Source: a virus
Reading direction: 5' to 3' (one strand)
DNA length: 64,000 nt
IMG/VR virus record: IMGVR_UViG_3300032524_000070
Below are positions 1-64,000 of this stretch, one piece after another (positions within the stretch are counted from its first letter, which is position 1; each line of letters begins with the position of its first letter). The notes below the pieces were generated by a model. The model was given only the letters and a program-made list of their open reading frames with translations, made no database searches and had not been told where the DNA came from. The position numbers and the translations under genes were made by a program.

Positions 1-2
1 GG

Positions 3-980
3 TGGTCCATCAACAAGCAGGGGCAGGCCCGCGTCAACCTCTCCGGGCCACCCACGGGCTACGGCCTCGACATGGCTGTCGCTGGTGGGATGCGACTCGC
101 CGTGGGGGGTGGGCTGGAGCTGCTGCTCAAGGGTGGCATCCACATCGGCACGCTGTCGAAGAACAGCCTCCGGCTCCGTAGCGAGCAGGGGCCTCTCATT
201 CTCTACGGCGGCGGCTCCGACCGGGGTGATGAGAGCACTCTGGAGCGCCTCCAGGGCACGAACGGCGGCGAGAGTGGCGTGCCGAGCGTGGACATTCACG
301 CCAGGACGAATGCCAGGTTCCGGGCCGAGAAGCAGATGCTTCTGAAGGCCGAGCAGTTCGAGACCAACGCCAAGGCGGTCAAGGTCATCGGCCACGACCT
401 GATCGAGGTGGCCACGTCGAAGCAGCTCTCGGTGGCCGCCGAGGACATGAAGTTCACGGCCAGCGGCAAGCGAACCGACAACTTCACGGGTCCGAAGCAG
501 CTCGATTCAAGCAACGGAGCCCTACACGAGCGGAGCTACACCCCGAACTTCTCCGGTGTCGTGTGCGAGGAGGTCAACTACGAGTCGGGCGACCGTGAGG
601 AGACGTTCCAGAACGGCAACCACACGACGAGCATGGTCATCGGGGACATGACCTACGAGACCGACCAGGGCACCTGGAAGGCCCGGTCGGGACAGAACAG
701 CCAGGAGGTCAGTGCCGATGGGGTCATCGGCACGGCCACGACCGGGAGCGCGAAGCTCACCGCGACGGCCGGAGCAGCGGTGATGAAGGGCTCGACCTCT
801 GTGCTCGTCGAGGCAACGGCAGGGCCACTGACGCTCAAGTCGTCCAGCTCCATCTTCTTGCAGTCCTCCGGGAATGCCCCGGACATCGGTGGTGTGCTCT
901 GCGCTGGCTCGCTGGAGCCCTTCACGAACCTGCCCTTCTCCACATGGGGCCTCGGTGCCGCAGGAGTGGTGGTGTCCTGA
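3..980 (+). CDS. Baseplate central spike / gp5-VgrG-like protein, C-terminal part (5' truncated by window edge)
   Basis: Frame is open from position 3 (WSINKQGQARVNLSG...) through the ORF-track 72..980. Short beta-strand Gly/Ser/Thr-rich repeats resemble a beta-helical spike. It lies upstream of the baseplate genes. Confidence 0.55.
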   Translation, partial: WSINKQGQARVNLSGPPTGYGLDMAVAGGMRLAVGGGLELLLKGGIHIGTLSKNSLRLRSEQGPLILYGGGSDRGDESTLERLQGTNGGESGVPSVDIHARTNARFRAEKQMLLKAEQFETNAKAVKVIGHDLIEVATSKQLSVAAEDMKFTASGKRTDNFTGPKQLDSSNGALHERSYTPNFSGVVCEEVNYESGDREETFQNGNHTTSMVIGDMTYETDQGTWKARSGQNSQEVSADGVIGTATTGSAKLTATAGAAVMKGSTSVLVEATAGPLTLKSSSSIFLQSSGNAPDIGGVLCAGSLEPFTNLPFSTWGLGAAGVVVS

Positions 981-1558
981 TGGCGTTGACCCGTGCCCTC
1001 TACTACGCCGACATGGTGGCTCTGAAGGGGGCTGGCCTGTTCGCGTTCGATGGCGTCCCCTTCGATGACCTGGCACAGAGCGTCGCGGCAGCGATGATGG
1101 CCTGGGGGCCGACCGTCCAGCTCAAGGGGCAGGCGGTGGGTACGGCCGGGGCCGGGACCATCAACACGCCCACCAGCAAGGTCATCCTCGCCCCCAACCC
1201 TCCGGTGGTCATCGCGGGCCTGGCCTCTGCCGGGATGGTCGGGCCGCTGAGCATTGCCCTTGGCACCGTGGTCGGTCAGGCCTTGGCGAAGACCATCTCG
1301 ACCTCCGGTGGCTACTCCGGTGCGGTCGTGGGGGTCGGCATCGGTGCCGACGTGTCGAAGGTGACCGTGGCGGACGAAGCAAAGCTCTACAACACCCTGC
1401 TCATCCTGCTCGGCACTGGACCGGCGGCCTCGATGATGGCCCGGGGCCTGGCCACGGGCATCTCGAAGCTGCTGTTGACGGCCACGGGCGCGGGTAGTGT
1501 TGTGGGCTCCCCAAGTACAGCCCCAGCAACGGGCACCTCTACCTCGGTGATGGTCTGA
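980..1558 (+). CDS. Gly/Ala-rich virion protein, possibly spike-tip associated
   Basis: ATG at 980 overlaps the upstream stop (TGATG). MALTRALYYADM... is 192 aa with high GC3. It follows the spike-like gene. Confidence 0.6.
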   Translation: MALTRALYYADMVALKGAGLFAFDGVPFDDLAQSVAAAMMAWGPTVQLKGQAVGTAGAGTINTPTSKVILAPNPPVVIAGLASAGMVGPLSIALGTVVGQALAKTISTSGGYSGAVVGVGIGADVSKVTVADEAKLYNTLLILLGTGPAASMMARGLATGISKLLLTATGAGSVVGSPSTAPATGTSTSVMV

Positions 1559-4500
1559 TGGGAATCGAGTTCACAGGTCACGTCCTGCGGGCTCCCCGGG
1601 TCGCCCCGGGGAACTCGACGACATCGAGCCCTCCGGCGAACGGGGTGGTTCGAGACGTTCGGGTGCCCCCGGCTCGGACAACCACGGCTCCTCTCATCGT
1701 GGACTTCGCGGGTGACCAGTATCGGGCCGCTGTGCTCGAAGGCCCCGGCACCTCCCCGCATGAGTATCTGGTCTGGACCGCCGTGTCCTCGCAGCTCGCC
1801 CTGGTCGATGACGCGAGCTGGTGGATGGCGGATGGCACCGGCAGCATCCCAGCCGGAGTGACCTTCAAGGTCATCGTCACGGACGACGGTGGGCGAGCCA
1901 TCGGTCGGGTGACCCACCTGGTCATCTCCCGTGGTGACGTGGCCCACGTCGATGAGGGCTGGGTGGACGTGAACAACCCGGCGGCAGGCCGACTGGGCTC
2001 GCTGCCCTACTACGTCGTCGTCCCTGCGGTCGTGGACCAGAACCCGGTGTCCGGGGTGGTCACCCTGACCGACGACAACGTGTTCACGGCCACGGGAGCA
2101 GCCCTGGTCCCCAGCACCCTCGCGGCCTTGTTCGGGGGTGGCCTGTCCATCGAGCGCGGCGATGTCGTACAGGGTGTGCGCTACACCTTGTCGGCAGCCC
2201 GCTTCTGGTGGACTCGCAACGACCGCTACGAGACCCGCTTCGGCTGGAACGGTCGCCTTCAGCGGTGGATGCCCTACAAGGGATCGGCCCCGGTCAACCT
2301 CGGCCGACTCCTGTTCGATGAGTCGTACCGGATCTCGCCTCCCCTCAGCAACCTCCCTGTGGGCTCTGTGCTGCCGGGGAATGCCCTGGTGGGCGACCAG
2401 TACGCCATGCTCCGGCTGGGCTCGTCAGCAGGGGCTCTGAGCCTCCCAGTGGGTGTCTCCGACCCCGATGGGTTCGAGGGTGTGCAGGTCGTCGCGGATG
2501 CCGACGTGGCGACTGACTACGACTTCTCCGGGTCCGCTCGGGCAGCGGTCGTGGGTCAGACGACGGGCATCCTCCAGTTCAACCCGCTGTTCATCGAGGA
2601 GCACGCGGGCAAGGTCATTTGGTACGTCTACCGGAGCTTCGCGGCGGCCTCGACCGGCATCGTCGGCACCCTCATCGCCCCCGATGACCTGTTTCTTGCC
2701 CCGGTGCCTGGTCCGACCGACTATCCCTTCATCCGCATCAACAACCGGACGCCCCTGACCGTGACGCTGGCTGTCGATGAGGCAGCTCTGGCCGCTTTGA
2801 CGTTCGGCGAGGGTTCGTGCGGTGTGGCCCTGACGACGGGACGGCTGAAGCTCTCTCAGACAGACATCGACAAGGCAGACCCAGAGAAGCTGGCGACCTT
2901 CGACAAGCACTTTCTCGGGGCGAGCATCGTCTACGACGGGGTGGCCCTCAACGCGACTCCGCAGCCGACGAAGGGGCCTCGACCTCTGGTGCAGCTCGAC
3001 GGGGTGACGACGACGGTGCATCCGGTCGAGCCGATGTACCTGCCCGCTGCCCTCCCCTGGCCGGAAGACGCAGCAGGAGGGCTGTACGCAGGGCTCGGCC
3101 TCTCCGGTGTCATGCACATGCCGGACAAGACCGGAGCGGTCCCCGACCCGGAGGGGGTGAACCCCGCCATCGTGGTAGTCCCGGTACGACCGGGTGGTGA
3201 TGCCTTGCCCCCGCCTGGTGGTGGGGTGCCTCCGCAGACCATCGGGCTGATCCGCCAGATCGAAGACGGGGTGGGTGACACCATCCTGTTCTCGAAGGCC
3301 GGGGCCATCGAAGAGCTGATCGTGGTGGACCGCAACAGCGAGCTGCCGAACTTCCCGTTCGATGTCCCCGGCGGGGTGGCCTACATCGCCCGTGAGGCAA
3401 CGACGGTGGCAGGGGCTCCGCACTCAGCGGTGCAGCTCGGGTCGGAGACACGGACAGCGTTCGCTGGTCAGGATGTCTACTTCCTCCAGGCGTCGTTGAA
3501 CCCCTCGACGTACACGGAGACGGCCGCCCTCTACTCCAAGAGCCGCATCGTCTTCCGGTTCGACGGCACCGAAGTCCTGTACTTCGCCAGCGACGGCACC
3601 GGCCACGACTGGCACGCCAGCTCCTTGCCCGCGCAGGACTTCTACACAGCAGGCGAGGTGGCTGCCTCCATCCAGGCCCGCATCACCGCACAGGCAGGCA
3701 CAGCGGTCTGTCGAGCTGCTGGTGACCGGGTGGTGCTTGAAGCGGCTGACCCGGACGTGGGCTGGATCGAGATCGGCTGGGGCTTCCCGAAGGACTTGAG
3801 CGGGGCGGCGGCCCTCGGATTCTTGCCGGGCTGGCGAGCCCTGGGTGGCCAGCCGAACTGGCTGACCGATGCGGGCGTCTCGATGGGCTTGTCCCGGAGC
3901 TTGCTCAACCTGGACCGCAGCAAGCCAGACGCGGACTACCTCGCGCAGTACCGGCTGTCCGATGTGGTGGTCGCCTCGTCCGTGCAGGGGTCGCCCTTCG
4001 TGTTCTTCGACTTTCCGCCCGTCGAGGACGTGGCGGGCTTCGATGAGGGGGTGTTCTTCAACCTCCAGACGATGGCACTCAACGGCGACGACATCCGCAT
4101 CGTGGACAAGCGGCTGGGCCACTACGCTGAGATCGAGCATCGCTTCGCAGAGGGCAAGTTCTCCTGGCTGGACAGTGCCACCTCATCGAACCCGGTCATC
4201 CAGCGCACCTCATCCGTCAACCTGGGGCACTCGGCGGTCGTTCCAGAGACGCTGCTGGGCGCTCCGGGCATCGGCGGGGGCTTCATGGCTGCCGAGGATG
4301 CCGGTCAGTACGTCGTCCAGCGTCAGGGCGTGGACTACCTGATCACCGACGACGGCCTCTCCGGCACCACCCAGCTCATCACCCGCTACGGAGCACGGGT
4401 GGACTTCGGAGCCCGTGGCACCTACGCCCTCGGTGGCACCACCTTCGAGGACCCAGACGCGAACTTCTTGGCGGCGATGCAGCCTGGTACACGCCTCAAG

Positions 4501-7500
4501 CTGTCCGAAGGGTCGTACTTCGTCGATTCCATCACGGATGGGACCCACGTGGAGGTCTCTCCACCCTTCATCTCATCCTCGACTCGCCCGACCCCGTGGG
4601 AGGCGTTCGCAGGGTTCCCCGACAGCGTTTACGACCCGGCCATCGTCGCCGACCAGGTGTTCAAGCCCTTCGACCACCTGCCTGATGAGCCCTTCCGTGT
4701 CCGCGTGCTCTCGCCGCTTGGCATCATTGTGATTGCGGACTTCACGGCAATCGTGGAGGACGCGAACACCAGTGGCCGTCCCGTCAGCCTCCGGTTCGGT
4801 GCTGTAGCTGCTGGTCCTGGTCTGACGGCCACGCTCTCGCCTTTGACGTTGACCACGCTGGGGGTGTTGGCGAACAACCTGCTGGTGCTCCCCAAGACGA
4901 CGCACGTTGCCGAGGCGGCCTTCAGCATCCGGGTGGGCACCGTCCTGTACGAGCAGGCCGCCGGGCTGCTGCCCGTGGCGAGCTTCACGGCTGACCCGGT
5001 GGCGGTGGAGTACCTGACGGCTGATTGGGACGACGGCACGGTGGTTCACCCCGCTGGCGAGCTGAAGTTCAACTCGGTGTTGCTGGTATCGCTGGAGTCC
5101 AGTGCGGTGGTGCTGGTCGAGGAGCTGCGGGCGTCCGCCAACCTGACGGCGGGGACGGCTGAGTACGACGCGAAGACGGGGGCTATCCGCATCGCGGCAG
5201 CGGACGTGACGACCCACACCGGGGCGCAGCTCTACTTCACCGAGCAGATGATCACGCGGAAGCCGGGGGCCGACGTGGCGATCAGCCCGATGGTCGGTGC
5301 GGTATCGTTCCGCAAGCCCATCAACAAGGGCAGCCTCGTCGAGATCGAATACTGGCTGGCCGACTCCGAGGGGCGTCGCGTCGGCACCCCGGCGGATAGG
5401 ACCATCGAGTTCTTGCCTGTCTTCGTCCGCCGGGAGGCAGCGGTCAGGCTCACCGACCACGAGTTCAACCTCGACCCGCTCGGCGAGCACGCCATCGACA
5501 CCCGCATCAAGCCGGTGGTCTACCTGGGGCCGAAGCAGCAGAACTTCGGCAAGGTGGACTTCACGGTGGACGCCCCGGCCAACCTGCTGGGGCAGCGGCT
5601 CTCGTTCAACCGGGACCTGGCGACGTGGATCGTCCCCGAGGTCAGCTACGCCGTGTTCGACGCACTGGGCGGCGAGCGTGCCTTCCAGACATCGCAGAAG
5701 CCGGTCTATCGACCCCCCTTCTTCATCAAGGCGGGGATGGACAACTTCGGGCTCCGGGGCAACCGGGCAGCGGACTTCGAGGTCGGTCAGATGCTCCGCA
5801 TCGGGCCGGAGTGCTTCTACATCACGAAGATCCGCTACTTCGCTGACCCGGACACGACTCGGTTCGACATCTACCCCTCCACCGTGGGCGAGGTCGGCTC
5901 TCGTTCGCCCGGCAACGATGTCCTGACGCTGGTGACGGCTGGCCCCATCACCCCGACGCTCGATCCTGATGGGCTTGCCCCGATTGCTACAGCAGCCCCG
6001 GCGGGGTTCATGCAGGAGATCGTGCTCACGGACTTCCCGTTCGAGCCGGTCAACGCGAAGCAGAACAGCATCACGTTCATGGGTGACCTCACGGCCTTTG
6101 CCGTGCCCGGTCACATCATGGAGATCGCTGGGCTCCCCTTCACCATCGCCTCTGTGTCGTTGAGCGATGACGGCACCCGCACGAAGCTCATCTTCACCAG
6201 CCCCTTCCGGCTGGCCATCGACCCCACGGGCGGCCCCACGGTCAGGCTCTCCTACCGGCCGGTCTACCCCCCGGAGGTACGCCAGCTCGTCGGGGTCGGT
6301 CCCTACGTGGCCTCTGAGGGGGTCGAGCTGACGCTGTTCGGGGAGTTCATCGAGGGAGTCGAGCAGCCGGGCCGTCAGCTCGCAGAGGGCACGGAGTTCG
6401 AGATCGACCCGGAGACGGGTGCAGTCCAGTTGCTTGCCCCGCTGCAAGAACCTCTGGGGCCGAAGCAGAAGCTCCTGCTCTCGTTCACGAAGATTCGGGT
6501 CATGGAGCCCTTCTACTCGGGCGGCCAGGTGCAGTTCCCCCGGTGGGCCGCTCAGTACAAGCACGCGGTCTTGCCGAATGAGGACAACGGCTACTTGGGC
6601 GGCACGCTGACGGCCCGGTACACCTTTGACAACCCCGACTCCTTCTACTTCCGGGCGCTCCCGCTCCGTAGCTACCTCGGCGAGGCGGTCACACAGGCGG
6701 TCGCCGAGATGCAGCAGGGGCAGGCCTCTGGTGGCCCACGGTTGTCGTCCCCCGCAGGGACCAACAACTGGCAGCAGGGCAACGTCGGCCTGGCGTCCCA
6801 GCGGCGGGACTTGCTCGACAAGGACCGGGCGGCCCGCAGCCTCTTGACCTTCTACAACAACGCCGTCGTGGCCTTCGAGCAGGTCGAAGAGGCCATCACC
6901 GGCAAGTTCATCGGTGACCGGGACGGCAAGTTCCGCTTCTGGATCGGTCGGGGTGAGGAGTACGCCCCGCCGGGCTACGAGGACGACTACACGGGCGAGC
7001 TGAACCCCTCAATCGTGTGGAGCAGCGTCTTCAACGCGACTGACATCACGCGGGACATCCAGTTCCTCGTCACCGATCCCCTGGTGCGACCGACTCTCTG
7101 CACGATGGTCGATCTCCAGTTGTTCGGGGAGCCCCTCGGGGCCTCTCAGCTCCGCGACTTGATGGATCAGCAGCGTGCGCTCATCCGCAACGACGTGGAC
7201 GACGTGGTGCTGCTGGCGTCATCGACCCCCCGCATCATCACGACCAACGCACCTCCGTACTTCACGGTGGAGTCGGACGGGACGTTCGCCAAGATGGGCT
7301 CGGCCCACAGGTACTCCCGGCTGTTCCCGACCACGACGGAGGTGTTCTTCACCCTCCTGCCGGGCATCGAGGCCGACGTGGCGGGTGCTGGTGACGTGGG
7401 CTCCTACGCCTGGAACCGCATCACGACGACGGGGACAACGGAGTCCACCTACCGGGCTCCCATCGGCCAGGTCGGCAACCCCGTCATGGGGGCCATCGGC

Positions 7501-10500
7501 AACATCTCCGAGAAGGTCCTTCAGATGCGGCTCCCGCGAGCCCGCATCCTGAGCTACCACCCGGAGGGCCTGGACAGCTCAGCCTTTGGCATGGCCGTCC
7601 CGCTGCCCTGCTTGGTCATCTCGGCCGTCCCGCTGGCGGACCTGCCGATGGACCCCGCGACGGGCTTCCCCGACGTGAGCCGATTCTTGTCACAGAACGT
7701 GACAGGTGACACGGCGGACGCCGTGGCAGGCGACCCGATGTTCGCGCTTCCGGGCTTCGAGGCCGGTCAGAGGGTCGGCTGGGGTAAGCCGGACGGTCGG
7801 CTCCTGGCTGCTCTGTTCCCGGAGGAGGTCGATGTCTTCGGGTCGAAGACGTACACGGGGCTCTTCGTCAACCAGGTGCTCTACGGCTGCGTGCTGACCT
7901 TCAGGGACCGCCAGGGCAACGCCATCAGCGACCCGAACCAGATCCTCGTGGGCACCTCGCCGACGAGCGGCCTCGCTGCACACATCTTCGGCCTCATCGA
8001 GTCCGACACCATCTACGTCCTCCCGCCGGACACGGCCAACCCCATCAGCGACCCGGCCACTGAGTCGCCGACCATGGCGAACCAGCAGCAGGCAGCCCTG
8101 CTCTCTCCGGCCTTCCGGCAGGGCTTCGACCTGGCGGTGGACACCAGCGGCCAGATCAAGGATCTGTCGCTCCCGTCCTGGGGCGACCCCTCCCTGTTCC
8201 CGGTCAAGGAGCTGCTGGGGCAGAAGACGCCGGAGCCGATGAGTCACCTTGAAGGGGTGGTGGACTTCGCCAACGTGGACCAGCTCCCGCTGCGAACGCC
8301 TGCGCTGCTAGGCAACCCGCAGGACGACGCGGGCGACTACGCCATCCCCTACATGAAGGGCACGAACACGGAGCTGGCCCGGTTCGAGCAGGTCACCAAC
8401 GTCATCGGCCCGCTGATGGCTGCCGATGCTGTGGACGGGGGCTACTTCCCCGATGAGATCCTGTTCGTGGACGGTGAGGTCCCGGCAGCCCCGGTGCTCA
8501 TCGCCGGGCTCAACTACCGCGAACCCGCTGCTCTGATGACGCCGACGAAGACCGACCCTGCTGCAACGCTGGGTGTGGCTCCGGGCCGTGAGGGTGACTT
8601 CCTGCTGGTGGAGGTGAACGCAGGGGCTCCGCAGGGCTACCAGGGCATCCTGACGGTGGGTGCCCTGCGGAACGTGAACACGGGTGGGGCCGACTGGTCG
8701 TGGATCGAGCCGCCACGCTTCGTCACGCAGGTCAACCAGGGCTCATCCATCCGGTACCTCCTGGCCCTCTACGCCGTCCACACGACGCCGGGGAACTACC
8801 CGTTGGACCCGCAGGTCACCGACCCGCCGGGCGTCCGGCTCTTCGAGGACGTAGCGGGCAACCGCACCATCCTCTCGTTCCAGGACGTGGTGTTCGGTCT
8901 CAACGACGGCAACGCCATCAACACGGGGAACCTCAACACCATCCTTGCTGCTGATGTGGACAACGTGGTCGAGGTCCAGGTCTTCTCCCGCCCCGATGAC
9001 ACAGCCGTCGATGGCCCTGCTGGTCTGGGCACCTACACGAACGTCCAGAAGGACGGGCGCGACATCATCCGGGTCTTCCTCCGGTCGGGCTTCGGTCGGG
9101 TCATTGACTACCTCGGCAACGACACCGGCTGGATCGCCCATACCGGCGTGACCATCGGCGGCTTCGACGCCCTCGGTGGTGAGCCTGCTCCGGGCACCGT
9201 GGCAGACAACCGGCACATCATCATCAACGGCTGGGCCAGCCTGCCCCTGACGGCTGGAGTAGGACAGGAGGCCGACTGGTTCCTGCCCTACGACCTGATC
9301 GACCCCGGTGGTCCGAACGAGCGGAAGATCAGCAAGTACGGCTTCGAGTTCGGCGTGTCCATCAACACCCTCGGGACAGGGGAAAGCACCTCTGCCTACA
9401 TCGACGCTGACCGCCTGACCTTCCACGAGGTCGTGGACTTCCGTCTGGCTCGCCCACGGGGCTTCGCGCTGACCAATCCGAACGGTTCCCAGGTCTACGA
9501 GACGGCCATCAGGGTCGGGGAAATCACTCTGGGCGGGGCGGCCTTCTCCACGATCAACGACGTGGAGGGTACGACCATCACCATCAGGAGCCGGGACGGC
9601 TCCACGACGAGCATCGAGGGCACCTGGAACCCTGCGGCCTCCCCAGCCGAAGAGGGCTCCATCCGGGTCATGGGCTTCGAGTACAACAGCGTGGCGATCA
9701 CGGCCTCCGACGTGACGGCCTCGGTGGTGGCCTCGCAGACCACCGACCCTTCCGGTTCGGACATCCTGGTCGGTGACGGTTGGGCAGAGGCGGACCGGAT
9801 CGACAGCATCGTGGCTACGTCCGGCGACATGGACAACGTCCAGAAGGGCGATGCGGTCTACATCGACCGTTCGGCCACGGCCCTCCCGGATGCCGCGACG
9901 GCAAAGGCGGGGACGTACATCACCCGGTACGTCATCAAGCCGACTGCCGGGCCGAACTTGTACCTCCCGGTGACCAAGAGCAGCTACGCAGGCACGGGCA
10001 ACGGCTTCATCACCACGCGGTTCCCTCGTGTCCTGTCCCTGGACGTGCTCCTTCAGCGGTTGGAGATCGACGACCACCTGATGCTCCCGGCCACGGGCAA
10101 GCTCTTCATCGCCATTCGTCCTGCCGACCTCAACAGTGCGGTGGCCGGGACCTTCCAGAAGGCTCTCTTCAGCGTGGACTGGACGGCCTTCGACCTCGGT
10201 GGTCCGAACCCGAAGCTCGTCCTAGGGGCCTTCGACACCTGGCGGTGGGCTGACGACACCCCGATTGGGGCGAGTCTCGCGGCCATTGCCTTGCTGATCT
10301 CCACCGCCGATGTGGCCAGCCGCCAGATGTCCTGGCACGACAACCCTGTGGCGGGGCCTGGAGCTTCCGCATCCGGGTCAATGCAGGTGAACATCAGCGT
10401 CCGGGGCGGGGACCTCCCGGACGATTCTTCCGTCGTCGGCCACCACAACATCGGTGGTGGTGCGACGGATGCTGCCTACGGCTTCCACGGCATCACCTAC

Positions 10501-12687
10501 GAGACGATCTACGGCCCCTCCCTGGTGCTGGTGGGCAACATGATCGCTGGTGGGGCTCCCGCAGCCGGAGAGATTGGTGTGAGTCCCGGGACGCCCCACG
10601 CCAACGAGACCTTCGACCCCACCAACTCGGTGCCGGTCTACTCCAATGTCCCCCGGAACCTGCACTTCCGCGTCAATGACGTGCAGGGTCAAGCCATCAA
10701 CGACCCACAGCTTCACCTGCCGCCGGGCAACTTCGGTGTCTCTTGCCTCCTGCCGGGGACTGAGATCCGCACCGAAGACGGTAACCCGGCCTTCTTCGCA
10801 CTCGGCGGGGTGTTCCTGGAGCCATCACTCCCGAAGTACCCGCCCGACCTCAACCCGGCCACAGGGCCGAACGTGGTGGATGCCACTCGGTCGATGGGTG
10901 TGAACACGGTCGGGATGGTGGCTGCGGGGACTGCTGAGCAGGTTCACTTCGAGGTCCGGCGAGTTCGACGGTGGCACGGGCAGCAGAACGCCATCAACGA
11001 CGCCTTCCAGCCCTTGCAGTACGCCTACGAGATCCGCCGGGGCATCATCACGGGGTACACCCGGAACGAGCAGCAGGTCGGCACAGTGACGGCCCTCGAC
11101 TTCCAGATGAACTGGGCCGTGGCGAACCCAGCCTTGTCTCGCGTCGCCGACGTATGGAATGACGATGATGGGGTGCTCCACAGCGGCACGAACCTCGGGC
11201 CGTTCAACTCCGAGGACGTGAACATCAACCCCGGCGACACCTTCCGCCTGCTCGACGACGACGGTGTGGTGCTGGAAGAGGCTGTCGTAGGCGAGGTGGT
11301 GTCCGGTTCTGCCTTGAAGCTCCGGGCTCCGGGCTTCTCCACTCAGGCGGCAGCCAGCGTGGTCGGTCGTCGCTTCGAGGTCTGGCTCCGTCAGGCCCCG
11401 GTCCCGCATGAGCAGAGCAACGAGCAGCTCCTCGAACTCATCACCGACTCCGTGGTCCACGTCACGGCGGCTGACCACAGTGACGCCGACCCGCAGAACT
11501 GGGTGGGCGGCTACGTCCCGGAGACGGCTGGTGGCAGTGCGTGGGCCGACGTGAGCAACAAGCTGCTCGACGACTCAGCGGGTGGCGTGGACTTCACGGC
11601 TCTGGGCGTCCGGGCGGACGACATCGTGATCATCGACCCGATGGGCACCCTGCCGGTTGTGGACGAGCGGGGTGCCCGTCCGCTGGGTGACCGAAGCGTC
11701 CCGACCCGCACGCCAGCGGGTGCGTTCGATGCAGGTCCGGCATCCAGCCTGGACGACAACCGGGGCTTCTACCGGGTGGGCACGGTAGAAGCCGGGGAAC
11801 TCGGCATCGACCCCATCCACCTGTTCGCGGGGACGCTGGGTGGCGACGTGCTGATGGCGGCGGCCCGAACGAATCTCGTGTACGCCATCTACCCGACCGT
11901 CAGCAGCTCGGTGCTCTCGACGGATGGTGCCGAGGGTCAGAACGACTTGCGGCCGACCCGCAAGGCTGTGGGTGGGACCTTCACCAGTGGGGTGCCCGTC
12001 GAGGACAAGCACTCGATGAGGCCCTTCAGCTACCGCATCATCCGGCCCAGCTCGCTCTTCAGCACGGAGGTCGTAGACACGGTGCTGATGCTGCGGGAGC
12101 GGATGCTCTCGCTCATCGAGCTGTTCCGCAGCGCGACCAAGGGGACCAAGGGCGGCTTCTACTGGACGTGGCAGAACGCGGATCACGTCGAAGACCTTGG
12201 TGACCCGGCGGACCCGGACTCCGGGCGGGGGCTCTTCCCGAACCGCCTGGTCACGACCATCGTGGGCGAGACCAGCCGCTCGCCGTTCGTGAACACCAAC
12301 GACTGCCTGTCCATCCTGGATCGTCGCTTCTGGATTCACGACACGAAGCTGGACCTCCGCGAGCCCGACCCGAACAACCCGTTCGGGATGCGCGAGGCGA
12401 CGGGCGGGGTGCCCTTCGACGGCGTGGGCGGCCCCTACACGGCCTATACGGACGTGACAGTGGGTGGGTCAGAGGTCAGGCCGGTGTTGACCGACCACAT
12501 CAACCTGGTGCTCGACGTGCGAGATCGACTCCGGGACATCCGATACACCTGGCTGGCCTACCGGACGCACAGGTACATCGGGACGCTGGCTCGAATCGCA
12601 GCCTTCGACGCGGCCTTGCCGTCGAGGTTGGAGGAACGCGAACGGGCGATGCTGCTGGAGAGCACGGCCGGAGAGGTGACGGAATGA
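1558..12687 (+). CDS. Giant (3709 aa) virion structural protein, baseplate/fibre associated
   Basis: 11.1 kb uninterrupted ORF with coding-type codon bias and TGATG coupling. Beta-rich, acidic, multi-domain; located in the baseplate cluster. Confidence 0.8.
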   Translation: MGIEFTGHVLRAPRVAPGNSTTSSPPANGVVRDVRVPPARTTTAPLIVDFAGDQYRAAVLEGPGTSPHEYLVWTAVSSQLALVDDASWWMADGTGSIPAGVTFKVIVTDDGGRAIGRVTHLVISRGDVAHVDEGWVDVNNPAAGRLGSLPYYVVVPAVVDQNPVSGVVTLTDDNVFTATGAALVPSTLAALFGGGLSIERGDVVQGVRYTLSAARFWWTRNDRYETRFGWNGRLQRWMPYKGSAPVNLGRLLFDESYRISPPLSNLPVGSVLPGNALVGDQYAMLRLGSSAGALSLPVGVSDPDGFEGVQVVADADVATDYDFSGSARAAVVGQTTGILQFNPLFIEEHAGKVIWYVYRSFAAASTGIVGTLIAPDDLFLAPVPGPTDYPFIRINNRTPLTVTLAVDEAALAALTFGEGSCGVALTTGRLKLSQTDIDKADPEKLATFDKHFLGASIVYDGVALNATPQPTKGPRPLVQLDGVTTTVHPVEPMYLPAALPWPEDAAGGLYAGLGLSGVMHMPDKTGAVPDPEGVNPAIVVVPVRPGGDALPPPGGGVPPQTIGLIRQIEDGVGDTILFSKAGAIEELIVVDRNSELPNFPFDVPGGVAYIAREATTVAGAPHSAVQLGSETRTAFAGQDVYFLQASLNPSTYTETAALYSKSRIVFRFDGTEVLYFASDGTGHDWHASSLPAQDFYTAGEVAASIQARITAQAGTAVCRAAGDRVVLEAADPDVGWIEIGWGFPKDLSGAAALGFLPGWRALGGQPNWLTDAGVSMGLSRSLLNLDRSKPDADYLAQYRLSDVVVASSVQGSPFVFFDFPPVEDVAGFDEGVFFNLQTMALNGDDIRIVDKRLGHYAEIEHRFAEGKFSWLDSATSSNPVIQRTSSVNLGHSAVVPETLLGAPGIGGGFMAAEDAGQYVVQRQGVDYLITDDGLSGTTQLITRYGARVDFGARGTYALGGTTFEDPDANFLAAMQPGTRLKLSEGSYFVDSITDGTHVEVSPPFISSSTRPTPWEAFAGFPDSVYDPAIVADQVFKPFDHLPDEPFRVRVLSPLGIIVIADFTAIVEDANTSGRPVSLRFGAVAAGPGLTATLSPLTLTTLGVLANNLLVLPKTTHVAEAAFSIRVGTVLYEQAAGLLPVASFTADPVAVEYLTADWDDGTVVHPAGELKFNSVLLVSLESSAVVLVEELRASANLTAGTAEYDAKTGAIRIAAADVTTHTGAQLYFTEQMITRKPGADVAISPMVGAVSFRKPINKGSLVEIEYWLADSEGRRVGTPADRTIEFLPVFVRREAAVRLTDHEFNLDPLGEHAIDTRIKPVVYLGPKQQNFGKVDFTVDAPANLLGQRLSFNRDLATWIVPEVSYAVFDALGGERAFQTSQKPVYRPPFFIKAGMDNFGLRGNRAADFEVGQMLRIGPECFYITKIRYFADPDTTRFDIYPSTVGEVGSRSPGNDVLTLVTAGPITPTLDPDGLAPIATAAPAGFMQEIVLTDFPFEPVNAKQNSITFMGDLTAFAVPGHIMEIAGLPFTIASVSLSDDGTRTKLIFTSPFRLAIDPTGGPTVRLSYRPVYPPEVRQLVGVGPYVASEGVELTLFGEFIEGVEQPGRQLAEGTEFEIDPETGAVQLLAPLQEPLGPKQKLLLSFTKIRVMEPFYSGGQVQFPRWAAQYKHAVLPNEDNGYLGGTLTARYTFDNPDSFYFRALPLRSYLGEAVTQAVAEMQQGQASGGPRLSSPAGTNNWQQGNVGLASQRRDLLDKDRAARSLLTFYNNAVVAFEQVEEAITGKFIGDRDGKFRFWIGRGEEYAPPGYEDDYTGELNPSIVWSSVFNATDITRDIQFLVTDPLVRPTLCTMVDLQLFGEPLGASQLRDLMDQQRALIRNDVDDVVLLASSTPRIITTNAPPYFTVESDGTFAKMGSAHRYSRLFPTTTEVFFTLLPGIEADVAGAGDVGSYAWNRITTTGTTESTYRAPIGQVGNPVMGAIGNISEKVLQMRLPRARILSYHPEGLDSSAFGMAVPLPCLVISAVPLADLPMDPATGFPDVSRFLSQNVTGDTADAVAGDPMFALPGFEAGQRVGWGKPDGRLLAALFPEEVDVFGSKTYTGLFVNQVLYGCVLTFRDRQGNAISDPNQILVGTSPTSGLAAHIFGLIESDTIYVLPPDTANPISDPATESPTMANQQQAALLSPAFRQGFDLAVDTSGQIKDLSLPSWGDPSLFPVKELLGQKTPEPMSHLEGVVDFANVDQLPLRTPALLGNPQDDAGDYAIPYMKGTNTELARFEQVTNVIGPLMAADAVDGGYFPDEILFVDGEVPAAPVLIAGLNYREPAALMTPTKTDPAATLGVAPGREGDFLLVEVNAGAPQGYQGILTVGALRNVNTGGADWSWIEPPRFVTQVNQGSSIRYLLALYAVHTTPGNYPLDPQVTDPPGVRLFEDVAGNRTILSFQDVVFGLNDGNAINTGNLNTILAADVDNVVEVQVFSRPDDTAVDGPAGLGTYTNVQKDGRDIIRVFLRSGFGRVIDYLGNDTGWIAHTGVTIGGFDALGGEPAPGTVADNRHIIINGWASLPLTAGVGQEADWFLPYDLIDPGGPNERKISKYGFEFGVSINTLGTGESTSAYIDADRLTFHEVVDFRLARPRGFALTNPNGSQVYETAIRVGEITLGGAAFSTINDVEGTTITIRSRDGSTTSIEGTWNPAASPAEEGSIRVMGFEYNSVAITASDVTASVVASQTTDPSGSDILVGDGWAEADRIDSIVATSGDMDNVQKGDAVYIDRSATALPDAATAKAGTYITRYVIKPTAGPNLYLPVTKSSYAGTGNGFITTRFPRVLSLDVLLQRLEIDDHLMLPATGKLFIAIRPADLNSAVAGTFQKALFSVDWTAFDLGGPNPKLVLGAFDTWRWADDTPIGASLAAIALLISTADVASRQMSWHDNPVAGPGASASGSMQVNISVRGGDLPDDSSVVGHHNIGGGATDAAYGFHGITYETIYGPSLVLVGNMIAGGAPAAGEIGVSPGTPHANETFDPTNSVPVYSNVPRNLHFRVNDVQGQAINDPQLHLPPGNFGVSCLLPGTEIRTEDGNPAFFALGGVFLEPSLPKYPPDLNPATGPNVVDATRSMGVNTVGMVAAGTAEQVHFEVRRVRRWHGQQNAINDAFQPLQYAYEIRRGIITGYTRNEQQVGTVTALDFQMNWAVANPALSRVADVWNDDDGVLHSGTNLGPFNSEDVNINPGDTFRLLDDDGVVLEEAVVGEVVSGSALKLRAPGFSTQAAASVVGRRFEVWLRQAPVPHEQSNEQLLELITDSVVHVTAADHSDADPQNWVGGYVPETAGGSAWADVSNKLLDDSAGGVDFTALGVRADDIVIIDPMGTLPVVDERGARPLGDRSVPTRTPAGAFDAGPASSLDDNRGFYRVGTVEAGELGIDPIHLFAGTLGGDVLMAAARTNLVYAIYPTVSSSVLSTDGAEGQNDLRPTRKAVGGTFTSGVPVEDKHSMRPFSYRIIRPSSLFSTEVVDTVLMLRERMLSLIELFRSATKGTKGGFYWTWQNADHVEDLGDPADPDSGRGLFPNRLVTTIVGETSRSPFVNTNDCLSILDRRFWIHDTKLDLREPDPNNPFGMREATGGVPFDGVGGPYTAYTDVTVGGSEVRPVLTDHINLVLDVRDRLRDIRYTWLAYRTHRYIGTLARIAAFDAALPSRLEERERAMLLESTAGEVTE

Positions 12688-12923
12688 GCGAAGGGCTGAC
12701 CGAGGAGCAGGTGACCGAGCGACTCAAGGCAGCGGGCATTGACCCGAGCGCCTGGGGTGCGATGGGCGGCCACGGCCCGCAGACGCCGAAGTTCGCTCTC
12801 AGTTTGGCGGCGGATCTCCAGAAGGTCACGGCTCTCCTTCAGGGCGTAGTGAACGAGAAGCAGGGCAAGGTGCGGTCGTTGGAAGAGCAGCTCGCCCGGT
12901 TGCGCTACGGCGGGGGTAGCTGA
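12684..12923 (+). CDS. Small coiled-coil hypothetical protein (79 aa)
   Basis: ATGA overlap with the upstream gene and TGATG overlap with the downstream gene. C-terminal heptad pattern LQKVTALLQGVVNEKQGKVRSLEEQL. Confidence 0.7.
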   Translation: MSEGLTEEQVTERLKAAGIDPSAWGAMGGHGPQTPKFALSLAADLQKVTALLQGVVNEKQGKVRSLEEQLARLRYGGGS

Positions 12924-15910
12924 TGCCCGTCGATGACAGAACCGGCCAGTGGGGGACTCTCAGCCTCACCATCCCCGACTTCCTTGGGGACGTGCGGGAT
13001 GCCATCAACGACTTCGCGGAGCTGCTCATCAGCGTCCTGGAGATCGTCAACCAGGCGTTGGAGTTCGTGAAGGCCTTCATCAAGGGCTACATCGACCCGA
13101 TGGTCATCCTCATCGAGGCCATCATCGACGAGATCGTGGCCATCCTGACCGACCTGCGGGAGATCGGCCTCTACATCACCGGGGACTGGGCCTTGCTCGG
13201 CTGGCCGCCAGAGGATCTGCGAGGCGGCTTCAGCGAGTACGAGCGGCGGATGATCGCCCGCCTGTCGGACCGAACCGACCCGACGCGGCCTGACTTCTCC
13301 AGCAAGATGAAGGTGCTGGGGTTCTTCGGCTACCTGTCCGTGGATCCCAGCGAGTTCGAGCGGCTCGTCAACTTCATCACCACCATCATCAAGATGTTCG
13401 GGTTGAGCTTCTTCCCGGACACCTCCGGCCTCCCGGTGCCGACCATCCAGGAGACCCTGTACGGCCCCGACACCGTGGGGGTCACGACAGCCTTCCAGTT
13501 CGGGGCGCTCAAGCAGGCTCTCACGGCGGACGGTGGTTCCCCTCCAGCCCGGTGTCGTGTGACCTGGACTACGCAGCCCGCGTCGCAGAAGCATCCGCTG
13601 AACCCCTTCCCGGTCATCGGCCCCTCTGGCTACATCGTCACCGTATCGACGCTGCCGAACGGCATCGCCCTCAAGTACGCCCGACCGAAGGCGAACACCG
13701 ACAAGAAACCGGCTGGTGGTGACCCCGACAAGCTGGCCCAGCCCCGCGAGTCCGGCTCCGTTCTCGACTTGAACGGGACGCCCCTGGTGCTCCACGGTGG
13801 GGCAGAGATGCTGGCCTTCCAGGATTCGGGCTTCGGCTACAACGAGCACATGGACGACGGCATCCCCGAGGACGGGAGCTGTCAGGTCTTTGGGATGCTC
13901 GACCCAGCCTCGAACGAGATCATCCCGTTGGAGCTGCTCGGTCAGGCTGATGCTCTGGGGACGGCCCTTGACGGCAAGGGCAAGGACTTCTATCTCCAGC
14001 GGACCTTCCTGGTGGGGGCGGGGGTGGCTCTCGCTCAGTGGTTCGCGGGGGAGTACAGCGCGGTATTCCACCTTGACGACATGCCCCGTGCAGCTCGCTT
14101 TGAGAAGCAGTCGGACGGGACGTTCGACCTGGTGGATGACGGCCCGGCGGCCAACTACTACGTCCGCGTCTGGGCGACGGGCAAGGAGGTCGCCGAGGCG
14201 ACCCGGATTCCGCAGTGGAACTTCGAGGCACAGCAGGCCAAGAACAACGCCACCACTTCCGGGCAGCCCTTCGTCGTCGGCCTCAAGTGCGGCCCCTCCG
14301 GCATCGGGATGCCCTCCGGCCCTCGCAAGATCACCTTCGTCAACGCCAACACGAACGAGTACCTGCACGCCCTGGAGACCGCCCTGATGGTGCTGGTCTT
14401 GAGCCGGTCGGACTTGCCGTTGCTGGACGAGCTGGTGGGCTCGAAGCCGGAGGCCACCGCACAGGGCTACCGCGACGGCAAGTGGGCCGGGCAGGGCTTC
14501 GCTCTGACAGCGACGGGTCTGGAGGACTCCAGGCACCTCGTCAGCCTGATGTACCCGAACACCAAGACGCTGGAGAAGCCGAACCAGTCGCCCCAGGCGT
14601 GGCGGACGGTGCTGTTCCAGAAGGTCCGCCAGATGGCACAGGACATCTACGAGCAGACCGGCCCGATGCCCGATGTCGAGAAGATCATCGTCGATGCGAC
14701 CACGGAGCTGCGGACGCTCTCGTGGGATGCCCTGCTCGACTCGGACGACGCCGCAGGGGGTCGTCAGTACGTGTCGGCTGTCGAGGCGCTGGACACGGAG
14801 CCACCTCCGATGTTCAAGGCGCTGGACCCGAAGAATCCCGTGGCCGGGATGTCCGAGTTCGGCATCGCCCCGAATGTCATGTCGATGGGTGTCGCTGCAC
14901 AGGACGTGGAGACGTTGTTCTACGACCCGGTGGATGGGGGGCAGGGGCCGCTGCGGCATCGGGCCAGTGACTTCGTGCTCTGGGACGGCGGCAGCATCGA
15001 GATCGTCTACGAGGAGTCCGACCCGGGGAACGTCCGTGCGCTCAAGGCCAGCTCGCCAGCGAGTCTGGTCCGCATCTACGACAAGTTCACGGACAAGGAC
15101 GGCAAGCTGCTCGTCCCCGAGGACTGGCGGCAGTATTTCCAGGCGGTCGAGGCACAGTCGAAGGTGGTGGGCTCCGCTGACAAGGCCCCCGTCTTCGTAT
15201 CTGGAGCCTCGCAACTGGTGAAGTACACCAAGAGCGGCAGCTTGGTCGCTGCGTGGCCCGGAGCCCTTTTCTTGCGGGGCCTCTTCCGGCTCTATGAAGA
15301 CGGGCTTCTCTACCAGCAGGCGGCCATCGCCCTGCGGGTGGCTACGGCGGCATCGAGCCGGGCACCGGAGGACGGCGAGTGGATTGCCATGCGGCTGTTC
15401 GATGCCTTCCCGGAGCTGGAGACGTTCCTGAACGCGGTCGAGAACTGGGTGAAGTCCCTTGCGTCCGCCGCACAGTCGATGGCGGACGCCATCATCAAGT
15501 ACATCGAGTTCGTGCAGGCGCAGATCGTGGAGCTACAGCAGCTCATCGGTCGCATCAACGGCTTGATCCAGTCGTTCCTGTCCTTCAGCTTCGCTCTGCC
15601 GGAGTTCAGCGGCCTGATGCTGTTGTCGGACGGCACGGACGGGGTGATGTCCGACCTGGTGACGGCCAAGAACAAGCCCTCGGACAGCCCCCTGTCCTAC
15701 GCAGGCGGTCTGGCTCTCGTGATCCCCTTCGGCCCGTCCTTCATCTTCGACCTCATCGCTCTGGCTGGTGGGGAGGACAACGAGGGCTCGACCCCCAATC
15801 CAGACCCCAACGTCGCCATGACGATGATCGGGGCTCCAGACGCCATCGGCATCGAGCAGATCCCGCCGGGTGCTGGGCCAGCCCCGACCGATGAACCCGA
15901 CGTGCTGTAG
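12923..15910 (+). CDS. 995-aa probable virion protein with amphipathic helical N- and C-terminal regions
   Basis: Long coupled ORF. Helical hydrophobic-periodic segments at both ends (INDFAELLISVLEIVNQAL...; IIKYIEFVQAQIVELQQLI...). Confidence 0.7.
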   Translation: MPVDDRTGQWGTLSLTIPDFLGDVRDAINDFAELLISVLEIVNQALEFVKAFIKGYIDPMVILIEAIIDEIVAILTDLREIGLYITGDWALLGWPPEDLRGGFSEYERRMIARLSDRTDPTRPDFSSKMKVLGFFGYLSVDPSEFERLVNFITTIIKMFGLSFFPDTSGLPVPTIQETLYGPDTVGVTTAFQFGALKQALTADGGSPPARCRVTWTTQPASQKHPLNPFPVIGPSGYIVTVSTLPNGIALKYARPKANTDKKPAGGDPDKLAQPRESGSVLDLNGTPLVLHGGAEMLAFQDSGFGYNEHMDDGIPEDGSCQVFGMLDPASNEIIPLELLGQADALGTALDGKGKDFYLQRTFLVGAGVALAQWFAGEYSAVFHLDDMPRAARFEKQSDGTFDLVDDGPAANYYVRVWATGKEVAEATRIPQWNFEAQQAKNNATTSGQPFVVGLKCGPSGIGMPSGPRKITFVNANTNEYLHALETALMVLVLSRSDLPLLDELVGSKPEATAQGYRDGKWAGQGFALTATGLEDSRHLVSLMYPNTKTLEKPNQSPQAWRTVLFQKVRQMAQDIYEQTGPMPDVEKIIVDATTELRTLSWDALLDSDDAAGGRQYVSAVEALDTEPPPMFKALDPKNPVAGMSEFGIAPNVMSMGVAAQDVETLFYDPVDGGQGPLRHRASDFVLWDGGSIEIVYEESDPGNVRALKASSPASLVRIYDKFTDKDGKLLVPEDWRQYFQAVEAQSKVVGSADKAPVFVSGASQLVKYTKSGSLVAAWPGALFLRGLFRLYEDGLLYQQAAIALRVATAASSRAPEDGEWIAMRLFDAFPELETFLNAVENWVKSLASAAQSMADAIIKYIEFVQAQIVELQQLIGRINGLIQSFLSFSFALPEFSGLMLLSDGTDGVMSDLVTAKNKPSDSPLSYAGGLALVIPFGPSFIFDLIALAGGEDNEGSTPNPDPNVAMTMIGAPDAIGIEQIPPGAGPAPTDEPDVL

Positions 15911-15918
15911 GAGCTGCC

Positions 15919-16821
15919 ATGCCGTCGTTCACCAAGATGGGCAGCTTCCCGGTCGGATACTTCCGGGCGACGACTGCATGGCTGTTGCGGGAGCGGCGGG
16001 ATGTCGTGACCCGCATCGCCACGTTGCAGGCAGAGATGGCCCGCATCGGCTTCGTCACCATGAACTACCGGAAGGTCAAGGAGGGCGACAGCACCAAGGC
16101 GACGGCAGAACGCCTCGGCTTCTCCATCCCAGAGGGCACGAGCCTCGCCCGGCTGGTCCAGGCGTACATCGCCACAGGCGGCAACCCGTTCAACATCTCC
16201 GGCTTCCTCCACCCGAACACCACAGAGGTATCTCCGGCGGCGGACGGTGGCGTGTCCGTGGCACAGGACTACCCCGGTGGTGGGGCTCCAGGAGCGCAGT
16301 CAGTCGCCTACGACAACCCCCTGCCCGAAGGCCCCAAGGACGGCAGCACGAACCCTCAGAAGTCCGGCTACGAGGCCTACGAGGGCGGCTACATCGACCA
16401 CCCTGGCTACAAGCCTGCCCGGCAGGGCGGCAGGATGGACCGGGGCTCCTGGGATGACGCCACGGTCGTCCGGGTGATGCACGACACCCGCAACTGGGCG
16501 AACAAGGAGATCAAGGCCCGGCTCCAGAACAAGGAGTGGCAGATCATCAAGCTCTCCGACTGCTGGGAGCAGCTCCGGGTGGAGCGGGATGAAGTGCTCA
16601 TGGAGGCGTTCGGCGGGCAGTTGGTTGACCTGCCCGCCATGGACGACGAGACGTTCGACACCAAGCGGCTCTGCCAGGTCATCATCGCCGACATGTACGC
16701 GCTCCTGTTCGACGTGGATGACTCCGGCATCCCGACCGGATTCAAGCCGAGTCCCACCCTCGGTCTGCTCTATTTCGCCTACGAGGACGTGCCCGGGGAC
16801 GACGCAGGCCCCATGGGCTGA
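15919..16821 (+). CDS. Hypothetical protein (300 aa), structural cluster
   Basis: AGGAG RBS immediately upstream; high GC3. Confidence 0.7.
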   Translation: MPSFTKMGSFPVGYFRATTAWLLRERRDVVTRIATLQAEMARIGFVTMNYRKVKEGDSTKATAERLGFSIPEGTSLARLVQAYIATGGNPFNISGFLHPNTTEVSPAADGGVSVAQDYPGGGAPGAQSVAYDNPLPEGPKDGSTNPQKSGYEAYEGGYIDHPGYKPARQGGRMDRGSWDDATVVRVMHDTRNWANKEIKARLQNKEWQIIKLSDCWEQLRVERDEVLMEAFGGQLVDLPAMDDETFDTKRLCQVIIADMYALLFDVDDSGIPTGFKPSPTLGLLYFAYEDVPGDDAGPMG

Positions 16822-16853
16822 CGGTTTCGGGCCTATACCTCGCCAGTGGTGAG
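16822..16853 (+). promoter_or_regulatory. Putative late-promoter motif copy 1 (CGGT-N5-GCCTATA-N10-GGTGAG)
   Basis: CGGT tttcg-like spacer (TTCGG) GCCTATAcctcgccagtGGTGAG in the intergenic gap. The same motif occurs in four other gaps. Confidence 0.6.
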
Positions 16854-16867
16854 GCCCTAGGAGGTTC

Positions 16868-18043
16868 ATGTCCCTGGAGTTCCAGCTCGCATTCCCCTGT
16901 CCACATCTGACGGTGGAAGAGGTGGTGTCCCTTGGAGACGATAGGCGGTCGCTAAACACGCGACAGCCGGTGGCGTCTGCCGGACAGGTGCGTGTGCTCG
17001 TCAACGACGACTTCTCCATCCCCCGCGAGGGCGTGCTCTCGGCAGCCGTGCTCTCCAGCTCGGTCTCTGGCCCCTTCGACATCATCGAGAACGAGGACAC
17101 CCTCACGGTCGAGGCCAGTGGCGGTACGGCCACCTTGTCCTTCGGGGCGGTGGGGACCATCCGGCTGACGACGGATCAGGTCGTCCGGCGGACGACCATC
17201 GCTGGCTGGGAGCACGTCGAGGTCCGCAACGACAACGGCCACATGGTCTTCGTGGACATCAACAAGGTCGGCCCCTCGGCCTTCGTCAAGGTGCGAGGCA
17301 CGGTGGCCTCTGCTCTGGGCTTCGGTCAGCCGACGCTCTCGGGCAGGCAGTGGGCGGCCTACGGCAAGGAGGTCTACCCCGGGTGGGACCTGTACCTCCG
17401 GCCCGACACCATCACCAACCGCTTCCCCCGGTTCCGCAAGCCGCTCCGCTTGAACCCGATGCTCAAGGTGACCTATGCCGTCCCGGTGCAGCGGTGCCTG
17501 CGATGCCAGGCGGGCTTCATCGAGAACGACTTCCGGTTCGACGCCAGCGGCAACATGCTGCTCATTCAGAACGAGGACTTGCTCTACCAGGCGGCCCTCA
17601 AGATTCTGCTGACCGACCGGGGCTCCAACCCCTTCTTCCCGTGGTACGGCACGACCATCCGGGAGCGCATCGGCAGCAAGGCTCTGTCCGGCGTCGCATC
17701 GGTCCTCAGCGAGGACGTGCGGAAGGCCCTGAGCCGCGTCCAGTCGCTTCAGACGGAGCAGGCGAAGTACCAGCAGGTCACGTTCAAGGAACGGCTCTAC
17801 AGCGTCCTGGCGGTGGACGTGAAGCGCCACACGCAGGACGCGAGCACCTATCTCATCGAGGTCACGGTGCAGAACGCTTCTGGGGAGCCCATCTCCCTCA
17901 ACATCGTCTTCTCGGTGCCCGAGGTGGTGGCCCTGATGGGGAGCAACGGCTTGATGCTAGGCGCGAAGTCAGCAGGGCTCGGGACCACAGAGGCCCGCCA
18001 GCTCTTCAAGAATGACCGCAACCTGCTGACCGGAGGCCAGTGA
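16868..18043 (+). CDS. Baseplate wedge gp25-like (GPW/gp25) domain protein with long N-terminal extension
   Basis: C-terminal ENDFRFDASGNMLLIQNEDLLYQAALKILLTDRGSNPFFPWYGT...IG is typical of the gp25 family. It precedes the baseplate J gene; RBS AGGAGG. Confidence 0.75.
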   Translation: MSLEFQLAFPCPHLTVEEVVSLGDDRRSLNTRQPVASAGQVRVLVNDDFSIPREGVLSAAVLSSSVSGPFDIIENEDTLTVEASGGTATLSFGAVGTIRLTTDQVVRRTTIAGWEHVEVRNDNGHMVFVDINKVGPSAFVKVRGTVASALGFGQPTLSGRQWAAYGKEVYPGWDLYLRPDTITNRFPRFRKPLRLNPMLKVTYAVPVQRCLRCQAGFIENDFRFDASGNMLLIQNEDLLYQAALKILLTDRGSNPFFPWYGTTIRERIGSKALSGVASVLSEDVRKALSRVQSLQTEQAKYQQVTFKERLYSVLAVDVKRHTQDASTYLIEVTVQNASGEPISLNIVFSVPEVVALMGSNGLMLGAKSAGLGTTEARQLFKNDRNLLTGGQ

Positions 18044-21000
18044 TGGCTGCATACCCAGAGTTCCGAGGCCCGGACGGCACGCTCCGGCAGAAGTTCATCC
18101 TCTCCACGACCCTCCCGAACCAGGTGTTCACCGGGGCCATGCCCCTCGACACGGTGGACATGCAGGTGTCGGTGCGAGGCGGGACGTACACCAGCGACCC
18201 CGACTACATCACCTTCGAGGGTACCGGCTTCACGGTCCCCAACCCGTCCGCCTTCCCTGACGGCCTCCAGCTCCTTCCGGGCAGCAACGAGATCAAGGTC
18301 AAGGCCATCCTCTCCACAGGGTCGGTCACGCAGGAGGCAATTCTCCAGGCCAACCTCTCGCTCGAAGCGGACATCGGCGACCTGGCTGACCCACCGACCG
18401 GCATCTTCTTGGAGCGGTTCAACTCGACGGTCAGGGTCACGGTCGAGGGCCTGACCAACACGAACGTCGCGGGCTACCACTTCTACGCCTCCACTCAGCC
18501 GGGTGGCGGTGACGTGGGCTACTTCCGCATCAACCCCTCGCTGGTCATCTCCGGCGAGGTGGTGGAGGCCACGGACGCCCTGGCGACCCTCTCGGTCGAT
18601 GCGAGCATCGTGCTCGACTCCGAGGGCTTCCACGCGGCTGACCCACTGAACTTCCGGTTCCGGGGCACACAGGAGGACAGAGACGACCTGGTGCTGGGCA
18701 TCAACTTCGATGAGCTGCTGGAGGTCCCGGAGACGGCCAGCAAGCTCCGCATCGCCACGATCATCCAGACGGTGCGGGAGACCCAGCAGTACACCTTCGA
18801 GCACGACCGGCAGGCGTCGCTGGAGAGCACTTTCCCTGCTCTGCCACACGCTGATCTGGCGACGGTGCCGGAGGCCGACCCGCTCTACTACGTCGCCACG
18901 GCCATCCACATCATCAACGGCGAGGAGATCGAGAGCTTCTTCAGCCCGGAGGTGCTGGGGGCTCCCCTGCGGATCACCCCGTCCGTGGGCTCGTTCCCGC
19001 AGGTCACCCGTCAGCAGATGGTCAAGGGAGCCGTCCTGTCCATCTACCGGAGCCAGCCGCAGGTCCGGGTGGACCCGGGCTCAGCTCTGCGGGACACGTT
19101 CATCGACCCCTTCACGACCGAGGCGGATCGTGTCCGGTTCATCATCGACTTCCTGCACAACGCCCAGAGCTTCCCGACGCTGCTGCTCATCGACGACCCC
19201 GGCTTCACCGGCACGTCGATCCCTGTCGCGCAGTCGTCGTACAAGACGGCCTTGCGGGAGGCGTTCTTCCTGACATCGGACGCCCAGGTCCAGACGATCA
19301 TCGACAACGCCTTCGACAAGCTCGCCAGCAACTACGGCGTCATCCGGGACGGCGGCAAGCGAGCCCGAGGCGAGGTCACCTTCTTCGTGACCAACCGGCC
19401 CACGACCTCCATCACCAAGACCATCGGGACCATCTGCCTGGGTGGTGGGACGACGTTCCGCACGACATCCACTGCTGTCATCTCGCCCACGGGAGCCGGA
19501 CGGAACTTCAACCCGTCCACGGGTCGCTACTTCGGCAGGGCCTTCATCCAGGCAGACGCGGCTGGATCTGCGGGCAACCTGTCCGAGGGGCAGGTGTCGG
19601 TCATCTCCAACAACACGTTGAACGTCCAGGTGACCAACGAGTCCAGGACGTTCGGCGGCACCGACAGGCAGTCGAACCGCGACATCGCTCTCGAAGCCAT
19701 GCGGGTCATCGCCTCCGTGGATTCGGGTACCCGCATGGGGTACGTGGACAACGCCATCAAGACGCCGGGCGTCGAGCAGGTGAGCGTCATCGAGTCCGGT
19801 CACGCCTTGATGATGCGGGACCGCAACGACGCGGGCCGCCACGTCGGCGGCAAGGTGGACATCTACCTGCGGGGCAGCTCCGAGGCCAAGGTCACGGACT
19901 CGTTCGCCTTCGGCTTCCAGACCCGCCAGGCCCAGCAGTTCGAGCCGGTCGGCGACCTGGCGACTCTGCGCTTCCGGGCGGTGGACCCGGCCCTCTCGGC
20001 TGAGAACCCGCTCATCGAGATGCTGGACCTGCCCAGCATCGATCTGGTCTTCGAGAACGCCAGCAAGAGCCTGGTGTTCGACCTGACCGACGTGCAGTAC
20101 GTCGCCTACGACCAGATCCAGCTCGACGCAGCTCTCAACGACCCCACGAGCCATGACCTCGACGACGAGTACCGGGGTAGCTACCGCTACCGCACGTCGG
20201 ACAAGTTCGTGATGACCCGCCAGCCCGTCATTTCGGTGACCAGCTTCGTGGGTGCTCAGACCGGGGCACTGGTCGAGGGCATCTACGACCTCTACCGGGC
20301 GTCCGACCCGCTGGAGCTGGGCCGCTCCACGGACGCAGGCGACTACGTGCAGGTCACGGAGCCTCTGACCTCCGGGGCCACCATCCCCTCGTCTACGCCG
20401 ATCACGGTGCCCGGCGAGGCCCACACGATGCTCGACGGCATCGAGTACCTGAACAACCTGGGTGCCAACTTCTTGACGGTCCGGGTGTGGAACACCGAAC
20501 GGACCATCGAGTACAACGGCCCCCTCTCGACGGCCATCCGGGACTTCACCATTATCGACGGGACGGAGCGGGTGCCCCTCGGCCTCCAGCTCACGGACGG
20601 CAGCCGCATCGTCGAGGGCCAGTCGGTGCTGGTGGACTACTCGCACGACGAGAACTTCACCATCGAGTACCTGAGCAACGCGGTCGTTCGGGTCGTCCAG
20701 GAGAACATCGACAACGACTCCCACATCACGGCGGACGCCATCGCCAAGTGGGCGGTCGATGTCCCGGTGGACTTCACCGCCACCATCGTCCTGCTGGCCA
20801 ACACGAACGCCAACGTGGTGGACGGCCTTGTCCGTACTGCCCTGGCCCGGCTGTTCAACACCTTCGGTCTAGGCACAGCCGTCCGGCAGTCCGACGTGAT
20901 TCGCGCGATTGATGCCGTCGTCGGGGTCAGCTACGTCATCACCCCGTTGACCCTCATGGTCCGGGGCGACGGGGCACAGATCGTCCGCGAGGTGGTGACC

Positions 21001-21528
21001 ACCGACGCCGACACCGATGCGACGCTGGTGACGGCCTGGTCCTCCCCCACCGTCTCCGTCTACCTCCTCGTCAACGCTCTGGACGCGGCAACTTCAAACG
21101 CAGGTGGGCTCCGCAAGGAGTTCCGGGGCGTTTTCCAGGACGAGGTACGGCTCGTCCACCACGAGACAGCTCCGAACGTCAACGGCTTCCCGCTCCGGGG
21201 CTCCGCAGGTGGCAGCTTCATCATCGGGAGGGACGGGCTGAACATCCCGGGGGTCAGCGACGACGTGACCATCACGGCTGCCTACGTCCTGCCGTCCAAC
21301 GTGGACGAGAAGGCCGCCGAGATCCTCCGCATCCGCCGGGTGCTGACGGCGAACCGGGTGCTGGCGAGCTTCGTGCCGGGTGGGGTCATCCCGGACAGCC
21401 CGAAGCTGCACGACTACACGGTGACCTACGTGGTCAACGGCGACACCGGGGTCAAGAACATCGAGCCCGGCCCCATCGAGTACCTGACCATCGGTGACCT
21501 GAACTTCGTCTACGACGAGCGGACCTGA
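18043..21528 (+). CDS. Baseplate J / gp6-like wedge protein (extended, ~1160 aa)
   Basis: Motifs DPGSALRD.FIDP, FDKLASNYGVIR..GKRARGEVTF, GSAGNL..GQV, TN...TFGGTDRQSN, GGKVDIY and LG..VRQSDVI are characteristic of baseplate J. Confidence 0.85.
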   Translation: MAAYPEFRGPDGTLRQKFILSTTLPNQVFTGAMPLDTVDMQVSVRGGTYTSDPDYITFEGTGFTVPNPSAFPDGLQLLPGSNEIKVKAILSTGSVTQEAILQANLSLEADIGDLADPPTGIFLERFNSTVRVTVEGLTNTNVAGYHFYASTQPGGGDVGYFRINPSLVISGEVVEATDALATLSVDASIVLDSEGFHAADPLNFRFRGTQEDRDDLVLGINFDELLEVPETASKLRIATIIQTVRETQQYTFEHDRQASLESTFPALPHADLATVPEADPLYYVATAIHIINGEEIESFFSPEVLGAPLRITPSVGSFPQVTRQQMVKGAVLSIYRSQPQVRVDPGSALRDTFIDPFTTEADRVRFIIDFLHNAQSFPTLLLIDDPGFTGTSIPVAQSSYKTALREAFFLTSDAQVQTIIDNAFDKLASNYGVIRDGGKRARGEVTFFVTNRPTTSITKTIGTICLGGGTTFRTTSTAVISPTGAGRNFNPSTGRYFGRAFIQADAAGSAGNLSEGQVSVISNNTLNVQVTNESRTFGGTDRQSNRDIALEAMRVIASVDSGTRMGYVDNAIKTPGVEQVSVIESGHALMMRDRNDAGRHVGGKVDIYLRGSSEAKVTDSFAFGFQTRQAQQFEPVGDLATLRFRAVDPALSAENPLIEMLDLPSIDLVFENASKSLVFDLTDVQYVAYDQIQLDAALNDPTSHDLDDEYRGSYRYRTSDKFVMTRQPVISVTSFVGAQTGALVEGIYDLYRASDPLELGRSTDAGDYVQVTEPLTSGATIPSSTPITVPGEAHTMLDGIEYLNNLGANFLTVRVWNTERTIEYNGPLSTAIRDFTIIDGTERVPLGLQLTDGSRIVEGQSVLVDYSHDENFTIEYLSNAVVRVVQENIDNDSHITADAIAKWAVDVPVDFTATIVLLANTNANVVDGLVRTALARLFNTFGLGTAVRQSDVIRAIDAVVGVSYVITPLTLMVRGDGAQIVREVVTTDADTDATLVTAWSSPTVSVYLLVNALDAATSNAGGLRKEFRGVFQDEVRLVHHETAPNVNGFPLRGSAGGSFIIGRDGLNIPGVSDDVTITAAYVLPSNVDEKAAEILRIRRVLTANRVLASFVPGGVIPDSPKLHDYTVTYVVNGDTGVKNIEPGPIEYLTIGDLNFVYDERT

Positions 21529-22934
21529 TGGCGGACAAGCCTGCCACCCCGAGTCTGCTCCCGACTCTGCTGACGCAGAATCCTGCCCCTGTGGGCGGGT
21601 CGGGTCAGGACCGGATCAAGGCGCGACGCGAGCAGGTGGACAGCATCATGTCTGTCTTCATGCAGGTGCTCCCGTCGAACTACGTCGCGCAGGTGCAGGG
21701 GCCGTTCTACACCGTCCAGTTCCAGGCAGCCGCAGAGGCCATCGCCGACTTCCAGATCACCGCGCAGGAAGCGTTCAGCGACTCCGACTACGACTACATG
21801 CGCGGCGAGTTCCTGTTTCAGCTCCTCGGCTCCCTGGTCTTCCCCGATGCGACGAGCGATGGCTACCCCACGCTCAAGGGTGACCTGACCTACCGCGAGT
21901 TCCTGAAGCGGATGGTGCTTCTGCTGCTCCAGGGGGCTACCAAGAGCACGGTCGAGGGTGGTCTGGACCTGCTCTCCGAGGCCACGTTCACGGTCATCGA
22001 GAAGGTCATCGCGGCCCGGGACACCAAGAAGAAGGTCTTCAACAAGGCCCTCGGCATCTACGAGATGCTGCCTGGCTCGGCCTGGGGCCTGGACGACCAG
22101 TTCGAGTTCGAGATCAACGTCTCCTACCTCGACCCGACCACGGGCACGCAGCGGTTCCCCGAAGACCCCTTCATCCTTTCTGAGAACGTCCGCATCGTCA
22201 TGCGGGCCTTGAAGCCTGCCCACACCCTCTACGAGTACCGGCACCTCTTCACAGAGGCGTTCGGAGCCATGTTCGACGGCTCTGTCTCCTGGGACCTGTC
22301 GAGCTACTACTACGCCGACTTTCGCCGCTTCTGCTGCGGTGCGAAGAACCTGACGGGGACGGCTGGCATCACCTGGACCGACCGCACGCTGTTCAGCGAC
22401 TCGACCCGCGAGTTCACCCAGCTCAAGGCCGGTTCGGATCTGGTCATCACCTCCGGCCCGAACAGCATCCACGTCGGCGGGACGGAAGGCACTGGAGCCT
22501 CCACAGACCGCCGCCACATCGGTCGCTACCGGGTCGTGGACGTGTTGACCTTCCCGGTAGGCACGGACGCTACCGCGAGGGCCTACACGACCTCTGGTGG
22601 CCTCTCAGGTACGGCCACGGTGGTCGGGAACGTGGTCGAGGACACGGCTCAGGACTGGAGTGCTGCGGCCAAGGGCGAGACCCTGACCTTCACGGAGGGG
22701 CCGAACGCAGGGACGTACCGGCTCAAGGCTGTGCTGGGCAACTACGGAGGCCCCGTGGGTGAGGCTCCTGGGCCTGGAACACGGGTACAGGTGGCATCGA
22801 GCCTCCTGCGAATCGAACGTCGAATGAAGCAAGCGACATCGGGCCAGAGCTACACGGTGACGGTGGACCGTCTAGGTGTGCAGGAGCCCCATGCGGTGGC
22901 GGGGGAAGATGCCTCCATCTACTTCGTCCTGTAG
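21528..22934 (+). CDS. Baseplate wedge protein (P2 gpI / gp7-like)
   Basis: Follows baseplate J. Contains YREFLKRMV.LLLQGAT and the conserved LKPAHT motif. Confidence 0.7.
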   Translation: MADKPATPSLLPTLLTQNPAPVGGSGQDRIKARREQVDSIMSVFMQVLPSNYVAQVQGPFYTVQFQAAAEAIADFQITAQEAFSDSDYDYMRGEFLFQLLGSLVFPDATSDGYPTLKGDLTYREFLKRMVLLLLQGATKSTVEGGLDLLSEATFTVIEKVIAARDTKKKVFNKALGIYEMLPGSAWGLDDQFEFEINVSYLDPTTGTQRFPEDPFILSENVRIVMRALKPAHTLYEYRHLFTEAFGAMFDGSVSWDLSSYYYADFRRFCCGAKNLTGTAGITWTDRTLFSDSTREFTQLKAGSDLVITSGPNSIHVGGTEGTGASTDRRHIGRYRVVDVLTFPVGTDATARAYTTSGGLSGTATVVGNVVEDTAQDWSAAAKGETLTFTEGPNAGTYRLKAVLGNYGGPVGEAPGPGTRVQVASSLLRIERRMKQATSGQSYTVTVDRLGVQEPHAVAGEDASIYFVL

Positions 22935-22938
22935 CTGC

Positions 22939-22971
22939 CAAGAATCAGCCTATACGGCGGGGGAAGGTGAG
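22939..22971 (+). promoter_or_regulatory. Putative late-promoter motif copy 2 (degenerate upstream box)
   Basis: CAAG-AATCA-GCCTATAcggcgggggaaGGTGAG in the intergenic gap before 22998. Confidence 0.5.
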
Positions 22972-22997
22972 GGCCTCGTGCTCCAACGGAGGATCGA

Positions 22998-25900
22998 ATG
23001 CCTGCGGTAATCGAAAGCACCCTGTACGAGTCTCCCGGTGGAGCGGTCGTCGCAGGTTCCACACAGCAGAACAGCCGGGATGATCTCCGGCTGGGCTACC
23101 AGGTCACGCTGAACTCGGTACAGGCGGGCACCACCTACTCGTGGACCCTCGCGTTCGCGTCGGACTCCCCCGGCACGACCGTTGCTGGCACCCCGTTCGA
23201 CGGCACGGACTCCGCATCGTCCCTGCTGCCCCCAGAGGGCAGCACAAGCAAGACCGCGAAGTTCAACGTGGACTTCGAGGGCACGTACCTCATCCGCCTG
23301 ACCGTGGACGCTGGACTTCCGACCGAGGACTCGCAGTTCATCCGGGCGAGGGTGCTGACCCTCTTCGGCTCGCTCAAGCTCATCGCGGCTGGCGAACGAC
23401 GGGACGAGAACGGCGTCATCCCGGTAGACGCGACCCCCGAGGGGTGGGCGAACGACCAGAACGCGAACATGCAGCGGGTCGCTCTGCTGCTGCGTCGGGT
23501 GTCCCACAGCGGTCGCATCCTGTTCGTGGACAGCAACCGTGGTCGGGACTTCACCGAGGACCAGGACGACTACGACAACGTGATCGCCATCCCCGGGCCG
23601 GAAGTGGCTCGACCGGAGGCGACGGGCATGAAGTTGCGGGCGATGGCCCACGGCGACTTCTCATCCATCAACCAGGCCATCGCCTACGCCTCTGCGGCAG
23701 CAGCTCGTGGGGAGCCTGCCCCCAGTCAGAATGAGCCGTACTACATCGTGATCCGCAAGGGTCGGTACGCCGAAGACCTGAACCTGGTGCCCTTCGTCCA
23801 CCTGGTCGGGGACGACATCACCTTCACCAACATCGACATCAGCTCCGGTGGCCTCGGCAACGTCATCAACTACGGGGTGTCGGTCCAGTCCGTGAACGTG
23901 GCGGGAACGGGTACGCACCGTTTCAACCCGCTGGCGAACGCTGAGAACGCCTGGTGCTTCCTGTTCAACATGGCGTTGCAGGGGTCGGCGAACACCACGC
24001 TGCCGGTCCTCGATCAGCTTGGTGGTGCGATCAAGCTCTTCGGGTGCGCCGTCTTGCAGGATGGCGATGCCGTCAACCAGGGCGAGGCCATCCGGTGTGT
24101 CGTATCCAACCCGGCTCACACCCCGGCCCTCTGGCTGGAGGACTGCTTCGTCCAGTCCGATGCGACCACGGCTGACCGGGTAGCGGTCAGGTTCAACGCG
24201 ACCGGGGGCATCCTCAACCTCATCCACAGCCAGGTCGTCGCGGAGTCGTGCCAGGGCATCGTGGTGAACGAGGCCCTCTACACGGTCTGCGAGTGCTACG
24301 TCCGGGGTGACTCACTCCTCGTTGGAACCCCTCCCTACGTCGGGTACGGCTCGCTTCAGCGGTTCGAGGACTCCACCACCAGTCCAGTGGGCGGCGGCAC
24401 TCCCTCCATCAACGTGAGCGCCTTCGGTGGCGGTGCGGGCAGCAAGCCCGGCGATGTCACCCTCGACGTGCAACGGATGACGCTCAACGGCGTCATCTCC
24501 TTCGAGACCGCCGCTGCCGTTGGTTCGACCGTGCTGGTCAACTCCGGCAACGTGAACCGTCTCGGCGGGGCGACCCCCCACGTCCTCCTGCCGGACGCTC
24601 CGGGCGACCTGCCGAACCTCTCCATGCCCATCTTCGACGGGGAGTCGGTCGGCTACCTGCCGAACCACTCCGATCCCCTGCTGGGCCCCGGTGGTCCGAC
24701 GACCATCAACGCCGCCAACCAACTCCAGAAGCGGAACCTCCAGGAGGTCGTAGACCGCATCCTGCTGGGCGTCTTCCCCGTCGTCGGGAGCCCCTTCTAC
24801 TCGCTGCACACGGCCTACAGCGGCCTGGCGTCCCTCAACCCGCCGACGCTGGGCACCGGGCTCGGGCGGACCATCATCGCCAACGGTGGTGCGGTCCAGA
24901 TCACCGGAGGCACGGCCCCGTTCGCTCTTGACGCAGAGCGGAAGGATGGTGGTCTCCAGACCGAAGGCGTCATCGACATCGGCGGGCTCATCGGTGGAAC
25001 GGGCTCTACCCCTCTGGCCTTGGTCGGGCACTCGGAGATCCACCTCAACCCGAACATGATGGGCGTCGGCCCCGTCATCGCCCTTGGACGAGCTGCCTGG
25101 ACCACTGGCGTCAACGGTGGCGACCGGGGCTTCCCGGCTGCCGTCATCCGTGCGGACTCCGCGACAGCCCCGGCACTTCCGACTTTGTCGCCCTACCACA
25201 TCCACCTCCGCACGCTTTCGGGGAAGAACTCGAACACGGGTGGGCTCGGGAACATCTACATCGCTGCTGGCGGCATCACAGATCCAGCCAGCGTTGACAA
25301 CCCGGGCCATGTCCACATCAACGGCGGTGGGCACCTCAATGCAGGTGCCGGGAGCACAGGCGACATCTGGCTCGCTCCTGGTGACCTGTTCGGAGCAGCG
25401 GGGTTCGGCAAGGTCTGGTTCGCCGGAACGAACGGCACTCCGGCGAGTCTGACGGCTGCTGGCCCCTGGATCGGAGGCACCGCTGGGGTCATCACCATCG
25501 GTACGCCGAACGGCGTGGAGTTCTTCACCTTCACGGGTGCTGAGGCCAACGTCGCGGCAGCCACCGCCTTGTTCAACGCGACGGCCAGGGCCTTCATCGC
25601 TACCGACGATGGTGCCACCATCACGCTCATCGCCAACCCCAGCCCGGCCAGCGACATCGTGTGCCTCGGGGACGATGGCAGCGGGGTGAACGTCAACCTC
25701 GGTGACTTCCTTCCGGCAACGGCGACGTTCACGCCCGGAACCTACGGCGACCTGATCTCCGTGGACGTGCCGGTGAACGGTCGTCTGCGGGTGAACGGTG
25801 ACCTCCAGGTCACGGGAGCCATCATCGGGACGGTGGCTCCGGCCTACCGGGCGATCACCGGGGCTGACGCCTACCCGTATCCCTCGCTGGCGACTGAGCT

Positions 25901-26153
25901 GATCCTCGGGGCACAGCTCGTGGCCACCCTGGACCGCACCATCGTCCTCAACCCGGCCTACCCCATCGGAACCACGGTCGTCGTCAAGGATGAACTGGGG
26001 CTCGCCAACGCCATCCCCGCCCCGATTGGGCAGATGGTCAGCATCGTGGACGCTGCTCGAACCTTCGACGGGGCGACCCCGCTGAACATCACGACGGCTT
26101 ACGGTGCGGTAACGCTCTACAAGAACAGCGCGAGCAACTGGTCGATCATCTAG
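22998..26153 (+). CDS. Tail fibre/spike-like protein (Ig/PKD-like N-terminus, pectin-lyase-like region, fibre C-terminal domain)
   Basis: N-terminal YSWTL...EGTYLIRLTVD (Ig/PKD-like). DFSSINQAI...IVIRKGRYAEDL is a beta-helix cap motif. Gly-rich shaft, then a C-terminal VKDELG.AN...FDG...I.TAYGAVTL...W.II domain common in phage fibres. Confidence 0.65.
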   Translation: MPAVIESTLYESPGGAVVAGSTQQNSRDDLRLGYQVTLNSVQAGTTYSWTLAFASDSPGTTVAGTPFDGTDSASSLLPPEGSTSKTAKFNVDFEGTYLIRLTVDAGLPTEDSQFIRARVLTLFGSLKLIAAGERRDENGVIPVDATPEGWANDQNANMQRVALLLRRVSHSGRILFVDSNRGRDFTEDQDDYDNVIAIPGPEVARPEATGMKLRAMAHGDFSSINQAIAYASAAAARGEPAPSQNEPYYIVIRKGRYAEDLNLVPFVHLVGDDITFTNIDISSGGLGNVINYGVSVQSVNVAGTGTHRFNPLANAENAWCFLFNMALQGSANTTLPVLDQLGGAIKLFGCAVLQDGDAVNQGEAIRCVVSNPAHTPALWLEDCFVQSDATTADRVAVRFNATGGILNLIHSQVVAESCQGIVVNEALYTVCECYVRGDSLLVGTPPYVGYGSLQRFEDSTTSPVGGGTPSINVSAFGGGAGSKPGDVTLDVQRMTLNGVISFETAAAVGSTVLVNSGNVNRLGGATPHVLLPDAPGDLPNLSMPIFDGESVGYLPNHSDPLLGPGGPTTINAANQLQKRNLQEVVDRILLGVFPVVGSPFYSLHTAYSGLASLNPPTLGTGLGRTIIANGGAVQITGGTAPFALDAERKDGGLQTEGVIDIGGLIGGTGSTPLALVGHSEIHLNPNMMGVGPVIALGRAAWTTGVNGGDRGFPAAVIRADSATAPALPTLSPYHIHLRTLSGKNSNTGGLGNIYIAAGGITDPASVDNPGHVHINGGGHLNAGAGSTGDIWLAPGDLFGAAGFGKVWFAGTNGTPASLTAAGPWIGGTAGVITIGTPNGVEFFTFTGAEANVAAATALFNATARAFIATDDGATITLIANPSPASDIVCLGDDGSGVNVNLGDFLPATATFTPGTYGDLISVDVPVNGRLRVNGDLQVTGAIIGTVAPAYRAITGADAYPYPSLATELILGAQLVATLDRTIVLNPAYPIGTTVVVKDELGLANAIPAPIGQMVSIVDAARTFDGATPLNITTAYGAVTLYKNSASNWSII

Positions 26154-26171
26154 GCAGGGGAACGGTGACGA

Positions 26172-29100
26172 ATGGCTTTCACGCCGCCAACGAACCCCGA
26201 GGACAGCTACGAACTGAGCCCCTTCGGGTTCGGCCCGTTCCCGCTCCCTGGTGAGTCGGTTGACGTAGCTCCCCCGCACCCGGTCGGCGGTGGCTACGGC
26301 GGTGTCGGTTTCTTGTCGGCTGGTGACCTCCCGGACAACGGCAGCCCCTACGGCCTGGGCTCCTACGGCTCCCGGTGGTTCAGCCGCCCCAAGGTCAACA
26401 TCAGCGGCGGCTACGGTGGTGACCCCTACGGCCTGGGTGGCTACGGCAGCACCGAAGTCACGCCTCCCTACGTCTCATCGGCCATTTCGCTCGACGGCTT
26501 CACCATCGAGGTGTTCTTCAGCGAAGAGGTGGACACCACCAACCCCGCGTTGACCGACCCGACGAGCTACACGCTGGAGCCCATCACCGGGGCAGCTCCC
26601 GCGACGGTGCTCTCGGTTCACATCGAGAAGCTGGGGTCGGTCAACCTGGCTGCTGGCGACACCATCGCCGGGGCCATCTCGGTCGTCATCACCCACACAG
26701 GGACGACGCAGGGCGGGATGTACAAGGTCCACGCCACGGGTCTGACCGACATCGCGGGCAACCCGATCATCGACGCTGACGCTCCGTTCCTGGCCAAGGG
26801 TGAGCCGCCGACCTTCGCGGTCAGCCTTCCGGCCCCGGACGCAGGGAACGAGCTGCTGGTCACGTTCAGCCACCCGATGTTGCAGAACGCGGGTGGCTTC
26901 CCGGACCTGGCGAGCTACGACTTCGCGGTAGCCACGAGCAACCCCTACCCCATCGATCTTGTGCCGACGAGCATCGTCGTGGTGGACGACAAGCAGGTGC
27001 GGCTCGGGGTCAAGGGCATGACCTCGTTGAACTACGACCTGACGGTCAGCGAGGCGTTCGCGTTCGCCTTCGACACGACGCTGGGGCTCCGCAACTGCAC
27101 CGCTCTCACGCTGGGGGTGGGGACGGTCACGGAGTCTCCGGGCTACCTCGTGTTTTCGAGGCCGAACACCTCTGCGGGCTTCGCTCGGGAGTGGGACGAC
27201 ACGAGTGGCACCATCACCCCGCTGACCTCGACGCTGCGGTCGGACTGCACCTTCGACTTCAGCAACGCGGCCTTCGAGCCTGCGATCTCCCTGTTCCCGG
27301 TCCCGGAGGTCGGGGAGATCCTCTTCCAGGATGGCGTGCCCGGCAACGGCCTGTTCATCAAGGTCATGCTCCAGATGAGCATCACCGGGGTCGAGCAGGT
27401 GCGCTTGCGGTCGGGCACCTTCGACATGACGGTGGACGCCACCTGGTCGGATGCGGTCCACACGATCTCCTTCGTGCGGAACATGCAGGCGGGCATCGTC
27501 ACCTTCCTGCTCGATGAGCAGCCGCTCACGTCCACCGCGATTGCGAACGTGGACGCCCCGGCAGAGACACAGGCGTCAGTGCGCTTCGGCCTCTACCCCG
27601 GCGGGTGGAACATCAGCGGTGTCCGGCTGGTGAGCCTCATCACCACCAGCTCCACGACGGTCTTCTCGTCTGCCTGGAACTTCCTGCACGGCCAGATCGG
27701 GCAGTTCCTCGGCTCCGATCTGCTGACCCGTGACCGACTGCTGACGCAGCGAGGCCCGCTGGTCAAGGGCTGGGGTGACGCGACCCCAGCGACCGAAGCT
27801 GATGTGGCTGTCATCATCAATGGCACGGCGGTATCCATCGCCGAGGTGAACCCCTACATCGGCGGCATCGTCCTGACGGTGCCTGTACCCCTCCTCCCGC
27901 TCGGTGACCCACAGGCCAGCGTGGCGGTGGACTACAAGTGGTTCAAGAGTCCCGTCATGGAGCTGGCCGGGTTGAACACCCTCGGCCTGGTGCTCAACAA
28001 GTTCGACTGCGCCCGCAGAGGCCACCACGACCCGGCGGCCCACGGCGATCAGGTCCAGGTTCTTCCGGGGCAGCCGGACTTCATGGCGAACCCCGGACAC
28101 CCCAAGGGGGCCGTGGACATCCACCGCTTCCCGATGAGCGTGGTCCTCGGGCCGATGAGCCGGAGCGAACCGCTCTACATCGGTCACCGCTACATGGGGT
28201 TCGAGCGGGCGTACTCAGCTCTGACCAACAGCCCGACCACCCTGCGGCTCAACCAGGCCCCAGGGCGTGTATCCGTGCCCGGCTTCGAGCGGGAGGTAGC
28301 TGGGGTCAGTGTGGCCTACGAAGGGCTCGTGAAGCCCGTAGACGCCGCCCCTGCGTGGGCTCTGGACGGTGCTGACTTCGGTGCCGTGGATCACGACGCT
28401 GATGCAGGGATCGACCTCGGGACGTACACGATCATCGACCCCATCGTGGGGGACGCTGGGCCGACTGAGACGGCGACGGTCTACCACCGTGGGCTGGACC
28501 TCACCTATCCGTCGAGCGTTAACCTGGTGGCCCGCTTCCAGACGGCAGCCACGGCCTTGTTCGATACGGACCACGTGGCTCCTTCCCCGGCTCCGACCGG
28601 GCTGGTGGCGGTCCCCACGGCTGATGGTGTGTTCACGGGTGTCGGGTTCGGCATCCACGACAACAGGCACCTGTACTTCTGCGGGGTGCTCCTGATCAAC
28701 GGGGTCGAGCACGTCGGCCTGCTGCTCAACCCGAAGCGCATCCACGAGTGGGAGTCCTGGGCCATCGGGCCGAAGTCCATCCTGACGGCCTCCTCGCAGA
28801 GTCGAGGGGCCTTCCCGTCCTCGCAGGTGTCCACGGGGTTCACAGTCGGGTCGAAGTTCCAGCGACTCACGGGCACGCAGGTCGGGGTCTACACGGCGAC
28901 GAGCGTGGTGGCTCAGAGCGACGGCACGACGACGGTGGACTTCACGCCGGTCCTTCCCTCGCCGTGGGACATCTACGGCAACAAGTTCGTCGAGGTGGTC
29001 TTCGAGACGCGAGCGAGCATCAAGCCGTTCACATACCGGCTCGACCTCGACACGGACCAGCAGGTTGCAGAGCTGCGGATCTCCGGGGAGACGCGGGGGG

Positions 29101-32100
29101 TGGTCACCCGCATCGACGGCAACGTGCCTCCGGTCCCCGTGGCAGCTCAGACATCGCTCCTGCTCCCGGAGGAGATCGTCGGGCAGGTCTTCTGGGGCAG
29201 CTTGAGCAGGCAGGCGGCGAGCCGGGCAACGTGGTCCTTCATGCGTTACGGCCTGGTGCCCGACCAGGTGTTCATCCAGGGCCACGCGGTCGTCAACAAC
29301 ACGGAGATGAGCGACCTCCCCGAGGACAACCCGGCGGCCGGTGGCGGCCAGTGGTGGCCGGTGCAGACCTTCGGGACGGCAGAGATCCTGCCGAACGTGG
29401 ACACCTTGCTCTTGAAGGCCACTTCGGCGAGCAGTGTCTACGATCTGAGCTACGGCTACGCCCGAGTGGAGCCATTCTTCACCCCGGACGCCATCTTCGA
29501 CTACCGGGCAGGCATCCAGCTCGACTCGACCACCATCGGGGCAGGTGGAGCTGAGCTGCTGCTGGACGACACGCAGCGACAGACCGTCGTGCGCAGCCTC
29601 ATGGTGCTGGAGAACCTGTCGGCTGACCCCACGGCCTACCGGGGCCTGGTGTCGCTGCCGCAGGTGAGCCACACCGGCCTCTTCCCGACCTCCGAGATGG
29701 GCTGGGCGGTCGAGGCAGGTGCGACCGTGGTGGGGACGCATGAAGGCGCTCAGATGGTGGTGGTGCAGAACGCCACCCAGCGGGGCAAGTGGCTCAACAA
29801 CCTGGTGTTCGACGCGACTGACCCCGGCATCGTCGATGCGGACGAGGGGCGGGTCTTCGAGGCACGGCTGGAGGTCAAGGCCCGGACGACCAACGCCAAC
29901 GGCGACTCCGGCATCATCTTCGGTGGCCAGGTCGCGGCTGCGGGGGCCGGGTTCGCGTACTTCCAGATCGAGCTGGCCGGAGCCATCGGCAGCGAGGTGG
30001 TTCGGCTTCGGACTGCTGCCGGTGCCCCCATCGGCGAGTACACCTTCGACTGGACGGGGGAGGCCCACACGTTCCGGCTCCTCGCCAACCGGGTAGCGGA
30101 TACGGTCACCCTGGTCATCGACGACATCGTGCAGACGCCCAGCGTCGCGTTCACGGCCTTCACCGGGGGCACGAACAACACGCAGGCATTCTTCGGCTGC
30201 ACGGGTCGGGACGCTGCTGATGCCTTCGACACAGCCTTGACGGCCACGGTCGAGTGGCAGCACTTCCACGCCCACGTCCAGGCTCCGGCGGGTGTCGTGC
30301 GAACCATCGGTGTGCTGCGGGGGGTGACGGCCAACGCCTTCTCGCAGGACATCAACGACTACGAGCTGCCTCGAACGGACGCCTCAACGGCTCCGAACTC
30401 GTGGGCGACCGGGCCGGTCATCGAGTGGTGGGACTGGCGGCAGCCCATCGACCTGCGGGTCTACCGCGATCCAGGCTGGGGCGTCACGGTCTTCCGGCCC
30501 GACCTGCCCTTGCCGCCCTACTACGTGCCCGAGGACGGCACGGCAGGGGTGGGCTTCATCACGGAGTCCAACGAGCCTTCGGCGGGCTGGATCAACGTCG
30601 AGTACAAGAACCTGCCTCCGACGCGGGGTGAGCAGCTCGGGTTCGTGGGCTTCGGCAGCCTGATCCCCGAGGACATCAGCCAGGCCCGGTGGGACTGGGT
30701 CCGCTACCGGATGTTCAAGCACCCGACCGAGGACCGCATCGCTCCTGAGCACATGCTCCTCAACCAGTTCAACGTCATCACGAGCGGGGAACGCACGCAG
30801 GACGTGACCCTGGAGACGGTCATCGTCCAGACGATGGACAAGACGCGGCTGTCCTTGCTGCCGACGCACCTGTACGCCGAGTCCATCTACAAGATCATCG
30901 ACGGGGCGACGATCTGGACGCGGGAGTTCTGGACCTTCGACCCGGCTTCGCAGCTCGTCACCCTCCAGCCCGACCCGCTGACGGGAGCCGCACGGGAGTT
31001 CTCTGCCGAGCACGCCAACGTCACGGTGATGTTCACGCCGGGCTTGCCGGTCACGAACACGTACCTGGGGCTCCAGCCCCTCCTGGACGGGGTGACGCTG
31101 CTCAACGAGGGCACGCCTCCGATTCCGATGAGCCAGACGGCTGAGAGCCAGATCGAGACGGTGTATGGGTCGCACTTGAACGACCCGGAGGACGTGCTCA
31201 ACGACGACCCAGACTTCGTGCTCAACGACCCGCACAGAACGATCCGCCACAACGACGTGGAGGGCTCGCTCTACGAGTCGCTGGACTTCATCGAGGTGGA
31301 CAACAGCGGCCAGACCGACCTCATCGCGGCCATCTGCGAGGGTGGTCCCGGCACAGGCTTCTCCGGGCACTCGCCCACCGAGGGGGAGGACACCTACTCC
31401 AAGACCGGCGGCGGGGCAGCTCTCGGTGGCGTGGGTGGCGTGGCTGACCTGTTCGCCACGGGCACCAAGGTCGGCATGGCGGTCGGGGCCGAGGTCTTCG
31501 ACTTCAGCGGGACGATGTTCTGGCACGACACGGACTTCCTGCCCCAGCCGGACTGGCAGCAGAAGGGCGGGATGCCCGGCGGCATCCTGTTCGCCTCTGG
31601 CGGCAACTTCGTCAACCCGGTGGTGGACGCCCTGGGCAACATCATCCCTGGAGCGGTCGTAGCGGGCGGTGGCAACCTCGGGCCGGGCACGGCAGTCCTG
31701 TTCCCCACCTTCCCGGCCAGAGGGCCTGTGGGTGGCGACCAGGGGCGCATCTACCAGCGCACGGACTGGTACCTGAGCCTCCGCTCTGTGCTGGCCACCG
31801 ACCCCGGTGGTTCGGCAGGTTCGGCAGGTTCGGCAGGTTCGGCAGGTGGTGGTGCGGTCGAGACCCCGCTGGACGAGGACTGGACGGCATCCGGGTGGGA
31901 CACGGATGCTCCGAGTGGCCCTGCGAGTCAGGTCGTCAACCCGACCGGGGTGACCAACCCTCTGGGTGCGGCCATCGGGTACATGCTGGGGGCAGGCGAC
32001 TACTCCCGCTACGGCCCGTGGGGTGGCCTGGGTGCCTTGTCGGCTGCCCGGGACTCCGGGAGCTTCGTGTTCATGGTCACGCTGGAAGAGAACGACCGGA

Positions 32101-32591
32101 TCATGCTGTGGGACCGGACCACCCTGACCCGGCATGGCTTCCGTGCGAAGGCTGTCCCCACGAACCCGAACCACCACTTCCAGCGAGGCCCGAACGAGCA
32201 CATCGCTCTGGCGAATGCCATCAACGGCTCCACCATCGGCGACGACTACTTCGCGGTCGCTGGTCTGAGCCTCAGCGGTCAGCTCAGCGTCACGGTCTAC
32301 ACGCTCGCTCCGGCCTTGCCGAACAGCAACCCGGACACGGCGGTCATCGGCACCAACACGCCGAACATCATCCTGGCCGATGTGCTCTCCACCGAGAACC
32401 CGACCCCGGCGGGGTGGACCTACGGGGTTCCGTGGGGTGGCTCCGAACTCACGCAGTCTTCTCTGCTGGCTGGTGGGGTGCAGACCATCGACTACCTGAA
32501 CGCCTACGACCCCCGCTTGGGTATCGTGGCGAACGGCGGTCAGGTGCTCTCCTTGGGGGCGGAAGTCAAGTTGATTTTCCAGCCAGCTTGA
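26172..32591 (+). CDS. Large (2139 aa) virion structural protein with Ig-like and lectin-like beta domains
   Basis: PPYVSSA...TIEVFFSEEV...DPTSY...GLTDIAGNPI resembles a bacterial Ig-like domain. Repeated beta-sandwich segments and a GY-rich N-terminus. Confidence 0.7.
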   Translation: MAFTPPTNPEDSYELSPFGFGPFPLPGESVDVAPPHPVGGGYGGVGFLSAGDLPDNGSPYGLGSYGSRWFSRPKVNISGGYGGDPYGLGGYGSTEVTPPYVSSAISLDGFTIEVFFSEEVDTTNPALTDPTSYTLEPITGAAPATVLSVHIEKLGSVNLAAGDTIAGAISVVITHTGTTQGGMYKVHATGLTDIAGNPIIDADAPFLAKGEPPTFAVSLPAPDAGNELLVTFSHPMLQNAGGFPDLASYDFAVATSNPYPIDLVPTSIVVVDDKQVRLGVKGMTSLNYDLTVSEAFAFAFDTTLGLRNCTALTLGVGTVTESPGYLVFSRPNTSAGFAREWDDTSGTITPLTSTLRSDCTFDFSNAAFEPAISLFPVPEVGEILFQDGVPGNGLFIKVMLQMSITGVEQVRLRSGTFDMTVDATWSDAVHTISFVRNMQAGIVTFLLDEQPLTSTAIANVDAPAETQASVRFGLYPGGWNISGVRLVSLITTSSTTVFSSAWNFLHGQIGQFLGSDLLTRDRLLTQRGPLVKGWGDATPATEADVAVIINGTAVSIAEVNPYIGGIVLTVPVPLLPLGDPQASVAVDYKWFKSPVMELAGLNTLGLVLNKFDCARRGHHDPAAHGDQVQVLPGQPDFMANPGHPKGAVDIHRFPMSVVLGPMSRSEPLYIGHRYMGFERAYSALTNSPTTLRLNQAPGRVSVPGFEREVAGVSVAYEGLVKPVDAAPAWALDGADFGAVDHDADAGIDLGTYTIIDPIVGDAGPTETATVYHRGLDLTYPSSVNLVARFQTAATALFDTDHVAPSPAPTGLVAVPTADGVFTGVGFGIHDNRHLYFCGVLLINGVEHVGLLLNPKRIHEWESWAIGPKSILTASSQSRGAFPSSQVSTGFTVGSKFQRLTGTQVGVYTATSVVAQSDGTTTVDFTPVLPSPWDIYGNKFVEVVFETRASIKPFTYRLDLDTDQQVAELRISGETRGVVTRIDGNVPPVPVAAQTSLLLPEEIVGQVFWGSLSRQAASRATWSFMRYGLVPDQVFIQGHAVVNNTEMSDLPEDNPAAGGGQWWPVQTFGTAEILPNVDTLLLKATSASSVYDLSYGYARVEPFFTPDAIFDYRAGIQLDSTTIGAGGAELLLDDTQRQTVVRSLMVLENLSADPTAYRGLVSLPQVSHTGLFPTSEMGWAVEAGATVVGTHEGAQMVVVQNATQRGKWLNNLVFDATDPGIVDADEGRVFEARLEVKARTTNANGDSGIIFGGQVAAAGAGFAYFQIELAGAIGSEVVRLRTAAGAPIGEYTFDWTGEAHTFRLLANRVADTVTLVIDDIVQTPSVAFTAFTGGTNNTQAFFGCTGRDAADAFDTALTATVEWQHFHAHVQAPAGVVRTIGVLRGVTANAFSQDINDYELPRTDASTAPNSWATGPVIEWWDWRQPIDLRVYRDPGWGVTVFRPDLPLPPYYVPEDGTAGVGFITESNEPSAGWINVEYKNLPPTRGEQLGFVGFGSLIPEDISQARWDWVRYRMFKHPTEDRIAPEHMLLNQFNVITSGERTQDVTLETVIVQTMDKTRLSLLPTHLYAESIYKIIDGATIWTREFWTFDPASQLVTLQPDPLTGAAREFSAEHANVTVMFTPGLPVTNTYLGLQPLLDGVTLLNEGTPPIPMSQTAESQIETVYGSHLNDPEDVLNDDPDFVLNDPHRTIRHNDVEGSLYESLDFIEVDNSGQTDLIAAICEGGPGTGFSGHSPTEGEDTYSKTGGGAALGGVGGVADLFATGTKVGMAVGAEVFDFSGTMFWHDTDFLPQPDWQQKGGMPGGILFASGGNFVNPVVDALGNIIPGAVVAGGGNLGPGTAVLFPTFPARGPVGGDQGRIYQRTDWYLSLRSVLATDPGGSAGSAGSAGSAGGGAVETPLDEDWTASGWDTDAPSGPASQVVNPTGVTNPLGAAIGYMLGAGDYSRYGPWGGLGALSAARDSGSFVFMVTLEENDRIMLWDRTTLTRHGFRAKAVPTNPNHHFQRGPNEHIALANAINGSTIGDDYFAVAGLSLSGQLSVTVYTLAPALPNSNPDTAVIGTNTPNIILADVLSTENPTPAGWTYGVPWGGSELTQSSLLAGGVQTIDYLNAYDPRLGIVANGGQVLSLGAEVKLIFQPA
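31809..31844 (+). repeat. Perfect 9-bp tandem repeat (GGTTCGGCA)x4 encoding a GSA linker
   Basis: Seen directly; gives DPGGSAGSAGSAGSAGGG in the 2139-aa protein. Confidence 0.9.
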
Positions 32592-32593
32592 CC

Positions 32594-32625
32594 CGGTATC
32601 CAGCCTATGAGGCACGGAAGATGAG
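32594..32625 (+). promoter_or_regulatory. Putative late-promoter motif copy 3
   Basis: CGGT-ATCCA-GCCTATGaggcacggaaGATGAG. Confidence 0.6.
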
Positions 32626-32652
32626 CAACCGGCCTGACCCCGGGAGGAGCTG

Positions 32653-32853
32653 ATGCCCCAGTACAGCGAGCAGATGAAGCGACAGCGGCAACAGGTCAAG
32701 ATGGGCCTGGCGTTGCAGTACGCCGATGCTCCCCTTCGAGCAAAGAAGGGCACCTTCATCTTCGACATGAAGGACGCGGAGACGGGCGAGCAGCTCGCCT
32801 ACTTTGAGAAGGACACCGAGAACCAGTCCAAGGAGCACGTTCGGGATGCGTAA
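32653..32853 (+). pseudogene. Orphaned original 5' end of the 33526 tail/baseplate gene, interrupted by an endonuclease insertion
   Basis: Strong RBS (GGAGGAG). KGTFIFDMKDAETGEQLA matches KGEFFFKMTDARSGRVLA at the start of 33526 (10/18 identical). Similarity stops at about 32814 and the ORF runs into the endonuclease RBS/start. Confidence 0.7.
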
Positions 32854-33529
32854 GGGCACCACCCACACGGAAGCGACGAAGGCAAGGCTCCGTGAAGCTC
32901 GAAGCCATCAGGTGCCGTGGAACAAGGGCGTCAAGACGGGGCCTCGACCGGCAGCCGTGCGTCAGAGGATCTCCGAGTCATTGATGGGGCACCCGGATCA
33001 TGTCCCCGTTGAGAAGAAGGCCACATGGAGACGGGCAATCTCGGAGTCCAAGAAGGGCCACGTTCAGTCAGATGATACTCGGCGCAAGCGGAGTGCCTCC
33101 ATGTCCCGGGCATACGCGGAGGGTCGGAAAACCGTCAAGCCAGCTTCCGGCTACGGGAAGGGTCGTCACTACGAGTCGCCGTTCCAGGGGTCAGTGTGGT
33201 TGCGGTCCACATCAGAAGTGCAGCGAGCCGAGGAATTGGATGCTGAGGGCGTGGTCTGGTTCTACGAGGTCCGTCGCTTCCCTGTTCGCATGGGGGATCG
33301 GGTTACGACCTACAGGCCGGATTTCTGGATCATCCCTGGTCTTGTTCGGGAAGACGTGCCCATCGATTACAGAGGTTTCCTCTTGTCGCTTCCTGTTGAA
33401 CGGGTTCGTGTCGAGGACGTGAAGGGGTGGTGGAAGCCCTCGCACAAGACCTTCCCGAAGATTCAGGCATTTCAGCAGCAGTACCCCGACATCCGATTCG
33501 AGATCGTCATTCGAGAGGGTCAGCGATGA
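32846..33529 (+). mobile_element. Free-standing homing endonuclease: NUMOD3-like repeats + PD-(D/E)XK nuclease
   Basis: AAGGAG RBS, ATG at 32846. HTEATKARL, PWNKG and KGHVQSDDTRRKRS are NUMOD3-like. LRSTSE...WFYE...TYRPDFWI...EDVKGW is a PD-(D/E)XK core. Lower GC3 than the flanking genes. Confidence 0.8.
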
Positions 33530-34083
33530 TCACGACCAAAGCCAAGGGCGAGTTCTTCTTCAAGATGACGGACGCCCGATCCGGGCGTGTTCTCGCTGAG
33601 TGGAATCAGCCCCAGGTCATCACCCTGGACGCAGGGATCGCCGGGGCTGCCCACTTCAAGGGTGACCTGACCGGCGGGTTGAAGATGCTGGCCATCGGGA
33701 CGGGTGCGACGGGCAACCTGCTCTCGCCGGACGCCCCGCAGAACACGCAGCGCAAGCTCAACAACGAGATCCAGCGCAAGGCGTTTTCGTCCACGACGTA
33801 CCGCACGGCAGAGGGTGTGGCGGTCAGCTATCGCACGCACATCGTTGACTTCACCACGACCTACGGCGAGGCCGAGGCGGTGGGTGCTCTCAACGAGATG
33901 GGGCTGCTGGTCCCGGCATCGATCAACCCTGCGACGCTGAACCCCATCAACAACGGGCCGTCCAACTACGACGCGAGCATCGACGTGGCCGGGCTGGACT
34001 TGATGGTCAACTACCTGACCTTTTCGGTAGTATCGAAACCAAGTACAGCGGTTTTGGCTATCACATGGAGGCTTACGCACTGA
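33526..34083 (+). CDS. Baseplate/tail-fibre attachment protein (tail-collar/DUF3751-like)
   Basis: ATGA overlap at 33526. VITLDAG...LAIGTG...KLNNEIQRK...FTTTYGEAEAVGALNEMGL...NYLTFSVVSKP...ITWRLT is a conserved myovirus baseplate/fibre-proximal family pattern. Confidence 0.75.
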   Translation: MITTKAKGEFFFKMTDARSGRVLAEWNQPQVITLDAGIAGAAHFKGDLTGGLKMLAIGTGATGNLLSPDAPQNTQRKLNNEIQRKAFSSTTYRTAEGVAVSYRTHIVDFTTTYGEAEAVGALNEMGLLVPASINPATLNPINNGPSNYDASIDVAGLDLMVNYLTFSVVSKPSTAVLAITWRLTH

Positions 34084-35105
34084 TGCTGGCCCCCCACTCG
34101 CCACACCCCAACCCAGAGAGTAAGGTAGTTGACCAGAACTACTTGAAGGGGGTTGGTATGCCTGGTGTGGTCAAGTGCCGGGTCTGCGGCATCGAGCGAC
34201 GACGGCTGGGGGCTCACATCAAGGCGTCCCACGGGATGACAGTGCCCGAGTACCAGTTGCAGTTTCCCGATGCAGCCGTGGAGGTCATCGGTAGTCGTGT
34301 GCGGTCTGCGGAATGTCGGGCCAAGCAGGCGACGGCTGCCAAGCGGCGGTGGGCTGACCCAGATGAGCGGGCTGCACAATCGGCTCGACTCAAAGATGCG
34401 GCCCCGTGGAAGGGCAAGAATCTCTCAGAGAGCCACAAGGCGGCGATCTCGGTGGGTGGATCTGGTGTCGCACATGACCTCACGGACGAGCGGCGAGCAG
34501 AACTAGCCGCCCGAGGTCGGCGGCTTCTGGTCAACAGCCGACAGCACCCGGACTATCGGCAGAAGCTCTCCGAGGGGCAAAGGCGGCGGCATGAGCGGGA
34601 GATCTGCGGTCTTGCGGACCCTGCCAATCAGCGCAAGAGCTACAACACCAGACTCAAGAACGGCACGCTCATCCCTCCCGGTGGGGGTCGCGGTATCACG
34701 GGCTTCCGCAAGGGTCTGTCGCACTACTGCCGAAGCACACTGGAGGCGAACTTCGCCCGCATCCTCGTTCACGAGAGGGTGCCCTACGAGTATGAGCCGA
34801 GGGTATTCATGCTGCCTGGTGGGGGCCGGTGGACACCGGATTTCCGGCTGCTCGCACCTCTCGGGGGTATCCCTGCTGGCTGGGTGGAAATGAAGGGCTG
34901 GCGACAGAAGGATGGCACCTTGCCGGGTGAAGCCTCTGCCAAGATCGCCGCCTTTGAGCAGATGACGGGGGAGGCTGTGTACGTCCTGGTGCAGAGCAGC
35001 CCTGAGTGGAAGGCCCTCACTGCGAAGTACGCTGGGCTGGTTCCGTGGGAGAGGCCCCGTTTCAACCTCAAGACTCATCCGGCCCTGTTCGGGAGGAAAG
35101 CCTGA
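34083..35105 (+). mobile_element. Free-standing homing endonuclease: C2H2 (MucR/Ros-like) Zn finger + NUMOD3 + PD-(D/E)XK
   Basis: VKCRVCG...LGAHIKASHGMTVPEY (Zn finger); PWKGKNLSESHKAAIS (NUMOD3-like); RSTLEANFARIL...YEYEP...WTPDF...WVEMKGW (nuclease). Start is either 34083 (TGATG) or 34158. Confidence 0.8.
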
Positions 35106-38100
35106 TGGCGGTCAAGGACCACACCAACCACTTCGACGCGCTTGAGTCGGCCCCTACCCCGGCCGACTTGCGAGTGCCGAACACCGTGTCCCGCTCGCCG
35201 GGGACTGGTGAGCGTGCCTTCATTGGTGTCGTCGCTGAGTCCGGCAAGCCGGTCCTCGACGCAGAGCTGAACCTGCACCAGAACGCTCAGTGGATGGAGG
35301 ACTACCTCCTTCGTCGCTGGCAGACCCCTTCGGGCTGGCTCCGGGGGCGCACACACCTCGATGCCTACTGCGACTGGAGCCTGGAGACGGCTCCTGCTGG
35401 CGTCACCGACGATTCTGGCCTCGTAGACCCCGGTGGCTCCGCAGGTTCGGCGGGCTCTGGTGGCTCTGGTGGCTCTGGTGGATCAGCGGGTGGTGGTGGC
35501 CCCCTCATCGCCGACGACGGGACGCTCCTGGACTCCGTGATTCTTCCGAGGCTCGAAGCCACGGTGGCCGGGCATCCGGTGGTGGTCGAGTACACGAACA
35601 CGAAGACGCCGGGCTACAACCTCATCGGCCTGACACCCGCGAAGATCTACGACGGCACGAACGCGACGGTGAAGCGCACCGACATGATCTTCCTGGAGGT
35701 CTGGCGGTCACTGGTGGCCCCCTCGCCCTTCGCCACGGGTCAGATCCAGATCGTTGCCTTCGCTTCCCTGATCGCTGGTGACCTTGTTCGCATCAACGGC
35801 ATCGCCCTGACGGCTGTGGCGGGGGCTCCGGGCCTCAACCAGTTCCAGATCGGTGCGAGCAACGACATCACGGCCACGAACATCGCCACGGCGATCAACC
35901 TGGTCGCCAACTCGTTCGACCTCATCGTGACGGCCCGTCCGACGACCAACGTGGTCCTCCTGACGGCTGACCTGCCCGGAGCTGGCGATGTCATCAGCCA
36001 GACGGGCAACTTCATCACCCTGTCCGTAACGGTCGCCACCGTGGGGGCTATGGTCGTCTCCGGGGCCACGCTGGTCGGGGGTGCTGACCGCCCGAACAAG
36101 CCGAGCAGCGAGCAGGACAAGATCTACCGGCACGGCAACGTGCTGTCCCCCAGCCCCGTCTGGCTCGACGACGAGATGGTCGATCCCATCATCGCGGTCG
36201 AGAGCAGCCAGCGCATCCAGCTCCACTACCGCATCCGCACGACGAGCGACGCCGAGGCCCTCAACTACAAGAAGCACCCGGACGGCTTCTCGAACCTCAT
36301 CGCAGGTGGTGGCCCGAACGACGCGGCCATCTTCGCGCAGGGCAACCGTGCCGTCCCGGTGTGGGCTGGCAACGGCGTGGACACCGTGTCCTACCCCTTC
36401 GTCCCCGCCGACAAGACGAGCACATGGCTCCAGTCCTCTGCCGTGTCCTTCGGCTGGGAAGACGACGGCCTGTACGTCGCGGGTGACGGGTCGGCAACCT
36501 CCGCAGCGAACCTCGGGGCCATCGACGGTTTCGTGTTCGCCATCCCCATCGCGTTCGTTCACCGGCACAACAACGTCAGCGACATGCTGGCGGGCTTCAA
36601 GGGCTTCGACCCGGAGAGCAACGCCAACGGTGCCCCGATGTACGCCCACACCGGCTACGTCGGCCCGCTGGGCAACATCCCGGCTGGTGACTCCGACCGC
36701 CCGGACGGCGAGTTCGCCAACGTCATCACGCAGCAGAACATCCTGGACCTCCGCAGGCACGTCGTCTTCCCCGGAGTGGACCTCGCGGCAGAGCTGAAGT
36801 ACCAGGTCCAGAGCCTCATGGATGGCAACCTGCGAACCTGGTCGGTGGACACCGCCAGCAAGCAGACCCTCGGTGGTGACTCCGGGGATGCCTCGACCCG
36901 TTACCTCATCTGCAACGAGGTCGGTCGCACGGAGTCCGAAGGTGCGACGCCCCCTCTGGCGGGTGAGAACACCGAGCGGGGCGAGCTGATCCGCAGCTAC
37001 GACCACATCTGCCGGAGGTTTGCTGACCAGCCCATCGTGGAACGGGTCGTCGTCGCCTTCTGGCCGGGTGACCGCAACGGAGCCCCCGTGGCTCCGGGTA
37101 CGGACAACCCCGGCAAGTACATCAGCCCCAAGGCTGGTGGTGGCACGATGACGGCCCTCTGGTACGAGGGCGACACGCTCAACCTCGACCTGGAGTTCCT
37201 CAACTCCACGACCCTCGGCGGCATGTTCGACAGCCGCCCGGGTGCGGGCACGGGTGGCGGCGGCTCCGGCACGGGCATCCCGGACCAGAACTTCCTTCAG
37301 TTCGCTCCGGCGGGCACGGTCATCACCGATGTCCTCAACGCCTGGCACGACGACGGCCACTACGACCAGGTGACCAACCAGAACGTGCAGCTCGGCATCA
37401 TCAAGGGCCTGGGCACGACGCACCTCCAGGTCACCATCGACGCCAACGACACGGTGACCACAGAGGGGCAGCCCATCGCCGGACCGAACATCGAGCACAA
37501 GATGGTCGGCTCGGACGTGGCTGGTGCTCCCCCGGTGGCTCCTGCGAACTTCGGTTCGCCTCGACGCATCTTCCTGGAGGTCGAGATCACCTACCCCATC
37601 GGGGTGGGGACGACCGACACCCCGGACCACGAGGTCATCCCGGACCTGGGCGTCTACACGGACAGCGTGCTGACGGTCACTGGCCCCGGCCCGCTCATCG
37701 AGAACGACGTGCTCCAGCGGCCCGCCGACTTCGAGAACCTGCTGGCAGCCCGCTACCGCAGTGGCTTCCGCGAGGTGCAGTCGGAGTACGTGGCGAACGA
37801 CACCATCAACCACGCGGCTCCTCTGGCTGGAACGGCCATCGGGGTGGCGACGGTCGAGCAGATCGTCTCGCTGGACCGCAGCACCTTGCGGTTCCCCCGC
37901 CGGGTGTGGAGCAACGACAATGGAACCGGGCTGTACGTCAACGACGTACCCGGAGCGGCAGTCCAGACGGTCGATGTCCCCAACTCGGAGCTGGGTTCTT
38001 CCAGCCGCCTCATCCAGCTCGCCGGGGGCGGGGGCATTCCCCTCTCGGGAGTGGGTCACACGCTCTGCGACATCCGGTACTTCGCACAGGACCCGATCCC

Positions 38101-38866
38101 GAACTACGGGGTCAACGGCGGCGGCTACCAGATTGCCTACTACTTCCGCTCCAACTCGCCGCAGACGGCGGGCACCAAGGAGGGCGACATCACCTCCACG
38201 GGCGACGGCACCTTGCCGACGACCTTGGTAGTGGAGCCTCTGCTCGCCAGCCCTAGCGTCTGGACCGGGCAGGTCGGGATGGGTGGTCACGAGCTGGCCT
38301 TCCCCTACGAGTCGCCTCTGGACCAGATCCCCATCAACGATGGGACGACGGTTCCGGCGGGCTCGCAGCAGATCAGCGGGACGACGGAGGAGTGGTACTT
38401 CGCAGCGACGGCAGAGGTCGCGCTCGACCACTTCGACGCGGATACCGGGTTGCTCAACCTGCACGCCTTCGTGCAGCAGGACATCCAGAACGACCAGGAG
38501 TTCGGCGGACCGGACAACGACAAGAAGCCCCGGAAGGATGCGGAGTTCAGGGCCTACTACCCGTTCGCGGATGACGAGTCCTACCGCCCCACCGTGTTCG
38601 CGCAGCCCTTGTTCGGGGCGACGCGGCACAAGTCGTTCACCCCGTTCCTGGCAAGGGCGACGGCTGACGTGCCCGGAGTCGCTGGTGGGCTCCTGTTCCG
38701 CAAGTCGGAGCTGCTGCTCATCGTCCTCTCGCGGTTCGCTGAGCTGGACGACGAGAACAACGTGCGGTTCATCGACCCGCAGAGCAGCAACAGGACGCTG
38801 GCGGCGGTCTACCGGACCCGCAACCTTCTTCTGACCGTGGGAGATCGCACATGCCTCGGAAGCTGA
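35105..38866 (+). CDS. Large virion protein (1253 aa), DUF4815-like N-terminus; paralog of 49804
   Basis: ATG at 35105 (TGATG overlap). GKPVLDAELNL, FLEVWR, HGNV, QLHYRIR, GAIDGFVFAIP and RPDG...ILDLRR are shared with 49804. Confidence 0.75.
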   Translation: MAVKDHTNHFDALESAPTPADLRVPNTVSRSPGTGERAFIGVVAESGKPVLDAELNLHQNAQWMEDYLLRRWQTPSGWLRGRTHLDAYCDWSLETAPAGVTDDSGLVDPGGSAGSAGSGGSGGSGGSAGGGGPLIADDGTLLDSVILPRLEATVAGHPVVVEYTNTKTPGYNLIGLTPAKIYDGTNATVKRTDMIFLEVWRSLVAPSPFATGQIQIVAFASLIAGDLVRINGIALTAVAGAPGLNQFQIGASNDITATNIATAINLVANSFDLIVTARPTTNVVLLTADLPGAGDVISQTGNFITLSVTVATVGAMVVSGATLVGGADRPNKPSSEQDKIYRHGNVLSPSPVWLDDEMVDPIIAVESSQRIQLHYRIRTTSDAEALNYKKHPDGFSNLIAGGGPNDAAIFAQGNRAVPVWAGNGVDTVSYPFVPADKTSTWLQSSAVSFGWEDDGLYVAGDGSATSAANLGAIDGFVFAIPIAFVHRHNNVSDMLAGFKGFDPESNANGAPMYAHTGYVGPLGNIPAGDSDRPDGEFANVITQQNILDLRRHVVFPGVDLAAELKYQVQSLMDGNLRTWSVDTASKQTLGGDSGDASTRYLICNEVGRTESEGATPPLAGENTERGELIRSYDHICRRFADQPIVERVVVAFWPGDRNGAPVAPGTDNPGKYISPKAGGGTMTALWYEGDTLNLDLEFLNSTTLGGMFDSRPGAGTGGGGSGTGIPDQNFLQFAPAGTVITDVLNAWHDDGHYDQVTNQNVQLGIIKGLGTTHLQVTIDANDTVTTEGQPIAGPNIEHKMVGSDVAGAPPVAPANFGSPRRIFLEVEITYPIGVGTTDTPDHEVIPDLGVYTDSVLTVTGPGPLIENDVLQRPADFENLLAARYRSGFREVQSEYVANDTINHAAPLAGTAIGVATVEQIVSLDRSTLRFPRRVWSNDNGTGLYVNDVPGAAVQTVDVPNSELGSSSRLIQLAGGGGIPLSGVGHTLCDIRYFAQDPIPNYGVNGGGYQIAYYFRSNSPQTAGTKEGDITSTGDGTLPTTLVVEPLLASPSVWTGQVGMGGHELAFPYESPLDQIPINDGTTVPAGSQQISGTTEEWYFAATAEVALDHFDADTGLLNLHAFVQQDIQNDQEFGGPDNDKKPRKDAEFRAYYPFADDESYRPTVFAQPLFGATRHKSFTPFLARATADVPGVAGGLLFRKSELLLIVLSRFAELDDENNVRFIDPQSSNRTLAAVYRTRNLLLTVGDRTCLGS
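35426..35500 (+). repeat. Gly/Ser low-complexity linker with (GGCTCTGGT)x3
   Basis: Encodes DPGGSAGSAGSGGSGGSGGSAGGGG. Confidence 0.8.
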
Positions 38867-41800
38867 ATCCCGGCACCCTGACGACGGGGCACGGCAAGGC
38901 GGCCCCTGACGAGATCGCCCTTCGTCCCGAACTGACGGGCGCAGGTCTGGCCGGTCCTGGGCCGAACATCGGGGAGATCCAGCAGACGATCCCCTCGCTG
39001 CCTGGTCAGCTCGCCGTGCAGTCGGTCATCGCCCACATCGACGACCCCAAGCAGGCCCACACCGCCTCGGCCATCGAGCACGACGGGCACCCGGACATCT
39101 TGTGGTCCACCAACGTCGAGGGGGCTCTGGACGAGCTGATCGGCACGGTGCTGAAGCGTCCGCCCATGCTCGGTGAGTGGTCGCCGGACACGACCTTCTC
39201 CGGCATCACGGACTGGGGCTCCTTGAAGCTCCGCGACGGTGGCCTGGAGAACTACGCTGCCCTGACGTTCACCGACGCCACGGTGCAGAACGACGCGAAC
39301 GTCTACCCCTACCTCCTCAGCGAGACGGGGCCGCCTCGGGACACAGAGTTCGCCGTCCCGATGACCGACCCCCGCACGGACCACCAGTTCAACTGGGGCA
39401 TGGACTCGCTCGGCGAGCCCGGCATGGGCTACGGGCGTGCCCACATGGGGGCCTACACCCGCGACGGCGGTGGGGCTGCTGTCCCACCCCTGCCCATCTT
39501 CCGCTCTGGAAGAATCTTCCCCCGTCCGGCAGCCTTCGATGCGACCACGGGCCGCAACGAGCGTGCCCCGGTGACCGTCTCCGGCAACATCTTCCCGGCC
39601 GACCGGGGAGTGCTGGCCCTCATCCACTTCGTCGTGCCCCGTGGTGCGAGCGTGGCTGCCTCGTTCCTGGCACAGCCACTTGTCTCCGACGAGACGGCCC
39701 ACCTGTCCACTCAGGGGCGGGTGGTCGCGGCCATTCTGCTCGGCAACGGCATCCTCGGCGACAAGTGCCACGGGGTCGATCCCTGTGCCGATGCCCACCT
39801 CTGCGACGGCGACCCCGGCGGCATCTTCGGCCCCGGTGTGGATGCAAGCGGCAACTACGACCCCTTCCAGTTCCCCGGCAGGGCGAGCGGTCAGTACGAC
39901 CTGCTGGAGCTGCACCTGGGCGTCAACTCTGCTGCACAGGCCCTCAAGGTCCCGTGGAACGACCTCGACGGCGACACGGTGGCAGGAGCCCAGCGGACGC
40001 CCACGGCAGTCATCCCGGCACCTGGTCAGGTACGCCTCGGCACCGACCCCGACGCAGCTCCCCTGCTCCCGGTGGTCCCGAACGGCATCCCCATCCTCGG
40101 CGGCACCGCTGCCTGCTTCACGGCTGTTATCGGAGCCCAGCCGGGCAGCTTGACCCTCCCCATCCTCGGGGATGCCGTCATCCGGTCATCGAACTTCTTC
40201 CGCTACCGCTTGCCGGTACTGAAGGACTACTCGCCTGCGACCGGGTTGAAGTGGACGCCCAGAGGCGAAGTTCCCACAACCACGTTCGAGACGAGCAGGT
40301 TCTTCGACGTGGCTACCCCCTCGTCTGCCACCTACGAGGACGGCACGCCAGTCGTAGGCGGCCTCCTGCGGTCGGCAGGGGTCTACGACGACTTCGACGA
40401 GGACTACTGGGTCTGGCAGATCGCCCGGTACCGGCAGACGTTCCTGATGCCCTCCATCGCGGCGAACAACGTCCGCGACGAGGCGGGCACCTACATGCTC
40501 GTCCACTTCAAGCGGGAGACGGATTTCGAGTCCTTCGTCCGCGATGCTGTCTTCCCGTGGGACACCCCGGTCCCCTACGAGGTCTACGGAGCGTCCATCG
40601 TGGATGCCCCCGAGGACATCGACAACCTGGCGAACGACTGGCCCGCAGCGACGGTCCCGGTGGCCCCGAACGGTCCGGCTCCGGCCTACGGCTACGCCGC
40701 GAATCCGTGGCACAACATCCGCAACCGCATCTTCATGGACCCGAATGGGGTGAACCTCCCGGGGGTCACTTCGGACACCCTGACGTGGACCTCTGCCTCT
40801 GCTCCGGGTGGCGGGACAGAAGAGGTCGTCTGGGTGTCGGGCATCGCCTACTTCACGCCCCGCGACATCACCACAGGAGCACCCAGCGTTCGGATCACCG
40901 AATGCGACATCACCCTCGCAGCAGGCTTCTGGAGTTCGTACCGCACGGACTACGCCGACCTGGAGACGTGGCCGACCATCGGCCCGGCTGTAGTGGCTTC
41001 GCAGAACCCGGCGATGGTGGCAACGGCTCCGTGGGGCTACGGCCCCGATGGTGGGCTGGCGAGTTCCCTGACCGTCCCGGTGAACCCGAACCCGGCCATC
41101 GGCTTCATCCCGGCCACGACCTACCAGGATCAGTTCCGGCTCGAAGTACCGTTCACGCACCTGGGCGGCAACGTCGGCGGGGCCTTCACCGACGCCAACG
41201 CCCCGCTGGACGCCGATCCCCTGGTGCTGGCCCTGCCCTCCCCCATCGAGCTGCTGGGTGACAACCTCGACCCGTCCTTCTCCAGCAACGCGGTCGTGCG
41301 AGTCCACTTCCGCCGTCCGCTCAACCACATCGCCGCCAACTCCACGAACCTGCCGCACACGGCGGCGGACGGTCACGGCTACCTCTTGACCCACACCGAC
41401 GCAGGCACGGTGCTGCTGCACACGACCCGGTGGGACGCTGCGAACAGGGTCGGGGACTACGGCAACTTCCTGGTCGGCGGTGCTGGGGCCATCGAGTTCA
41501 ACACGCCTCTCAAGGACTACACCGAGAGGTTCCTGGACGAGGGCCATCGCTACGTCGCCGATGCCCCGGCGGGCATCAACGGCACCGGCCCCTACACGGC
41601 AGCCACCATCGCGGCCCTCGATGGCCCCGGCATGGGTGGATGGGCTGGTGGTCCGGTAGAGACCCCGGTGCGTGTCTCGCTGGCGAACGCTCCGTGGAGC
41701 GGGTCCTCGTGGTTGCTGCAAGGACACCACCTCCTCGACCTGTCGGGGGCGACCCTGAGCCACGACGCTCTCCAGGTGGCTGGGCTGCCTGACCGGAACC

Positions 41801-42546
41801 CGCAGATCAAGGACGTGAACACCGTCCCGTTCCCCTCGGCAGGGGTGCTCATCTACCCGAGGACCAACTACGCGGTGGGGCACTTCCCGGTGACGGTGAC
41901 TCACATCACGGCGGTTCAGTTCGACTACAGCGGAGCGGTGGGGCAGCGCACCTACATCCGGTGCTTCGATGCGGCCTTCTCCAACCACGCGACTCCGGTG
42001 GCCGTGGCAGGGAAGTCGGATCTGCTGGTCCGACTCGATGGCATCACCCTTGCCGACATCCTCTACGCAGCCCCCGGCCCTGGTGGTCTGAACGCTTCCC
42101 GCATCGCCGTGGCTCTCAAGGTGCCCGGCCTGACGACGTGGATGGACGCGGGGCGGCAGGATGGTGCAGGACCGAGCAAGCAGGACAACCTGCTGGACGG
42201 TGCTGGCTGCCTGGTGCTCGGGAACGAGACCTACACGTTCACCGACCCGGTGACGGGGTACAAGGGCTGCTACCTCAAGATCAACGTCGGCCCCGTGGCA
42301 GGCCTGTTCATCAACCCGGCCCTGTGGTCGAGCTACACCGCTGGCTCGCCTCTGGGCGAGGCTCCGGTGCTCGTCAAGGTGTCGATGGACCAGGGGGCTC
42401 TGTCCTACAACCTGGAGCACCGGGCCACTGGCGTCGGTACCTTCGAGGGTGGCCCTGCCAAGCCTGGTGGCGAGTCCGACCAGGTGCGCGGCCTGTTCAC
42501 CATGCGGCTGGTACACCCCGCCGATACCCTGATCGCGTCCGACTGA
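38851..42546 (+). CDS. Large virion structural protein (1231 aa)
   Basis: Long ORF overlapping the upstream stop. N-terminal HIDDPKQAHTASAI...NVEGALDEL motif is typical of fibre/virion protein linkers. Confidence 0.7.
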   Translation: MPRKLNPGTLTTGHGKAAPDEIALRPELTGAGLAGPGPNIGEIQQTIPSLPGQLAVQSVIAHIDDPKQAHTASAIEHDGHPDILWSTNVEGALDELIGTVLKRPPMLGEWSPDTTFSGITDWGSLKLRDGGLENYAALTFTDATVQNDANVYPYLLSETGPPRDTEFAVPMTDPRTDHQFNWGMDSLGEPGMGYGRAHMGAYTRDGGGAAVPPLPIFRSGRIFPRPAAFDATTGRNERAPVTVSGNIFPADRGVLALIHFVVPRGASVAASFLAQPLVSDETAHLSTQGRVVAAILLGNGILGDKCHGVDPCADAHLCDGDPGGIFGPGVDASGNYDPFQFPGRASGQYDLLELHLGVNSAAQALKVPWNDLDGDTVAGAQRTPTAVIPAPGQVRLGTDPDAAPLLPVVPNGIPILGGTAACFTAVIGAQPGSLTLPILGDAVIRSSNFFRYRLPVLKDYSPATGLKWTPRGEVPTTTFETSRFFDVATPSSATYEDGTPVVGGLLRSAGVYDDFDEDYWVWQIARYRQTFLMPSIAANNVRDEAGTYMLVHFKRETDFESFVRDAVFPWDTPVPYEVYGASIVDAPEDIDNLANDWPAATVPVAPNGPAPAYGYAANPWHNIRNRIFMDPNGVNLPGVTSDTLTWTSASAPGGGTEEVVWVSGIAYFTPRDITTGAPSVRITECDITLAAGFWSSYRTDYADLETWPTIGPAVVASQNPAMVATAPWGYGPDGGLASSLTVPVNPNPAIGFIPATTYQDQFRLEVPFTHLGGNVGGAFTDANAPLDADPLVLALPSPIELLGDNLDPSFSSNAVVRVHFRRPLNHIAANSTNLPHTAADGHGYLLTHTDAGTVLLHTTRWDAANRVGDYGNFLVGGAGAIEFNTPLKDYTERFLDEGHRYVADAPAGINGTGPYTAATIAALDGPGMGGWAGGPVETPVRVSLANAPWSGSSWLLQGHHLLDLSGATLSHDALQVAGLPDRNPQIKDVNTVPFPSAGVLIYPRTNYAVGHFPVTVTHITAVQFDYSGAVGQRTYIRCFDAAFSNHATPVAVAGKSDLLVRLDGITLADILYAAPGPGGLNASRIAVALKVPGLTTWMDAGRQDGAGPSKQDNLLDGAGCLVLGNETYTFTDPVTGYKGCYLKINVGPVAGLFINPALWSSYTAGSPLGEAPVLVKVSMDQGALSYNLEHRATGVGTFEGGPAKPGGESDQVRGLFTMRLVHPADTLIASD

Positions 42547-42548
42547 TG

Positions 42549-42580
42549 CGGTGGGGAGCCTATAGCCACGCAGAGGCAGA
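42549..42580 (+). promoter_or_regulatory. Putative late-promoter motif copy 4
   Basis: CGGT-GGGGA-GCCTATAgccacgcagaGGCAGA. Confidence 0.55.
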
Positions 42581-42594
42581 CGGAGTGAAGTCTG

Positions 42595-45500
42595 ATGGCT
42601 GATTACCCACTGACGAAGCTGGAGAAGGCGCTCGCCCGCCGGGCGTCGTCGTCAGCGTCGAAGCCCGCATGGCAAGAGCTGATGGAGCGGTACGACACCG
42701 TGCCGTCATCCAAGTCGGTCCAGGCCCCCGATGCCATCACGGGCTTCAGCGGCTCGTGGGCCGCCAGCTACGACCTGGGTGGCTCGCTGCGGGACATGAC
42801 GGTCGGGGAGAGCCCCGCGCAGATCCAGCGACGCACGAACTTGCTGGGCCAGCCCGGCATGGGCGAGATCAACTTCCGCCCCTACGACCACGGCACCAAC
42901 CGGCACGGCAAGTACGGCCCCAGCCTCCTCGGCCACCCCATCTCCTTCCAGGTGGTCGGCCCGACCGCGAAGACCCGTGGGCTGGTCCACCAGTGGTTCA
43001 TCACCGAGGCGGGCAACGTCGATACGTTGAACCTCGACGTGGGCGCGGACATCAACTCGAAGTCCATCACTCCGAGCCCCCTCCCGGCGGGTGCGGACAC
43101 CATCGGGGAGATCTACGGCTTCACGGCGATCCCGGAGGGTGGGCTCTACATCGTCGTCACGATGACGGGCTCTGAGGGCGTCGTCACCGACAACGGTGCG
43201 TTTGCCCCCGGCACGGATGGTGGGCTCGGCGATGGGTTCATCGGTGAGGACGATGGGGGTGCCCCCATCGGAGCGGGTGCCCGTCTGGCGGTCATCCCCC
43301 GCACGGAGTCGGTGAAGTACGAGATCTTCCGCGTCACGGCCATGACGCCGACGACTCTGGTGCTCGACAACGCCAAGCGGCTGTCCACCTACTTCGACTA
43401 CAACATCGGAGCGAACGCCCCGGTCATCCGGGCCATCACCATCATCCGGCCCGCAGCGACGCGACTGGTGGCGGTCCCCGGTTCCGGCAGCGTGCAGGGG
43501 GGCGAGCAGACGTTCGCCTTCGTGCCCCCGGTGACGGCCCTCAACGCGGACTGGCAGCCCGTCTACGCATCGGCCACTGGCACAGGTCTCTTTGACCCGT
43601 GGACCAGTGCCAAGAACCTGGACACGAACCCCGCGTGGGGCTTCGCAGCCGACGCCAAGGACTACGGCCAGGCGGTCGTGCTCCCGATTCCGGCCCCCGT
43701 CAACCGAGGACAGGGACGGCTCCAGGGCATCAACGGGGAGGCCCCACAGCAGCTCCCACTCGGTCGTTTCCGTCTCATCCTGGATGCGGCGAGCTACTTC
43801 GGCAGCACGCTCGACATCGGCAAGATCATCCGCATCTATGACATCCGGCGAGTGCTGGATGGTGACTGGGAGACCATCGCGTCCGCTCCGGCGACCCATC
43901 GGGGTCGGCCCCTCCTGGATCGGATGCTCGGCTACTTCGAGATCTTCAACACAGGCAACGCCGATCAGGGCGTCGGGGCGAACAACTTCTACGACCTGAA
44001 GTTCGTCTCGCAGGTTGATCCCGACACGGGCGTCCCCTTCTTCGGTGCTGGCACGAACTTCGTGATGGCGACTGGCAGTGGAGCCGGACAGGAAGTCCGG
44101 TTCCAGTGGACGGTCCATGAGCCCATCTCGACTCTGTGGACTGACCGCTACCTGCACCCGACCCGGCTTGACTCAGCCCGGCTGAAGAACCTCATCGACC
44201 CCCGCTGGGTCAAGCCGACCTTGAAGGGTCGGGAACTGACCGACATGGCCGGTCACCAGGCGATGCCTGACCGGGCCATCTTCGATACGAGTTCGAGCAG
44301 TGCTGGTGTTGCGGGCGGCAACGCGAATCCGGGCAACCTGCTGGACCTCGGTTTCCGGGTGGTCTTGTTCCCCGCCAAGGTCATCGGAGCCCCTACGACA
44401 TCCCTGGTGCCGGACTTCGACAACCCCATCGACGCGAATGAGGTGGTCCTCGACCCGACGAAGCTGGATGAGAACCAGTTCATCGAGGTGGACTACTCCG
44501 CAGGGCTCGTTCACCTGTCCCACCCGCCCGTGGTGGGCAGCCAGCTCGTCCCGCTCGCAGGAATCCTGACGGCGGACGACAACCCCCGTGGCGAGGCCGT
44601 GTTCTTCGCTGCCTGCGTGCCCTTCAGCCGCGAGCCCGGCCAGATGGGCGTGAACCCTCGTCTGACGGCGGGACGAAGCCTTGACCGTGCGGGGAGCTTC
44701 TGTGGGCTGGACAGCCCGGAGCCCGTGGATGTCTACGGTGGTCGCATCTTCTGGCCGGGAGACAACCAGACGATCAACAGCGGGCCACAGCGCACCATCC
44801 AGTTGAACGTGGAGCTGGGTCCCATCGACCTGCCCTTGACGGGCTTCGTGGACGTGCTGATCGGGGATCACAACCCGGCGGGCGATCCCCTCTTCTCCAA
44901 CTCCGATGAGGAACGGCTCTGCACCTTCGGCTACAGCACCGTCAACTACAACGACGTGGGCCACGGTGGTCGGACGACCCTGGAGGGGACGTTCGGCGGT
45001 GGTGACCAGACGGGTCCGGCGAGCTACGTCGTCGTGCCTGCCACCACCCCGGTCACGGTGGTCCTCCGCAAGAACATCGTCCTGCCGAACACCCTGGACG
45101 GCCGCACTGGCACCGACTACCAGTTCGACACGACCTACGGCTACGCCAAGCGGCCTGCAACGCTGCGCTTCACGCATGGCGATCTGACCCCTGAGCACGA
45201 CGGCTCGGTCAGCATCTCGACGAAGGACCCCCGCACGGACGCCCACGAGGCGCTCTTCAGCGAGCTGTTCTCGTCCTGGTGCATCAGCGGTGGCATCAAC
45301 TCGACGGTTCTGCCGTCCGTTGGAGCGACGCTGCACTTCAGCGAGGCGGTCGTGCTCATCCAGGGCATCCGCACCGTCATGCCCGAGCAGGACTTGGTGC
45401 TCGGTGTGGTGGCTGGCCCTCCGGCGTCCCGGTACGTCTACATCGACGGCAGCACCCCGGCTTGCCCGGTCTGGGCCAGCACGACTGTACTGCCCCTGCC

Positions 45501-48195
45501 CACCGACAACGACGTGCTCATGGCGTCGTACACGCACGCAGGCGGGAACATCCAGACGCTCATCGACCTCCGCGACCCGCTCGTGGACATCGACAAGCGG
45601 CTGGAAGTCACGGTCGGCAACCCTTCGGGGCATGGCCAGCCGGGAGACGCGCACTTCAACGAGCTGGCCGATGCCGTCGCGTTCGTGACGGAGACCTACC
45701 GGGCCTTCCAGGTCTCGGGCGCACCGGGCGAAGAGGGTCGGGCTCGCCGCATCAAGGTCATCGGGCCGACGCGGGAGGACAACGCCAAGCTCCCCATCTC
45801 GCCAGCCGGTCTCAGTGGGGTCATCATCGAGGGTGCCGCCCGGACGCCGGACGACACCGCCGCGAACCCCCTGTCGATCACCTGGGAGGGGGCAGCGGCT
45901 CCCCCGCTGTTCGACCTCTCGGATGTATCTGGCTGGACGTTCCGGGATCTGGCCTTCCGCTTCGTGGACTCGGCGGCTTCGGCGGTGGTGCCGGAACGCT
46001 GCCTGTTCATCACGAGGGATGGCCCGACTCGGAACTGCATCTTCGAGAACATCTACCTTCTCGGGAAGGCCCACGGCTTCTACTACATCGACGACACTGC
46101 CGTCCCTGGCAGTGCCGCCTACGACAACCTGCTGTTCCGCAACTGCGCTGCCACGGAGCTGACCGACTTCGCCATCCGGGTCGAGAACAACATCGACGCG
46201 GCCAACGCCGACGTGATGAAGGTCGAGGGCTGCGACTTCACGGTGGCCAAGGGAGCTGGCCGCGAGCTGAACGGGACGATCACCGATGGTGGCATCGTCC
46301 ACGTCGGGACGACCAACGCCGAGCGGACCAGCATCCGGGACAGCAGGCTCATTGGCGGCAACGTCGGCATGTTCTCTGCTGGTGTCGGCAACGTCATCGA
46401 CGGCTGCCTCATCCAGAACACCGACCTCCCGGCGATCTGGGCGAAGTCGGACTTCTGGGAGATCAACAACAACGACATCGTGGCCGCCCACACCGTCAAG
46501 GGCACGTCCGGGCCGTTGAACCCCGCCAAGGTGGCCCTCTACATCGACGCGGGTGGTGCTGGACAGAACGAAGTCCACGTCATCAACAACCGGGTCGATG
46601 TCAGCGGTGGTGCAGCGGGCGACCGGGCCATCTTCAGCGACGGCAACACCTTCAACTGCATCTTCTCCGGCAACAGCGTCGATTTCGACATCATGGCTGC
46701 GACGGCAGTTCACATCCTCGACAACGACATCGCGGTAGGCGATCTGTCGTTCGATGCCAGTTGCACCGTCCGGGGCAACGCCGTGGTCGGAGACATGATC
46801 CCCCTGGGGACCCTGGCCAACATCTCCAACAACAACGTGGCCGGTCTGCTGCTGGGCATCCTTGGGACGAACTGCCGCTACAGCAACAACAACTTCCTGA
46901 GCAGCACCGCCACCGACCATGTGGTCGCCAACGGGAGCAGCTTCAACGGCGACTGGTTCGGGGACCAGGCATCGGCTGGTGGTCGGGTCGAGCTGGCGAA
47001 CGACTGCACCTTCATCGGGTGCCGCTTCTCTGATGCCGTGGATGGTGTGACGAAGTTGCCTTCCCGGAACCGTTTCGAGGCGTGCGTGTTCGATATGTAC
47101 GCCACCGGCTTCCAGGTAAGGGGTGGCTCAAACTCCTTCCTTGGCAACGCCTTCAACGACCGGACGGCGGGTCCAGTCCTCAATCTTGAGATCAACATCA
47201 AGGGTGAGGGGACGGTCTTCTCGGACAACAAGTGCTCCATCGGCACCTTGTCGCTGGAGCCCGAAGCGGGTGAGAACCAGCGGTTCGTGGTGACCGGCAA
47301 CCAGTTCTTCGTCCCTGACATCAACGTGGGCGGCATGTGGATTCAGGGCGGCTACAGCGTGGTCAGCGACAACGTGGTGGTCGGCTGGGAGAGCGAGAGC
47401 GCCGACCCCGACAAGTTCTCCATCTTTGTCGAGGGGAACCAGAACGTCGTCAACGGCAATCTCTGTACCAAGAGCCTTCAGGTGAAGGGTGCCCAGTGTA
47501 CGGCGGTGGGGAACCGGGTCTTGATCAACGCCGTCGTCGCGTTGACCGATGGCAAGTTCGACTCGAACCACGTCCAGGGCGATGTGCTCATCGGTGGTGG
47601 GGCAGCGGCCAGCATCCAGTTCAACAGCAACCGGATCGCGGGCGACGTGGACTACCTGACGCCCGCGACCGACTCCCTGATCTCCAGTTCGTTCAACGAC
47701 AACCGCATCGTCGGTACGACCACCCTGGCCGTAGCGGCTGGTGTGTCCATCGTGGACAGCACGATCTCGGGCAACAGGTTCGGCAACGACTTCGCGGCCA
47801 CCCAGAGCGACGACTGCACCTTCGTAGGGAACCGCTGCACCGGCAGCGTGAATCTCACCAACTCGGTGGGGCTGGTCTGCAACAACAACCGCATCGGCAA
47901 GGGTGGGGCGACGAAGAACCTCATCCTCACCACCTGTGCCGACTACATCTGCAACGGCAACTACGTCGAGGGCAGCATCCTGGTGGACGCCAACACTAGC
48001 GGGACAGGCGTGGGCATCCTGGTCGGCAACCGAGCGGCGGTCATCTCGTCGGACAACGCTCCGCTCGCAGGTCAGGTTGCTGTCGGCAACCGGACGACCG
48101 TCAACGGGGTCACCCCGTCGCTCTTCAACACGAACACGGGCGTCGTCGCCGACATCGGCGTTACCGTGCCCTCGAACTTGAACACCGAGGTCTAG
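42595..48195 (+). CDS. Tailspike-like protein (1866 aa) with long C-terminal right-handed beta-helix
   Basis: The last ~800 aa are dense in I/V-x-G-N, NN and CTF.GNR repeats (pectin-lyase fold). They are preceded by the AHFNELADAVAF cap motif. Confidence 0.75.
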   Translation: MADYPLTKLEKALARRASSSASKPAWQELMERYDTVPSSKSVQAPDAITGFSGSWAASYDLGGSLRDMTVGESPAQIQRRTNLLGQPGMGEINFRPYDHGTNRHGKYGPSLLGHPISFQVVGPTAKTRGLVHQWFITEAGNVDTLNLDVGADINSKSITPSPLPAGADTIGEIYGFTAIPEGGLYIVVTMTGSEGVVTDNGAFAPGTDGGLGDGFIGEDDGGAPIGAGARLAVIPRTESVKYEIFRVTAMTPTTLVLDNAKRLSTYFDYNIGANAPVIRAITIIRPAATRLVAVPGSGSVQGGEQTFAFVPPVTALNADWQPVYASATGTGLFDPWTSAKNLDTNPAWGFAADAKDYGQAVVLPIPAPVNRGQGRLQGINGEAPQQLPLGRFRLILDAASYFGSTLDIGKIIRIYDIRRVLDGDWETIASAPATHRGRPLLDRMLGYFEIFNTGNADQGVGANNFYDLKFVSQVDPDTGVPFFGAGTNFVMATGSGAGQEVRFQWTVHEPISTLWTDRYLHPTRLDSARLKNLIDPRWVKPTLKGRELTDMAGHQAMPDRAIFDTSSSSAGVAGGNANPGNLLDLGFRVVLFPAKVIGAPTTSLVPDFDNPIDANEVVLDPTKLDENQFIEVDYSAGLVHLSHPPVVGSQLVPLAGILTADDNPRGEAVFFAACVPFSREPGQMGVNPRLTAGRSLDRAGSFCGLDSPEPVDVYGGRIFWPGDNQTINSGPQRTIQLNVELGPIDLPLTGFVDVLIGDHNPAGDPLFSNSDEERLCTFGYSTVNYNDVGHGGRTTLEGTFGGGDQTGPASYVVVPATTPVTVVLRKNIVLPNTLDGRTGTDYQFDTTYGYAKRPATLRFTHGDLTPEHDGSVSISTKDPRTDAHEALFSELFSSWCISGGINSTVLPSVGATLHFSEAVVLIQGIRTVMPEQDLVLGVVAGPPASRYVYIDGSTPACPVWASTTVLPLPTDNDVLMASYTHAGGNIQTLIDLRDPLVDIDKRLEVTVGNPSGHGQPGDAHFNELADAVAFVTETYRAFQVSGAPGEEGRARRIKVIGPTREDNAKLPISPAGLSGVIIEGAARTPDDTAANPLSITWEGAAAPPLFDLSDVSGWTFRDLAFRFVDSAASAVVPERCLFITRDGPTRNCIFENIYLLGKAHGFYYIDDTAVPGSAAYDNLLFRNCAATELTDFAIRVENNIDAANADVMKVEGCDFTVAKGAGRELNGTITDGGIVHVGTTNAERTSIRDSRLIGGNVGMFSAGVGNVIDGCLIQNTDLPAIWAKSDFWEINNNDIVAAHTVKGTSGPLNPAKVALYIDAGGAGQNEVHVINNRVDVSGGAAGDRAIFSDGNTFNCIFSGNSVDFDIMAATAVHILDNDIAVGDLSFDASCTVRGNAVVGDMIPLGTLANISNNNVAGLLLGILGTNCRYSNNNFLSSTATDHVVANGSSFNGDWFGDQASAGGRVELANDCTFIGCRFSDAVDGVTKLPSRNRFEACVFDMYATGFQVRGGSNSFLGNAFNDRTAGPVLNLEINIKGEGTVFSDNKCSIGTLSLEPEAGENQRFVVTGNQFFVPDINVGGMWIQGGYSVVSDNVVVGWESESADPDKFSIFVEGNQNVVNGNLCTKSLQVKGAQCTAVGNRVLINAVVALTDGKFDSNHVQGDVLIGGGAAASIQFNSNRIAGDVDYLTPATDSLISSSFNDNRIVGTTTLAVAAGVSIVDSTISGNRFGNDFAATQSDDCTFVGNRCTGSVNLTNSVGLVCNNNRIGKGGATKNLILTTCADYICNGNYVEGSILVDANTSGTGVGILVGNRAAVISSDNAPLAGQVAVGNRTTVNGVTPSLFNTNTGVVADIGVTVPSNLNTEV

Positions 48196-48199
48196 CCAG

Positions 48200-49033
48200 A
48201 TGAGAATCCTCGTTGACCTGCGAAGCCACCTGTCGGATGCACCGGAGATCATCCAGGTGCAGCGGGTTCCCGTGGAAGGCTCCGCTGGTGGCGAGACCAT
48301 CAACGGGAAGTACGCCCTCCCGGTCCCGTTGAACATGGAGTTCCCCATCGACGGGACGAACTACATCCTCGACGGGGCGGGGAACATCGACGGCGGCGAC
48401 GTGGTGAGCATGGGCTACGCCCACCTCCTGGCTCTCTACCTGCCCTTCGAGAACATCTACTTCAACCCGCTGCTGACCAGCGACCATGTAGGCGAGCTGG
48501 TCCTCGACCAGTCCTTCCACTTCACCGACCGCAGCGTCTCGCCCCCCGTCCAGTTCTTCCCCCGGTTCCAGACGGGCCGCGAGGAGGGCGTCGCCGACGA
48601 CGGTCAGATGCCCACGCACACGGCGATGATGCCCGCGAACGACACGGTGACCCCGGAGCGGCCAGGGCTCATCATCACGGAGCCCATTGACATCGGGCCG
48701 TTCACGCTCGACTGCGACGACGTGCCAGTGGGTGCCGACGAGTTCATGGTCTTCTGGAAGCTCTACAACTTCACGGTCGGCCAGGATGTCGCGGCTGATG
48801 CAGGACTGCTGGCGGGCACGAACGCCCCGGCGGCACGGCTGCTGGAGGAGACGCCCCAGGAGCCGGACGACCTCTCGGTCTTCATCAGCACCGACAATGG
48901 CGCGAACTGGTGTCAAGTCGGCCTGTTGGAGCCCATCGCCTTCTGCGACAAGACGACATCGGTGCGACTGGCGTTCATGAACGACTCGCTCACGAACAAG
49001 CTCTTCCTCGCCAGCTTCGCGCTGCTGTTCTGA
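48200..49033 (+). CDS. Acidic virion-associated hypothetical protein (277 aa)
   Basis: High GC3 ORF in the structural cluster; VFISTDNGANW (Asp-box-like) near the C-terminus. Confidence 0.65.
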   Translation: MRILVDLRSHLSDAPEIIQVQRVPVEGSAGGETINGKYALPVPLNMEFPIDGTNYILDGAGNIDGGDVVSMGYAHLLALYLPFENIYFNPLLTSDHVGELVLDQSFHFTDRSVSPPVQFFPRFQTGREEGVADDGQMPTHTAMMPANDTVTPERPGLIITEPIDIGPFTLDCDDVPVGADEFMVFWKLYNFTVGQDVAADAGLLAGTNAPAARLLEETPQEPDDLSVFISTDNGANWCQVGLLEPIAFCDKTTSVRLAFMNDSLTNKLFLASFALLF

Positions 49034-49043
49034 AGGTAGGAAA

Positions 49044-49814
49044 ATGGCACTCGACCACGGACAACTACGCCGCATCTCCGCCGCCGCTGACAAGCGGCGG
49101 TCGGTGGAGCGTCGTGCCGCCGTGGGTCGGATGAAGGAGAAGCCCTGTGCAGACTGCGAGACGGCCTATCCTTTCTTCGTCATGGACTTCGACCACCGGG
49201 ACCCGAGCACCAAGGATTTCACCATCAGCAGGGTGGTGACCCGGCTGGCATGGGACAAGCTCGTGGCCGAGATCGAGAAGTGCGATGTCGTATGCGTCAA
49301 CTGCCACCGTTTGCGAACGTGGGCACCGCCCACGAACCGGTCGGCCCGGCAGCGACTTCTGATTGACCTCAAGGCGACCCCCTGTGCGGATTGCAAGGGG
49401 GAGTTCCACTACTGCCAGATGGACTTCGACCACGTTCGGGGTGAAAAGCTCGGTCAGGTGCCCAAGAGGGGCACCGCACAGGCCATCAAGGCTGAGGCCG
49501 CCAAGTGCGATGTGGTCTGCGCGAATTGCCATCGAGTGCGTTCACAGGCCGCCGCCAAGGGGTCTGCCCGGTTGGTTCCTGCGGACATCGACATGGTGTG
49601 GAAGCAGCGCAGTAGCAAGACTCCGCAGACGAAGCTGCGGAAGACCACACGGCCTTGGCACAGCCTCGCCGGAATGATGCCGGATGGTGCTCTTGCAGCC
49701 CGCCACGGGATCACCCGGAACGCCATCAGGAACTACCGGAAAAAGATGAAGATCGAACCGTTCACACGCCAGGGCGTGCGACCCGATCTCAAGGAGGTGC
49801 GCTGTGGCGCTTGA
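49044..49814 (+). mobile_element. Tandem double-HNH endonuclease with C-terminal HTH, fused to the captured start of the downstream gene
   Basis: Two copies of PCADC...MDFDH...KCDVVC.NCHR.R, then a C-terminal DGALAARHGITRNAIRNYRKK (HTH). Begins MALDHG like 49804. Confidence 0.85.
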
Positions 49815-52800
49815 TCATGGAACTGGCGTCTCTCGGACCTTGAGCCCTCTCGACAGGGCTTACGCTTCGGTCATCTGGCAGAAGGGCAAGCCGCCCCTCG
49901 ACGCAGAGCTGAACCTCATGTCCTCGCTGGACCAGGAGCGGCTGCGGGAGTACGTCGCGGGCCTGATGCCCTCCGGGTTCTTGATGGACCCGACCCGCTC
50001 CGAGTTCGACTTCCGGTTCGACCCCAAGTGGGTCAACCACTTCCACCTCGGCGTGCCTCGGTCTGCCACGGGCAGCCTCGACGCAGACGAGACGCAGCCG
50101 GTCGTGTGGGCCAACGTCAACGGCTGGATGGTCCCGGTCGCTGGAACGGACATCACGGGCACGGCTGATGTCCACAACGTCGTCAAGCTCTACCCCGCCC
50201 CCGGCTCCGATACCCGCGTGGACTTCGTGTTCCTGGAGGTCTGGAACTCCCTGGTCCAGCCGAATCCCTCGACGCTGAACAAGCCCACGGCTTCGACCGT
50301 CTGGAAGTACGGCAACGTCAAGCACGGCGGCACGAACATCACGGACGACCTCGAAGATCCGACCATCGGCTTCGAGACCAGCAAGCGAGTACAGGTCCAG
50401 TACCGCATCCGCGTCTACGGACAGGGCCTCGGCGGTGGGGCCAGCGTGAACCTCGCTGTCCACCCGGACGGCTTCGGTGACCCGAACATCCTCGGTCGGG
50501 GGGCCAACGCGAGTGCCCCCGTCGCCGGGATGCAGTGGGCCAACATGCGAGAGCAGCTCGGTGACCCCTCCCTGTGGCGAGCAGGCGACGGCGACCCGAA
50601 CAACGCTCTGGGCACCATCGACGGCTACACCTACGCCATCCCGATCTGCGCGGTCTTCCGCCGGAGCCGGGAGACCTACGTCGCCATCAAGACCAGCGGC
50701 AACCCCACGCAGAACGGGGCGACCCTCCGCACGCCGGGCGTCTACCTGCTGGTCGATCCCCTGACGGGTGCCGTGCCCCTGCTCCAGGCGTCGCTCGGGG
50801 CGGCTCTGGGGCCGGACGACGGCAAGCTGGCCCCCTTCACCATCGCGGTCACGAACATCAACGGCTCCGGGCTGGAAGACACGGCCCACACGCTGTCGAG
50901 CATCTACCTCCAGATCGAGGATGAGATCGTCGGCATCTCGGCGGTGGACCTGGTGGGCAACACCATCACCATCCCGGCAGGTGGCCGTGGGCGGTGGGGT
51001 ACGGCTGCTGTGGGGCACGCGACGGCGACCCCCATCAACCAGTTCAACACCCGCCCGGACGGCCTGTACGCCGACCAGGTGGCCTCTCAGGACGTGCTGG
51101 ACCTCCGCAGGGCGGTGAACCCGGGCGACTGGGACTACAACCGTCTGCTGGCCCACAACGTCGCAGCTCTGGCCAAGGGCACCCTCCGTACCGCGTGGAA
51201 GGAGAGCAACCCCGGTGACACAGAGGGTCCGGTCGTCCATGAAGTCGTGGACATGTACGCCGGGGACGAGACGCACCCGAACCACACCGACGCGGCGGAC
51301 GGCTCTGATGGCATCCGCACGGTCTGGTCGGATGGGGCGACCATCCAGTCGGACGTGACGCTCCTCCTCAAGCACGACGCCACCCGCGACGCGGACGGCA
51401 TGGTCGGCTTCACGAACACCGGCTTCGATGCCCTGGTCGAGTGGGATGTGGGGGCGAGCTTCAACCCCATCGGTTTCTTGAACACGGGCGGCCTGGCGAC
51501 GGGCTGGTACAACGGCTCGTCGGTCCACCTGTTCATCGGCGGGACCACGGGCGAGCTGGGTGCAAGGGCGACCTTCCGTGCCGCCAACGTGCGGGACGTG
51601 CGCTTCGTCACACCGGGCGAATACTGGAAGACGGGTTACCCGGTCGTGGACCCGACCACGGGCAACCAGCACCCGGTATCCCTCCGGTTCCTGGGCGAGA
51701 AGAGCACGGTGGCACCGCCGTCTGCTCTGGCCGCAGCCGACAAGCTCATCGCCCCCGGCCCGCAGTACCCGTGGCGGGAGGGGTCGTTCGAGCGACCCTT
51801 CATCGTGCTGGGTGGCCTGCTCCACAGCAACCTGCGGATCACTGCTCTCGATGTCAGCAACCTGACTTCGGCGGTCGATGTCTACGGCACGACCCGCTAC
51901 TACCTCGACCTGACGGGCAAGGGCTTCGACTTCGACGCGGCTGGTGGGTTCAACAACGCCAGCGGTGGCGTCTTCCCGAACGACCCCGCGCAGGTGGCGA
52001 CTCCGTTCCTGCGGGGTGAGCGCACCTTCTTCGGGATGCTGACCGACGACGGTCGGGACCAGACGGGGGCCTCCTCTGAGGTCTACCTGATGACCTTCGG
52101 TGACCCCACGGGCCGCAACAACAACGGTGCCTTCCGGGTCATCGGTGCCGGGACGGTGGGCTACACCAACGTCCCTGGCATCAACGCCGGGACGCTGGTG
52201 CTGGAGCCGCTTTCGGGGGACTTCACCGGCTGGTCGGCCACGGGCTCGGGCAACGAGATCACGGTCGATTTCCGGTCGCAGTACCACAACGCGGACGACA
52301 TCTCGACCTACGCAGCTCGCATCGCCGACCTGGCCATCGTGCTGACCGACATCGGTGGCGAGTCTGGTGACGGAACGCCGTGGGACCTGGCGAACGTCGG
52401 GACCAACGCTCTGGATCAGGCGGGCGGCTTCTACTACGCCCCGAGCAAGATGGTCCTCTCGACCACGCTGCTCTACCACCCCGGTCGGTCAGCGGCGACG
52501 CGAGTGCCGGACGAGTTCGTGCGGTTCGCCATGCGGGGCGGTTCGGAAGAAACGCTCGGGACGTACCTGCGACGGTCGCCGTCGAGCATCGACACGACCT
52601 TCTCGGCCATCGGGACGGCAACAGACGAGACGTACTGGCCGACCATCCACGTCGGCACGTGGAACAGGCTCTCCGGCCTCGGCTGGCACGCCCCCCTCGC
52701 ACCGGCCTACGGCGGCTCCGTGGTGGGCTTCACAGAGCAGGACCGCGAAGCTGAGTGCTTCGTGGACCGTGGCAGCAAGACGGCCATCTTCCGTCCGTTC

Positions 52801-55800
52801 CGCAACCGGGACATGACGCTCCAGGCGTTGACCTGGCCGGACCCGGAGATCCCCGCAGGGAGCTGCCTGCTCGGCCCGTACCTGTACCCGGCCCCCGACT
52901 CGTCGGAGAAGGATGCTCTCCAGATCCTCACCGGCAACAACGGAGCCCCGCACGGCACGACGGGCAAGCGGATGGGCTTCATGGTCCCCCGCGAGTTCAT
53001 GCCGCGCTTCGGGCGGCAGGACATCCCGTACCGCCAGCTCAACACGGGCACGGCCCCCACGGCTGCCGGGTTCATGCCGGGCATCAACCACCTGTTCACC
53101 GATGTCACCGACCTGACCAACCCGGTGTTCAACATCATCGGTGGCGAGCGGAACGCCGGAGGTGCGGAGGTCAACTCCCTGTTCATGGTGACGCGAGCCA
53201 GCGAGATCGTGTACGCCCACGGCAACAGCAGCTACGGCCCGAAGAACATCGGTGCCTACGGTGCTCGCAAGACGACCGACATCAACCCGGCTCTCGGGCC
53301 GAACTCCGCTGCCGTCGTCGCTGCGCTGCGGGCGGTCAACTCGTCGGACCTGGGCCGGGGGCTCAAGGGCATCCAGCTCCCGCCCTACATGGGCATCGCC
53401 CGGCTGTACGGCGTCTACGAGCTGGCGGACTACACGGCCAAGGGTGGCACGGCCTTCAAGGTCAACCGCTACGAGATGGAAGCGGCTCCGGTGTCGATCA
53501 ACCTCATCCGCGAGGATGCCGACCAGCAGACGCTCTTCATCCTCCAGGACGGTGCTCTGGACCTCACGGGTGCAGCGGGTGACCACACCTACATCATCCC
53601 GTCGAACGTGCTCGACCTGGCTCGCATCCCGACCTTCGTGGCCGGGGACGCTTTCGAGGACTACGACTACGTGGTCGAGGCGACGGTCTTCTTCTTCGCT
53701 CGGGGCTTCATCAACGAGAACAACGTGGTCCTCGTGCGGAAGCGGGACGGCTCCTACGCCCTCAACACCGATGGGGACGATGCGGAGCTGGAGAACGTGC
53801 CGATGTGCATCCCGTCTCCGGCGGGCATCAACGACCGGCTCTACAACGCCTACAACCGCACCGTCTACCAGGGTGACCCCTACATGACGCGGGACGGCTC
53901 GACCCGGCAGGAGGCCGACTACGAGAACCGCTACGGGCGGCTCACCCCCGGCCAGGCGTGGCTCCTCCGCACGGCAGTCCAGCAGTTCGACTCGGCGGGC
54001 AACTTCGTCCCGCAGATGGACAACGAGCGTGGCTTCGAGGTGCTCGCCTCGATGGACTTCTACACGACGCTCGGCACGGGCAAGGTCGGCGGGATGCTGT
54101 TCCCCGGCACCCCGCTCGACGTGGGGCACATCTCCGACACGCTGCTGGCCTCCAGCCGGATGCCGCTGACGGAGACGGCCAACGACTGGCGGATCGACGT
54201 GCGGGCCTTCACCGAAGGCCAGAAGATGAACCCCAGCCGGGCAGCGGCGTCGGTGGAGGTGTTGAGCAACCTCTCGATGCTCAACGCGGTCACCAACGAC
54301 GACACCTTCTTCGTGCGGTTCATCCTGCTCGACGACAGCGTGGTGACCCTCTACGGCTCGACGGCGGCCTTCGTCGCCACCCTGACGGGTGGCCCGAACA
54401 ACGTCCCGGCGGGCGACATCTTCGTCCTGGACGAGACGAGCAGCCACCGGGAGCTGACGGACCAGTTCAGCCCCATCGGGGTCCTCAACGACGGGACTCT
54501 CTCGTCGGCGACGGTCGCCCTGGTGGGTGCCAAGGTCGGTGACGCGGTGACGGTCAACCCGGACGCGATGGTGAACGGGGCCTTGATCTACGGCTTCGTC
54601 CCGGCTGCCGACCAGGTCACCATCGTCGTCCAGAACATCAACCCGGACATCCCGTTCACCTCCCTGAGTGATCACGACAGCATCAAGCCGATCACCGTCA
54701 CGGCGGCTGACCTCGGTGGTGTTGCAGTCCCGGCAAACGACAGCACGGCAACCGCCGAGGCATTCGTCGGGGCGGCAGTCGGGGATGCCGTGGTCGTGAA
54801 CCCCCCGGCGGGTCTGGCAGCGGGTCTGATCGTCACGGCAGACACGGTGACGGTGGCCGACCAGGTGACCCTCCGCGTCCACAACGTCACGGCGGCTCCC
54901 ATCGCGTGGGGTGCTGACCGGGTGCTCGACGTGGCCGTGCTGAAGGACCATCCCCAGGGCTCCATCGACATGAGCCTCGTCAACTTCGACGTGCGGGTCA
55001 GCCAGACGGTGGGGACGGAAGACGGGACCGCTGACAACCTCGTGGCCGTCATCAACGCCAACACCAAGCTGTTCCGCTCGGTCACGGCCTTCAACGACGG
55101 AACCCCCAAGGTCCAGATCGCAGCGGTCCCGACCGGAGCCGAGGGCAACGGCATCCGGGTCCAGGTCGGCAAGGTGTCCTGGGGTGCCACGGTCGGAACG
55201 GCACCACTGCTGGTGCAGCAGACCCTCCAGATCGCTGTCCCGCACGACAACATGGTGGTCACCCCCCACGTCACCTCCAGTTTCTTGCTGGGTGGCCTCG
55301 ACGTGCCGGTGAACGCGGGCATCGGGACGAGCCAGATGGCTCTGACCGGCATGACGGAGCGGCTGCCTCTCGGGGTGCTCGTCCAGGACAGCGACTTCCT
55401 GTGCGAGAATCCCCTCGGTGACGCGGCTTCGGCCATGAACTCCAGCCCGGCTCCGCTGCGGCCCATCCAGACGCTCATGCCGCTCATCGGCGGCGAGGAG
55501 TACAGCCGATTCATGGGTGCTCCCGGAGAGCTGCTGGCCCTGGCCGACGTGCAGATCGCCCCGAACTCCTGGGCGGCCTGGACCGACACGGCACCGGACG
55601 GTGCGACCCGGAAGTTCCGCATCTACCGGGGCGGTGGTGCTGCCTACGTGCTCTCCGGGGACAACCCCGGCGGCCCCATCGACTGGGTGAGCGAGAGCTT
55701 CCCGAAGTCGGCACAGCCGGTGCTCAAGGGCGGCGTGCTGGCCTGCAAGGCGATGCTCGTCCGCAACTACTACGAGGAGGCGTTCGCTGGTGGGAGCCTC

Positions 55801-56052
55801 GCAGCCCCGAGCCAGGGCGACGAGATCCAGATGGTCATCCTGACCCACGCCCACCTCGGCGATGGGCTGACGGTGCTCAACGGTGTGACCCTCGACGGCA
55901 TCATCTCCCCCAGCGGGTACGGCGAGGGCTACTCGGCAGCCGACCGCTACCGCTGCATGGGGCGGCCGATGTTCCGTGGGTACAGTCGCGTGATCCCCGA
56001 TCCGGTCACCGTCACGCTGGCGGTGTACCCGGAGAACCAGCGGGGAACCTGA
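49804..56052 (+). CDS. Large virion protein (2082 aa), DUF4815-like N-terminus; paralog of 35105
   Basis: GTG start with AAGGAGG RBS inside the HNH 3' end. GKPPLDAELNL, FLEVWN, YGNV, QVQYRIR, GTIDGYTYAIP and RPDG...VLDLRR. Confidence 0.8.
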   Translation: MALDHGTGVSRTLSPLDRAYASVIWQKGKPPLDAELNLMSSLDQERLREYVAGLMPSGFLMDPTRSEFDFRFDPKWVNHFHLGVPRSATGSLDADETQPVVWANVNGWMVPVAGTDITGTADVHNVVKLYPAPGSDTRVDFVFLEVWNSLVQPNPSTLNKPTASTVWKYGNVKHGGTNITDDLEDPTIGFETSKRVQVQYRIRVYGQGLGGGASVNLAVHPDGFGDPNILGRGANASAPVAGMQWANMREQLGDPSLWRAGDGDPNNALGTIDGYTYAIPICAVFRRSRETYVAIKTSGNPTQNGATLRTPGVYLLVDPLTGAVPLLQASLGAALGPDDGKLAPFTIAVTNINGSGLEDTAHTLSSIYLQIEDEIVGISAVDLVGNTITIPAGGRGRWGTAAVGHATATPINQFNTRPDGLYADQVASQDVLDLRRAVNPGDWDYNRLLAHNVAALAKGTLRTAWKESNPGDTEGPVVHEVVDMYAGDETHPNHTDAADGSDGIRTVWSDGATIQSDVTLLLKHDATRDADGMVGFTNTGFDALVEWDVGASFNPIGFLNTGGLATGWYNGSSVHLFIGGTTGELGARATFRAANVRDVRFVTPGEYWKTGYPVVDPTTGNQHPVSLRFLGEKSTVAPPSALAAADKLIAPGPQYPWREGSFERPFIVLGGLLHSNLRITALDVSNLTSAVDVYGTTRYYLDLTGKGFDFDAAGGFNNASGGVFPNDPAQVATPFLRGERTFFGMLTDDGRDQTGASSEVYLMTFGDPTGRNNNGAFRVIGAGTVGYTNVPGINAGTLVLEPLSGDFTGWSATGSGNEITVDFRSQYHNADDISTYAARIADLAIVLTDIGGESGDGTPWDLANVGTNALDQAGGFYYAPSKMVLSTTLLYHPGRSAATRVPDEFVRFAMRGGSEETLGTYLRRSPSSIDTTFSAIGTATDETYWPTIHVGTWNRLSGLGWHAPLAPAYGGSVVGFTEQDREAECFVDRGSKTAIFRPFRNRDMTLQALTWPDPEIPAGSCLLGPYLYPAPDSSEKDALQILTGNNGAPHGTTGKRMGFMVPREFMPRFGRQDIPYRQLNTGTAPTAAGFMPGINHLFTDVTDLTNPVFNIIGGERNAGGAEVNSLFMVTRASEIVYAHGNSSYGPKNIGAYGARKTTDINPALGPNSAAVVAALRAVNSSDLGRGLKGIQLPPYMGIARLYGVYELADYTAKGGTAFKVNRYEMEAAPVSINLIREDADQQTLFILQDGALDLTGAAGDHTYIIPSNVLDLARIPTFVAGDAFEDYDYVVEATVFFFARGFINENNVVLVRKRDGSYALNTDGDDAELENVPMCIPSPAGINDRLYNAYNRTVYQGDPYMTRDGSTRQEADYENRYGRLTPGQAWLLRTAVQQFDSAGNFVPQMDNERGFEVLASMDFYTTLGTGKVGGMLFPGTPLDVGHISDTLLASSRMPLTETANDWRIDVRAFTEGQKMNPSRAAASVEVLSNLSMLNAVTNDDTFFVRFILLDDSVVTLYGSTAAFVATLTGGPNNVPAGDIFVLDETSSHRELTDQFSPIGVLNDGTLSSATVALVGAKVGDAVTVNPDAMVNGALIYGFVPAADQVTIVVQNINPDIPFTSLSDHDSIKPITVTAADLGGVAVPANDSTATAEAFVGAAVGDAVVVNPPAGLAAGLIVTADTVTVADQVTLRVHNVTAAPIAWGADRVLDVAVLKDHPQGSIDMSLVNFDVRVSQTVGTEDGTADNLVAVINANTKLFRSVTAFNDGTPKVQIAAVPTGAEGNGIRVQVGKVSWGATVGTAPLLVQQTLQIAVPHDNMVVTPHVTSSFLLGGLDVPVNAGIGTSQMALTGMTERLPLGVLVQDSDFLCENPLGDAASAMNSSPAPLRPIQTLMPLIGGEEYSRFMGAPGELLALADVQIAPNSWAAWTDTAPDGATRKFRIYRGGGAAYVLSGDNPGGPIDWVSESFPKSAQPVLKGGVLACKAMLVRNYYEEAFAGGSLAAPSQGDEIQMVILTHAHLGDGLTVLNGVTLDGIISPSGYGEGYSAADRYRCMGRPMFRGYSRVIPDPVTVTLAVYPENQRGT

Positions 56053-56058
56053 TAGCCC

Positions 56059-56397
56059 ATGCCCTTCCTGAACCGACGAGACATCGCCCTCAAGACGAGG
56101 ACGCAGGCTGAGAAGGACTACCGGATGCAGCTCCGGTCGGCCCTCTCAACCCCTGGCCTGCCTGCTTCACAGCGGGCAGAGATCAACCGTCGCTTGAAGA
56201 ATGTGGGCCAGCCCCGCGTGTACGACGCCGACTCACCACCCCCTCCCGGGGCCATCGAGTTCACTACCCCGGAGGTCGCCACGGAAGCGTCCCTGAAGGG
56301 TCTGACGAAAGCAGCTCTGGTTGCGCTAGCTGGAGGGCGGGGACTCCCCACCTCCGGTACAAAGGCCATCCTGGTCGAGCGTTTGCTGGGTCGCTGA
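56059..56397 (+). CDS. Small basic protein with C-terminal SAP/HeH-like nucleic-acid-binding motif
   Basis: LKGLTKAALVALAGGRGLPTSGTKAILVERL matches the SAP consensus. Confidence 0.7.
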   Translation: MPFLNRRDIALKTRTQAEKDYRMQLRSALSTPGLPASQRAEINRRLKNVGQPRVYDADSPPPPGAIEFTTPEVATEASLKGLTKAALVALAGGRGLPTSGTKAILVERLLGR

Positions 56398-56412
56398 ACC
56401 AAGGAGGCAGCC

Positions 56413-56934
56413 ATGCGCTACCTGACACTGATCGTGCTTGCTCTGTCGCTGACCATCGCGGTCCCCGTGTTCGCCCTCGTCGATCTCGGCGGGGAAGTCG
56501 AGGCCGGAGACGATGACTCGTCCATCCCGGAGGCCCCGGAAGCTCCCGAGGCCGATGAGGTTGCCCCGGACGACGATGACTCGGCAGTCGTCACCCTCCC
56601 GGACACCGACGAAGAGGCCATGCTGCTCATCAGCAAGCTGCTCGACGCGGCCAACAACGGTCACTGGACCGTGTTCGCGGGTCTCCTGATCCTGCTCCTG
56701 GTCTTCGGCATGAACCGCCTGGGCCTCGCAGCCAAGATCGGCGGCAAGTGGGTTCCTTGGGTCACACTCGGGACGGGTGCTGCTGTCGCCATCGCCATCG
56801 GCCTGGCCACGGGTGCTCCGGTAGGCGAGTCCATCGTCGCCGGGCTCCTCGAAGGCACCGTCGCCATCGCTCTGTGGGAGCTGCTCGCCAAGCACGTCAC
56901 GGCGAAGAAGGCGGACGGCACCGCTCGCACCTAG
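56413..56934 (+). CDS. Membrane protein, holin-like (signal-peptide-like N-terminus, acidic linker, ~3 TM helices)
   Basis: AAGGAGG RBS. Hydrophobic N-terminal segment, D/E/P-rich linker, three hydrophobic stretches and a basic C-terminus. Confidence 0.6.
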   Translation: MRYLTLIVLALSLTIAVPVFALVDLGGEVEAGDDDSSIPEAPEAPEADEVAPDDDDSAVVTLPDTDEEAMLLISKLLDAANNGHWTVFAGLLILLLVFGMNRLGLAAKIGGKWVPWVTLGTGAAVAIAIGLATGAPVGESIVAGLLEGTVAIALWELLAKHVTAKKADGTART

Positions 56935-56953
56935 TTCCCTGGGGGTCCACTCG

Positions 56954-57603
56954 ATGTTGGACAGGCTGGCAACGGCTCCGGCCCTCACTGTCATCGAGTG
57001 GGCCTTTCAGACCTACGGCGATCAGCTCGCCGTGTCCACGGCGTTCGGTCCATCAGGGATCGTCCTGCTGGACATCATCAGCAAGGTCCAGCCCGGAGCA
57101 GCCGTTTTCTTTGTGGACACGGGGTTCCACTTCCCCGAAACGCTGACCCTGCTCGACCGAGCCCGCAGTCACTTCGACCTCGACCTTCAGGTGGTTCACC
57201 CGGCGGTCGAGGTCGCTGCTGATCTGAACGTCCTGTTTCCTGACCGTTGCTGTGCTCTTCGGAAGGTGGCCGCGACGTGGGCTGCCCTCGCAGGCAAGCC
57301 CGCATGGATGACGGCTCTTCGCCGTGACCAGGGCCGACTCGTGCTGACATCAAGGTGGTCGAGCCCCAGGTCGTGAACAACGCCGGGGTGGTCAAGATCA
57401 GCCCCATGGCGTCATGGACTCGTGAGGAGGTGTGGCAGTACATCAGGGCGAGCAACTTGCCCTACAACGAGCTGCACGACCGGGGCTACCCCTCGGTCGG
57501 TTGTGCTCCCTGTACGTCTCCTGTTGCCAGCACGGCAGCAGAGCGGTCAGGACGGTGGGCTGGCTGCGGCAAGAGCGAGTGCGGGATGCACACGGGCAGC
57601 TAG
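56954..57603 (+). pseudogene. cysH: APS/PAPS reductase (CysH family), split by an apparent 1-nt deletion at ~57333-57335
   Basis: STAFG, FVDTGFHFPET, CCALRKV and W.TALRRDQ are in one frame. KISPMASWT.EEVW.YI, PYNELHDRGYPSVGCAPCT, ERSGRW and KSECGMH are in the other. Adding one C gives ...RRDQGPTRADIKVVE.... Confidence 0.85.
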
Positions 57604-57619
57604 TCCATCTGGGTCGCCA

Positions 57620-58060
57620 TCAGACGACGTTGTACCGCTGGACGAGGTAGACGATCCCACCGACGCCACCAGCGAGGATGCAGAAGCAGCAGGCGTAGTA
57701 GGCGAGGTTGCTGAACAGGATGACCCCGACCGACTCGCTCATCACCTTGCGCTGGGCATCAATGCGTCGCCCGGCTTCAGCGAACTCCCGGTCGAAGCTG
57801 CTGCCGCCGCCGAAGAGGCTGCCGCCGCGTGACGGGCCACCTCCCGCCGGGTAGACCCGGCGACCGATGACGACCTTCTCGGGTCGTCCAGCGGGAGACC
57901 CGGCTTCGGGCTTCGGGCGCCGGAGCGAGGCAGCCACCTTGCTCTGGATGATGGAGCTGGCGATGATCTTGACGAGCAGCACCCCGACGATGCCGACGAC
58001 GAAGAGGCCGATGGAGATGTAGAAGAGAGCGGGGTTGGCCCCGGTCAGCAGGTCGGTCAT
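57620..58060 (-). CDS. Membrane protein with two hydrophobic segments (146 aa)
   Basis: AGGAG RBS on the minus strand; N- and C-terminal TM helices. Confidence 0.65.
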   Translation of the reverse strand: MTDLLTGANPALFYISIGLFVVGIVGVLLVKIIASSIIQSKVAASLRRPKPEAGSPAGRPEKVVIGRRVYPAGGGPSRGGSLFGGGSSFDREFAEAGRRIDAQRKVMSESVGVILFSNLAYYACCFCILAGGVGGIVYLVQRYNVV

Positions 58061-58263
58061 GGAGTGCTCCTGGTGGGGATGAGATCCCCGTTCTCGTCGT
58101 GGGTCGCCTTGTAGGCGACCTCGGCCCTGCGTCGGGCCTCTTCGGGTTCGATGTCAAAGTCATCGCCCACGGCGATGAGGAACGCGGTGGACCGAAGGTG
58201 AAGCTCCTTGCGCTGCACCGGGTCGGCGAGGATGGCCTTGATGTCCACGCGGCGACTGCTCAC
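58057..58263 (-). CDS. Small hypothetical protein (68 aa)
   Basis: Coupled to its neighbours by 4-nt overlaps; good codon bias on the minus strand. Confidence 0.6.
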   Translation of the reverse strand: MSSRRVDIKAILADPVQRKELHLRSTAFLIAVGDDFDIEPEEARRRAEVAYKATHDENGDLIPTRSTP

Positions 58264-59120
58264 AGCCCGGCCACCTTGATGTTCGGGTAGTCGGCCACGA
58301 GGTCACGGGCACCCTTGGCCGTCAGGTCCAGCACCTTGTTGCCCAGTCCGTTGAGGGCAGCCCACACGCCCTTGCCCATCGGCTTGACGATGACGATGGA
58401 ACCGTAAGGGCCGGTCAGCCTCGCGGCGGGCACCAGCGGCGTCGCAGCGGCTCCGATCTGGCTCTGGAGCCACTTCACGAGGGCCTGGAACAAGCCGATG
58501 TCAGTGCAGGTCTGGACGGCGAAGTGCTCGCTGTTGCTGCCGCCCCAGAAGATGGAGATCGCCCGGCCCATGTGCTTCGTGCAGAAGGTGGCGAGGTCGC
58601 CCTTGAAAGTGCCGTAGACGGCCCCCTGCCAGTCGGCGGGGAACTTGTCGAACTCGATCTCGATGTTCGAGCCCCTGATCCGCATCGACACCCCACCCGT
58701 GTTGCACCGCCACGATGTCGGGCTGGGTGCGGCAGGCTTCGCGGGGGCCACCGGGGCGTGCGTCCGGGGCGTGTTCTGAACGGTGTGCCGGGGCTTGGTG
58801 GGCGTGGCCTGCGGGGTCGTCCCCTTGATGGTGGACTGCTGCACCCGCACGAACGGGGTGTCGGCGTAGTCGTAGCCCTTGGCGATCTTCTCGGGAGCCG
58901 CCTTCTCGACGTAGTCCCAGTCCTTCACGATGATCTGCGCCTTGGCACCGATGCTGCCCCAGTGGATCTCGACTGGCTCGTTGCGGGCTCGACCCGTGCA
59001 GAGCCAGAACTTCTGACTCGGGTTGCCGTTGGCGGTCGTCCCGTAGAACTCCAGTCGGAAGGTCCAGGGTCGTCCCCTCCCCATCGTCCTGCGGGCATCA
59101 GCCAGTGTGAGTGTCGCCAT
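58260..59120 (-). CDS. WGR-domain protein (286 aa)
   Basis: SQKFW...VEIHWGSIGAKAQ...EKIAKGY is a WGR-domain pattern. ATG at 59120 with GGAG RBS, followed by a Pro/Thr/Ala linker. Confidence 0.7.
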   Translation of the reverse strand: MATLTLADARRTMGRGRPWTFRLEFYGTTANGNPSQKFWLCTGRARNEPVEIHWGSIGAKAQIIVKDWDYVEKAAPEKIAKGYDYADTPFVRVQQSTIKGTTPQATPTKPRHTVQNTPRTHAPVAPAKPAAPSPTSWRCNTGGVSMRIRGSNIEIEFDKFPADWQGAVYGTFKGDLATFCTKHMGRAISIFWGGSNSEHFAVQTCTDIGLFQALVKWLQSQIGAAATPLVPAARLTGPYGSIVIVKPMGKGVWAALNGLGNKVLDLTAKGARDLVADYPNIKVAGL

Positions 59121-59142
59121 GATCGTCTCCGTTCGTCCGTGT

Positions 59143-59173
59143 CTACTACTGACCGGGCTCGTCGTCTGAGCCC
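59143..59173 (-). promoter_or_regulatory. Putative early promoter copy 1 (GGGCTCAGA-N15-GTAGTAG)
   Basis: Minus strand GGGCTCAGA cgacgagcccggtca GTAGTAG, upstream of the WGR gene. Confidence 0.7.
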
Positions 59174-59442
59174 TACTCGTGCCCGAGCGCACAGGGGTCA
59201 TCGAACGCAGCCATGTCCCGCAATTCCAGGGCCTCCCGGTCGCCCTTCTCCGCGATCTGCCTGGCCACGTCGAGGGCGTGCTGGGCACTCTCGACTGACG
59301 GCATGGCGGTGTCGTCCTCGCGGGACCAGGCCACCCCCTTGGCGACCTTCACCAGCATGGCGATGGCGTGGGCCTCTGTCCCGAACCAGGACCCGTCCTG
59401 GTTCTCGCCCCGGAGGGCCGCTCGAATGGTGTCCTCGTTCAT
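59173..59442 (-). CDS. Hypothetical protein (89 aa)
   Basis: ATG at 59442 with GGAGG RBS (MNEDTIRAALRG...). Confidence 0.6.
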   Translation of the reverse strand: MNEDTIRAALRGENQDGSWFGTEAHAIAMLVKVAKGVAWSREDDTAMPSVESAQHALDVARQIAEKGDREALELRDMAAFDDPCALGHE

Positions 59443-59444
59443 GG

Positions 59445-59732
59445 CTACCAGCCTCCGTCGTAGCAGCCGTAGTCCTCGTCGGTGCCCCACCCGCAGGAGG
59501 CCAGAGCCGAACCCGCGTCACCGTCCATGTCGTCGTTGAAGTCGTCGGCGTAGTCGTCGCTGTCGTCGGCTACGGGCAGCGGGCGCTCGCACAGCGGGCA
59601 GTAGTCCGGCACGTCGCTCTCGCGGATTCGGAGGTTGCCCCACCCGCAGCCGCAGAGCACCTGGACCCAGGGGTTGCAGTCCTCGCAGGCCTCGGGGTCG
59701 TCGCAGCCTTCGCACTCGTTGTCGTCGTTCAT
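59445..59732 (-). CDS. Small Cys- and Asp-rich protein (95 aa), possible metal binding
   Basis: CEGC, CEDC, CGCG and CPLC motifs; acidic tail DGDAGSALASCGWGTDEDYG. It lies directly after promoter copy 2. Confidence 0.7.
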   Translation of the reverse strand: MNDDNECEGCDDPEACEDCNPWVQVLCGCGWGNLRIRESDVPDYCPLCERPLPVADDSDDYADDFNDDMDGDAGSALASCGWGTDEDYGCYDGGW

Positions 59733-59751
59733 CGTGTTCTCGCCTTCACCC

Positions 59752-59782
59752 CTACTACGGGCCACCCCACCGTTCTGAGCCC
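59752..59782 (-). promoter_or_regulatory. Putative early promoter copy 2 (leftward of divergent pair)
   Basis: Minus strand GGGCTCAGA acggtggggtggccc GTAGTAG. Confidence 0.75.
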
Positions 59783-59851
59783 CCTTTTCGAGGAATCCAG
59801 ATTCTTGCCCAGGTGGGCGAAAACGCAGGCATTTTCGATTCCTGCGATTGG

Positions 59852-59882
59852 GGGCTCAGAACCGGGACGTGCTCCGTAGTAG
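59852..59882 (+). promoter_or_regulatory. Putative early promoter copy 3 (rightward of divergent pair)
   Basis: GGGCTCAGA accgggacgtgctcc GTAGTAG. Confidence 0.75.
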
Positions 59883-59903
59883 GGGTGAAGGATGGAGAGC
59901 ACG

Positions 59904-60038
59904 ATGAAAGTCACGACCGCGCTGCGACGCCTGATTGTCCAGTCCAAGGCCTACGGCCATGCCACCAAGGGCAAGGGCAAGCGGGGCGCGAGCAAGGCCC
60001 GCCGTCAGGTCGGCAAGGCTCTCTGCCGGAACTTCTAG
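59904..60038 (+). CDS. Very basic 44-aa protein (not in ORF track)
   Basis: GGAGAG RBS. MKVTTALRRLIVQSKAYGHATKGKGKRGASKARRQVGKALCRNF* fills the space exactly between promoter copies 3 and 4. Confidence 0.7.
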   Translation: MKVTTALRRLIVQSKAYGHATKGKGKRGASKARRQVGKALCRNF

Positions 60039-60068
60039 GGCTCAGAAACTCAGACTGGCGAGTAGTCA
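60038..60068 (+). promoter_or_regulatory. Putative early promoter copy 4
   Basis: GGGCTCAGA aactcagactggcga GTAGTCA, upstream of 60087. Confidence 0.65.
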
Positions 60069-60086
60069 GATCGACTGGAGAACACG

Positions 60087-61250
60087 ATGCGAACCGACCC
60101 CGAAATCGAAGCTGCCTTTGCCGCCTTCGGCACCAGCAACCCCCCGGCAGGCACGAACCCCGCGTCGGGCCGACTGGTCGCCAACGTGGACGCCCTGCTG
60201 GACGCCCCCGACCTCGGCCCCAACCGCAGCCCCAAGGTGGTCATCCCCGCCGGGACGGGAACCTCGTCCAGCGCGGCCCACTCGGCTGCTGATGCCCTCG
60301 GCATCATCCGCGAGTGGCAGAAGGTCTTCACGCTGACAGCGACCCGCTGTACCTGCTGCGGCACCGACCTGCGGGACGCCGTGAGCGTGTCCCGAGGCAT
60401 CGGCCCGGACTGCTCCCGCCAGCACTACGAGATCGACTTCGACATCACCGACGCGATGTTCGAGGAGGCCCTCGGCCTGCTCCAGGCGAGCAAGCTCGAC
60501 AAGCTGGTCAAGCTCGCCGCCAAGGGCCTCAAGTCGAAGCCCCGCGACCTCTGCAACATCCTGATCTGGTGGTCCTCGGCCCACCTCGACAACACGCAGG
60601 TCGTCCTCGACTGCGCGAGCATCGTGACGGCCCTCGGCTTCGTCGGCCTCGGTGACCGGCTCCGCGAGCGCAACACCGATGTCATCATCAGCCGCGACCC
60701 CGCCGACGCGAACTTCTACGTCGTCCGCTGCCGCAGCAAGATGAACGTCCGCCGGAACATGCGGCAGGTCAAGGAGGCCACCTCGGTCCCCCGTGAAGGC
60801 CGCTTCACCTACGGCTGGCGCTTCCCGCTCATCCGCAAGTCCCTGGTCTGGACCATCCTCGGTGAGGACTTCGGCGGACAGTGGGTGACGGTCCCCGGCA
60901 TGATCGCTGGCAACCCCAGCCGGGTCGTCCAGATGGACGCGGCCTCCTGGTACGACGTGCGCGAAGCCCTCCGGGCTGCCTACAACCCGAAGCCGGCCGT
61001 CACCAAGGCGGCCCCCGCCGCCCCGGTCGTCAAGCCCGCCATCCTCCGGGTGCGGAACAACGGGCAGATGGATGTGATTGACCTCTACACCCCGAGCCGC
61101 AACTTCGGCTTCGTGGCCGAACTGAAGGCCCTGGTCCCCAGCCGGAACCGCACCTGGAACCGCGACTCGGGGTGCTGGACGGTCTTCTCGATGAGCCTCC
61201 AGCCCCGGCTGGTCGAACTGGTCGCCGCCCACTTCAACGGGGCGGTCTAG
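60087..61250 (+). CDS. DUF6011-like zinc-ribbon protein (387 aa)
   Basis: RCTCCGTDLRDAVSVSRGIGPDC fits the C..CG..L.D..S...GIGP.C pattern. C-terminal RTWNRDSGCW module. Confidence 0.65.
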   Translation: MRTDPEIEAAFAAFGTSNPPAGTNPASGRLVANVDALLDAPDLGPNRSPKVVIPAGTGTSSSAAHSAADALGIIREWQKVFTLTATRCTCCGTDLRDAVSVSRGIGPDCSRQHYEIDFDITDAMFEEALGLLQASKLDKLVKLAAKGLKSKPRDLCNILIWWSSAHLDNTQVVLDCASIVTALGFVGLGDRLRERNTDVIISRDPADANFYVVRCRSKMNVRRNMRQVKEATSVPREGRFTYGWRFPLIRKSLVWTILGEDFGGQWVTVPGMIAGNPSRVVQMDAASWYDVREALRAAYNPKPAVTKAAPAAPVVKPAILRVRNNGQMDVIDLYTPSRNFGFVAELKALVPSRNRTWNRDSGCWTVFSMSLQPRLVELVAAHFNGAV

Positions 61251-61256
61251 CCCGCC

Positions 61257-61517
61257 ATGGGCTTCATCAACTCCCAGATCAGAGCCCTCGACACGAGAGG
61301 GTGGTGGGACGGGTTCGTGGTCAACAAGAGCGAGCACCCCTTGAAGCTGGGGTTCGCCTACGAGGGTCGGCCCAGCTTCATCCGCCGGGAGCGCCCAGCC
61401 CAGGTAGAGCCCGGAGAGATCGTTCAACGAGTACGAGTGTGGCCGAGGTACAGAGGCATCGACCTCGTGTGCCAGTACCAAGCCCACCCTGACCCGCAAC
61501 CGGAGACCCCGCAGTGA
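61257..61517 (+). CDS. Hypothetical protein (86 aa)
   Basis: Fills the gap between 60087 and 61514 with a 4-nt overlap. Confidence 0.5.
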   Translation: MGFINSQIRALDTRGWWDGFVVNKSEHPLKLGFAYEGRPSFIRRERPAQVEPGEIVQRVRVWPRYRGIDLVCQYQAHPDPQPETPQ

Positions 61518-62626
61518 CCGAGCCCCATCCCTTCGTTGCCATTCTGACCGCCAGCCGCAAGCTCAAGAGCCCGACGTTGGAGCAGGTGCAGGCCATCACC
61601 CCGCACATCCCGGACGACGTGATCGCCGCGAAGTACGACGAGATCCTCAACGGGGTCGCGCCCGTCCCGGAAGGGCTCGCTGCCATCCTCTCCGACCTGG
61701 ATGACGAGCAGGAGGCCCAGGCCCAGCAGATCTGGAAGGACAACGGGTACCGGACGCTGGACGCGAGCATCCCGGACAACATCCGGGAGCGTGTCCAGGA
61801 GATCGGCAAGGCCATCTCGGACACCAAGCATCGCGGCTGGTACTTCGCCGTCCCCGGCGTTCACGTCGATGGGGCCGTCTACAACTTCAACCTCTCCTGG
61901 TCGGCGGAACACGGCTCGAAGCTCACGGGCGACTACTGCTCGAACCTCCGGGTCGGCCAGAAGACCGTCCCGGCCTTCGGAGCCGAGGCCCACGCTTGGC
62001 AGCGCGAGCACATCGACACGGGCACCTGGCCCGTGAACCCGCAGCTCATCGACCCCACGGACGGCCACGGCCTCCGTCAGCCTCGCTGGGGCTGGTTCTG
62101 CGAGAACCCCGTCAAGGACCCGAGCCGTCGCGTGCCGGACTGGTCCGCTCTCAAGGCCGGGGCCAGCCCCTCGCCGGTCAAGGTGGGGAAGGGGATGCAG
62201 GATGGTCGCCCGGTGCGTGTCGCTGCCCTCGCCTTCGTGTTCAAGGTCGCCATGGGGCCGAACGACCGCCAGACCCACCACGACGGGGAAGCCGAAGAGG
62301 CCGACTGCGACCTCATCATCCACAGCAGCCAGAAGCTCCTCTGGGCCGAGGTCAAGGGGGCCAACGACCACATCAGCGGAGCCCCCACCACCTACTGCGC
62401 CCTCTGCGGTGACTCGCTCGGGACCACGGGCTGCTGCGGCTACTTCTACCGGGACGACCAGTCCGACTGCGGCGGTGGCCCGCCCATCAACAAGACGGCC
62501 CAGGCCCTCATCGAGGCGAACGGCTGGACCTTCGAGTCCGACCCCCAGCTCGCCCGTGACGCCCGCAAGGCGTACCTCGCACAGCAGCGGGCCGAAACCG
62601 AGGCCTGGATGGCGGCTCGCTCATGA
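61514..62626 (+). CDS. Hypothetical protein (370 aa) with Cys-rich C-terminal motif
   Basis: GTGA overlap; high GC3; CALCG...GCCG...C motif. Confidence 0.65.
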   Translation: MTEPHPFVAILTASRKLKSPTLEQVQAITPHIPDDVIAAKYDEILNGVAPVPEGLAAILSDLDDEQEAQAQQIWKDNGYRTLDASIPDNIRERVQEIGKAISDTKHRGWYFAVPGVHVDGAVYNFNLSWSAEHGSKLTGDYCSNLRVGQKTVPAFGAEAHAWQREHIDTGTWPVNPQLIDPTDGHGLRQPRWGWFCENPVKDPSRRVPDWSALKAGASPSPVKVGKGMQDGRPVRVAALAFVFKVAMGPNDRQTHHDGEAEEADCDLIIHSSQKLLWAEVKGANDHISGAPTTYCALCGDSLGTTGCCGYFYRDDQSDCGGGPPINKTAQALIEANGWTFESDPQLARDARKAYLAQQRAETEAWMAARS

Positions 62627-62838
62627 ACGTCTACATCATCACCCTCTGCCAGGGCAGTGACCTCTACTTCTACATCCTCGACGAGGCCAACTGGGGCAAG
62701 CTCGGGGACGGCCCGCTCTGCGAGGCCCTCAACAACGTCGAGCCCCTCGACGACTTCTTCACCCTCAAGGCGGTATTCGACCGGGTGACCGCCGAAGGCT
62801 GGACGGTCGCTGCAACAGCCGAAGGAGCGATGTACTGA
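62623..62838 (+). CDS. Small acidic hypothetical protein (71 aa)
   Basis: ATGA and TGATG coupling to its neighbours. Confidence 0.6.
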   Translation: MNVYIITLCQGSDLYFYILDEANWGKLGDGPLCEALNNVEPLDDFFTLKAVFDRVTAEGWTVAATAEGAMY

Positions 62839-63119
62839 TGGACCTGAACACACAACGGGCTTTCGCTGACGCCCTGCAAGCCCTGTTCAAGGACGTGCCG
62901 AACAACGTCGGCAAGGAGCCGGAGATCATCGCCCTGATGGACGAGCACCTCGGAGGCCGCATCAAGGCCGCCGGGCTGGTGGATGACCTCTGGCCATTCC
63001 TCGGCATCGTCAACGACTTCGAGAGCCTGCGGACCAGAGCCCACGTCGAGGAGATGCAGGCCCGGCAGGTGAAGTTCCGGGCAGAGGTGGACGCCCGCCT
63101 GGCCACGCAGGAGGGCTGA
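62838..63119 (+). CDS. Hypothetical protein (93 aa)
   Basis: AAGGAG RBS; TGATG coupling. Confidence 0.6.
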   Translation: MDLNTQRAFADALQALFKDVPNNVGKEPEIIALMDEHLGGRIKAAGLVDDLWPFLGIVNDFESLRTRAHVEEMQARQVKFRAEVDARLATQEG

Positions 63120-63121
63120 TG

Positions 63122-63153
63122 CGGTAGCGTGCCTATGAACCCGAAGGGGTGGA
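63122..63153 (+). promoter_or_regulatory. Putative late-promoter motif copy 5
   Basis: CGGT-AGCGT-GCCTATGaacccgaaggGGTGGA, upstream of the PG-binding protein gene. Confidence 0.6.
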
Positions 63154-63159
63154 GGCACG

Positions 63160-63906
63160 ATGCACCGGATTCGCCTGACCACGCACCACGGCCTGATCGT
63201 CGCCCCCGACGTTGCAGACGCCATGCGTGCGCTGGAAGTGGCAGCCAGCAACAACGGCAAGTGGCGAGTCCGCTTCACCGCCCCCGCCCCCCAGCCCTAC
63301 AGCCCCACCTCGCTCGTCCCCGCTGGCCGTGAGGTCACCCTCGTCTTCGAGAAGGACGGCGTAGACCCGCTGACGGCCCTGCACGCGGCCTGGGGTGCGG
63401 CCATCCCGCTGGGGTTCACCCCCCGGCTCCGCGACCCCCTCATCGAGCCCGGCTGCACGGTGTTCAGATTCTTCGGTCCCTGGCAGTCCCTCTACGGGAA
63501 GCTCCTGGCCGAAGGGCGTGGTCACCTTGCGTGGCCCTCCGTCTGCTGTGCAGCCCAGCTCGATGCCGGAGCCTGGCAGGGGGACAAGGAAGAAACCCGC
63601 TTCGTCCAGGCCCAGCTTCACCGACTCGGGCGGAACCCCGGCCCCATCGACGGCGTGATCGGGCAGCGAACAGCCGCCGCCGTCGAGAGCCTGAACCTGC
63701 CTCGCGGGTCGTTGACCATCGTGGCGGACCATCTGCGGACGGCAGAGGGGCACAAGAATCTGGACAAGGTGACGCGGGGCCACCTGCACATCCCAGGACA
63801 GCAGCTCGTGGTCGAAGGCTACGGAGGGGTCAAGGCATGGCCGATGGACAACGGTGCGGGCTTCGAGGTGACCGGGCCGGGTCGCATCGTGGTGGACGTG
63901 CGGTGA
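63160..63906 (+). CDS. Peptidoglycan-binding domain protein (possibly degenerate endolysin)
   Basis: VQAQLHRLGRNPGPIDGVIGQRTAAAV is a PG_binding_1 signature; GGAGG RBS. Confidence 0.7.
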   Translation: MHRIRLTTHHGLIVAPDVADAMRALEVAASNNGKWRVRFTAPAPQPYSPTSLVPAGREVTLVFEKDGVDPLTALHAAWGAAIPLGFTPRLRDPLIEPGCTVFRFFGPWQSLYGKLLAEGRGHLAWPSVCCAAQLDAGAWQGDKEETRFVQAQLHRLGRNPGPIDGVIGQRTAAAVESLNLPRGSLTIVADHLRTAEGHKNLDKVTRGHLHIPGQQLVVEGYGGVKAWPMDNGAGFEVTGPGRIVVDVR

Positions 63907-64000
63907 TGCGGCAGATCAAGACCAGCTCCAGAGCTGAGAACGCTCTGATGGAGGGGGTCGGCAAGGCCCTGGACTCCAAGCTCACCGACATCGGGCACGC
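63906..64000 (+). CDS. Hypothetical protein, 3' truncated by window
   Basis: TGATG-coupled ATG at 63906; MRQIKTSSRAENALMEGVGKALDSKLTDIGH... stays open to the window end. Confidence 0.5.
   Translation, partial: MRQIKTSSRAENALMEGVGKALDSKLTDIGH

Follow-up and report, generated by a model that had tools for sequence, protein, structure and literature searches.

The window analysed here is a 64,000-nt stretch of DNA from a huge (megaphage-type) phage, taken from IMG/VR record IMGVR_UViG_3300032524_000070. It contains a putative tail/baseplate cluster arranged as a tightly packed operon (intergenic gaps of about 10 bp), in which three nuclease genes lie at the ends of two host genes: nuc1 at the 5′ end of gene 33526, nuc2 at its 3′ end, and an HNH endonuclease gene at the 5′ end of gene 49804 (Table 1). 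The original prediction had placed nucleases at duplicated or recoded gene ends at these three sites, and the junction features were confirmed at all of them, with sharp borders. The suggestion that the host genes are virion genes, and probably essential, is based on the sole baseplate-wedge match (PHROGs) within the cluster, which lies nearby, and on conservation; a PHROGs search with five giant neighbour genes gave no match.

Table 1. Features of the three nuclease cassettes and their host genes (positions in the window).
Feature	Coordinates	Strand	Remarks
nuc1 insert relative to L003	32816-~33612	+	L003 homology stops at 32815
Native 5′ stub of the 33526-family gene	32653..32814	+	Codons 1-54, with resident RBS and ATG
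nuc1 cassette, left end	32815..32853	+	12 unrelated codons and TAA; AAGGAG at 32830-32835
nuc1, 227 aa	32846..33529	+	Free-standing endonuclease; NUMOD3 and T7-endonuclease-I-like PD-(D/E)XK
Cassette-borne new 5′ end of gene 33526	33526..33612	+	ATG and 28 codons, corresponding to native codons 27-56
Native core of gene 33526	33613..34022	+	phrog_5417 (5e-15); Bacillus phage G gp190 family
nuc2 insert	34023-35103	+	Last 20 codons of gene 33526 replaced
Recoded 3′ end of gene 33526 (nuc2 cassette, left end)	34023..34083	+	20 codons and stop; GGAGG at 34067-34071
nuc2, 340 aa	34083..35105	+	Ros/MucR zinc finger, helical repeats, T7-endonuclease-I-like PD-(D/E)XK
HNH insert relative to L017	49062-49821	+	Fused in frame to native RBS and first six codons
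Native start of gene 49804	49044..49061	+	ATG and 5 codons (MALDHG), now HNH ORF codons 1-6
HNH endonuclease, 256 aa	49044..49814	+	Two tandem HNH-like modules
HNH cassette, right end	49791..49821	+	New RBS AAGGAGG, GTG start and five recoded 49804 codons; overlaps HNH stop
Host gene 49804, 2082 aa	49804..56052	+	Conserved among related huge phages

A nucleotide search against 50,697 phage records gave no useful match, and relatives were gathered by protein-guided scans. The closest relative, which serves as the comparison reference, is a single IMG/VR contig carrying loci L003 and L017. Sequence comparison with the window reveals that all three nucleases are absent from this contig and that the host genes are uninterrupted there; a relative of this kind, with intact genes and high-GC3 ends, had been anticipated. 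In addition, L040, a Logan assembly made independently, agrees with the window at 100% identity across 6,288 nt and has identical gene calls, and misassembly is therefore unlikely.

At the 5′ end of gene 33526, the ORF at 32653-32853, called as a 66-aa gene in L040, carries the authentic N-terminus of this gene family; over residues 1-54 it shares 98% identity with the N-terminus of its uninterrupted L003 counterpart. Stub codons 29-54 match L003 at 77 of 78 nt, whereas the equivalent codons downstream of the nuclease (33535-33612) match at just 40 of 78; the core of the gene is 96.3% identical to L003 at the nucleotide level. Between the two pieces, the nuc1 ATG (32846) overlaps the stop codon of the stub ORF, and the nuc1 stop overlaps the new ATG of gene 33526 (ATGA). 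The GC3 of nuc1 is 0.70, compared with 0.87-0.90 for the host genes. The restarted gene is devoid of about 26 N-terminal residues, while the native stub is kept as a separate ORF. Every insert carries a diverged replacement end, in line with the predicted rebuilding of host-gene termini, but nuc1 splits its host gene instead of rebuilding its terminus. When the intact 210-aa host protein was modelled with AlphaFold from 15 sequences, the result was unusable (pLDDT 38).

At the other end of the same gene, the blastn match to L003 breaks off at 34022 and picks up again at 35104. The last 61 nt of gene 33526 share 56% identity with L003 (27 of 61 positions differ), compared with 96% for the core, and 3 of the 20 residues encoded by the recoded tail are changed. 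The native end is not retained beyond nuc2, as L003 6480-6549 is without a counterpart in the window. The nuc2 ATG overlaps the stop codon of gene 33526 (TGATG), and the nuc2 stop overlaps the ATG of the next gene. GC3 in the final 20 codons is 0.45, against 0.90 in the core and 0.95-1.0 in the tails of empty alleles, which ranks this tail in the bottom 0.14% when 20-codon windows (16,890 in all) are slid along the cluster. Further low-GC3 windows in the cluster fall in Gly/Ser linkers, and the case is carried by comparative evidence and not by GC3 alone. Across loci, tail-minus-core GC3 is lower in the six with nuc2 than in the twelve without it (Mann-Whitney p=0.0012), and AGG/AGA Arg codons are present in the tail of 5/6 nuc2-containing loci versus 1/12 of the others (Fisher p=0.004). 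These codons form a GGAG(G/A) motif 11 nt upstream of the nuc2 ATG.

With regard to gene 49804, the native ATG GCA CTC GAC CAC GGA at 49044 now opens the HNH ORF and, together with the 40 bases upstream of it, is identical to L017; the blastn match to L017 extends up to 49061. The host gene itself now opens with GTG GCG CTT GAT CAT GGA, in which five of 18 nt are changed relative to the native start, all at synonymous or start-codon positions, and CTT-GA supplies the HNH stop. Identity over the following 796 nt is 94.6%, and residues 1-350 of the product show 98% amino acid identity to L017. Homologues of gene 49804 were found on 11 viral contigs. The low GC3 of codons 7-22 is common to HNH-less relatives (0.71-0.76), and specific recoding is limited to the first 18 nt. 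A drop in GC3 at the junctions, as originally predicted, is extreme in the tail of gene 33526 but largely shared with HNH-less relatives at gene 49804. The predicted reliance on resident ribosome-binding sites was borne out for the HNH gene, which has taken over the resident RBS and start codon, but not for nuc1 and nuc2, which bring cassette-encoded Shine-Dalgarno sequences of their own and are coupled, stop to start, to the ORF before them.

All three enzymes belong to recognised homing-endonuclease folds. The HNH protein matches phrog_3106 (3.9e-44), and nuc1 matches Pfam NUMOD3 (5.6e-7) as well as phrog_22215 and phrog_945. A profile search with nuc2 detected both Ros (8.4e-6) and T7 endonuclease I (4.2e-4); its catalytic motifs (E / PD / ExK) line up with those of 1m0d. 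Across 42 sequences, three residues do not vary (E221, P252, and F254) and E269 is found in at least 90%. PDB searches with single sequences of the three nucleases gave no match, so that a profile search was required. The AF2 model of nuc2 (pLDDT 86) matched PD-(D/E)XK folds in VIA-align at middling scores, including TnsA (Z 6.8) and the homing endonuclease I-Bth0305I (Z 5.9), and Foldseek with full-length nuc2 returned weak E-values; the fold call therefore relies on agreement among the hits and on the profile alignment. The assignment of nuc1 follows from the motifs it shares with nuc2 (RS..E / PDF / (D/E)xK). The three endonucleases had been described as unrelated, which has to be amended: sequence comparison identifies nuc1 and nuc2 as distant homologues with a common T7-endonuclease-I-like catalytic domain and NUMOD3-type modules. 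I-Ssp6803I is also a homing endonuclease of the PD-(D/E)XK type. Unlike T7 endonuclease I and PD-(D/E)XK homing endonucleases, the phage enzymes carry N-terminal modules, namely a Ros-type zinc finger and NUMOD3-like repeats, and they are free-standing, not intron-encoded. Their likeness to T7 endonuclease I implies no role at Holliday junctions.

The claim that neither introns nor inteins are involved held up. An Rfam search over 32000-50500 (E<=1) gave no match, and a group I or group II intron was rejected on this basis. An intein or split intein of the fractured-gene type (Dassa et al. 2009, PMC2677866) was rejected because there is no space for intein halves: the extra residues at the nuc1 split number 12 on the stub and 6 on the restart before homology returns. 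The stub tail of just 12 codons, together with the different frames of the stub and the restarted gene in a low-GC relative (L028), speaks against both.

The same arrangements were detected in other huge phages. In L028, a nuc1 homologue (54% identical) occupies the same site, with a stub, a duplicated 5′ end, and the same stop/start overlap. nuc2 recurs at the same site in seven loci (among them L007, L014, L031, L033, L035, and L041), and every one examined of its 72 homologues sits there. The HNH gene with duplicated, diverged gene starts recurs in L037 and L039; its homologues open with a host-gene-like M-x-L-D-(H/Y/F)-G and occupy the same site, at which L020 carries a LAGLIDADG gene.

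Taken at the sequence level, these inserts are probably three free-standing homing-endonuclease cassettes that carry diverged replacement gene ends. Each enzyme would recognise a conserved coding motif at the extreme end of a conserved gene, where insert borders and conservation would place the target; alleles lacking the nuclease would be cut, and the cassette would be copied in via recombinational repair. Because the insertion point or target is coding sequence, a copy of the gene end, diverged in sequence, would form part of the mobile unit. This copy may have three roles: it would keep the host gene translatable, remove the intact target from the carrier genome while leaving repeats too unlike to recombine the insert out, and house the translation signals of the nuclease. 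Recoding had been ascribed to cleavage resistance; this would not account for all of it, since part builds translation signals of the nucleases (the nuc2 GGAG(G/A) and the HNH stop). Recoded ends in relatives without a nuclease, which would count against this reading, were partly seen: nuc2 is absent from L004/L005, yet the tail there is partly recoded and window-like, which is not the case in L003. Such a tail fits a resistant empty allele of a homing cycle. Across loci, nuc2 identity follows that of the host gene; prolonged residence by vertical descent, with an occasional loss, agrees with the data as well as recurrent gain does, and the difference between the window and L003 may be either a gain or a loss.

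Whether the diverged ends contribute to immunity is the point on which the closest alternative differs. It accepts homing cassettes but takes the ends as passive, that is, as co-converted donor flank drifting towards the AT bias of the cassette, with immunity arising from interruption of the target and not from recoding. We consider this unlikely. An unrecoded right copy of the HNH cassette would restore the exact native junction, the changes there are concentrated in the 18 duplicated bases (5/18 versus about 5% nearby), and the same is observed in L037; likewise, an Asn present in 15/15 uninterrupted alleles is Gln in both nuc1-linked copies, precisely at the border. Several observations nevertheless agree with passive ends. 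The 5′ segment of gene 33526 in the cassette is nearer to distant alleles (13/24 for L011, 14/24 for the L028 stub) than to its own stub (10/24), and the 3′ tail in the window resembles the tails of other nuc2-containing loci (74% to L031). In every genome examined, the nuclease ORFs have a GC3 0.08-0.25 lower than that of neighbouring genes, so AT3-rich ends may merely share the composition of the cassette, and co-conversion of flanks is established for T4 seg/mob genes (PMC2988022).

Far less probable is a role of the nucleases as normal resident genes of the phage (in DNA processing or competition, for instance) that the clade inherited from its ancestor and some relatives lost by deletion; the odd gene ends would then be no more than overlapping translation signals. 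An intact 210-aa gene with a native-type N-terminus would not come back through deletion, and neither would the high-GC3 tail that L003 and L006 have in common. The AGG/AGA Shine-Dalgarno sequence does lie within the tail, as that explanation would have it, but 27 changed positions are far above what it needs. In addition, nuc2 is widespread at a single site and its identity parallels that of the host gene across loci, as expected of a resident gene, while nuc1 and HNH are flanked by duplicated, diverged gene ends and one site holds different nuclease families (HNH and LAGLIDADG). An assembly artefact or strain chimera, or repeats made as transposon target-site duplications, might be suspected from the metagenomic source and the direct repeats around two inserts, but can practically be set aside, given the identical L040 assembly, the same architecture in unrelated samples (L028, L037, and L039), and repeats of unequal length (18-24 nt and about 80 nt) that are coding, in frame, and diverged chiefly at synonymous sites, on which grounds target-site duplication was rejected.

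If the homing reading is correct, selfish nucleases can colonise packed phage operons without introns or inteins by carrying the displaced piece of the host gene, be it a start codon, RBS, or stop region. The modular T7-endonuclease-I-like family would then be a source of candidate new site-specific nucleases whose natural targets are readable from empty alleles, and the natural occupied, empty, and possibly empty-resistant alleles make the homing cycle testable in uncultured megaphages. Short stubs or truncated structural genes beside nucleases should be annotated as real split genes, not as errors. More tentatively, and with the balance somewhat against it, gene-end-replacement cassettes could be a general way of life for the free-standing homing endonucleases of huge phages, with PD-(D/E)XK, HNH, and LAGLIDADG enzymes converging on the termini of conserved genes in virion clusters, each with a replacement start or stop region and its own translation signals. 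In that event, structural proteins would be split or N-terminally remodelled, gene termini would be moved between phages, and a recoded end, being immune, would serve as a linked marker when co-infecting phages compete.

A literature search of limited scope found no description of endonuclease-borne replacement gene ends in phages, although mitochondrial precedents and phage split genes were found. The closest precedent by analogy is found in the gene hybrids formed by mobile endonuclease ORFs (mORFs) of fungal mitochondria, which bring a foreign gene C-terminus, as in Allomyces macrogynus atp6 and Glomus atp6, atp9, cox2, and nad3 (PMC3630166). In both systems an endonuclease ORF lies at a gene end, a diverged in-frame copy of the end yields a hybrid gene, the copies differ chiefly at synonymous sites, and related genomes contain empty sites (PMC3630166). 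For nuc1 (stub 32653-32814) and HNH (49044-61), the native-end duplicate typical of mORFs is present but mirrored, whereas nuc2 has none. Apart from the host, the phage cassettes differ in enzyme type (PD-(D/E)XK and HNH, with LAGLIDADG only in the relative L020, versus LAGLIDADG or GIY-YIG in the organelle), in that two of the three replace the 5′ end and supply a start codon and RBS whereas mORFs replace the 3′ end, and in the stop/start coupling of their ORFs.

Intronless homing of the T4 seg/mob type is similar in other respects. Its features include an intergenic or gene-end site in an operon, a target in the neighbouring gene, co-conversion of flanks, a patchy distribution, and ORF overlap with the upstream gene that suggests translational coupling (PMC2988022); in the passages of this review that were consulted, no seg/mob gene is said to bring a duplicate that replaces a gene end or to give the host gene a new start codon. 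nuc1 and nuc2 also belong to a different enzyme family. The review further lists genes split by endonuclease insertion, namely Aeh1 nrdA/mobE, T4 gene 39/60 with mobA, and phage 25 gene 43 (PMC2988022), and nuc1 likewise separates one gene into two flanking ORFs. Unlike in those genes, the pieces split by nuc1 overlap by about 28 homologous, diverged codons, and the downstream 33526 piece may function on its own despite lacking about 26 residues at its N-terminus.

The three endonuclease genes of the window, two encoding PD-(D/E)XK enzymes (nuc1 and nuc2) that flank gene 33526 and one encoding an HNH enzyme at the start of gene 49804, are best read as agents of intronless homing by free-standing endonucleases, in which a replacement gene end travels as part of the mobile unit. 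This reading draws directly on observed nuclease families, insert borders, empty sites, diverged ends, and recurrence. Protein-guided scans of IMG/VR located gene 33526 at 14 loci and gene 49804 at 11, and the nearest contig (L003/L017) carries none of the three nucleases. Insert borders were set by blastn of the window against this contig, and the gene model agrees with the genes called independently on Logan contig L040, whose sequence is identical (Table).

Table. Gene model of the nuclease loci and blastn blocks shared with the nearest nuclease-free contig
Feature	Window	Strand	Relative
66-aa stub	32653-32853	+	
nuc1, 227 aa	32846-33529	+	
Host gene, 185 aa	33526-34083	+	
nuc2, 340 aa	34083-35105	+	
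1253-aa gene	35105-38866	+	
277-aa gene	48200-49033		
HNH, 256 aa	49044-49814	+	
2082-aa gene	49804-56052	+	
blastn block	32000-32815		L003 5255-6070
blastn block	33533-34022		L003 5992-6479
blastn block	35104-35600		L003 6550-7043
blastn block	48001-49061		L017 2961-4018
blastn block	49805-50600		L017 4002-4797

The window (G+C about 66%) carries a plus-strand chain of giant genes (3709, 2139, 1253, 1231, 1866, and 2082 aa), one of which matches the baseplate wedge family phrog_6 (6e-24). Gene 33526 is a member of phrog_5417 with kin in gp190 of Bacillus phage G (497 kb) and in an uncultured 485-kb phage, and contigs bearing its homologues reach 528 kb; the region is therefore assigned to the tail and baseplate genes of a huge phage. 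Context and conservation suggest that the host genes are virion genes and probably essential.

HNH endonuclease PHROGs recognise the HNH protein (3.9e-44), in which two HNH-like modules lie in tandem, each of the form C-x2-C ... DFDH ... C-x2-CH. The three endonucleases had been described as unrelated; however, nuc1, which contains a NUMOD3 motif, and nuc2 are distant homologues, both matching phrog_22215 and sharing the motifs RS..E, PDF, and (D/E)xK. A profile of the nuc2 family (42 sequences) detected a Ros zinc finger (8.4e-6) and T7 endonuclease I (4.2e-4, catalytic motifs aligned). In the confidently predicted nuc2 structure (pLDDT 86), residues 26-73 align with Ros and residues 202-326 with the PD-(D/E)XK nucleases TnsA (Z 6.8), I-Bth0305I (Z 5.9), Vsr, and Hjc. 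In every genome, GC3 of the nuclease ORFs lies 0.08-0.25 under that of their neighbours (from 0.23 vs 0.41 to 0.76 vs 0.94), a pattern typical of genes that are mobile and weakly adapted.

At the nuc1 junction, the intact allele of L003 is a single 210-aa gene, whose first 54 codons are kept in the window as a stub (codons 29-54 identical at 77 of 78 nt). The stub is followed by 12 unrelated codons, the left end of the cassette, which contains AAGGAG and, overlapping the stop, the ATG of nuc1. Gene 33526 restarts 3′ of nuc1 via an ATGA overlap with a diverged equivalent of codons 27-56 (40 of 78 nt identical to L003), near-identity returning downstream. About 26 conserved N-terminal residues are missing from the restarted product, and precisely at the border this product has Gln where every one of the 15 uninterrupted alleles has Asn. 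The low-GC contig L028 has stub, nuc1 (54% identity), and restart at the identical codon; the stop/start overlaps recur there, as does the Asn-to-Gln change. The L028 stub is intact, with dN/dS about 0.08 against L011 at saturated dS.

At the 3′ end of gene 33526, window 34023-35103 stands in place of a 70-bp segment of L003 that comprises the last 20 codons and a spacer. Identity to L003 is 96.3% in the gene core and 55.7% in the 61-nt tail, with 3 of 20 tail residues changed. The intact gene with a high-GC3 end expected in a nuclease-free relative was indeed found: the L003 gene is uninterrupted, and tail GC3 is 0.95-1.00 in the empty high-GC alleles L003 and L006. Tail GC3 falls 0.06-0.45 below the core in six loci with nuc2 (the window, L007, L014, L031, L033, and L035), and no such drop occurs in 12 loci without it (Mann-Whitney p=0.0012). 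A conserved tail Arg is encoded by AGG/AGA in 5/6 nuc2-linked tails vs 1/12 empty alleles (p=0.004). Since this codon creates a GGAG(G/A) Shine-Dalgarno sequence about 11 nt upstream of the nuc2 start codon (its overlap with the stop reads TGATG), the tail recoding in part serves nuclease expression. L004/L005 lack nuc2, yet have a window-like tail (6480-6540; 74% identity, vs 56% for L003) resembling nuc2-linked tails (CCA AGT ... GTT TTG GCT) but with CGG in place of AGG, which makes these loci candidate resistant empty alleles.

The nuc2 family comprises 72 close homologues, and all those examined lie directly 3′ of a 33526-family gene. Because nuc2 identity tracks host-gene identity across loci, a probably long residence with patchy absence is implied, and any single pair would be compatible with gain or loss. 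In LR745208.1, the uncultured 485-kb phage, a PIN-PhoH ATPase gene (L001:6637-7983) rather than nuc2 follows the 33526 homologue. At L014:7402-8304 and L035:4831-5589, the nuc2 homologue is separated from the next giant gene by extra ORFs of 250-300 aa without a match in Pfam.

The HNH ORF begins in frame with the original start of gene 49804: its RBS, its ATG, and the five codons that follow, all identical to L017, as are 40 upstream bases. On the right, the cassette closes with AAGGAGG and a GTG start, followed by five recoded codons. Within the 18 nt of this replacement start, five positions are changed, each of them either synonymous or part of the start codon, and the next 796 nt are 94.6% identical to L017; the HNH stop is formed by CTT-GA created in the recoded codons. 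The original prediction of a recoded start, based on 9 A/T-ending codons of 22, holds for these first 18 nt, but that bias is mostly a trait of the 5′ end of the gene in HNH-less relatives as well (GC3 0.71-0.76). HNH homologues (52-77% identity) begin with the host-derived M-x-L-D-(H/Y/F)-G, and L037 and L039 have a duplicated, diverged start at the identical site. In L020, the junction is held by a LAGLIDADG gene (3217-4011; Pfam 1.8e-6) that has an 11-nt overlap with the host start, and GC3 of the first 22 host codons is 0.48 vs 0.90 for the remainder. The start of the 49804-family gene appears to be a hotspot for endonucleases of several families.

Under intronless homing with a replacement gene end, the enzymes would cut conserved terminal motifs of empty alleles, divergence of the gene ends would confer immunity and stop repeat-mediated loss, and the split 33526 product would remain functional. 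The main rival, that the divergence is merely donor flank passively co-converted, is considered unlikely. A chimeric assembly is argued against by the identical independent assembly L040. Target-site duplications were rejected because the repeats differ in length and are coding, intein halves for insufficient room, and group I/II introns because no Rfam family matched over 32000-50500 (E<=1). In fungal mitochondria, foreign C-termini carried by endonucleases give rise to hybrid genes (PMC3630166), and T4-type phages show intronless homing, starts that overlap, and genes that mobE or mobA has split (PMC2988022). In the literature searched, no phage report described replacement gene ends borne by an endonuclease, nor their 5′ variant that supplies a new start codon and RBS.

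The remaining low-GC3 outliers of the cluster are Gly/Ser-rich linkers (GGSAGSAGS...) at 31779-31878 and 35387-35524, in both giant genes beside the 33526 locus, which cross-match by blastn (window 35435-35499 to L003 5043-5107). Close to the C-terminal end of the 1866-aa gene, about 790 bp (47019-47811) have no blastn match to L017, between flanks of 83-85% identity; GC3 of the stretch remains high. This stretch may represent a hypervariable module, possibly one for receptor binding.

What the first reader, a model, noticed from the sequence alone, without database searches (positions are those of the whole stretch)
32653..33620. NUMOD3/PD-(D/E)XK endonuclease splits a baseplate/fibre gene, leaving a 5' stub and supplying a new N-terminus
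The stub 32653-32814 (...KGTFIFDMKDAETGEQLAYFEKD) has the late motif and a strong RBS. After the nuclease, 33526 restarts with a diverged equivalent (KGEFFFKMTDARSGRVLAEWNQP, 10/18 identical) that uses atypical codons (AAA, CGA, CGT, GTT, AAT) before joining the typical-codon VITLDAG... body. The new version lacks about 25 N-terminal residues of the stub. The nuclease is translationally coupled on both sides. An alternative reading is an intervening sequence removed at RNA level joining ~32814 to ~33613.
Basis: partly seen in the sequence, partly recalled or inferred. Interest (0 to 1): 0.8.

Follow-up and report, generated by a model that had tools for sequence, protein, structure and literature searches.

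The report
Homing nuclease cassette splitting phage gene
A selfish DNA-cutting-enzyme gene sits inside a small tail-module gene of an uncultured phage and, instead of being spliced out, brings its own ribosome site, start codon and a spare copy of the ~27 residues around the insertion point, so the gene lives on as two overlapping pieces; the same layout recurs in at least eight other phage lineages.

Summary
The usual form of this gene is one ~210-codon ORF, seen in more than 100 homologues; the closest is locus L003 / protein P0005. In the window an 801-bp cassette (32816-33616) replaces 3 bp at codon 55. The first 54 codons remain as a translated stub (32653-32853). The cassette holds a NUMOD3 + PD-(D/E)XK-fold nuclease gene (32846-33529), a Shine-Dalgarno site, an ATG and 29 codons that re-encode residues 28-55. 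The body (33526-34083) follows.

No intron or intein signature was found in seven cassettes. The replacement N-terminus is under purifying selection, so it is coding. The stub-nuclease-body layout, with overlapping stop/start codons, occurs in at least eight other diverged phage lineages. Cassette presence is scattered over the gene tree, which fits homing. In one co-diverged pair the stub is also under purifying selection, so it is probably more than debris.

A second, related nuclease gene (34065-35105) follows the body, whose last ~20 codons are recoded.

The closest known parallels are yeast WHO elements and fungal mitochondrial mobile endonuclease ORFs (mirror image, 3' ends), and phage genes split by homing nucleases (Aeh1 nrdA). 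I found no phage description of this layout. Unchecked notes from this scan describe similar cassettes on other phage DNA. I rate it a new variant of a known kind.

The parts
32596..32611 (+). 16-nt upstream element conserved in the relatives L003, L004 and L006. It is a candidate promoter element of the target gene; its function is unknown.
   Evidence: invariant in 4 aligned loci, single copy in the window.
32642..32649 (+). Shine-Dalgarno site (GGGAGGAG) of the target gene. It now serves the stub.
   Evidence: conserved in L003/L004/L006.
32653..32814 (+). Resident 5' end of the target gene (codons 1-54: N-terminal extension plus beta-hairpin). It is now the homologous part of the stub ORF.
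   Evidence: One amino-acid difference from P0005/L003; 3 synonymous and 1 non-synonymous change. hhalign E 2e-21 to profile positions 1-56.
32815..32853 (+). Stub tail: 12 cassette-encoded codons plus the TAA stop, which overlaps the nuclease start.
   Evidence: Homology to L003 ends at 32815. The same tail is present in P0122. Equivalent 6-12-codon tails occur in 7 other lineages.
32816..33616 (+). Inserted cassette (801 bp, replacing 3 bp of the empty allele): leader, nuclease gene, ribosome site, ATG and replacement N-terminus.
   Evidence: blastn and alignment against L003. GC3 is 0.70-0.79, against 0.85-0.90 for resident genes.
32846..33529 (+). HEG1: a 227-aa free-standing homing-endonuclease-like gene. 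It has N-terminal NUMOD3 helices and a C-terminal PD-(D/E)XK-fold nuclease domain (residues about 104-226; conserved E124, D159, E190/D191, K193).
   Evidence: Pfam NUMOD3 30.2 bits against a cut-off of 20.4. AF2 pLDDT 92.9. TnsA match Z 8.5, rmsd 3.0 over 106 aa; Foldseek places TnsA first. Conserved columns.
33513..33519 (+). Shine-Dalgarno-like GAGAGGG inside the 3' end of HEG1, 6 nt before the body's ATG.
   Evidence: An equivalent purine-rich site precedes the body's start in six other cassettes.
33526..33616 (+). Cassette-borne replacement N-terminus: ATG, a 5-residue leader and a diverged copy of the beta-hairpin (residues 28-55 of the full-length protein, with Q in place of the nearly invariant N55).
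   Evidence: The same type of N-terminus is seen in short forms P0003-P0010. Purifying selection in two independent pairs, omega about 0.08-0.11.
33617..34022 (+). Resident body of the target gene, 97% identical in DNA to the uninterrupted allele of L003.
   Evidence: dS 0.115, dN 0.013.
34023..34083 (+). Recoded last ~20 codons of the body. The amino acids are mostly kept and nearly every codon is changed. This tract belongs to the second nuclease cassette.
   Evidence: GC3 0.43. Synonymous sites are saturated against L003. Alignment.
34065..35105 (+). HEG2: a related 346-aa nuclease gene (zinc-finger-like N-terminus, NUMOD3-like repeat, same PD-(D/E)XK domain), absent from L003. An in-frame ATG at 34083 overlaps the body's stop, and its own stop overlaps the next gene's ATG at 35105.
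   Evidence: 30% identity to HEG1, shared catalytic columns.

Best explanation
A free-standing homing endonuclease cassette lives inside a coding sequence without an intron or intein.

Shown:
- The normal gene is one ~210-codon ORF in the tail/baseplate module.
- In this phage an 801-bp cassette sits at codon 55, at the end of a predicted N-terminal beta-hairpin.
- The cassette carries the nuclease gene, a ribosome-binding site, an ATG and its own diverged copy of the hairpin. Everything downstream is therefore still made as a complete fold that lacks only the first ~27 residues.
- The resident first 54 codons stay in place as a separate ORF. Its stop overlaps the nuclease start codon.
- The same chain of overlapping stops and starts (stub, nuclease, body) is kept in all lineages examined.

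Inferred:
- The nuclease cuts uninterrupted alleles at or near codons 52-58, the most conserved part of that half of the gene, during mixed infection.
- The break is repaired from the cassette-bearing genome, with the stub as the left homology arm and the body as the right arm. This copies the cassette in precisely.
- Neither junction of an occupied allele recreates the empty-site sequence, so occupied alleles are immune.
- The nuclease has no signals of its own. It is translated at a low level by re-initiation after the stub.
- The stub is probably still a working piece of the protein, supplying the N-terminal extension in trans (about 55-60% within this explanation). It would then be more than a launch pad and homology arm.
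For: Empty site and norm:
- More than 100 homologues of 209-219 aa are uninterrupted.
- L003 / P0005 carries the window's stub sequence joined directly to the body.
- Cassette ends are mapped to the base.

Recurrence:
- The stub-nuclease-body layout at the equivalent codon is found in L017, L019, L021, L023, L025, L027, L028, L029 and L037.
- All of them have overlapping stop/start codons and a ribosome site before the body.

Mobility:
- On the tree of the body, the 20 cassette or short forms need at least 14 state changes, at least 6 of them forced by well-supported branches.
- Some short forms have bodies identical or nearly identical to uninterrupted forms.
- L027 and L028 are 100% identical from the nuclease start onward but only 50-88% identical upstream of it.
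- The cassette's GC3 is lower than that of resident genes.

Coding status of the replacement N-terminus:
- dN/dS is about 0.11 (L025 vs L028) and 0.075 (L037 vs L019), binomial p 6e-5 and 2e-5.

Stub:
- In L037 vs L019, dS is similar across stub (0.52), nuclease (0.45) and body (0.64). The stub's dN/dS is 0.15, p 2e-4.

Nuclease:
- NUMOD3; confident model with a TnsA-like restriction-endonuclease fold; conserved acidic and lysine residues; dN/dS 0.12-0.2.

No intron:
- No Rfam match at E<=10 in the window region, nor at E<=1 in six other cassettes.
Against: - There are no expression, cleavage or virion data.
- The window's nuclease is the shortest of its family. Relatives carry 40-130 more N-terminal residues, so it may be weakened.
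- The purifying-selection signal in stubs could partly be inherited from functional uninterrupted alleles, because each homing event makes a fresh stub. L027/L028 show exactly that.
- The structure model of the target protein is poor (pLDDT 49), so 'complete fold' rests on alignment and on a moderately confident hairpin only.
- Direct similarity between the two hairpin copies is not significant by itself.
Confidence: 0.6

Rival explanations
1. The layout and mobility are the same, but the stub is functionless debris. It persists only as the left homology arm and as the translated leader that lets ribosomes reach the nuclease start. The truncated body alone does the job.
For: In yeast WHO elements the displaced gene fragment is only a homology arm and may decay (PMC7282813). 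Family members such as phage G gp190 and the phrog_5417 profile lack the N-terminal extension, so it may be dispensable. L027/L028 show that stubs can be freshly sampled from resident alleles.
Against: All stubs seen are intact ORFs that keep the extension and its conserved short motif. The stub shows purifying selection (dN/dS 0.15) in a pair whose stub, nuclease and body have similar dS. A leader used only for translational coupling would not need 54 conserved codons.
Confidence: 0.3
2. The inserted stretch is a self-splicing intron, or another RNA-level intervening sequence, that carries the nuclease ORF. Splicing would rejoin stub and body into the full-length protein.
For: A join of about 32814 to about 33613 would restore a near-normal protein in frame. 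Intron-borne nucleases do interrupt phage structural genes, for example the ICP1 tape-measure gene (PMC10448857).
Against: No group I or II match was found in seven cassettes. Only 31 nt and 87 nt of the insert lie outside the nuclease ORF. The 87 nt encode a hairpin homologue under strong purifying selection, preceded by a conserved ribosome site and ATG. The reading-frame relation of stub and body is not conserved between loci (coordinates).
Confidence: 0.04
3. The gene was already split for other reasons, and the nuclease later settled in the gap. This has been suggested for gene 43 of Aeromonas phage 25 (PMC2988022).
For: Short forms of the protein exist whose gene context I could not see.
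Against: Every empty allele seen in DNA is uninterrupted. In every locus where the DNA upstream of a short form is present, the nuclease gene is there, and where that DNA reaches far enough the stub is too; no split form without a nuclease gene was seen. In the window the cassette replaces just 3 bp of an otherwise 97% identical uninterrupted allele.
Confidence: 0.04
4. A 'fractured gene': the two halves carry split-intein pieces and are ligated by protein trans-splicing, with the nuclease gene between them (PMC2677866).
For: The gene order (5' half, free-standing nuclease, 3' half) is the same.
Against: The stub tail is 6-12 residues and the leader before the new hairpin is 2-16 residues, too short for intein halves. 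There is no Pfam hit on the stub or the body N-terminus. The two pieces overlap by 27 residues rather than abutting.
Confidence: 0.01

Closest known systems
WHO homing elements at FBA1 of Torulaspora/Lachancea yeasts (Coughlan et al. 2020, PMC7282813; read)
   Same: The mobile unit is an endonuclease gene plus a resistant copy of one end of the target gene. The displaced resident end stays next to it as a duplicated fragment and serves as the second homology arm. Homing repeatedly replaces the gene end and produces a chimeric gene phylogeny.
   Different: WHO replaces the 3' end; the case here is at the 5' end, so the element must also bring a ribosome site and start codon. The WHO nuclease is LAGLIDADG/intein-derived with its own promoter, in a eukaryotic nucleus. 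The WHO fragment is untranslated and decays. Here the stub is translated, feeds the nuclease by stop/start overlap and looks selected. Here the replacement is incomplete: 27 residues are not replaced.
Mobile endonuclease ORFs (mORFs) making gene hybrids in fungal mitochondria: Allomyces macrogynus atp6; Glomus atp6, atp9, cox2 and nad3 (PMC3630166; read)
   Same: An endonuclease ORF is inserted in a protein gene together with a foreign copy of the gene terminus. The native terminus is displaced and duplicated. The native copy groups with close relatives, while the inserted copy comes from elsewhere.
   Different: These affect C-termini and use LAGLIDADG or GIY-YIG nucleases, often in frame with the gene, in organelle genomes. 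The displaced native end was mostly not expressed.
Phage genes split by free-standing homing endonuclease genes: Aeh1 nrdA/mobE, T4 39/60 mobA, phage 25 gene 43 (Edgell et al. 2010, PMC2988022; read)
   Same: A free-standing nuclease gene lies inside a phage coding region. Two separately translated polypeptides result. The nuclease depends on upstream host signals through overlapping stop/start codons.
   Different: No duplicated, overlapping segment is described for those cases; the two pieces abut. The nuclease families differ (HNH, GIY-YIG), and the targets are enzymes, not virion-module proteins.
Intron- or intein-borne homing endonucleases
   Same: Precise insertion at a conserved site of an important gene. 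Presence/absence polymorphism. The insertion itself destroys the target site.
   Different: No ribozyme or intein is present. Gene function is kept by duplicating a gene segment and restarting translation, not by splicing.

Membership tests
Free-standing homing endonuclease gene (HEG) | Encodes a site-specific DNA endonuclease domain with an intact catalytic core | tested here: met
   Confident AF2 model (pLDDT 92.9). Restriction-endonuclease-like fold: TnsA Z 8.5, also VRR-NUC, Bax1, I-Bth0305I, Vsr and I-Ssp6803I. E124, D159, E190/D191 and K193 are conserved. Sequence specificity was not tested.
Free-standing homing endonuclease gene (HEG) | Presence/absence polymorphism at one fixed site among otherwise very similar genomes | tested here: met
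   Window vs L003/P0005. P0010 vs P0033, P0008 vs P0026 and P0003 vs P0020 on the tree.
Free-standing homing endonuclease gene (HEG) | Spread independent of the host gene's phylogeny, with sharp recombination boundaries | tested here: met
   At least 14 state changes on the body tree. The L027/L028 identity step lies at the stub/nuclease junction.
Free-standing homing endonuclease gene (HEG) | Cleaves the empty allele and is copied in by break repair | not testable with these tools
   Needs an enzyme assay or a mixed-infection/plasmid homing assay.
NUMOD3 DNA-binding motif | Match to PF07460 above the gathering score | tested here: met
   30.2 bits against a cut-off of 20.4, residues 4-31.
PD-(D/E)XK nuclease superfamily | Restriction-endonuclease-like alpha/beta core with an acidic residue, a PD motif and a (D/E)xK motif | tested here: met
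   Fold matches. P158-D159 and D191-x-K193 are nearly invariant or invariant in 16- and 62-sequence alignments. Pfam itself gives only a sub-threshold Phage_endo_I hit.
Group I / group II intron carrying a HEG | Ribozyme core detectable by covariance models, with non-coding flanks around the ORF | tested here: not met
   No Rfam hit in the window at E<=10, nor in six other cassettes at E<=1. The 3' flank is protein-coding under purifying selection. An unknown ribozyme class cannot be excluded by this test.
Split-intein 'fractured gene' (PMC2677866) | N- and C-intein halves at the ends of the two gene pieces | tested here: not met
   Tails of 6-12 and leaders of 2-16 residues. No Pfam domain. 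The pieces overlap by 27 residues.
Gene-end-replacing homing elements (WHO elements, fungal mORFs) | The element is a nuclease gene plus a carried copy of the target gene's end, and the resident end is left as a duplicated fragment | tested here: met
   The same holds in eight other lineages.
Gene-end-replacing homing elements (WHO elements, fungal mORFs) | The carried copy fully replaces the displaced end, so that one polypeptide is complete | tested here: not met
   The new N-terminus lacks residues 1-27 of the full-length protein.
HEG-split 'genes in pieces' (Aeh1 NrdA type) | Both pieces are kept as translated ORFs under selection and assemble into the functional protein | tested here: inconclusive
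   Both ORFs are intact in all lineages, and both are under purifying selection. Assembly was not testable.

The most novel reading that the evidence does not exclude
This would be one example of a general, undescribed third way, beside introns and inteins, for homing endonucleases to live inside phage coding sequences. The cassette carries a 'prosthetic' gene start. In this family it goes further and converts the host gene into two co-selected, overlapping polypeptides. The duplicated beta-hairpin would let the orphaned N-terminal piece still dock, and it also provides the direct repeats through which the nuclease can later be lost cleanly.

Several observations point this way. Nucleases of the same family do it at a second target gene (L036/L032). 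An unrelated HNH does it 16 kb downstream in the same genome. Unchecked scan notes list further phage cases.
Probability: 0.45. Interest if true: 0.78.

Novelty: new variant of a known kind. Interest (0 to 1): 0.62.

Why it matters
Homing endonucleases are thought to need an intron, an intein or an intergenic site to avoid killing their host gene. This case shows a well-populated natural alternative in phages. The element restarts translation and carries the piece of protein that its own insertion would otherwise cut off.

- It explains small 'orphan' ORFs and N-terminally odd virion genes in metagenomic phage annotations, which gene callers report as unrelated hypothetical proteins.
- It marks hot spots of recombination in tail modules.
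- It defines an uncharacterised NUMOD3 + TnsA-like nuclease family of about 500 clusters, with a predictable target site that could be tested directly.
- If the stub is functional, it is also a natural experiment in protein fragment complementation.

Tried and rejected
- **Intron.** Rfam evalue-mode scans of the window region and of six other cassettes found nothing relevant.
- **Intein or split intein.** Rejected on lengths and the lack of domains.
- **Direct similarity.** BLASTP of stub against body gave no alignment. The duplication had to be shown through the family profile.
- **Stub in phage records.** tblastn of the stub against GenBank phages gave no match.
- **Structure of the target protein.** The AF2 model was too poor (pLDDT 49) for a fold search. 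The protein atlas gave only weak tail-fibre/baseplate leads. PHROGs and Pfam give no function for it or for the two giant neighbours.
- **PDB sequence search with the nuclease.** Only chance hits.
- **Whole genome.** None is held for this window.
- **Other scans.** The genome-contig scan with the nuclease found no relative. The 62-sequence alignment was too diverse for a locus scan.
I could not find a repeated motif. The conserved 16-mer upstream is single-copy.
- **Literature.** Five full-text searches found no phage description of this layout. The library is incomplete.
Full report
**What is in the sequence**

On the + strand there are four tightly chained ORFs.
- A 66-codon ORF at 32653-32853, with a strong Shine-Dalgarno site.
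- A 227-codon ORF from the ATG at 32846 to 33529. Its start lies 5 nt before the first ORF's TAA.
- A 185-codon ORF at 33526-34083. Its ATG overlaps the previous TGA as ATGA.
- A 346-codon ORF at 34065-35105. An in-frame ATG at 34083 overlaps the previous stop, and its own stop overlaps the ATG of the next large gene at 35105.

The second ORF has a NUMOD3 motif above Pfam's cut-off. The second and fourth ORFs are 30% identical and share a C-terminal domain.

**The uninterrupted gene**

A search of 5.8 billion proteins with the 185-aa product gave 625 relatives. Most are 209-219 aa and carry an N-terminal extension of about 30 residues before the part that matches the window. The closest full-length form is P0005 (210 aa). 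It begins with the window's 66-codon ORF almost letter for letter for 54 residues (one change) and then runs straight into the body.

Its DNA was fetched as L003, from a 141.7-kb IMG/VR contig. blastn gives three aligned blocks:
- window 31001-32815 = L003 4244-6070 (89.8%);
- window 33617-34022 = L003 6074-6479 (97.0%);
- window 35104-36499 = L003 6550-7942 (88.3%).

So 801 bp (32816-33616) replace 3 bp at codon 55. A second block (34023-35103) replaces the last 70 bp of the gene region.

Profile alignment shows stub residues 1-55 on residues 1-55 of the full-length protein and body residues 3-185 on residues 28-210. Residues 28-55 are encoded twice, and the body lacks the first 27. A low-confidence model of the full-length protein predicts residues 32-57 as a beta-hairpin, the only moderately confident part. 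The insertion lies at the end of its second strand. The direct similarity of the two copies (10 of 23 identical) is not significant alone.

**It is not an intron or intein**

Rfam in permissive mode finds no intron in the window region or in six other cassettes. Only 31 nt and 87 nt of the insert lie outside the nuclease ORF. The 87 nt encode a recognisable copy of the hairpin, preceded by a purine-rich ribosome site and an ATG in every lineage.

This segment evolves under strong purifying selection:
- dN/dS about 0.11 between L025 and L028;
- dN/dS about 0.075 between L037 and L019;
- binomial p about 6e-5 and 2e-5.

Stub tails (6-12 residues) and leaders (2-16 residues) leave no room for split-intein halves.

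**It is a recurrent, mobile unit**

Scans with the nuclease protein recovered the same order at the equivalent codon in several diverged lineages. The order is stub of about 60 codons, nuclease, then body with its own hairpin. It was found in L017, L019/L038, L021, L023/L041, L025, L027, L028, L029/L040 and L037. G+C ranges from 38% to 65% and nuclease identity to the window's from 50 to 58%. In each, the stub's stop lies 1-10 nt after the nuclease start, and the nuclease's 3' end holds the ribosome site for the body.

On a tree of the body alone, the 20 cassette or short forms need at least 14 changes of state (at least 6 on well-supported branches). Several have bodies identical or nearly identical to uninterrupted forms: window/P0005, P0010/P0033, P0008/P0026 and P0003/P0020.

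L027 and L028 are 100% identical from the nuclease start onward, yet only 50-88% identical in the stub and upstream (nuclease dS 0.03, stub dS 0.45). This is a recombination boundary exactly at the left end of the cassette.

In the window the cassette has lower GC3 (0.70-0.79) than resident genes (0.85-0.90). Cassette alleles usually carry Q where uninterrupted alleles have a nearly invariant N (N55).

**The nuclease**

The family has about 500 representative clusters at E<=1e-3. A 62-sequence alignment gave a confident model (pLDDT 92.9). Its C-terminal domain (residues about 104-226) matches the catalytic domain of TnsA best (Z 8.5, rmsd 3.0 over 106 residues; also first by Foldseek). Other restriction-endonuclease-fold nucleases follow, including the homing enzymes I-Bth0305I and I-Ssp6803I.

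E124, P158-D159, E190/D191 and K193 are conserved. The gene is under purifying selection. The window's copy is the shortest of the family: relatives have 40-130 more N-terminal residues with further NUMOD3-like repeats.

**Is the stub debris?**

Every stub seen is an intact ORF that keeps the N-terminal extension. In the window it differs from L003 by 3 synonymous changes and 1 non-synonymous change, too few to judge.

The best test is L037 against L019. Synonymous divergence is similar across stub (0.52), nuclease (0.45) and body (0.64), as expected if the whole unit diverged together. The stub's dN/dS is 0.15, p 2e-4.

This favours a stub that is still used. The caveat is that homing makes fresh stubs from functional alleles, as L027/L028 illustrate. 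Some distant family members (phage G gp190, the phrog_5417 profile) lack the extension altogether, so the body alone may suffice.

**Mechanism proposed**

The steps below are inferred, except where marked as shown above.
- The nuclease cuts uninterrupted alleles near codons 52-58.
- Repair copies the cassette from a co-infecting genome, using the stub and the body as homology arms.
- Occupied alleles are immune because neither junction recreates the site.
- The nuclease is expressed by termination-reinitiation behind the stub.
- The body restarts from the cassette's own signals.

The likely origin is a nuclease that sat upstream of a short-type homologue and was joined illegitimately into an extension-bearing allele. 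After that event the stub supplied the missing left arm. The short leaders of the replacement N-termini resemble the short N-termini of extension-less homologues, which fits this origin.

**Comparison with known systems**

- **Yeast WHO elements.** The logic matches: nuclease plus resistant gene end, with the displaced end kept as a homology arm (PMC7282813).
- **Fungal mitochondrial mobile endonuclease ORFs.** The logic also matches (PMC3630166).
- Both of these act at 3' ends, in eukaryotes, with other nuclease families.
- **Phage genes split by free-standing nucleases.** Aeh1 nrdA, T4 39/60 and phage 25 gene 43 share the host and the translational coupling, but no overlap of the two pieces is described for them (PMC2988022).
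- I found no phage report of this layout.
- Notes from this scan, which I did not check, describe similar start-replacing cassettes on other phage DNA and one elsewhere in this genome. I confirmed only the latter's six-codon duplication.

**Verdict**

This is a new variant of a known kind. Its particular feature is that the replacement is partial, so the gene becomes two overlapping and apparently co-selected pieces. My confidences: 0.6 that it is a mobile cassette whose stub is still used, 0.3 that it is the same cassette with a functionless stub, and about 0.1 for all other readings together.

**Context and limits**

- The gene lies downstream of a sheath-initiator-like gene and a Baseplate_J gene, among giant unassigned proteins. 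'Baseplate/fibre' is therefore a neighbourhood inference only.

Noticed in passing
window 34023-35105: A second, related nuclease gene (HEG2, 346 aa) sits right after the target gene and is absent from L003. The last ~20 codons of the target gene next to it are recoded at nearly every synonymous site (GC3 0.43; pS about 1) while the amino acids are mostly kept. This looks like an immune target tract carried by that cassette. No 3' stub is left. HEG2-like genes occupy the same position in L007, L014, L023/L041 and L025.
   Followed up: partly
window 49044-49814 and 49804 onward: An HNH nuclease ORF and the 2082-aa gene that follows it both begin with the same six residues. The nuclease appears to have taken over the gene's start and to carry a replacement. 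This was noted by earlier scan entries; only the duplication itself was verified here.
   Followed up: partly
L036:3881-4660 (SXGQ01372846.1) and L032:3332-5424: The same nuclease family occurs at a different target gene. In L036 a 29-residue 5' duplicate (86% identical) brackets a decayed remnant of the nuclease, of which only the last ~36 residues are recognisable. In L032 an intact relative sits directly upstream of the homologous gene and shares its first three residues.
   Followed up: partly
proteins P0079 and P0069: These are full-length, extension-bearing forms that carry cassette-type features: Q at position 55 in P0079, and a cassette-like hairpin sequence in P0069. They may be clean nuclease-loss revertants formed by recombination between the two hairpin copies, or the source lineage of the carried hairpin.
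   Followed up: no
window 32653-34022 vs flanks: Synonymous divergence from L003 is about three times lower in the target gene (dS 0.10-0.12) than in the giant genes on either side (0.31-0.36). This suggests recent exchange of just this gene between lineages.
   Followed up: no
window 32846-33529: The window's HEG1 (227 aa) lacks the 40-130 N-terminal residues, with extra NUMOD3-like repeats, that all close relatives have. It may be a trimmed and possibly weakened copy.
   Followed up: no
window 32596-32611: A 16-nt element about 41 nt upstream of the stub's ATG is invariant in L003, L004 and L006, although the surrounding spacer varies. It is single-copy in the window.
   Followed up: partly
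L029:5545-6327 and L040:4545-5327: In this lineage an unrelated HNH-type nuclease gene, instead of a HEG2-type gene, follows the target gene. The 3' side of this small gene therefore attracts different nuclease families.
   Followed up: no
L037 vs L019 flanks: The stub-nuclease-body unit is 80-90% identical between these two contigs, but the DNA immediately upstream and downstream is unrelated (about 30-40% identity). The whole unit seems to sit in different neighbourhoods.
   Followed up: no

What the first reader, a model, noticed from the sequence alone, without database searches (positions are those of the whole stretch)
49034..49870. HNH gene begins with the same MALDHG start as the 2082-aa gene, whose own start is synonymously recoded
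The HNH ORF begins ATG GCA CTC GAC CAC GGA (MALDHG, 49044-49061). The downstream gene begins GTG GCG CTT GAT CAT GGA (MALDHG, 49804-49821): same peptide, with changes only in the start codon and synonymous positions. In the downstream copy 9 of the first 22 codons end in A/T, unlike the rest of the gene, and CTT GAT creates the HNH stop (TGA 49812-49814). A new AAGGAGG RBS sits inside the HNH 3' end. Inference: insertion after codon 6, capture of the native RBS/start, and regeneration of the host N-terminus.
Basis: partly seen in the sequence, partly recalled or inferred. Interest (0 to 1): 0.88.

Follow-up and report, generated by a model that had tools for sequence, protein, structure and literature searches.

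The report
Homing endonuclease hijacks a gene's start
A selfish nuclease gene sits just after the sixth codon of a giant phage tail-module gene, uses that gene's own start signals for itself, and carries a differently spelled replacement start so the interrupted gene can still be made. This is a front-end, phage version of the "gene-end swapping" known from fungal mitochondria.

Summary
The HNH ORF (49044-49814) and the 2082-aa gene (49804-56052) both begin M/V-ALDHG, and the two 18-nt copies differ at 5 positions that leave the peptide unchanged.

An HNH-free relative, L001 (about 95% nt identity), carries the upstream spelling directly after the 48200 gene. The window therefore has a 760-nt insertion (49062-49821) between codons 6 and 7.

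This layout is not a one-off:
- At least seven diverged phage lineages carry this tandem-HNH gene at the same junction.
- In each, its N-terminus copies the first 5-12 residues of the downstream gene, intact in some lineages and decayed in others.
- Its 3' end supplies a Shine-Dalgarno sequence and start codon for that gene.
- Outgroup homologues at the same site keep their own zinc-ribbon N-terminus and start. Start capture is therefore derived.
- The "recoded" spelling (GCG CTT GA) already overlaps the HNH stop codon in an outgroup. It travels with the element and was not newly made in this genome.

The HNH gene is under purifying selection, and its tree disagrees with the host gene's tree. 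Two other nucleases in this window are also absent from L001's contig and also sit next to recoded gene ends.

Verdict: a real, new variant of intronless homing. Cleavage and immunity to self-cleavage are inferred only. The same scan also noted this stretch in another reading of this genome.

The parts
48200..49033 (+). Gene A (277 aa). It is the conserved upstream neighbour and provides the left homology flank.
   Evidence: ORF. Homologues end directly before the big gene in HNH-free relatives.
49033..49043 (+). Native intergenic leader with a purine-rich Shine-Dalgarno-like AAGGTAGG. It now drives the HNH gene.
   Evidence: The 66 nt upstream of the start are identical to HNH-free L001.
49044..49061 (+). 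Upstream copy: the native ATG and codons 1-6 of the big gene, now the first six codons of the HNH ORF.
   Evidence: 18 of 18 nt match the L001 start. HNH-family homology begins only after residue 6 (alignment).
49062..49821 (+). 760-nt insertion relative to the empty site in L001. The boundary can slide within the imperfect 18-nt repeat.
   Evidence: Window compared with L001.
49044..49814 (+). Tandem-HNH homing endonuclease ORF (256 aa, P0001).
   Evidence: PHROGs HNH families, E = 4e-44. 2727 homologues. dN/dS 0.11-0.14.
49140..49319 (+). HNH domain 1 (residues 33-92): CxxC, DFDH, C...CxxCH.
   Evidence: Invariant C35, C38, D48, D50, H51, C80, C84, C87, H88 in 17 homologues. pLDDT above 90.
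49377..49544 (+). HNH domain 2 (residues 112-167): CxxC, DFDH, C...ANCH.
   Evidence: Invariant C114, C117, D127, D129, H130, C155, C159, N161, C162, H163. Weak structural hits to HNH nucleases.
49644..49763 (+). C-terminal PWH...helix-turn-helix module, the presumed DNA-binding domain.
   Evidence: Invariant W205, G210, D214, R232. Two helices, H214-221 and H225-235. Structural hits to HTH proteins at Z = 3.8. Similar module in LAGLIDADG genes at the same site in L012.
49791..49797 (+). Element-borne Shine-Dalgarno AAGGAGG for the big gene, encoded inside the HNH C-terminus (the conserved E-V dipeptide).
   Evidence: GAGGT is conserved 6-7 nt before the host start in all occupied loci.
49804..49821 (+). 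Downstream copy: an element-borne GTG start and codons 2-6 of the big gene, spelled differently from the native copy.
   Evidence: 17 of 18 nt match the corresponding copy in L019 although the two HNH proteins are only 77% identical.
49812..49814 (+). HNH stop codon TGA, lying across codons 3 and 4 of the big gene.
49804..56052 (+). Gene B (2082 aa), a giant gene of the tail/baseplate module and the host/target gene.
   Evidence: ORF. Baseplate PHROGs hits on neighbouring genes. 17 viral-contig homologues.

Best explanation
This is a free-standing tandem-HNH homing endonuclease gene (HEG) living at the 5' end of a giant tail-module gene (gene B) in an uncultured freshwater phage.

Shown by comparison:
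- Relative to the empty site in a near-identical relative, a 760-nt element lies between codons 6 and 7 of gene B.
- The element has no start of its own. The nuclease is read from gene B's native leader, ATG and first six codons.
- The last 31 nt of the element carry a strong Shine-Dalgarno sequence, a GTG and five codons that re-encode the same peptide. Gene B therefore restarts intact.
- The nuclease stop codon lies 8 nt inside gene B, in the +1 frame.

Inferred:
- The nuclease cuts the uninterrupted junction in nuclease-free phages during co-infection. Repair from the occupied genome then copies the element in (intronless homing).
- The different spelling of the element-borne start keeps the occupied genome from re-creating the target site. 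It also leaves too little homology for the two copies to recombine the element out.
- The overlapping stop and start couple gene B translation to nuclease translation.

Origin (inferred):
- An ancestral HEG sat between gene A and gene B with its own zinc-ribbon N-terminus, and already overlapped gene B's start.
- In one lineage, a broken gene-B 5' end was joined in frame to an internal point of the nuclease gene. This deleted about 55 N-terminal residues and captured the host start.
For: Empty site:
- HNH-free L001 has the upstream spelling directly after gene A and is identical to the window for the 84 nt up to the junction.
- The 6 differences from L001 lie within the first 21 nt of gene B. 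No longer diverged tract follows.

Nuclease identity and state:
- PHROGs HNH hits cover both halves of the protein.
- Both CxxC/DFDH/CxxCH motifs are invariant in 17 homologues.
- dN/dS is 0.14 and 0.11 against the two nearest homologues.

Same layout elsewhere:
- L019, L021/22, L026, L023-25, L027/28 and L029/30 all show gene A, then the HNH gene, then gene B.
- In each, the HNH N-terminus copies that phage's own gene-B N-terminus. Examples are MALDHG, MALDYGTG and MGLDFG. It is decayed in L025, L026 and L029.
- These HNH genes form one clade with 100/99 support.

Ancestral state:
- Outgroup HNH genes at the same junction (L038/39, L040/41) have their own start and a zinc-ribbon domain.
- L039 overlaps gene B with ATG GCG CTT GAT.

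Mobility:
- The HNH tree and the gene-B tree disagree. AU tests gave p = 0.002 in each direction, with groups chosen after seeing the trees.
- HNH dS between the window and L022 is 2.3, against 0.63 for gene B.

Not a splicing element, and co-transcribed:
- Rfam found no intron.
- No terminator or promoter was found between the genes.

Same theme elsewhere in this phage:
- Two other nuclease genes (32816-33532 and 34023-35103) are absent from L001's contig.
- They are flanked by a diverged duplicate of a gene's 5' end, and by a gene's 3' end with 27 of 78 nt changed.
Against: - No cleavage, homing or protein N-terminus has been observed.
- The polarity (gain in the window lineage or loss in L001) cannot be decided. 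There is no donor-like co-conversion tract in gene A. The nearest known HNH is only 77% identical.
- Much of the different spelling is forced by the overlapping HNH codons, its stop and the Shine-Dalgarno sequence. It predates start capture. It therefore need not have been selected for immunity.
- Two of its variants (GAT, ACT) also occur in HNH-free L002.
- The length of the copied N-terminus varies (5-12 residues) among lineages. One founding fusion is therefore not certain.
- The tree tests used groups named after seeing the trees. Phage mosaicism in gene B could also cause the disagreement.
Confidence: 0.78

Rival explanations
1. Target-site duplication followed by divergence. The insertion event itself duplicated about 18-36 nt of gene B's 5' end. 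The two initially identical copies then drifted, or were selected apart, within this lineage.
For: The two copies flank the insert like a direct repeat. In L022 the repeat appears to extend to about 12 codons.
Against: - The flanks differ from L001 by only about 5%, yet the downstream copy differs at 5 of 18 positions (6 of the first 21 nt) while the upstream copy differs at 0 of 18.
- The downstream spelling matches L019's in 17 of 18 nt. It is already present (GCG CTT GAT) in outgroup L039, whose HNH gene has its own start and no upstream copy.
Confidence: 0.1
2. A domesticated, vertically inherited nuclease. The HNH protein is a fixed accessory of the tail module or of DNA processing. It is no longer mobile and has simply been lost in some lineages.
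For: - Purifying selection.
- The whole family is tied to one locus across very diverged phages, including contigs of about 528 kb.
- No empty-site contig was found in the samples that hold the window.
Against: - It is absent from the closest relative and from 8 other distinct relatives, with a clean, functional junction.
- The HNH and gene-B trees disagree.
- The same junction is occupied by unrelated LAGLIDADG genes (L004, L012) and by another HNH type (L013). That pattern is expected of a homing hotspot.
Confidence: 0.1
3. The different spelling serves translation only. The A/T-ending codons and the GTG merely keep the new initiation region unstructured and fit the overlapping HNH reading frame. 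They have no role in immunity to cleavage.
For: - Four of the changed bases lie in the overlap with the HNH codons and stop.
- All three initiation regions fold more weakly than shuffled controls, with z = +1.3 to +2.2.
- Native starts also have extra A/T-ending codons.
Against: - The changes at codons 5 and 7 (CAT, ACT) lie outside the overlap.
- The second and third nucleases of this phage sit beside far denser recoding, 27 of 78 nt, which is not at a start codon.
- This rival concerns only why the spelling differs. It leaves the insertion and start capture untouched.
Confidence: 0.25
4. A splicing element. The 760 nt are removed as an intron, or the protein is an intein. Gene B would then be made from the native ATG, and the downstream copy would be irrelevant.
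For: The insertion lies inside a coding sequence.
Against: - No Rfam family matched at E up to 1.
- The upstream exon would end in A, not the U usual for group I introns (own knowledge).
- The insert length is not a multiple of three, and the HNH frame ends in a stop. An intein is therefore excluded.
- A conserved Shine-Dalgarno sequence plus a start codon at the right-hand end would be pointless for a spliced element.
Confidence: 0.02

Closest known systems
[quoted passage not shown]
   Same: - The nuclease gene lies outside any intron or intein, next to a conserved gene.
- It is present in some phages and absent from close relatives.
- Spread would be by double-strand-break repair with co-conversion of flanking host sequence.
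- The ORFs overlap, suggesting translational coupling.
   Different: - According to the review, T4 examples lie between genes, or split a gene into two polypeptides. They cut hundreds to thousands of bp from their own insertion point.
- Here the nuclease is fused in frame to the target gene's first six codons and uses its start signals.
- The element itself carries the replacement start for the target gene.
- I found no such case in that review.
Mobile endonuclease ORFs of fungal mitochondria that bring a foreign gene end (Allomyces macrogynus atp6; Glomus atp6, atp9, cox2, nad3; PMC3630166)
   Same: - The endonuclease ORF is inserted at a gene terminus.
- A duplicated gene end lies on each side of it.
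- The native copy matches the endonuclease-free relative, while the element-borne copy is diverged yet encodes a similar peptide.
- This is exactly the pattern seen between the window and L001.
   Different: - Those elements replace the 3' end, and the native end is left behind as an unused remnant.
- They use LAGLIDADG or GIY-YIG enzymes and live in mitochondria.
- Here the 5' end is replaced, and the native copy is reused as the nuclease's own translation start.
- The enzyme here is a tandem HNH and the host is a phage.
Genes split by endonuclease insertion (mobE in nrdA of Aeromonas phage Aeh1; mobA in T4 gene 60/39; PMC2988022)
   Same: A nuclease gene lies inside a coding sequence, new start and stop signals have been created, and host function is retained.
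   Different: Those cases yield two host polypeptides that must reassemble. Here the host protein is complete, because its first six residues are encoded twice.
Out-of-frame hidden HNH insertion in an actinophage methylase gene (ShiLan element; PMC11855218)
   Same: An HNH homing element lies inside a phage coding sequence, in a different frame from the host gene, with a GTG start involved and no splicing signals.
   Different: The ShiLan element is read through in frame as part of the host protein, and the HNH is hidden in another frame. Here the host gene is interrupted and restarted, and the HNH borrows the host start.
Synthetic home-and-rescue gene drives with a recoded rescue copy (review PMC8996256)
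   Same: In design logic, the nuclease element sits in a needed gene. It carries a synonymously re-spelled copy of the disrupted part, which restores function and avoids recognition and partial homing.
   Different: Those drives are engineered, RNA-guided, and used in animals. The resemblance is in how the system works, not in ancestry.

Membership tests
HNH (beta-beta-alpha-metal) endonucleases | Significant match to HNH family profiles | tested here: met
   phrog_3106 at E = 3.9e-44 and phrog_2255 at E = 1.1e-40, two stretches each. Pfam-A gave no hit at E up to 0.01.
HNH (beta-beta-alpha-metal) endonucleases | Catalytic His, a structural Asn, a metal-binding His and flanking Cys pairs are conserved | tested here: met
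   DFDH and CxxCH with CxxC pairs are invariant in both repeats across 17 homologues. The Asn is invariant only in repeat 2 (N161) and varies in repeat 1.
HNH (beta-beta-alpha-metal) endonucleases | HNH fold | tested here: inconclusive
   The model has pLDDT 83.5. HNH nucleases (T4 endonuclease VII, Cap5, GVE2 HNH, Cas9 HNH) recur among the hits, but only at Foldseek E of 0.24 or worse and at Z of 3.6 or less.
HNH (beta-beta-alpha-metal) endonucleases | Metal-dependent DNA cleavage | not testable with these tools
   Needs purified protein.
Free-standing homing endonuclease (intronless homing) | Present or absent at the same site among close relatives, with an intact empty site | tested here: met
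   Window compared with L001, plus eight further distinct empty sites.
Free-standing homing endonuclease (intronless homing) | Not inside an intron or intein | tested here: met
   No Rfam match. The ORF has its own stop, a frame offset of +1, and a separate restart of the host gene.
Free-standing homing endonuclease (intronless homing) | An evolutionary history separate from that of the host gene | tested here: met
   Reciprocal AU tests gave p = 0.002, with groups chosen after seeing the trees. dS is 2.3 against 0.63 for the window-L022 pair.
Free-standing homing endonuclease (intronless homing) | Cuts the nuclease-free allele and is inherited preferentially in mixed infection | not testable with these tools
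   The phage is uncultured. Only contigs of the occupied allele were seen in public runs.
Mitochondrial-type mobile endonuclease ORF with gene-end replacement | Duplicated gene end on both sides of the nuclease ORF, with the native copy matching the empty-site relative and the element-borne copy diverged | tested here: met
   The upstream copy matches L001 at 18 of 18 nt and the downstream copy at 13 of 18. Definition taken from PMC3630166.
Mitochondrial-type mobile endonuclease ORF with gene-end replacement | Replaces the 3' end of the host gene and leaves the native end unused | tested here: not met
   Here the 5' end is replaced and the native copy serves as the nuclease start. This element works like that class but is not a member of it.

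The most novel reading that the evidence does not exclude
Phage homing endonucleases have a general, so far undescribed strategy of replacing gene ends. The element lands in the first or last codons of an indispensable virion gene and carries a re-spelled copy of that gene end. The re-spelled copy is presumed resistant to cleavage. In the 5' version, the element also takes over the host gene's translation signals for its own expression. This would be a natural counterpart of recoded-rescue gene drives. In this one phage, three unrelated nucleases show the pattern. For the HNH lineage, the position of the fusion (codons 6-12) would mark where the double-strand break is made.
Probability: 0.4. 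Interest if true: 0.72.

Novelty: new variant of a known kind. Interest (0 to 1): 0.56.

Why it matters
- It shows how a selfish nuclease can live inside an indispensable structural gene without an intron or intein. It borrows the gene's start for itself and supplies a replacement start.
- It explains a class of confusing gene calls in phage genomes, namely adjacent genes that share the same first residues.
- It gives a sequence signature for finding homing sites: a native-spelled stub together with a differently spelled functional copy.
- The comparison of occupied and empty alleles defines a candidate target to within about 40 bp. That target could be tested directly with a new tandem-HNH enzyme.
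- It is a natural example of the recoded-rescue design used in engineered gene drives.

Tried and rejected
- **Whole genome:** none is held for this window.
- **blastn of 48000-51000 against GenBank phages:** no match.
- **Genome-contig scan with the gene-B N-terminus:** no relative found.
- **Viral-contig scan with the HNH protein:** one weak, unrelated locus, L018.
- **Pfam on the four proteins:** nothing.
- **PDB sequence search:** nothing.
- **Foldseek and VIA-align on the HNH model:** only weak rows, so the fold is not settled.
- **Rfam:** no family.
- **Public runs:**
  - No RNA holder is listed.
  - Freshwater and viral-metagenome contigs hold the occupied allele.
  - No contig joins across the insert, so polymorphism within one sample could not be shown.
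- **Degenerate DNA pattern for the gene-B start in metagenome and viral collections:** this returned only L001's and L002's contigs plus four chance hits in unrelated genes.
- **Left-flank comparison for a donor-like co-conversion tract:** none was seen. There is only one 57-nt patch (48788-48844) where the window resembles L002 more than L001.
- **RNA folding of the three initiation regions:** this does not discriminate between the explanations.
- **Promoter and terminator scan:** nothing found.
- **Atlas search for gene B:** only a sub-threshold lead to DUF4815 (score 0.85).
- **P0009 (begins MAKDFGTG):** no DNA could be fetched.
Full report
**1. The observation**

- The 256-aa ORF 49044-49814 starts with ATG GCA CTC GAC CAC GGA.
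- The 2082-aa ORF 49804-56052 starts with GTG GCG CTT GAT CAT GGA, in the +1 frame relative to the first ORF.
- The first ORF's TGA stop lies at 49812-49814, inside CTT GAT.
- AAGGAGG lies at 49791-49797, six bases before the GTG.

The match is not chance.
- ALDHG occurs nowhere else in the six-frame translation of the window.
- From the local amino-acid composition, its probability at one fixed position is 7.5e-7.
- The two 18-nt copies differ at five positions and the peptide is unchanged.

**2. What the genes are**

- The window is part of a phage virion module. All large genes are on the + strand, and PHROGs finds baseplate families on 16868-18043 and 18040-21528.
- No whole genome is held for the window.
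- Seventeen IMG/VR contigs of 27-437 kb encode relatives of the big gene.
- Public runs that hold this stretch are freshwater and viral metagenomes.
- The 256-aa protein matches PHROGs HNH endonuclease families twice over, at E = 4e-44.
- In an alignment of 17 homologues, both CxxC...DFDH...CxxCH motifs are invariant.
- A C-terminal PWH...two-helix module is also conserved.
- Pfam, the PDB sequence search and the structure searches were negative or weak. I therefore rest the HNH call on the profile hits and the conserved motifs.

**3. The empty site**

L001 is 98% identical in protein over the first 500 residues of the big gene and about 95% identical in DNA. It has no nuclease gene.
- The homologue of gene A (48200-49033) ends, the same 10-nt leader follows, and the big gene then starts with exactly the window's upstream spelling and continues ACC GGC GTC.
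- The window and L001 are identical over the last 66 nt before the start and over all 18 nt of the upstream copy.
- The downstream copy plus the next codon carry 6 differences in 21 nt. The background is about 5.5%, giving P = 7e-4.
- Beyond that point, divergence returns to background.

The window therefore carries a 760-nt insertion (49062-49821) between codons 6 and 7.

**4. The layout is shared by a whole nuclease lineage**

The closest homologues of the nuclease (77-52% identity) all lie between a gene-A homologue and a gene-B homologue.
- In each, the nuclease starts with a copy of that phage's own gene-B N-terminus. The copy is MALDHG in L019, MALDYGTG followed by a few more similar residues in L022, and MGLDFG in L027.
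- In L025, L026 and L029 the copy is recognisable but decayed.
- In each, gene B restarts from a start codon preceded by GAGGT, encoded by the nuclease's conserved C-terminal Glu-Val. The start is GTG in the four closest lineages. The nuclease stop falls a few bases inside gene B.
- These eight nucleases form one clade with 100/99 support.

**5. The ancestral state**

The next-closest homologues carry an extra N-terminal zinc-ribbon of about 55 residues. Three were looked up.
- Two of them (P0017 in L038/39 and P0029 in L040/41) also lie at the gene A / gene B junction. They have their own Shine-Dalgarno sequence and ATG, and a small extra ORF upstream.
- The third, P0023 (L042), shows no recognisable gene A or gene B beside it.
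- In L039 the nuclease ends ...EVHYGA-stop, overlapping a gene-B start spelled ATG GCG CTT GAT.

Two conclusions follow.
- The hexapeptide is not an ancestral feature of the nuclease family. It was taken from gene B.
- The GCG CTT GA spelling is old and travels with the nuclease. It is held in place by the overlapping nuclease codons and stop.

The most economical origin is as follows. The broken 5' end of gene B was joined in frame to an internal point of an intergenic nuclease gene. The right side of the break was repaired by homology. That would place the break near codons 6-12. This step is inference. The variable length of the copied peptide (5-12 residues) leaves open whether there was one founding event or several.

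**6. Is the element alive and mobile?**

- The nuclease is under purifying selection. dN/dS is 0.14 against L019 and 0.11 against L022.
- Its tree conflicts with that of gene B:
  - The nucleases of the window and L019 are sisters (100/98).
  - Gene B places the window with L001-L003 and L022, to the exclusion of L019 (100/99).
  - Each data set rejects the other's grouping (p-AU 0.002). I chose the groups after seeing the trees.
- Synonymous divergence between the window and L022 is 2.3 for the nuclease but 0.63 for gene B.
- The same junction holds LAGLIDADG genes in L004 and L012 and a different HNH type in L013. The L012 LAGLIDADG gene shares the C-terminal PWH module with the window's nuclease.
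- No intron signature, terminator or promoter lies in the region.

All of this fits a homing hotspot. None of it shows cleavage. I could not decide whether the window lineage gained the element or L001 lost it. No donor-like tract is visible in gene A. No empty-site contig was present in the runs that hold the window.

**7. Why the spelling differs**

Three non-exclusive reasons are possible:
- the overlap with the nuclease codons, its stop and the Shine-Dalgarno sequence (shown);
- avoidance of re-creating the target site at the right-hand junction (inferred);
- avoidance of recombination between the repeats and of short-circuit repair (inferred).

The A/T-ending codons are only partly special. 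L001's native start already has 5 of 22 against the window's 9 of 22. Folding of the initiation regions does not discriminate between the reasons.

Support for a role in immunity comes from elsewhere in the same phage.
- The nuclease genes at 32816-33532 and 34023-35103 are both missing from L001's contig.
- The first is flanked by the native 5' stub of the interrupted gene and a strongly diverged replacement of about 25 codons.
- The second follows a gene whose last 20 or so codons differ from the native ones at 27 of 78 nt with only three amino-acid changes.

**8. Comparison with what is known**

- The mechanism class is intronless homing as in T-even phages (PMC2988022). That review describes intergenic or gene-splitting insertions, not start capture.
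- The nearest structural precedent is the mobile endonuclease ORFs of fungal mitochondria. They bring a foreign 3' gene end and leave the native end, identical to that of the ORF-free relative, downstream (PMC3630166). The present case is the mirror image at the 5' end. It has one added feature: the native remnant is reused as the nuclease's translation start.
- A hidden out-of-frame HNH in an actinophage methylase gene is another unorthodox phage arrangement, but it works differently (PMC11855218).
- The logic parallels engineered home-and-rescue drives with recoded rescue sequences (PMC8996256).

**9. Verdict**

- I rate this a new variant of a known kind, of moderate to good interest.
- Nuclease activity, target position, immunity and translational coupling remain to be tested.

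Noticed in passing
window 32620-33700; L043 (contig of L001): A second nuclease gene (about 32816-33532) is absent from L001's contig. The interrupted gene keeps its native start and about 54 codons as a stub upstream. It restarts downstream with a strongly diverged replacement of about 25 codons, then rejoins the native sequence at the VITLDAG motif. About 79 nt of L001's contig align to both sides of the insert.
   Followed up: partly
window 34006-35105; L043: A third nuclease gene (34065-35105, with weak PHROGs endonuclease/resolvase hits) is also absent from L001's contig. The last 20 or so codons of the preceding gene differ from the native ones at 27 of 78 nt, with only three amino-acid changes. 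This is a 3'-end replacement like the fungal mitochondrial cases.
   Followed up: partly
window 35106-38866 and 49804-50400: The 1286-aa ORF (35006-38866) is a paralogue of the N-terminal domain of the 2082-aa gene (30% identity, E = 9e-8). Its likely start is the ATG at about 35106. The two share a 32-nt stretch with 30 of 32 identical bases (35243-35274 and 49885-49916). It also has a nuclease gene directly upstream.
   Followed up: partly
L004 5217-6011; L012 4985-6001; L013 5259-5999: The same gene A / gene B junction holds LAGLIDADG endonuclease genes in two relatives and a different HNH type in a third. L012 carries two tandem copies of the PWH...helix-turn-helix module also found at the C-terminus of the window's HNH protein. 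This suggests that nuclease domains have been shuffled onto a shared DNA-binding module.
   Followed up: partly
window 46844-48243 and 54204-55203: Against a background of about 5% divergence from L001, two regions are almost unalignable (40-100% mismatches per 200 nt). One is the C-terminal part of the 1866-aa beta-helix protein and the other is a 1-kb block inside the 2082-aa gene. They look like swapped cassettes, possibly receptor-binding parts.
   Followed up: no
window 48788-48844: A short patch in gene A where the window is 60% identical to L001 but 81% identical to L002. This is a small mosaic or gene-conversion tract about 200 nt upstream of the nuclease.
   Followed up: no
L038 863-1063; L040 2716-2991: In phages with the ancestral, intergenic form of the HNH gene, a small ORF of unknown function (66 or 91 aa) lies between gene A and the nuclease gene.
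   Followed up: no
window 56059-57376: Just downstream of the big gene lie a small SAP-domain protein (56059-56397) and a PAPS-reductase-domain ORF (56954-57376), according to Pfam.
   Followed up: no
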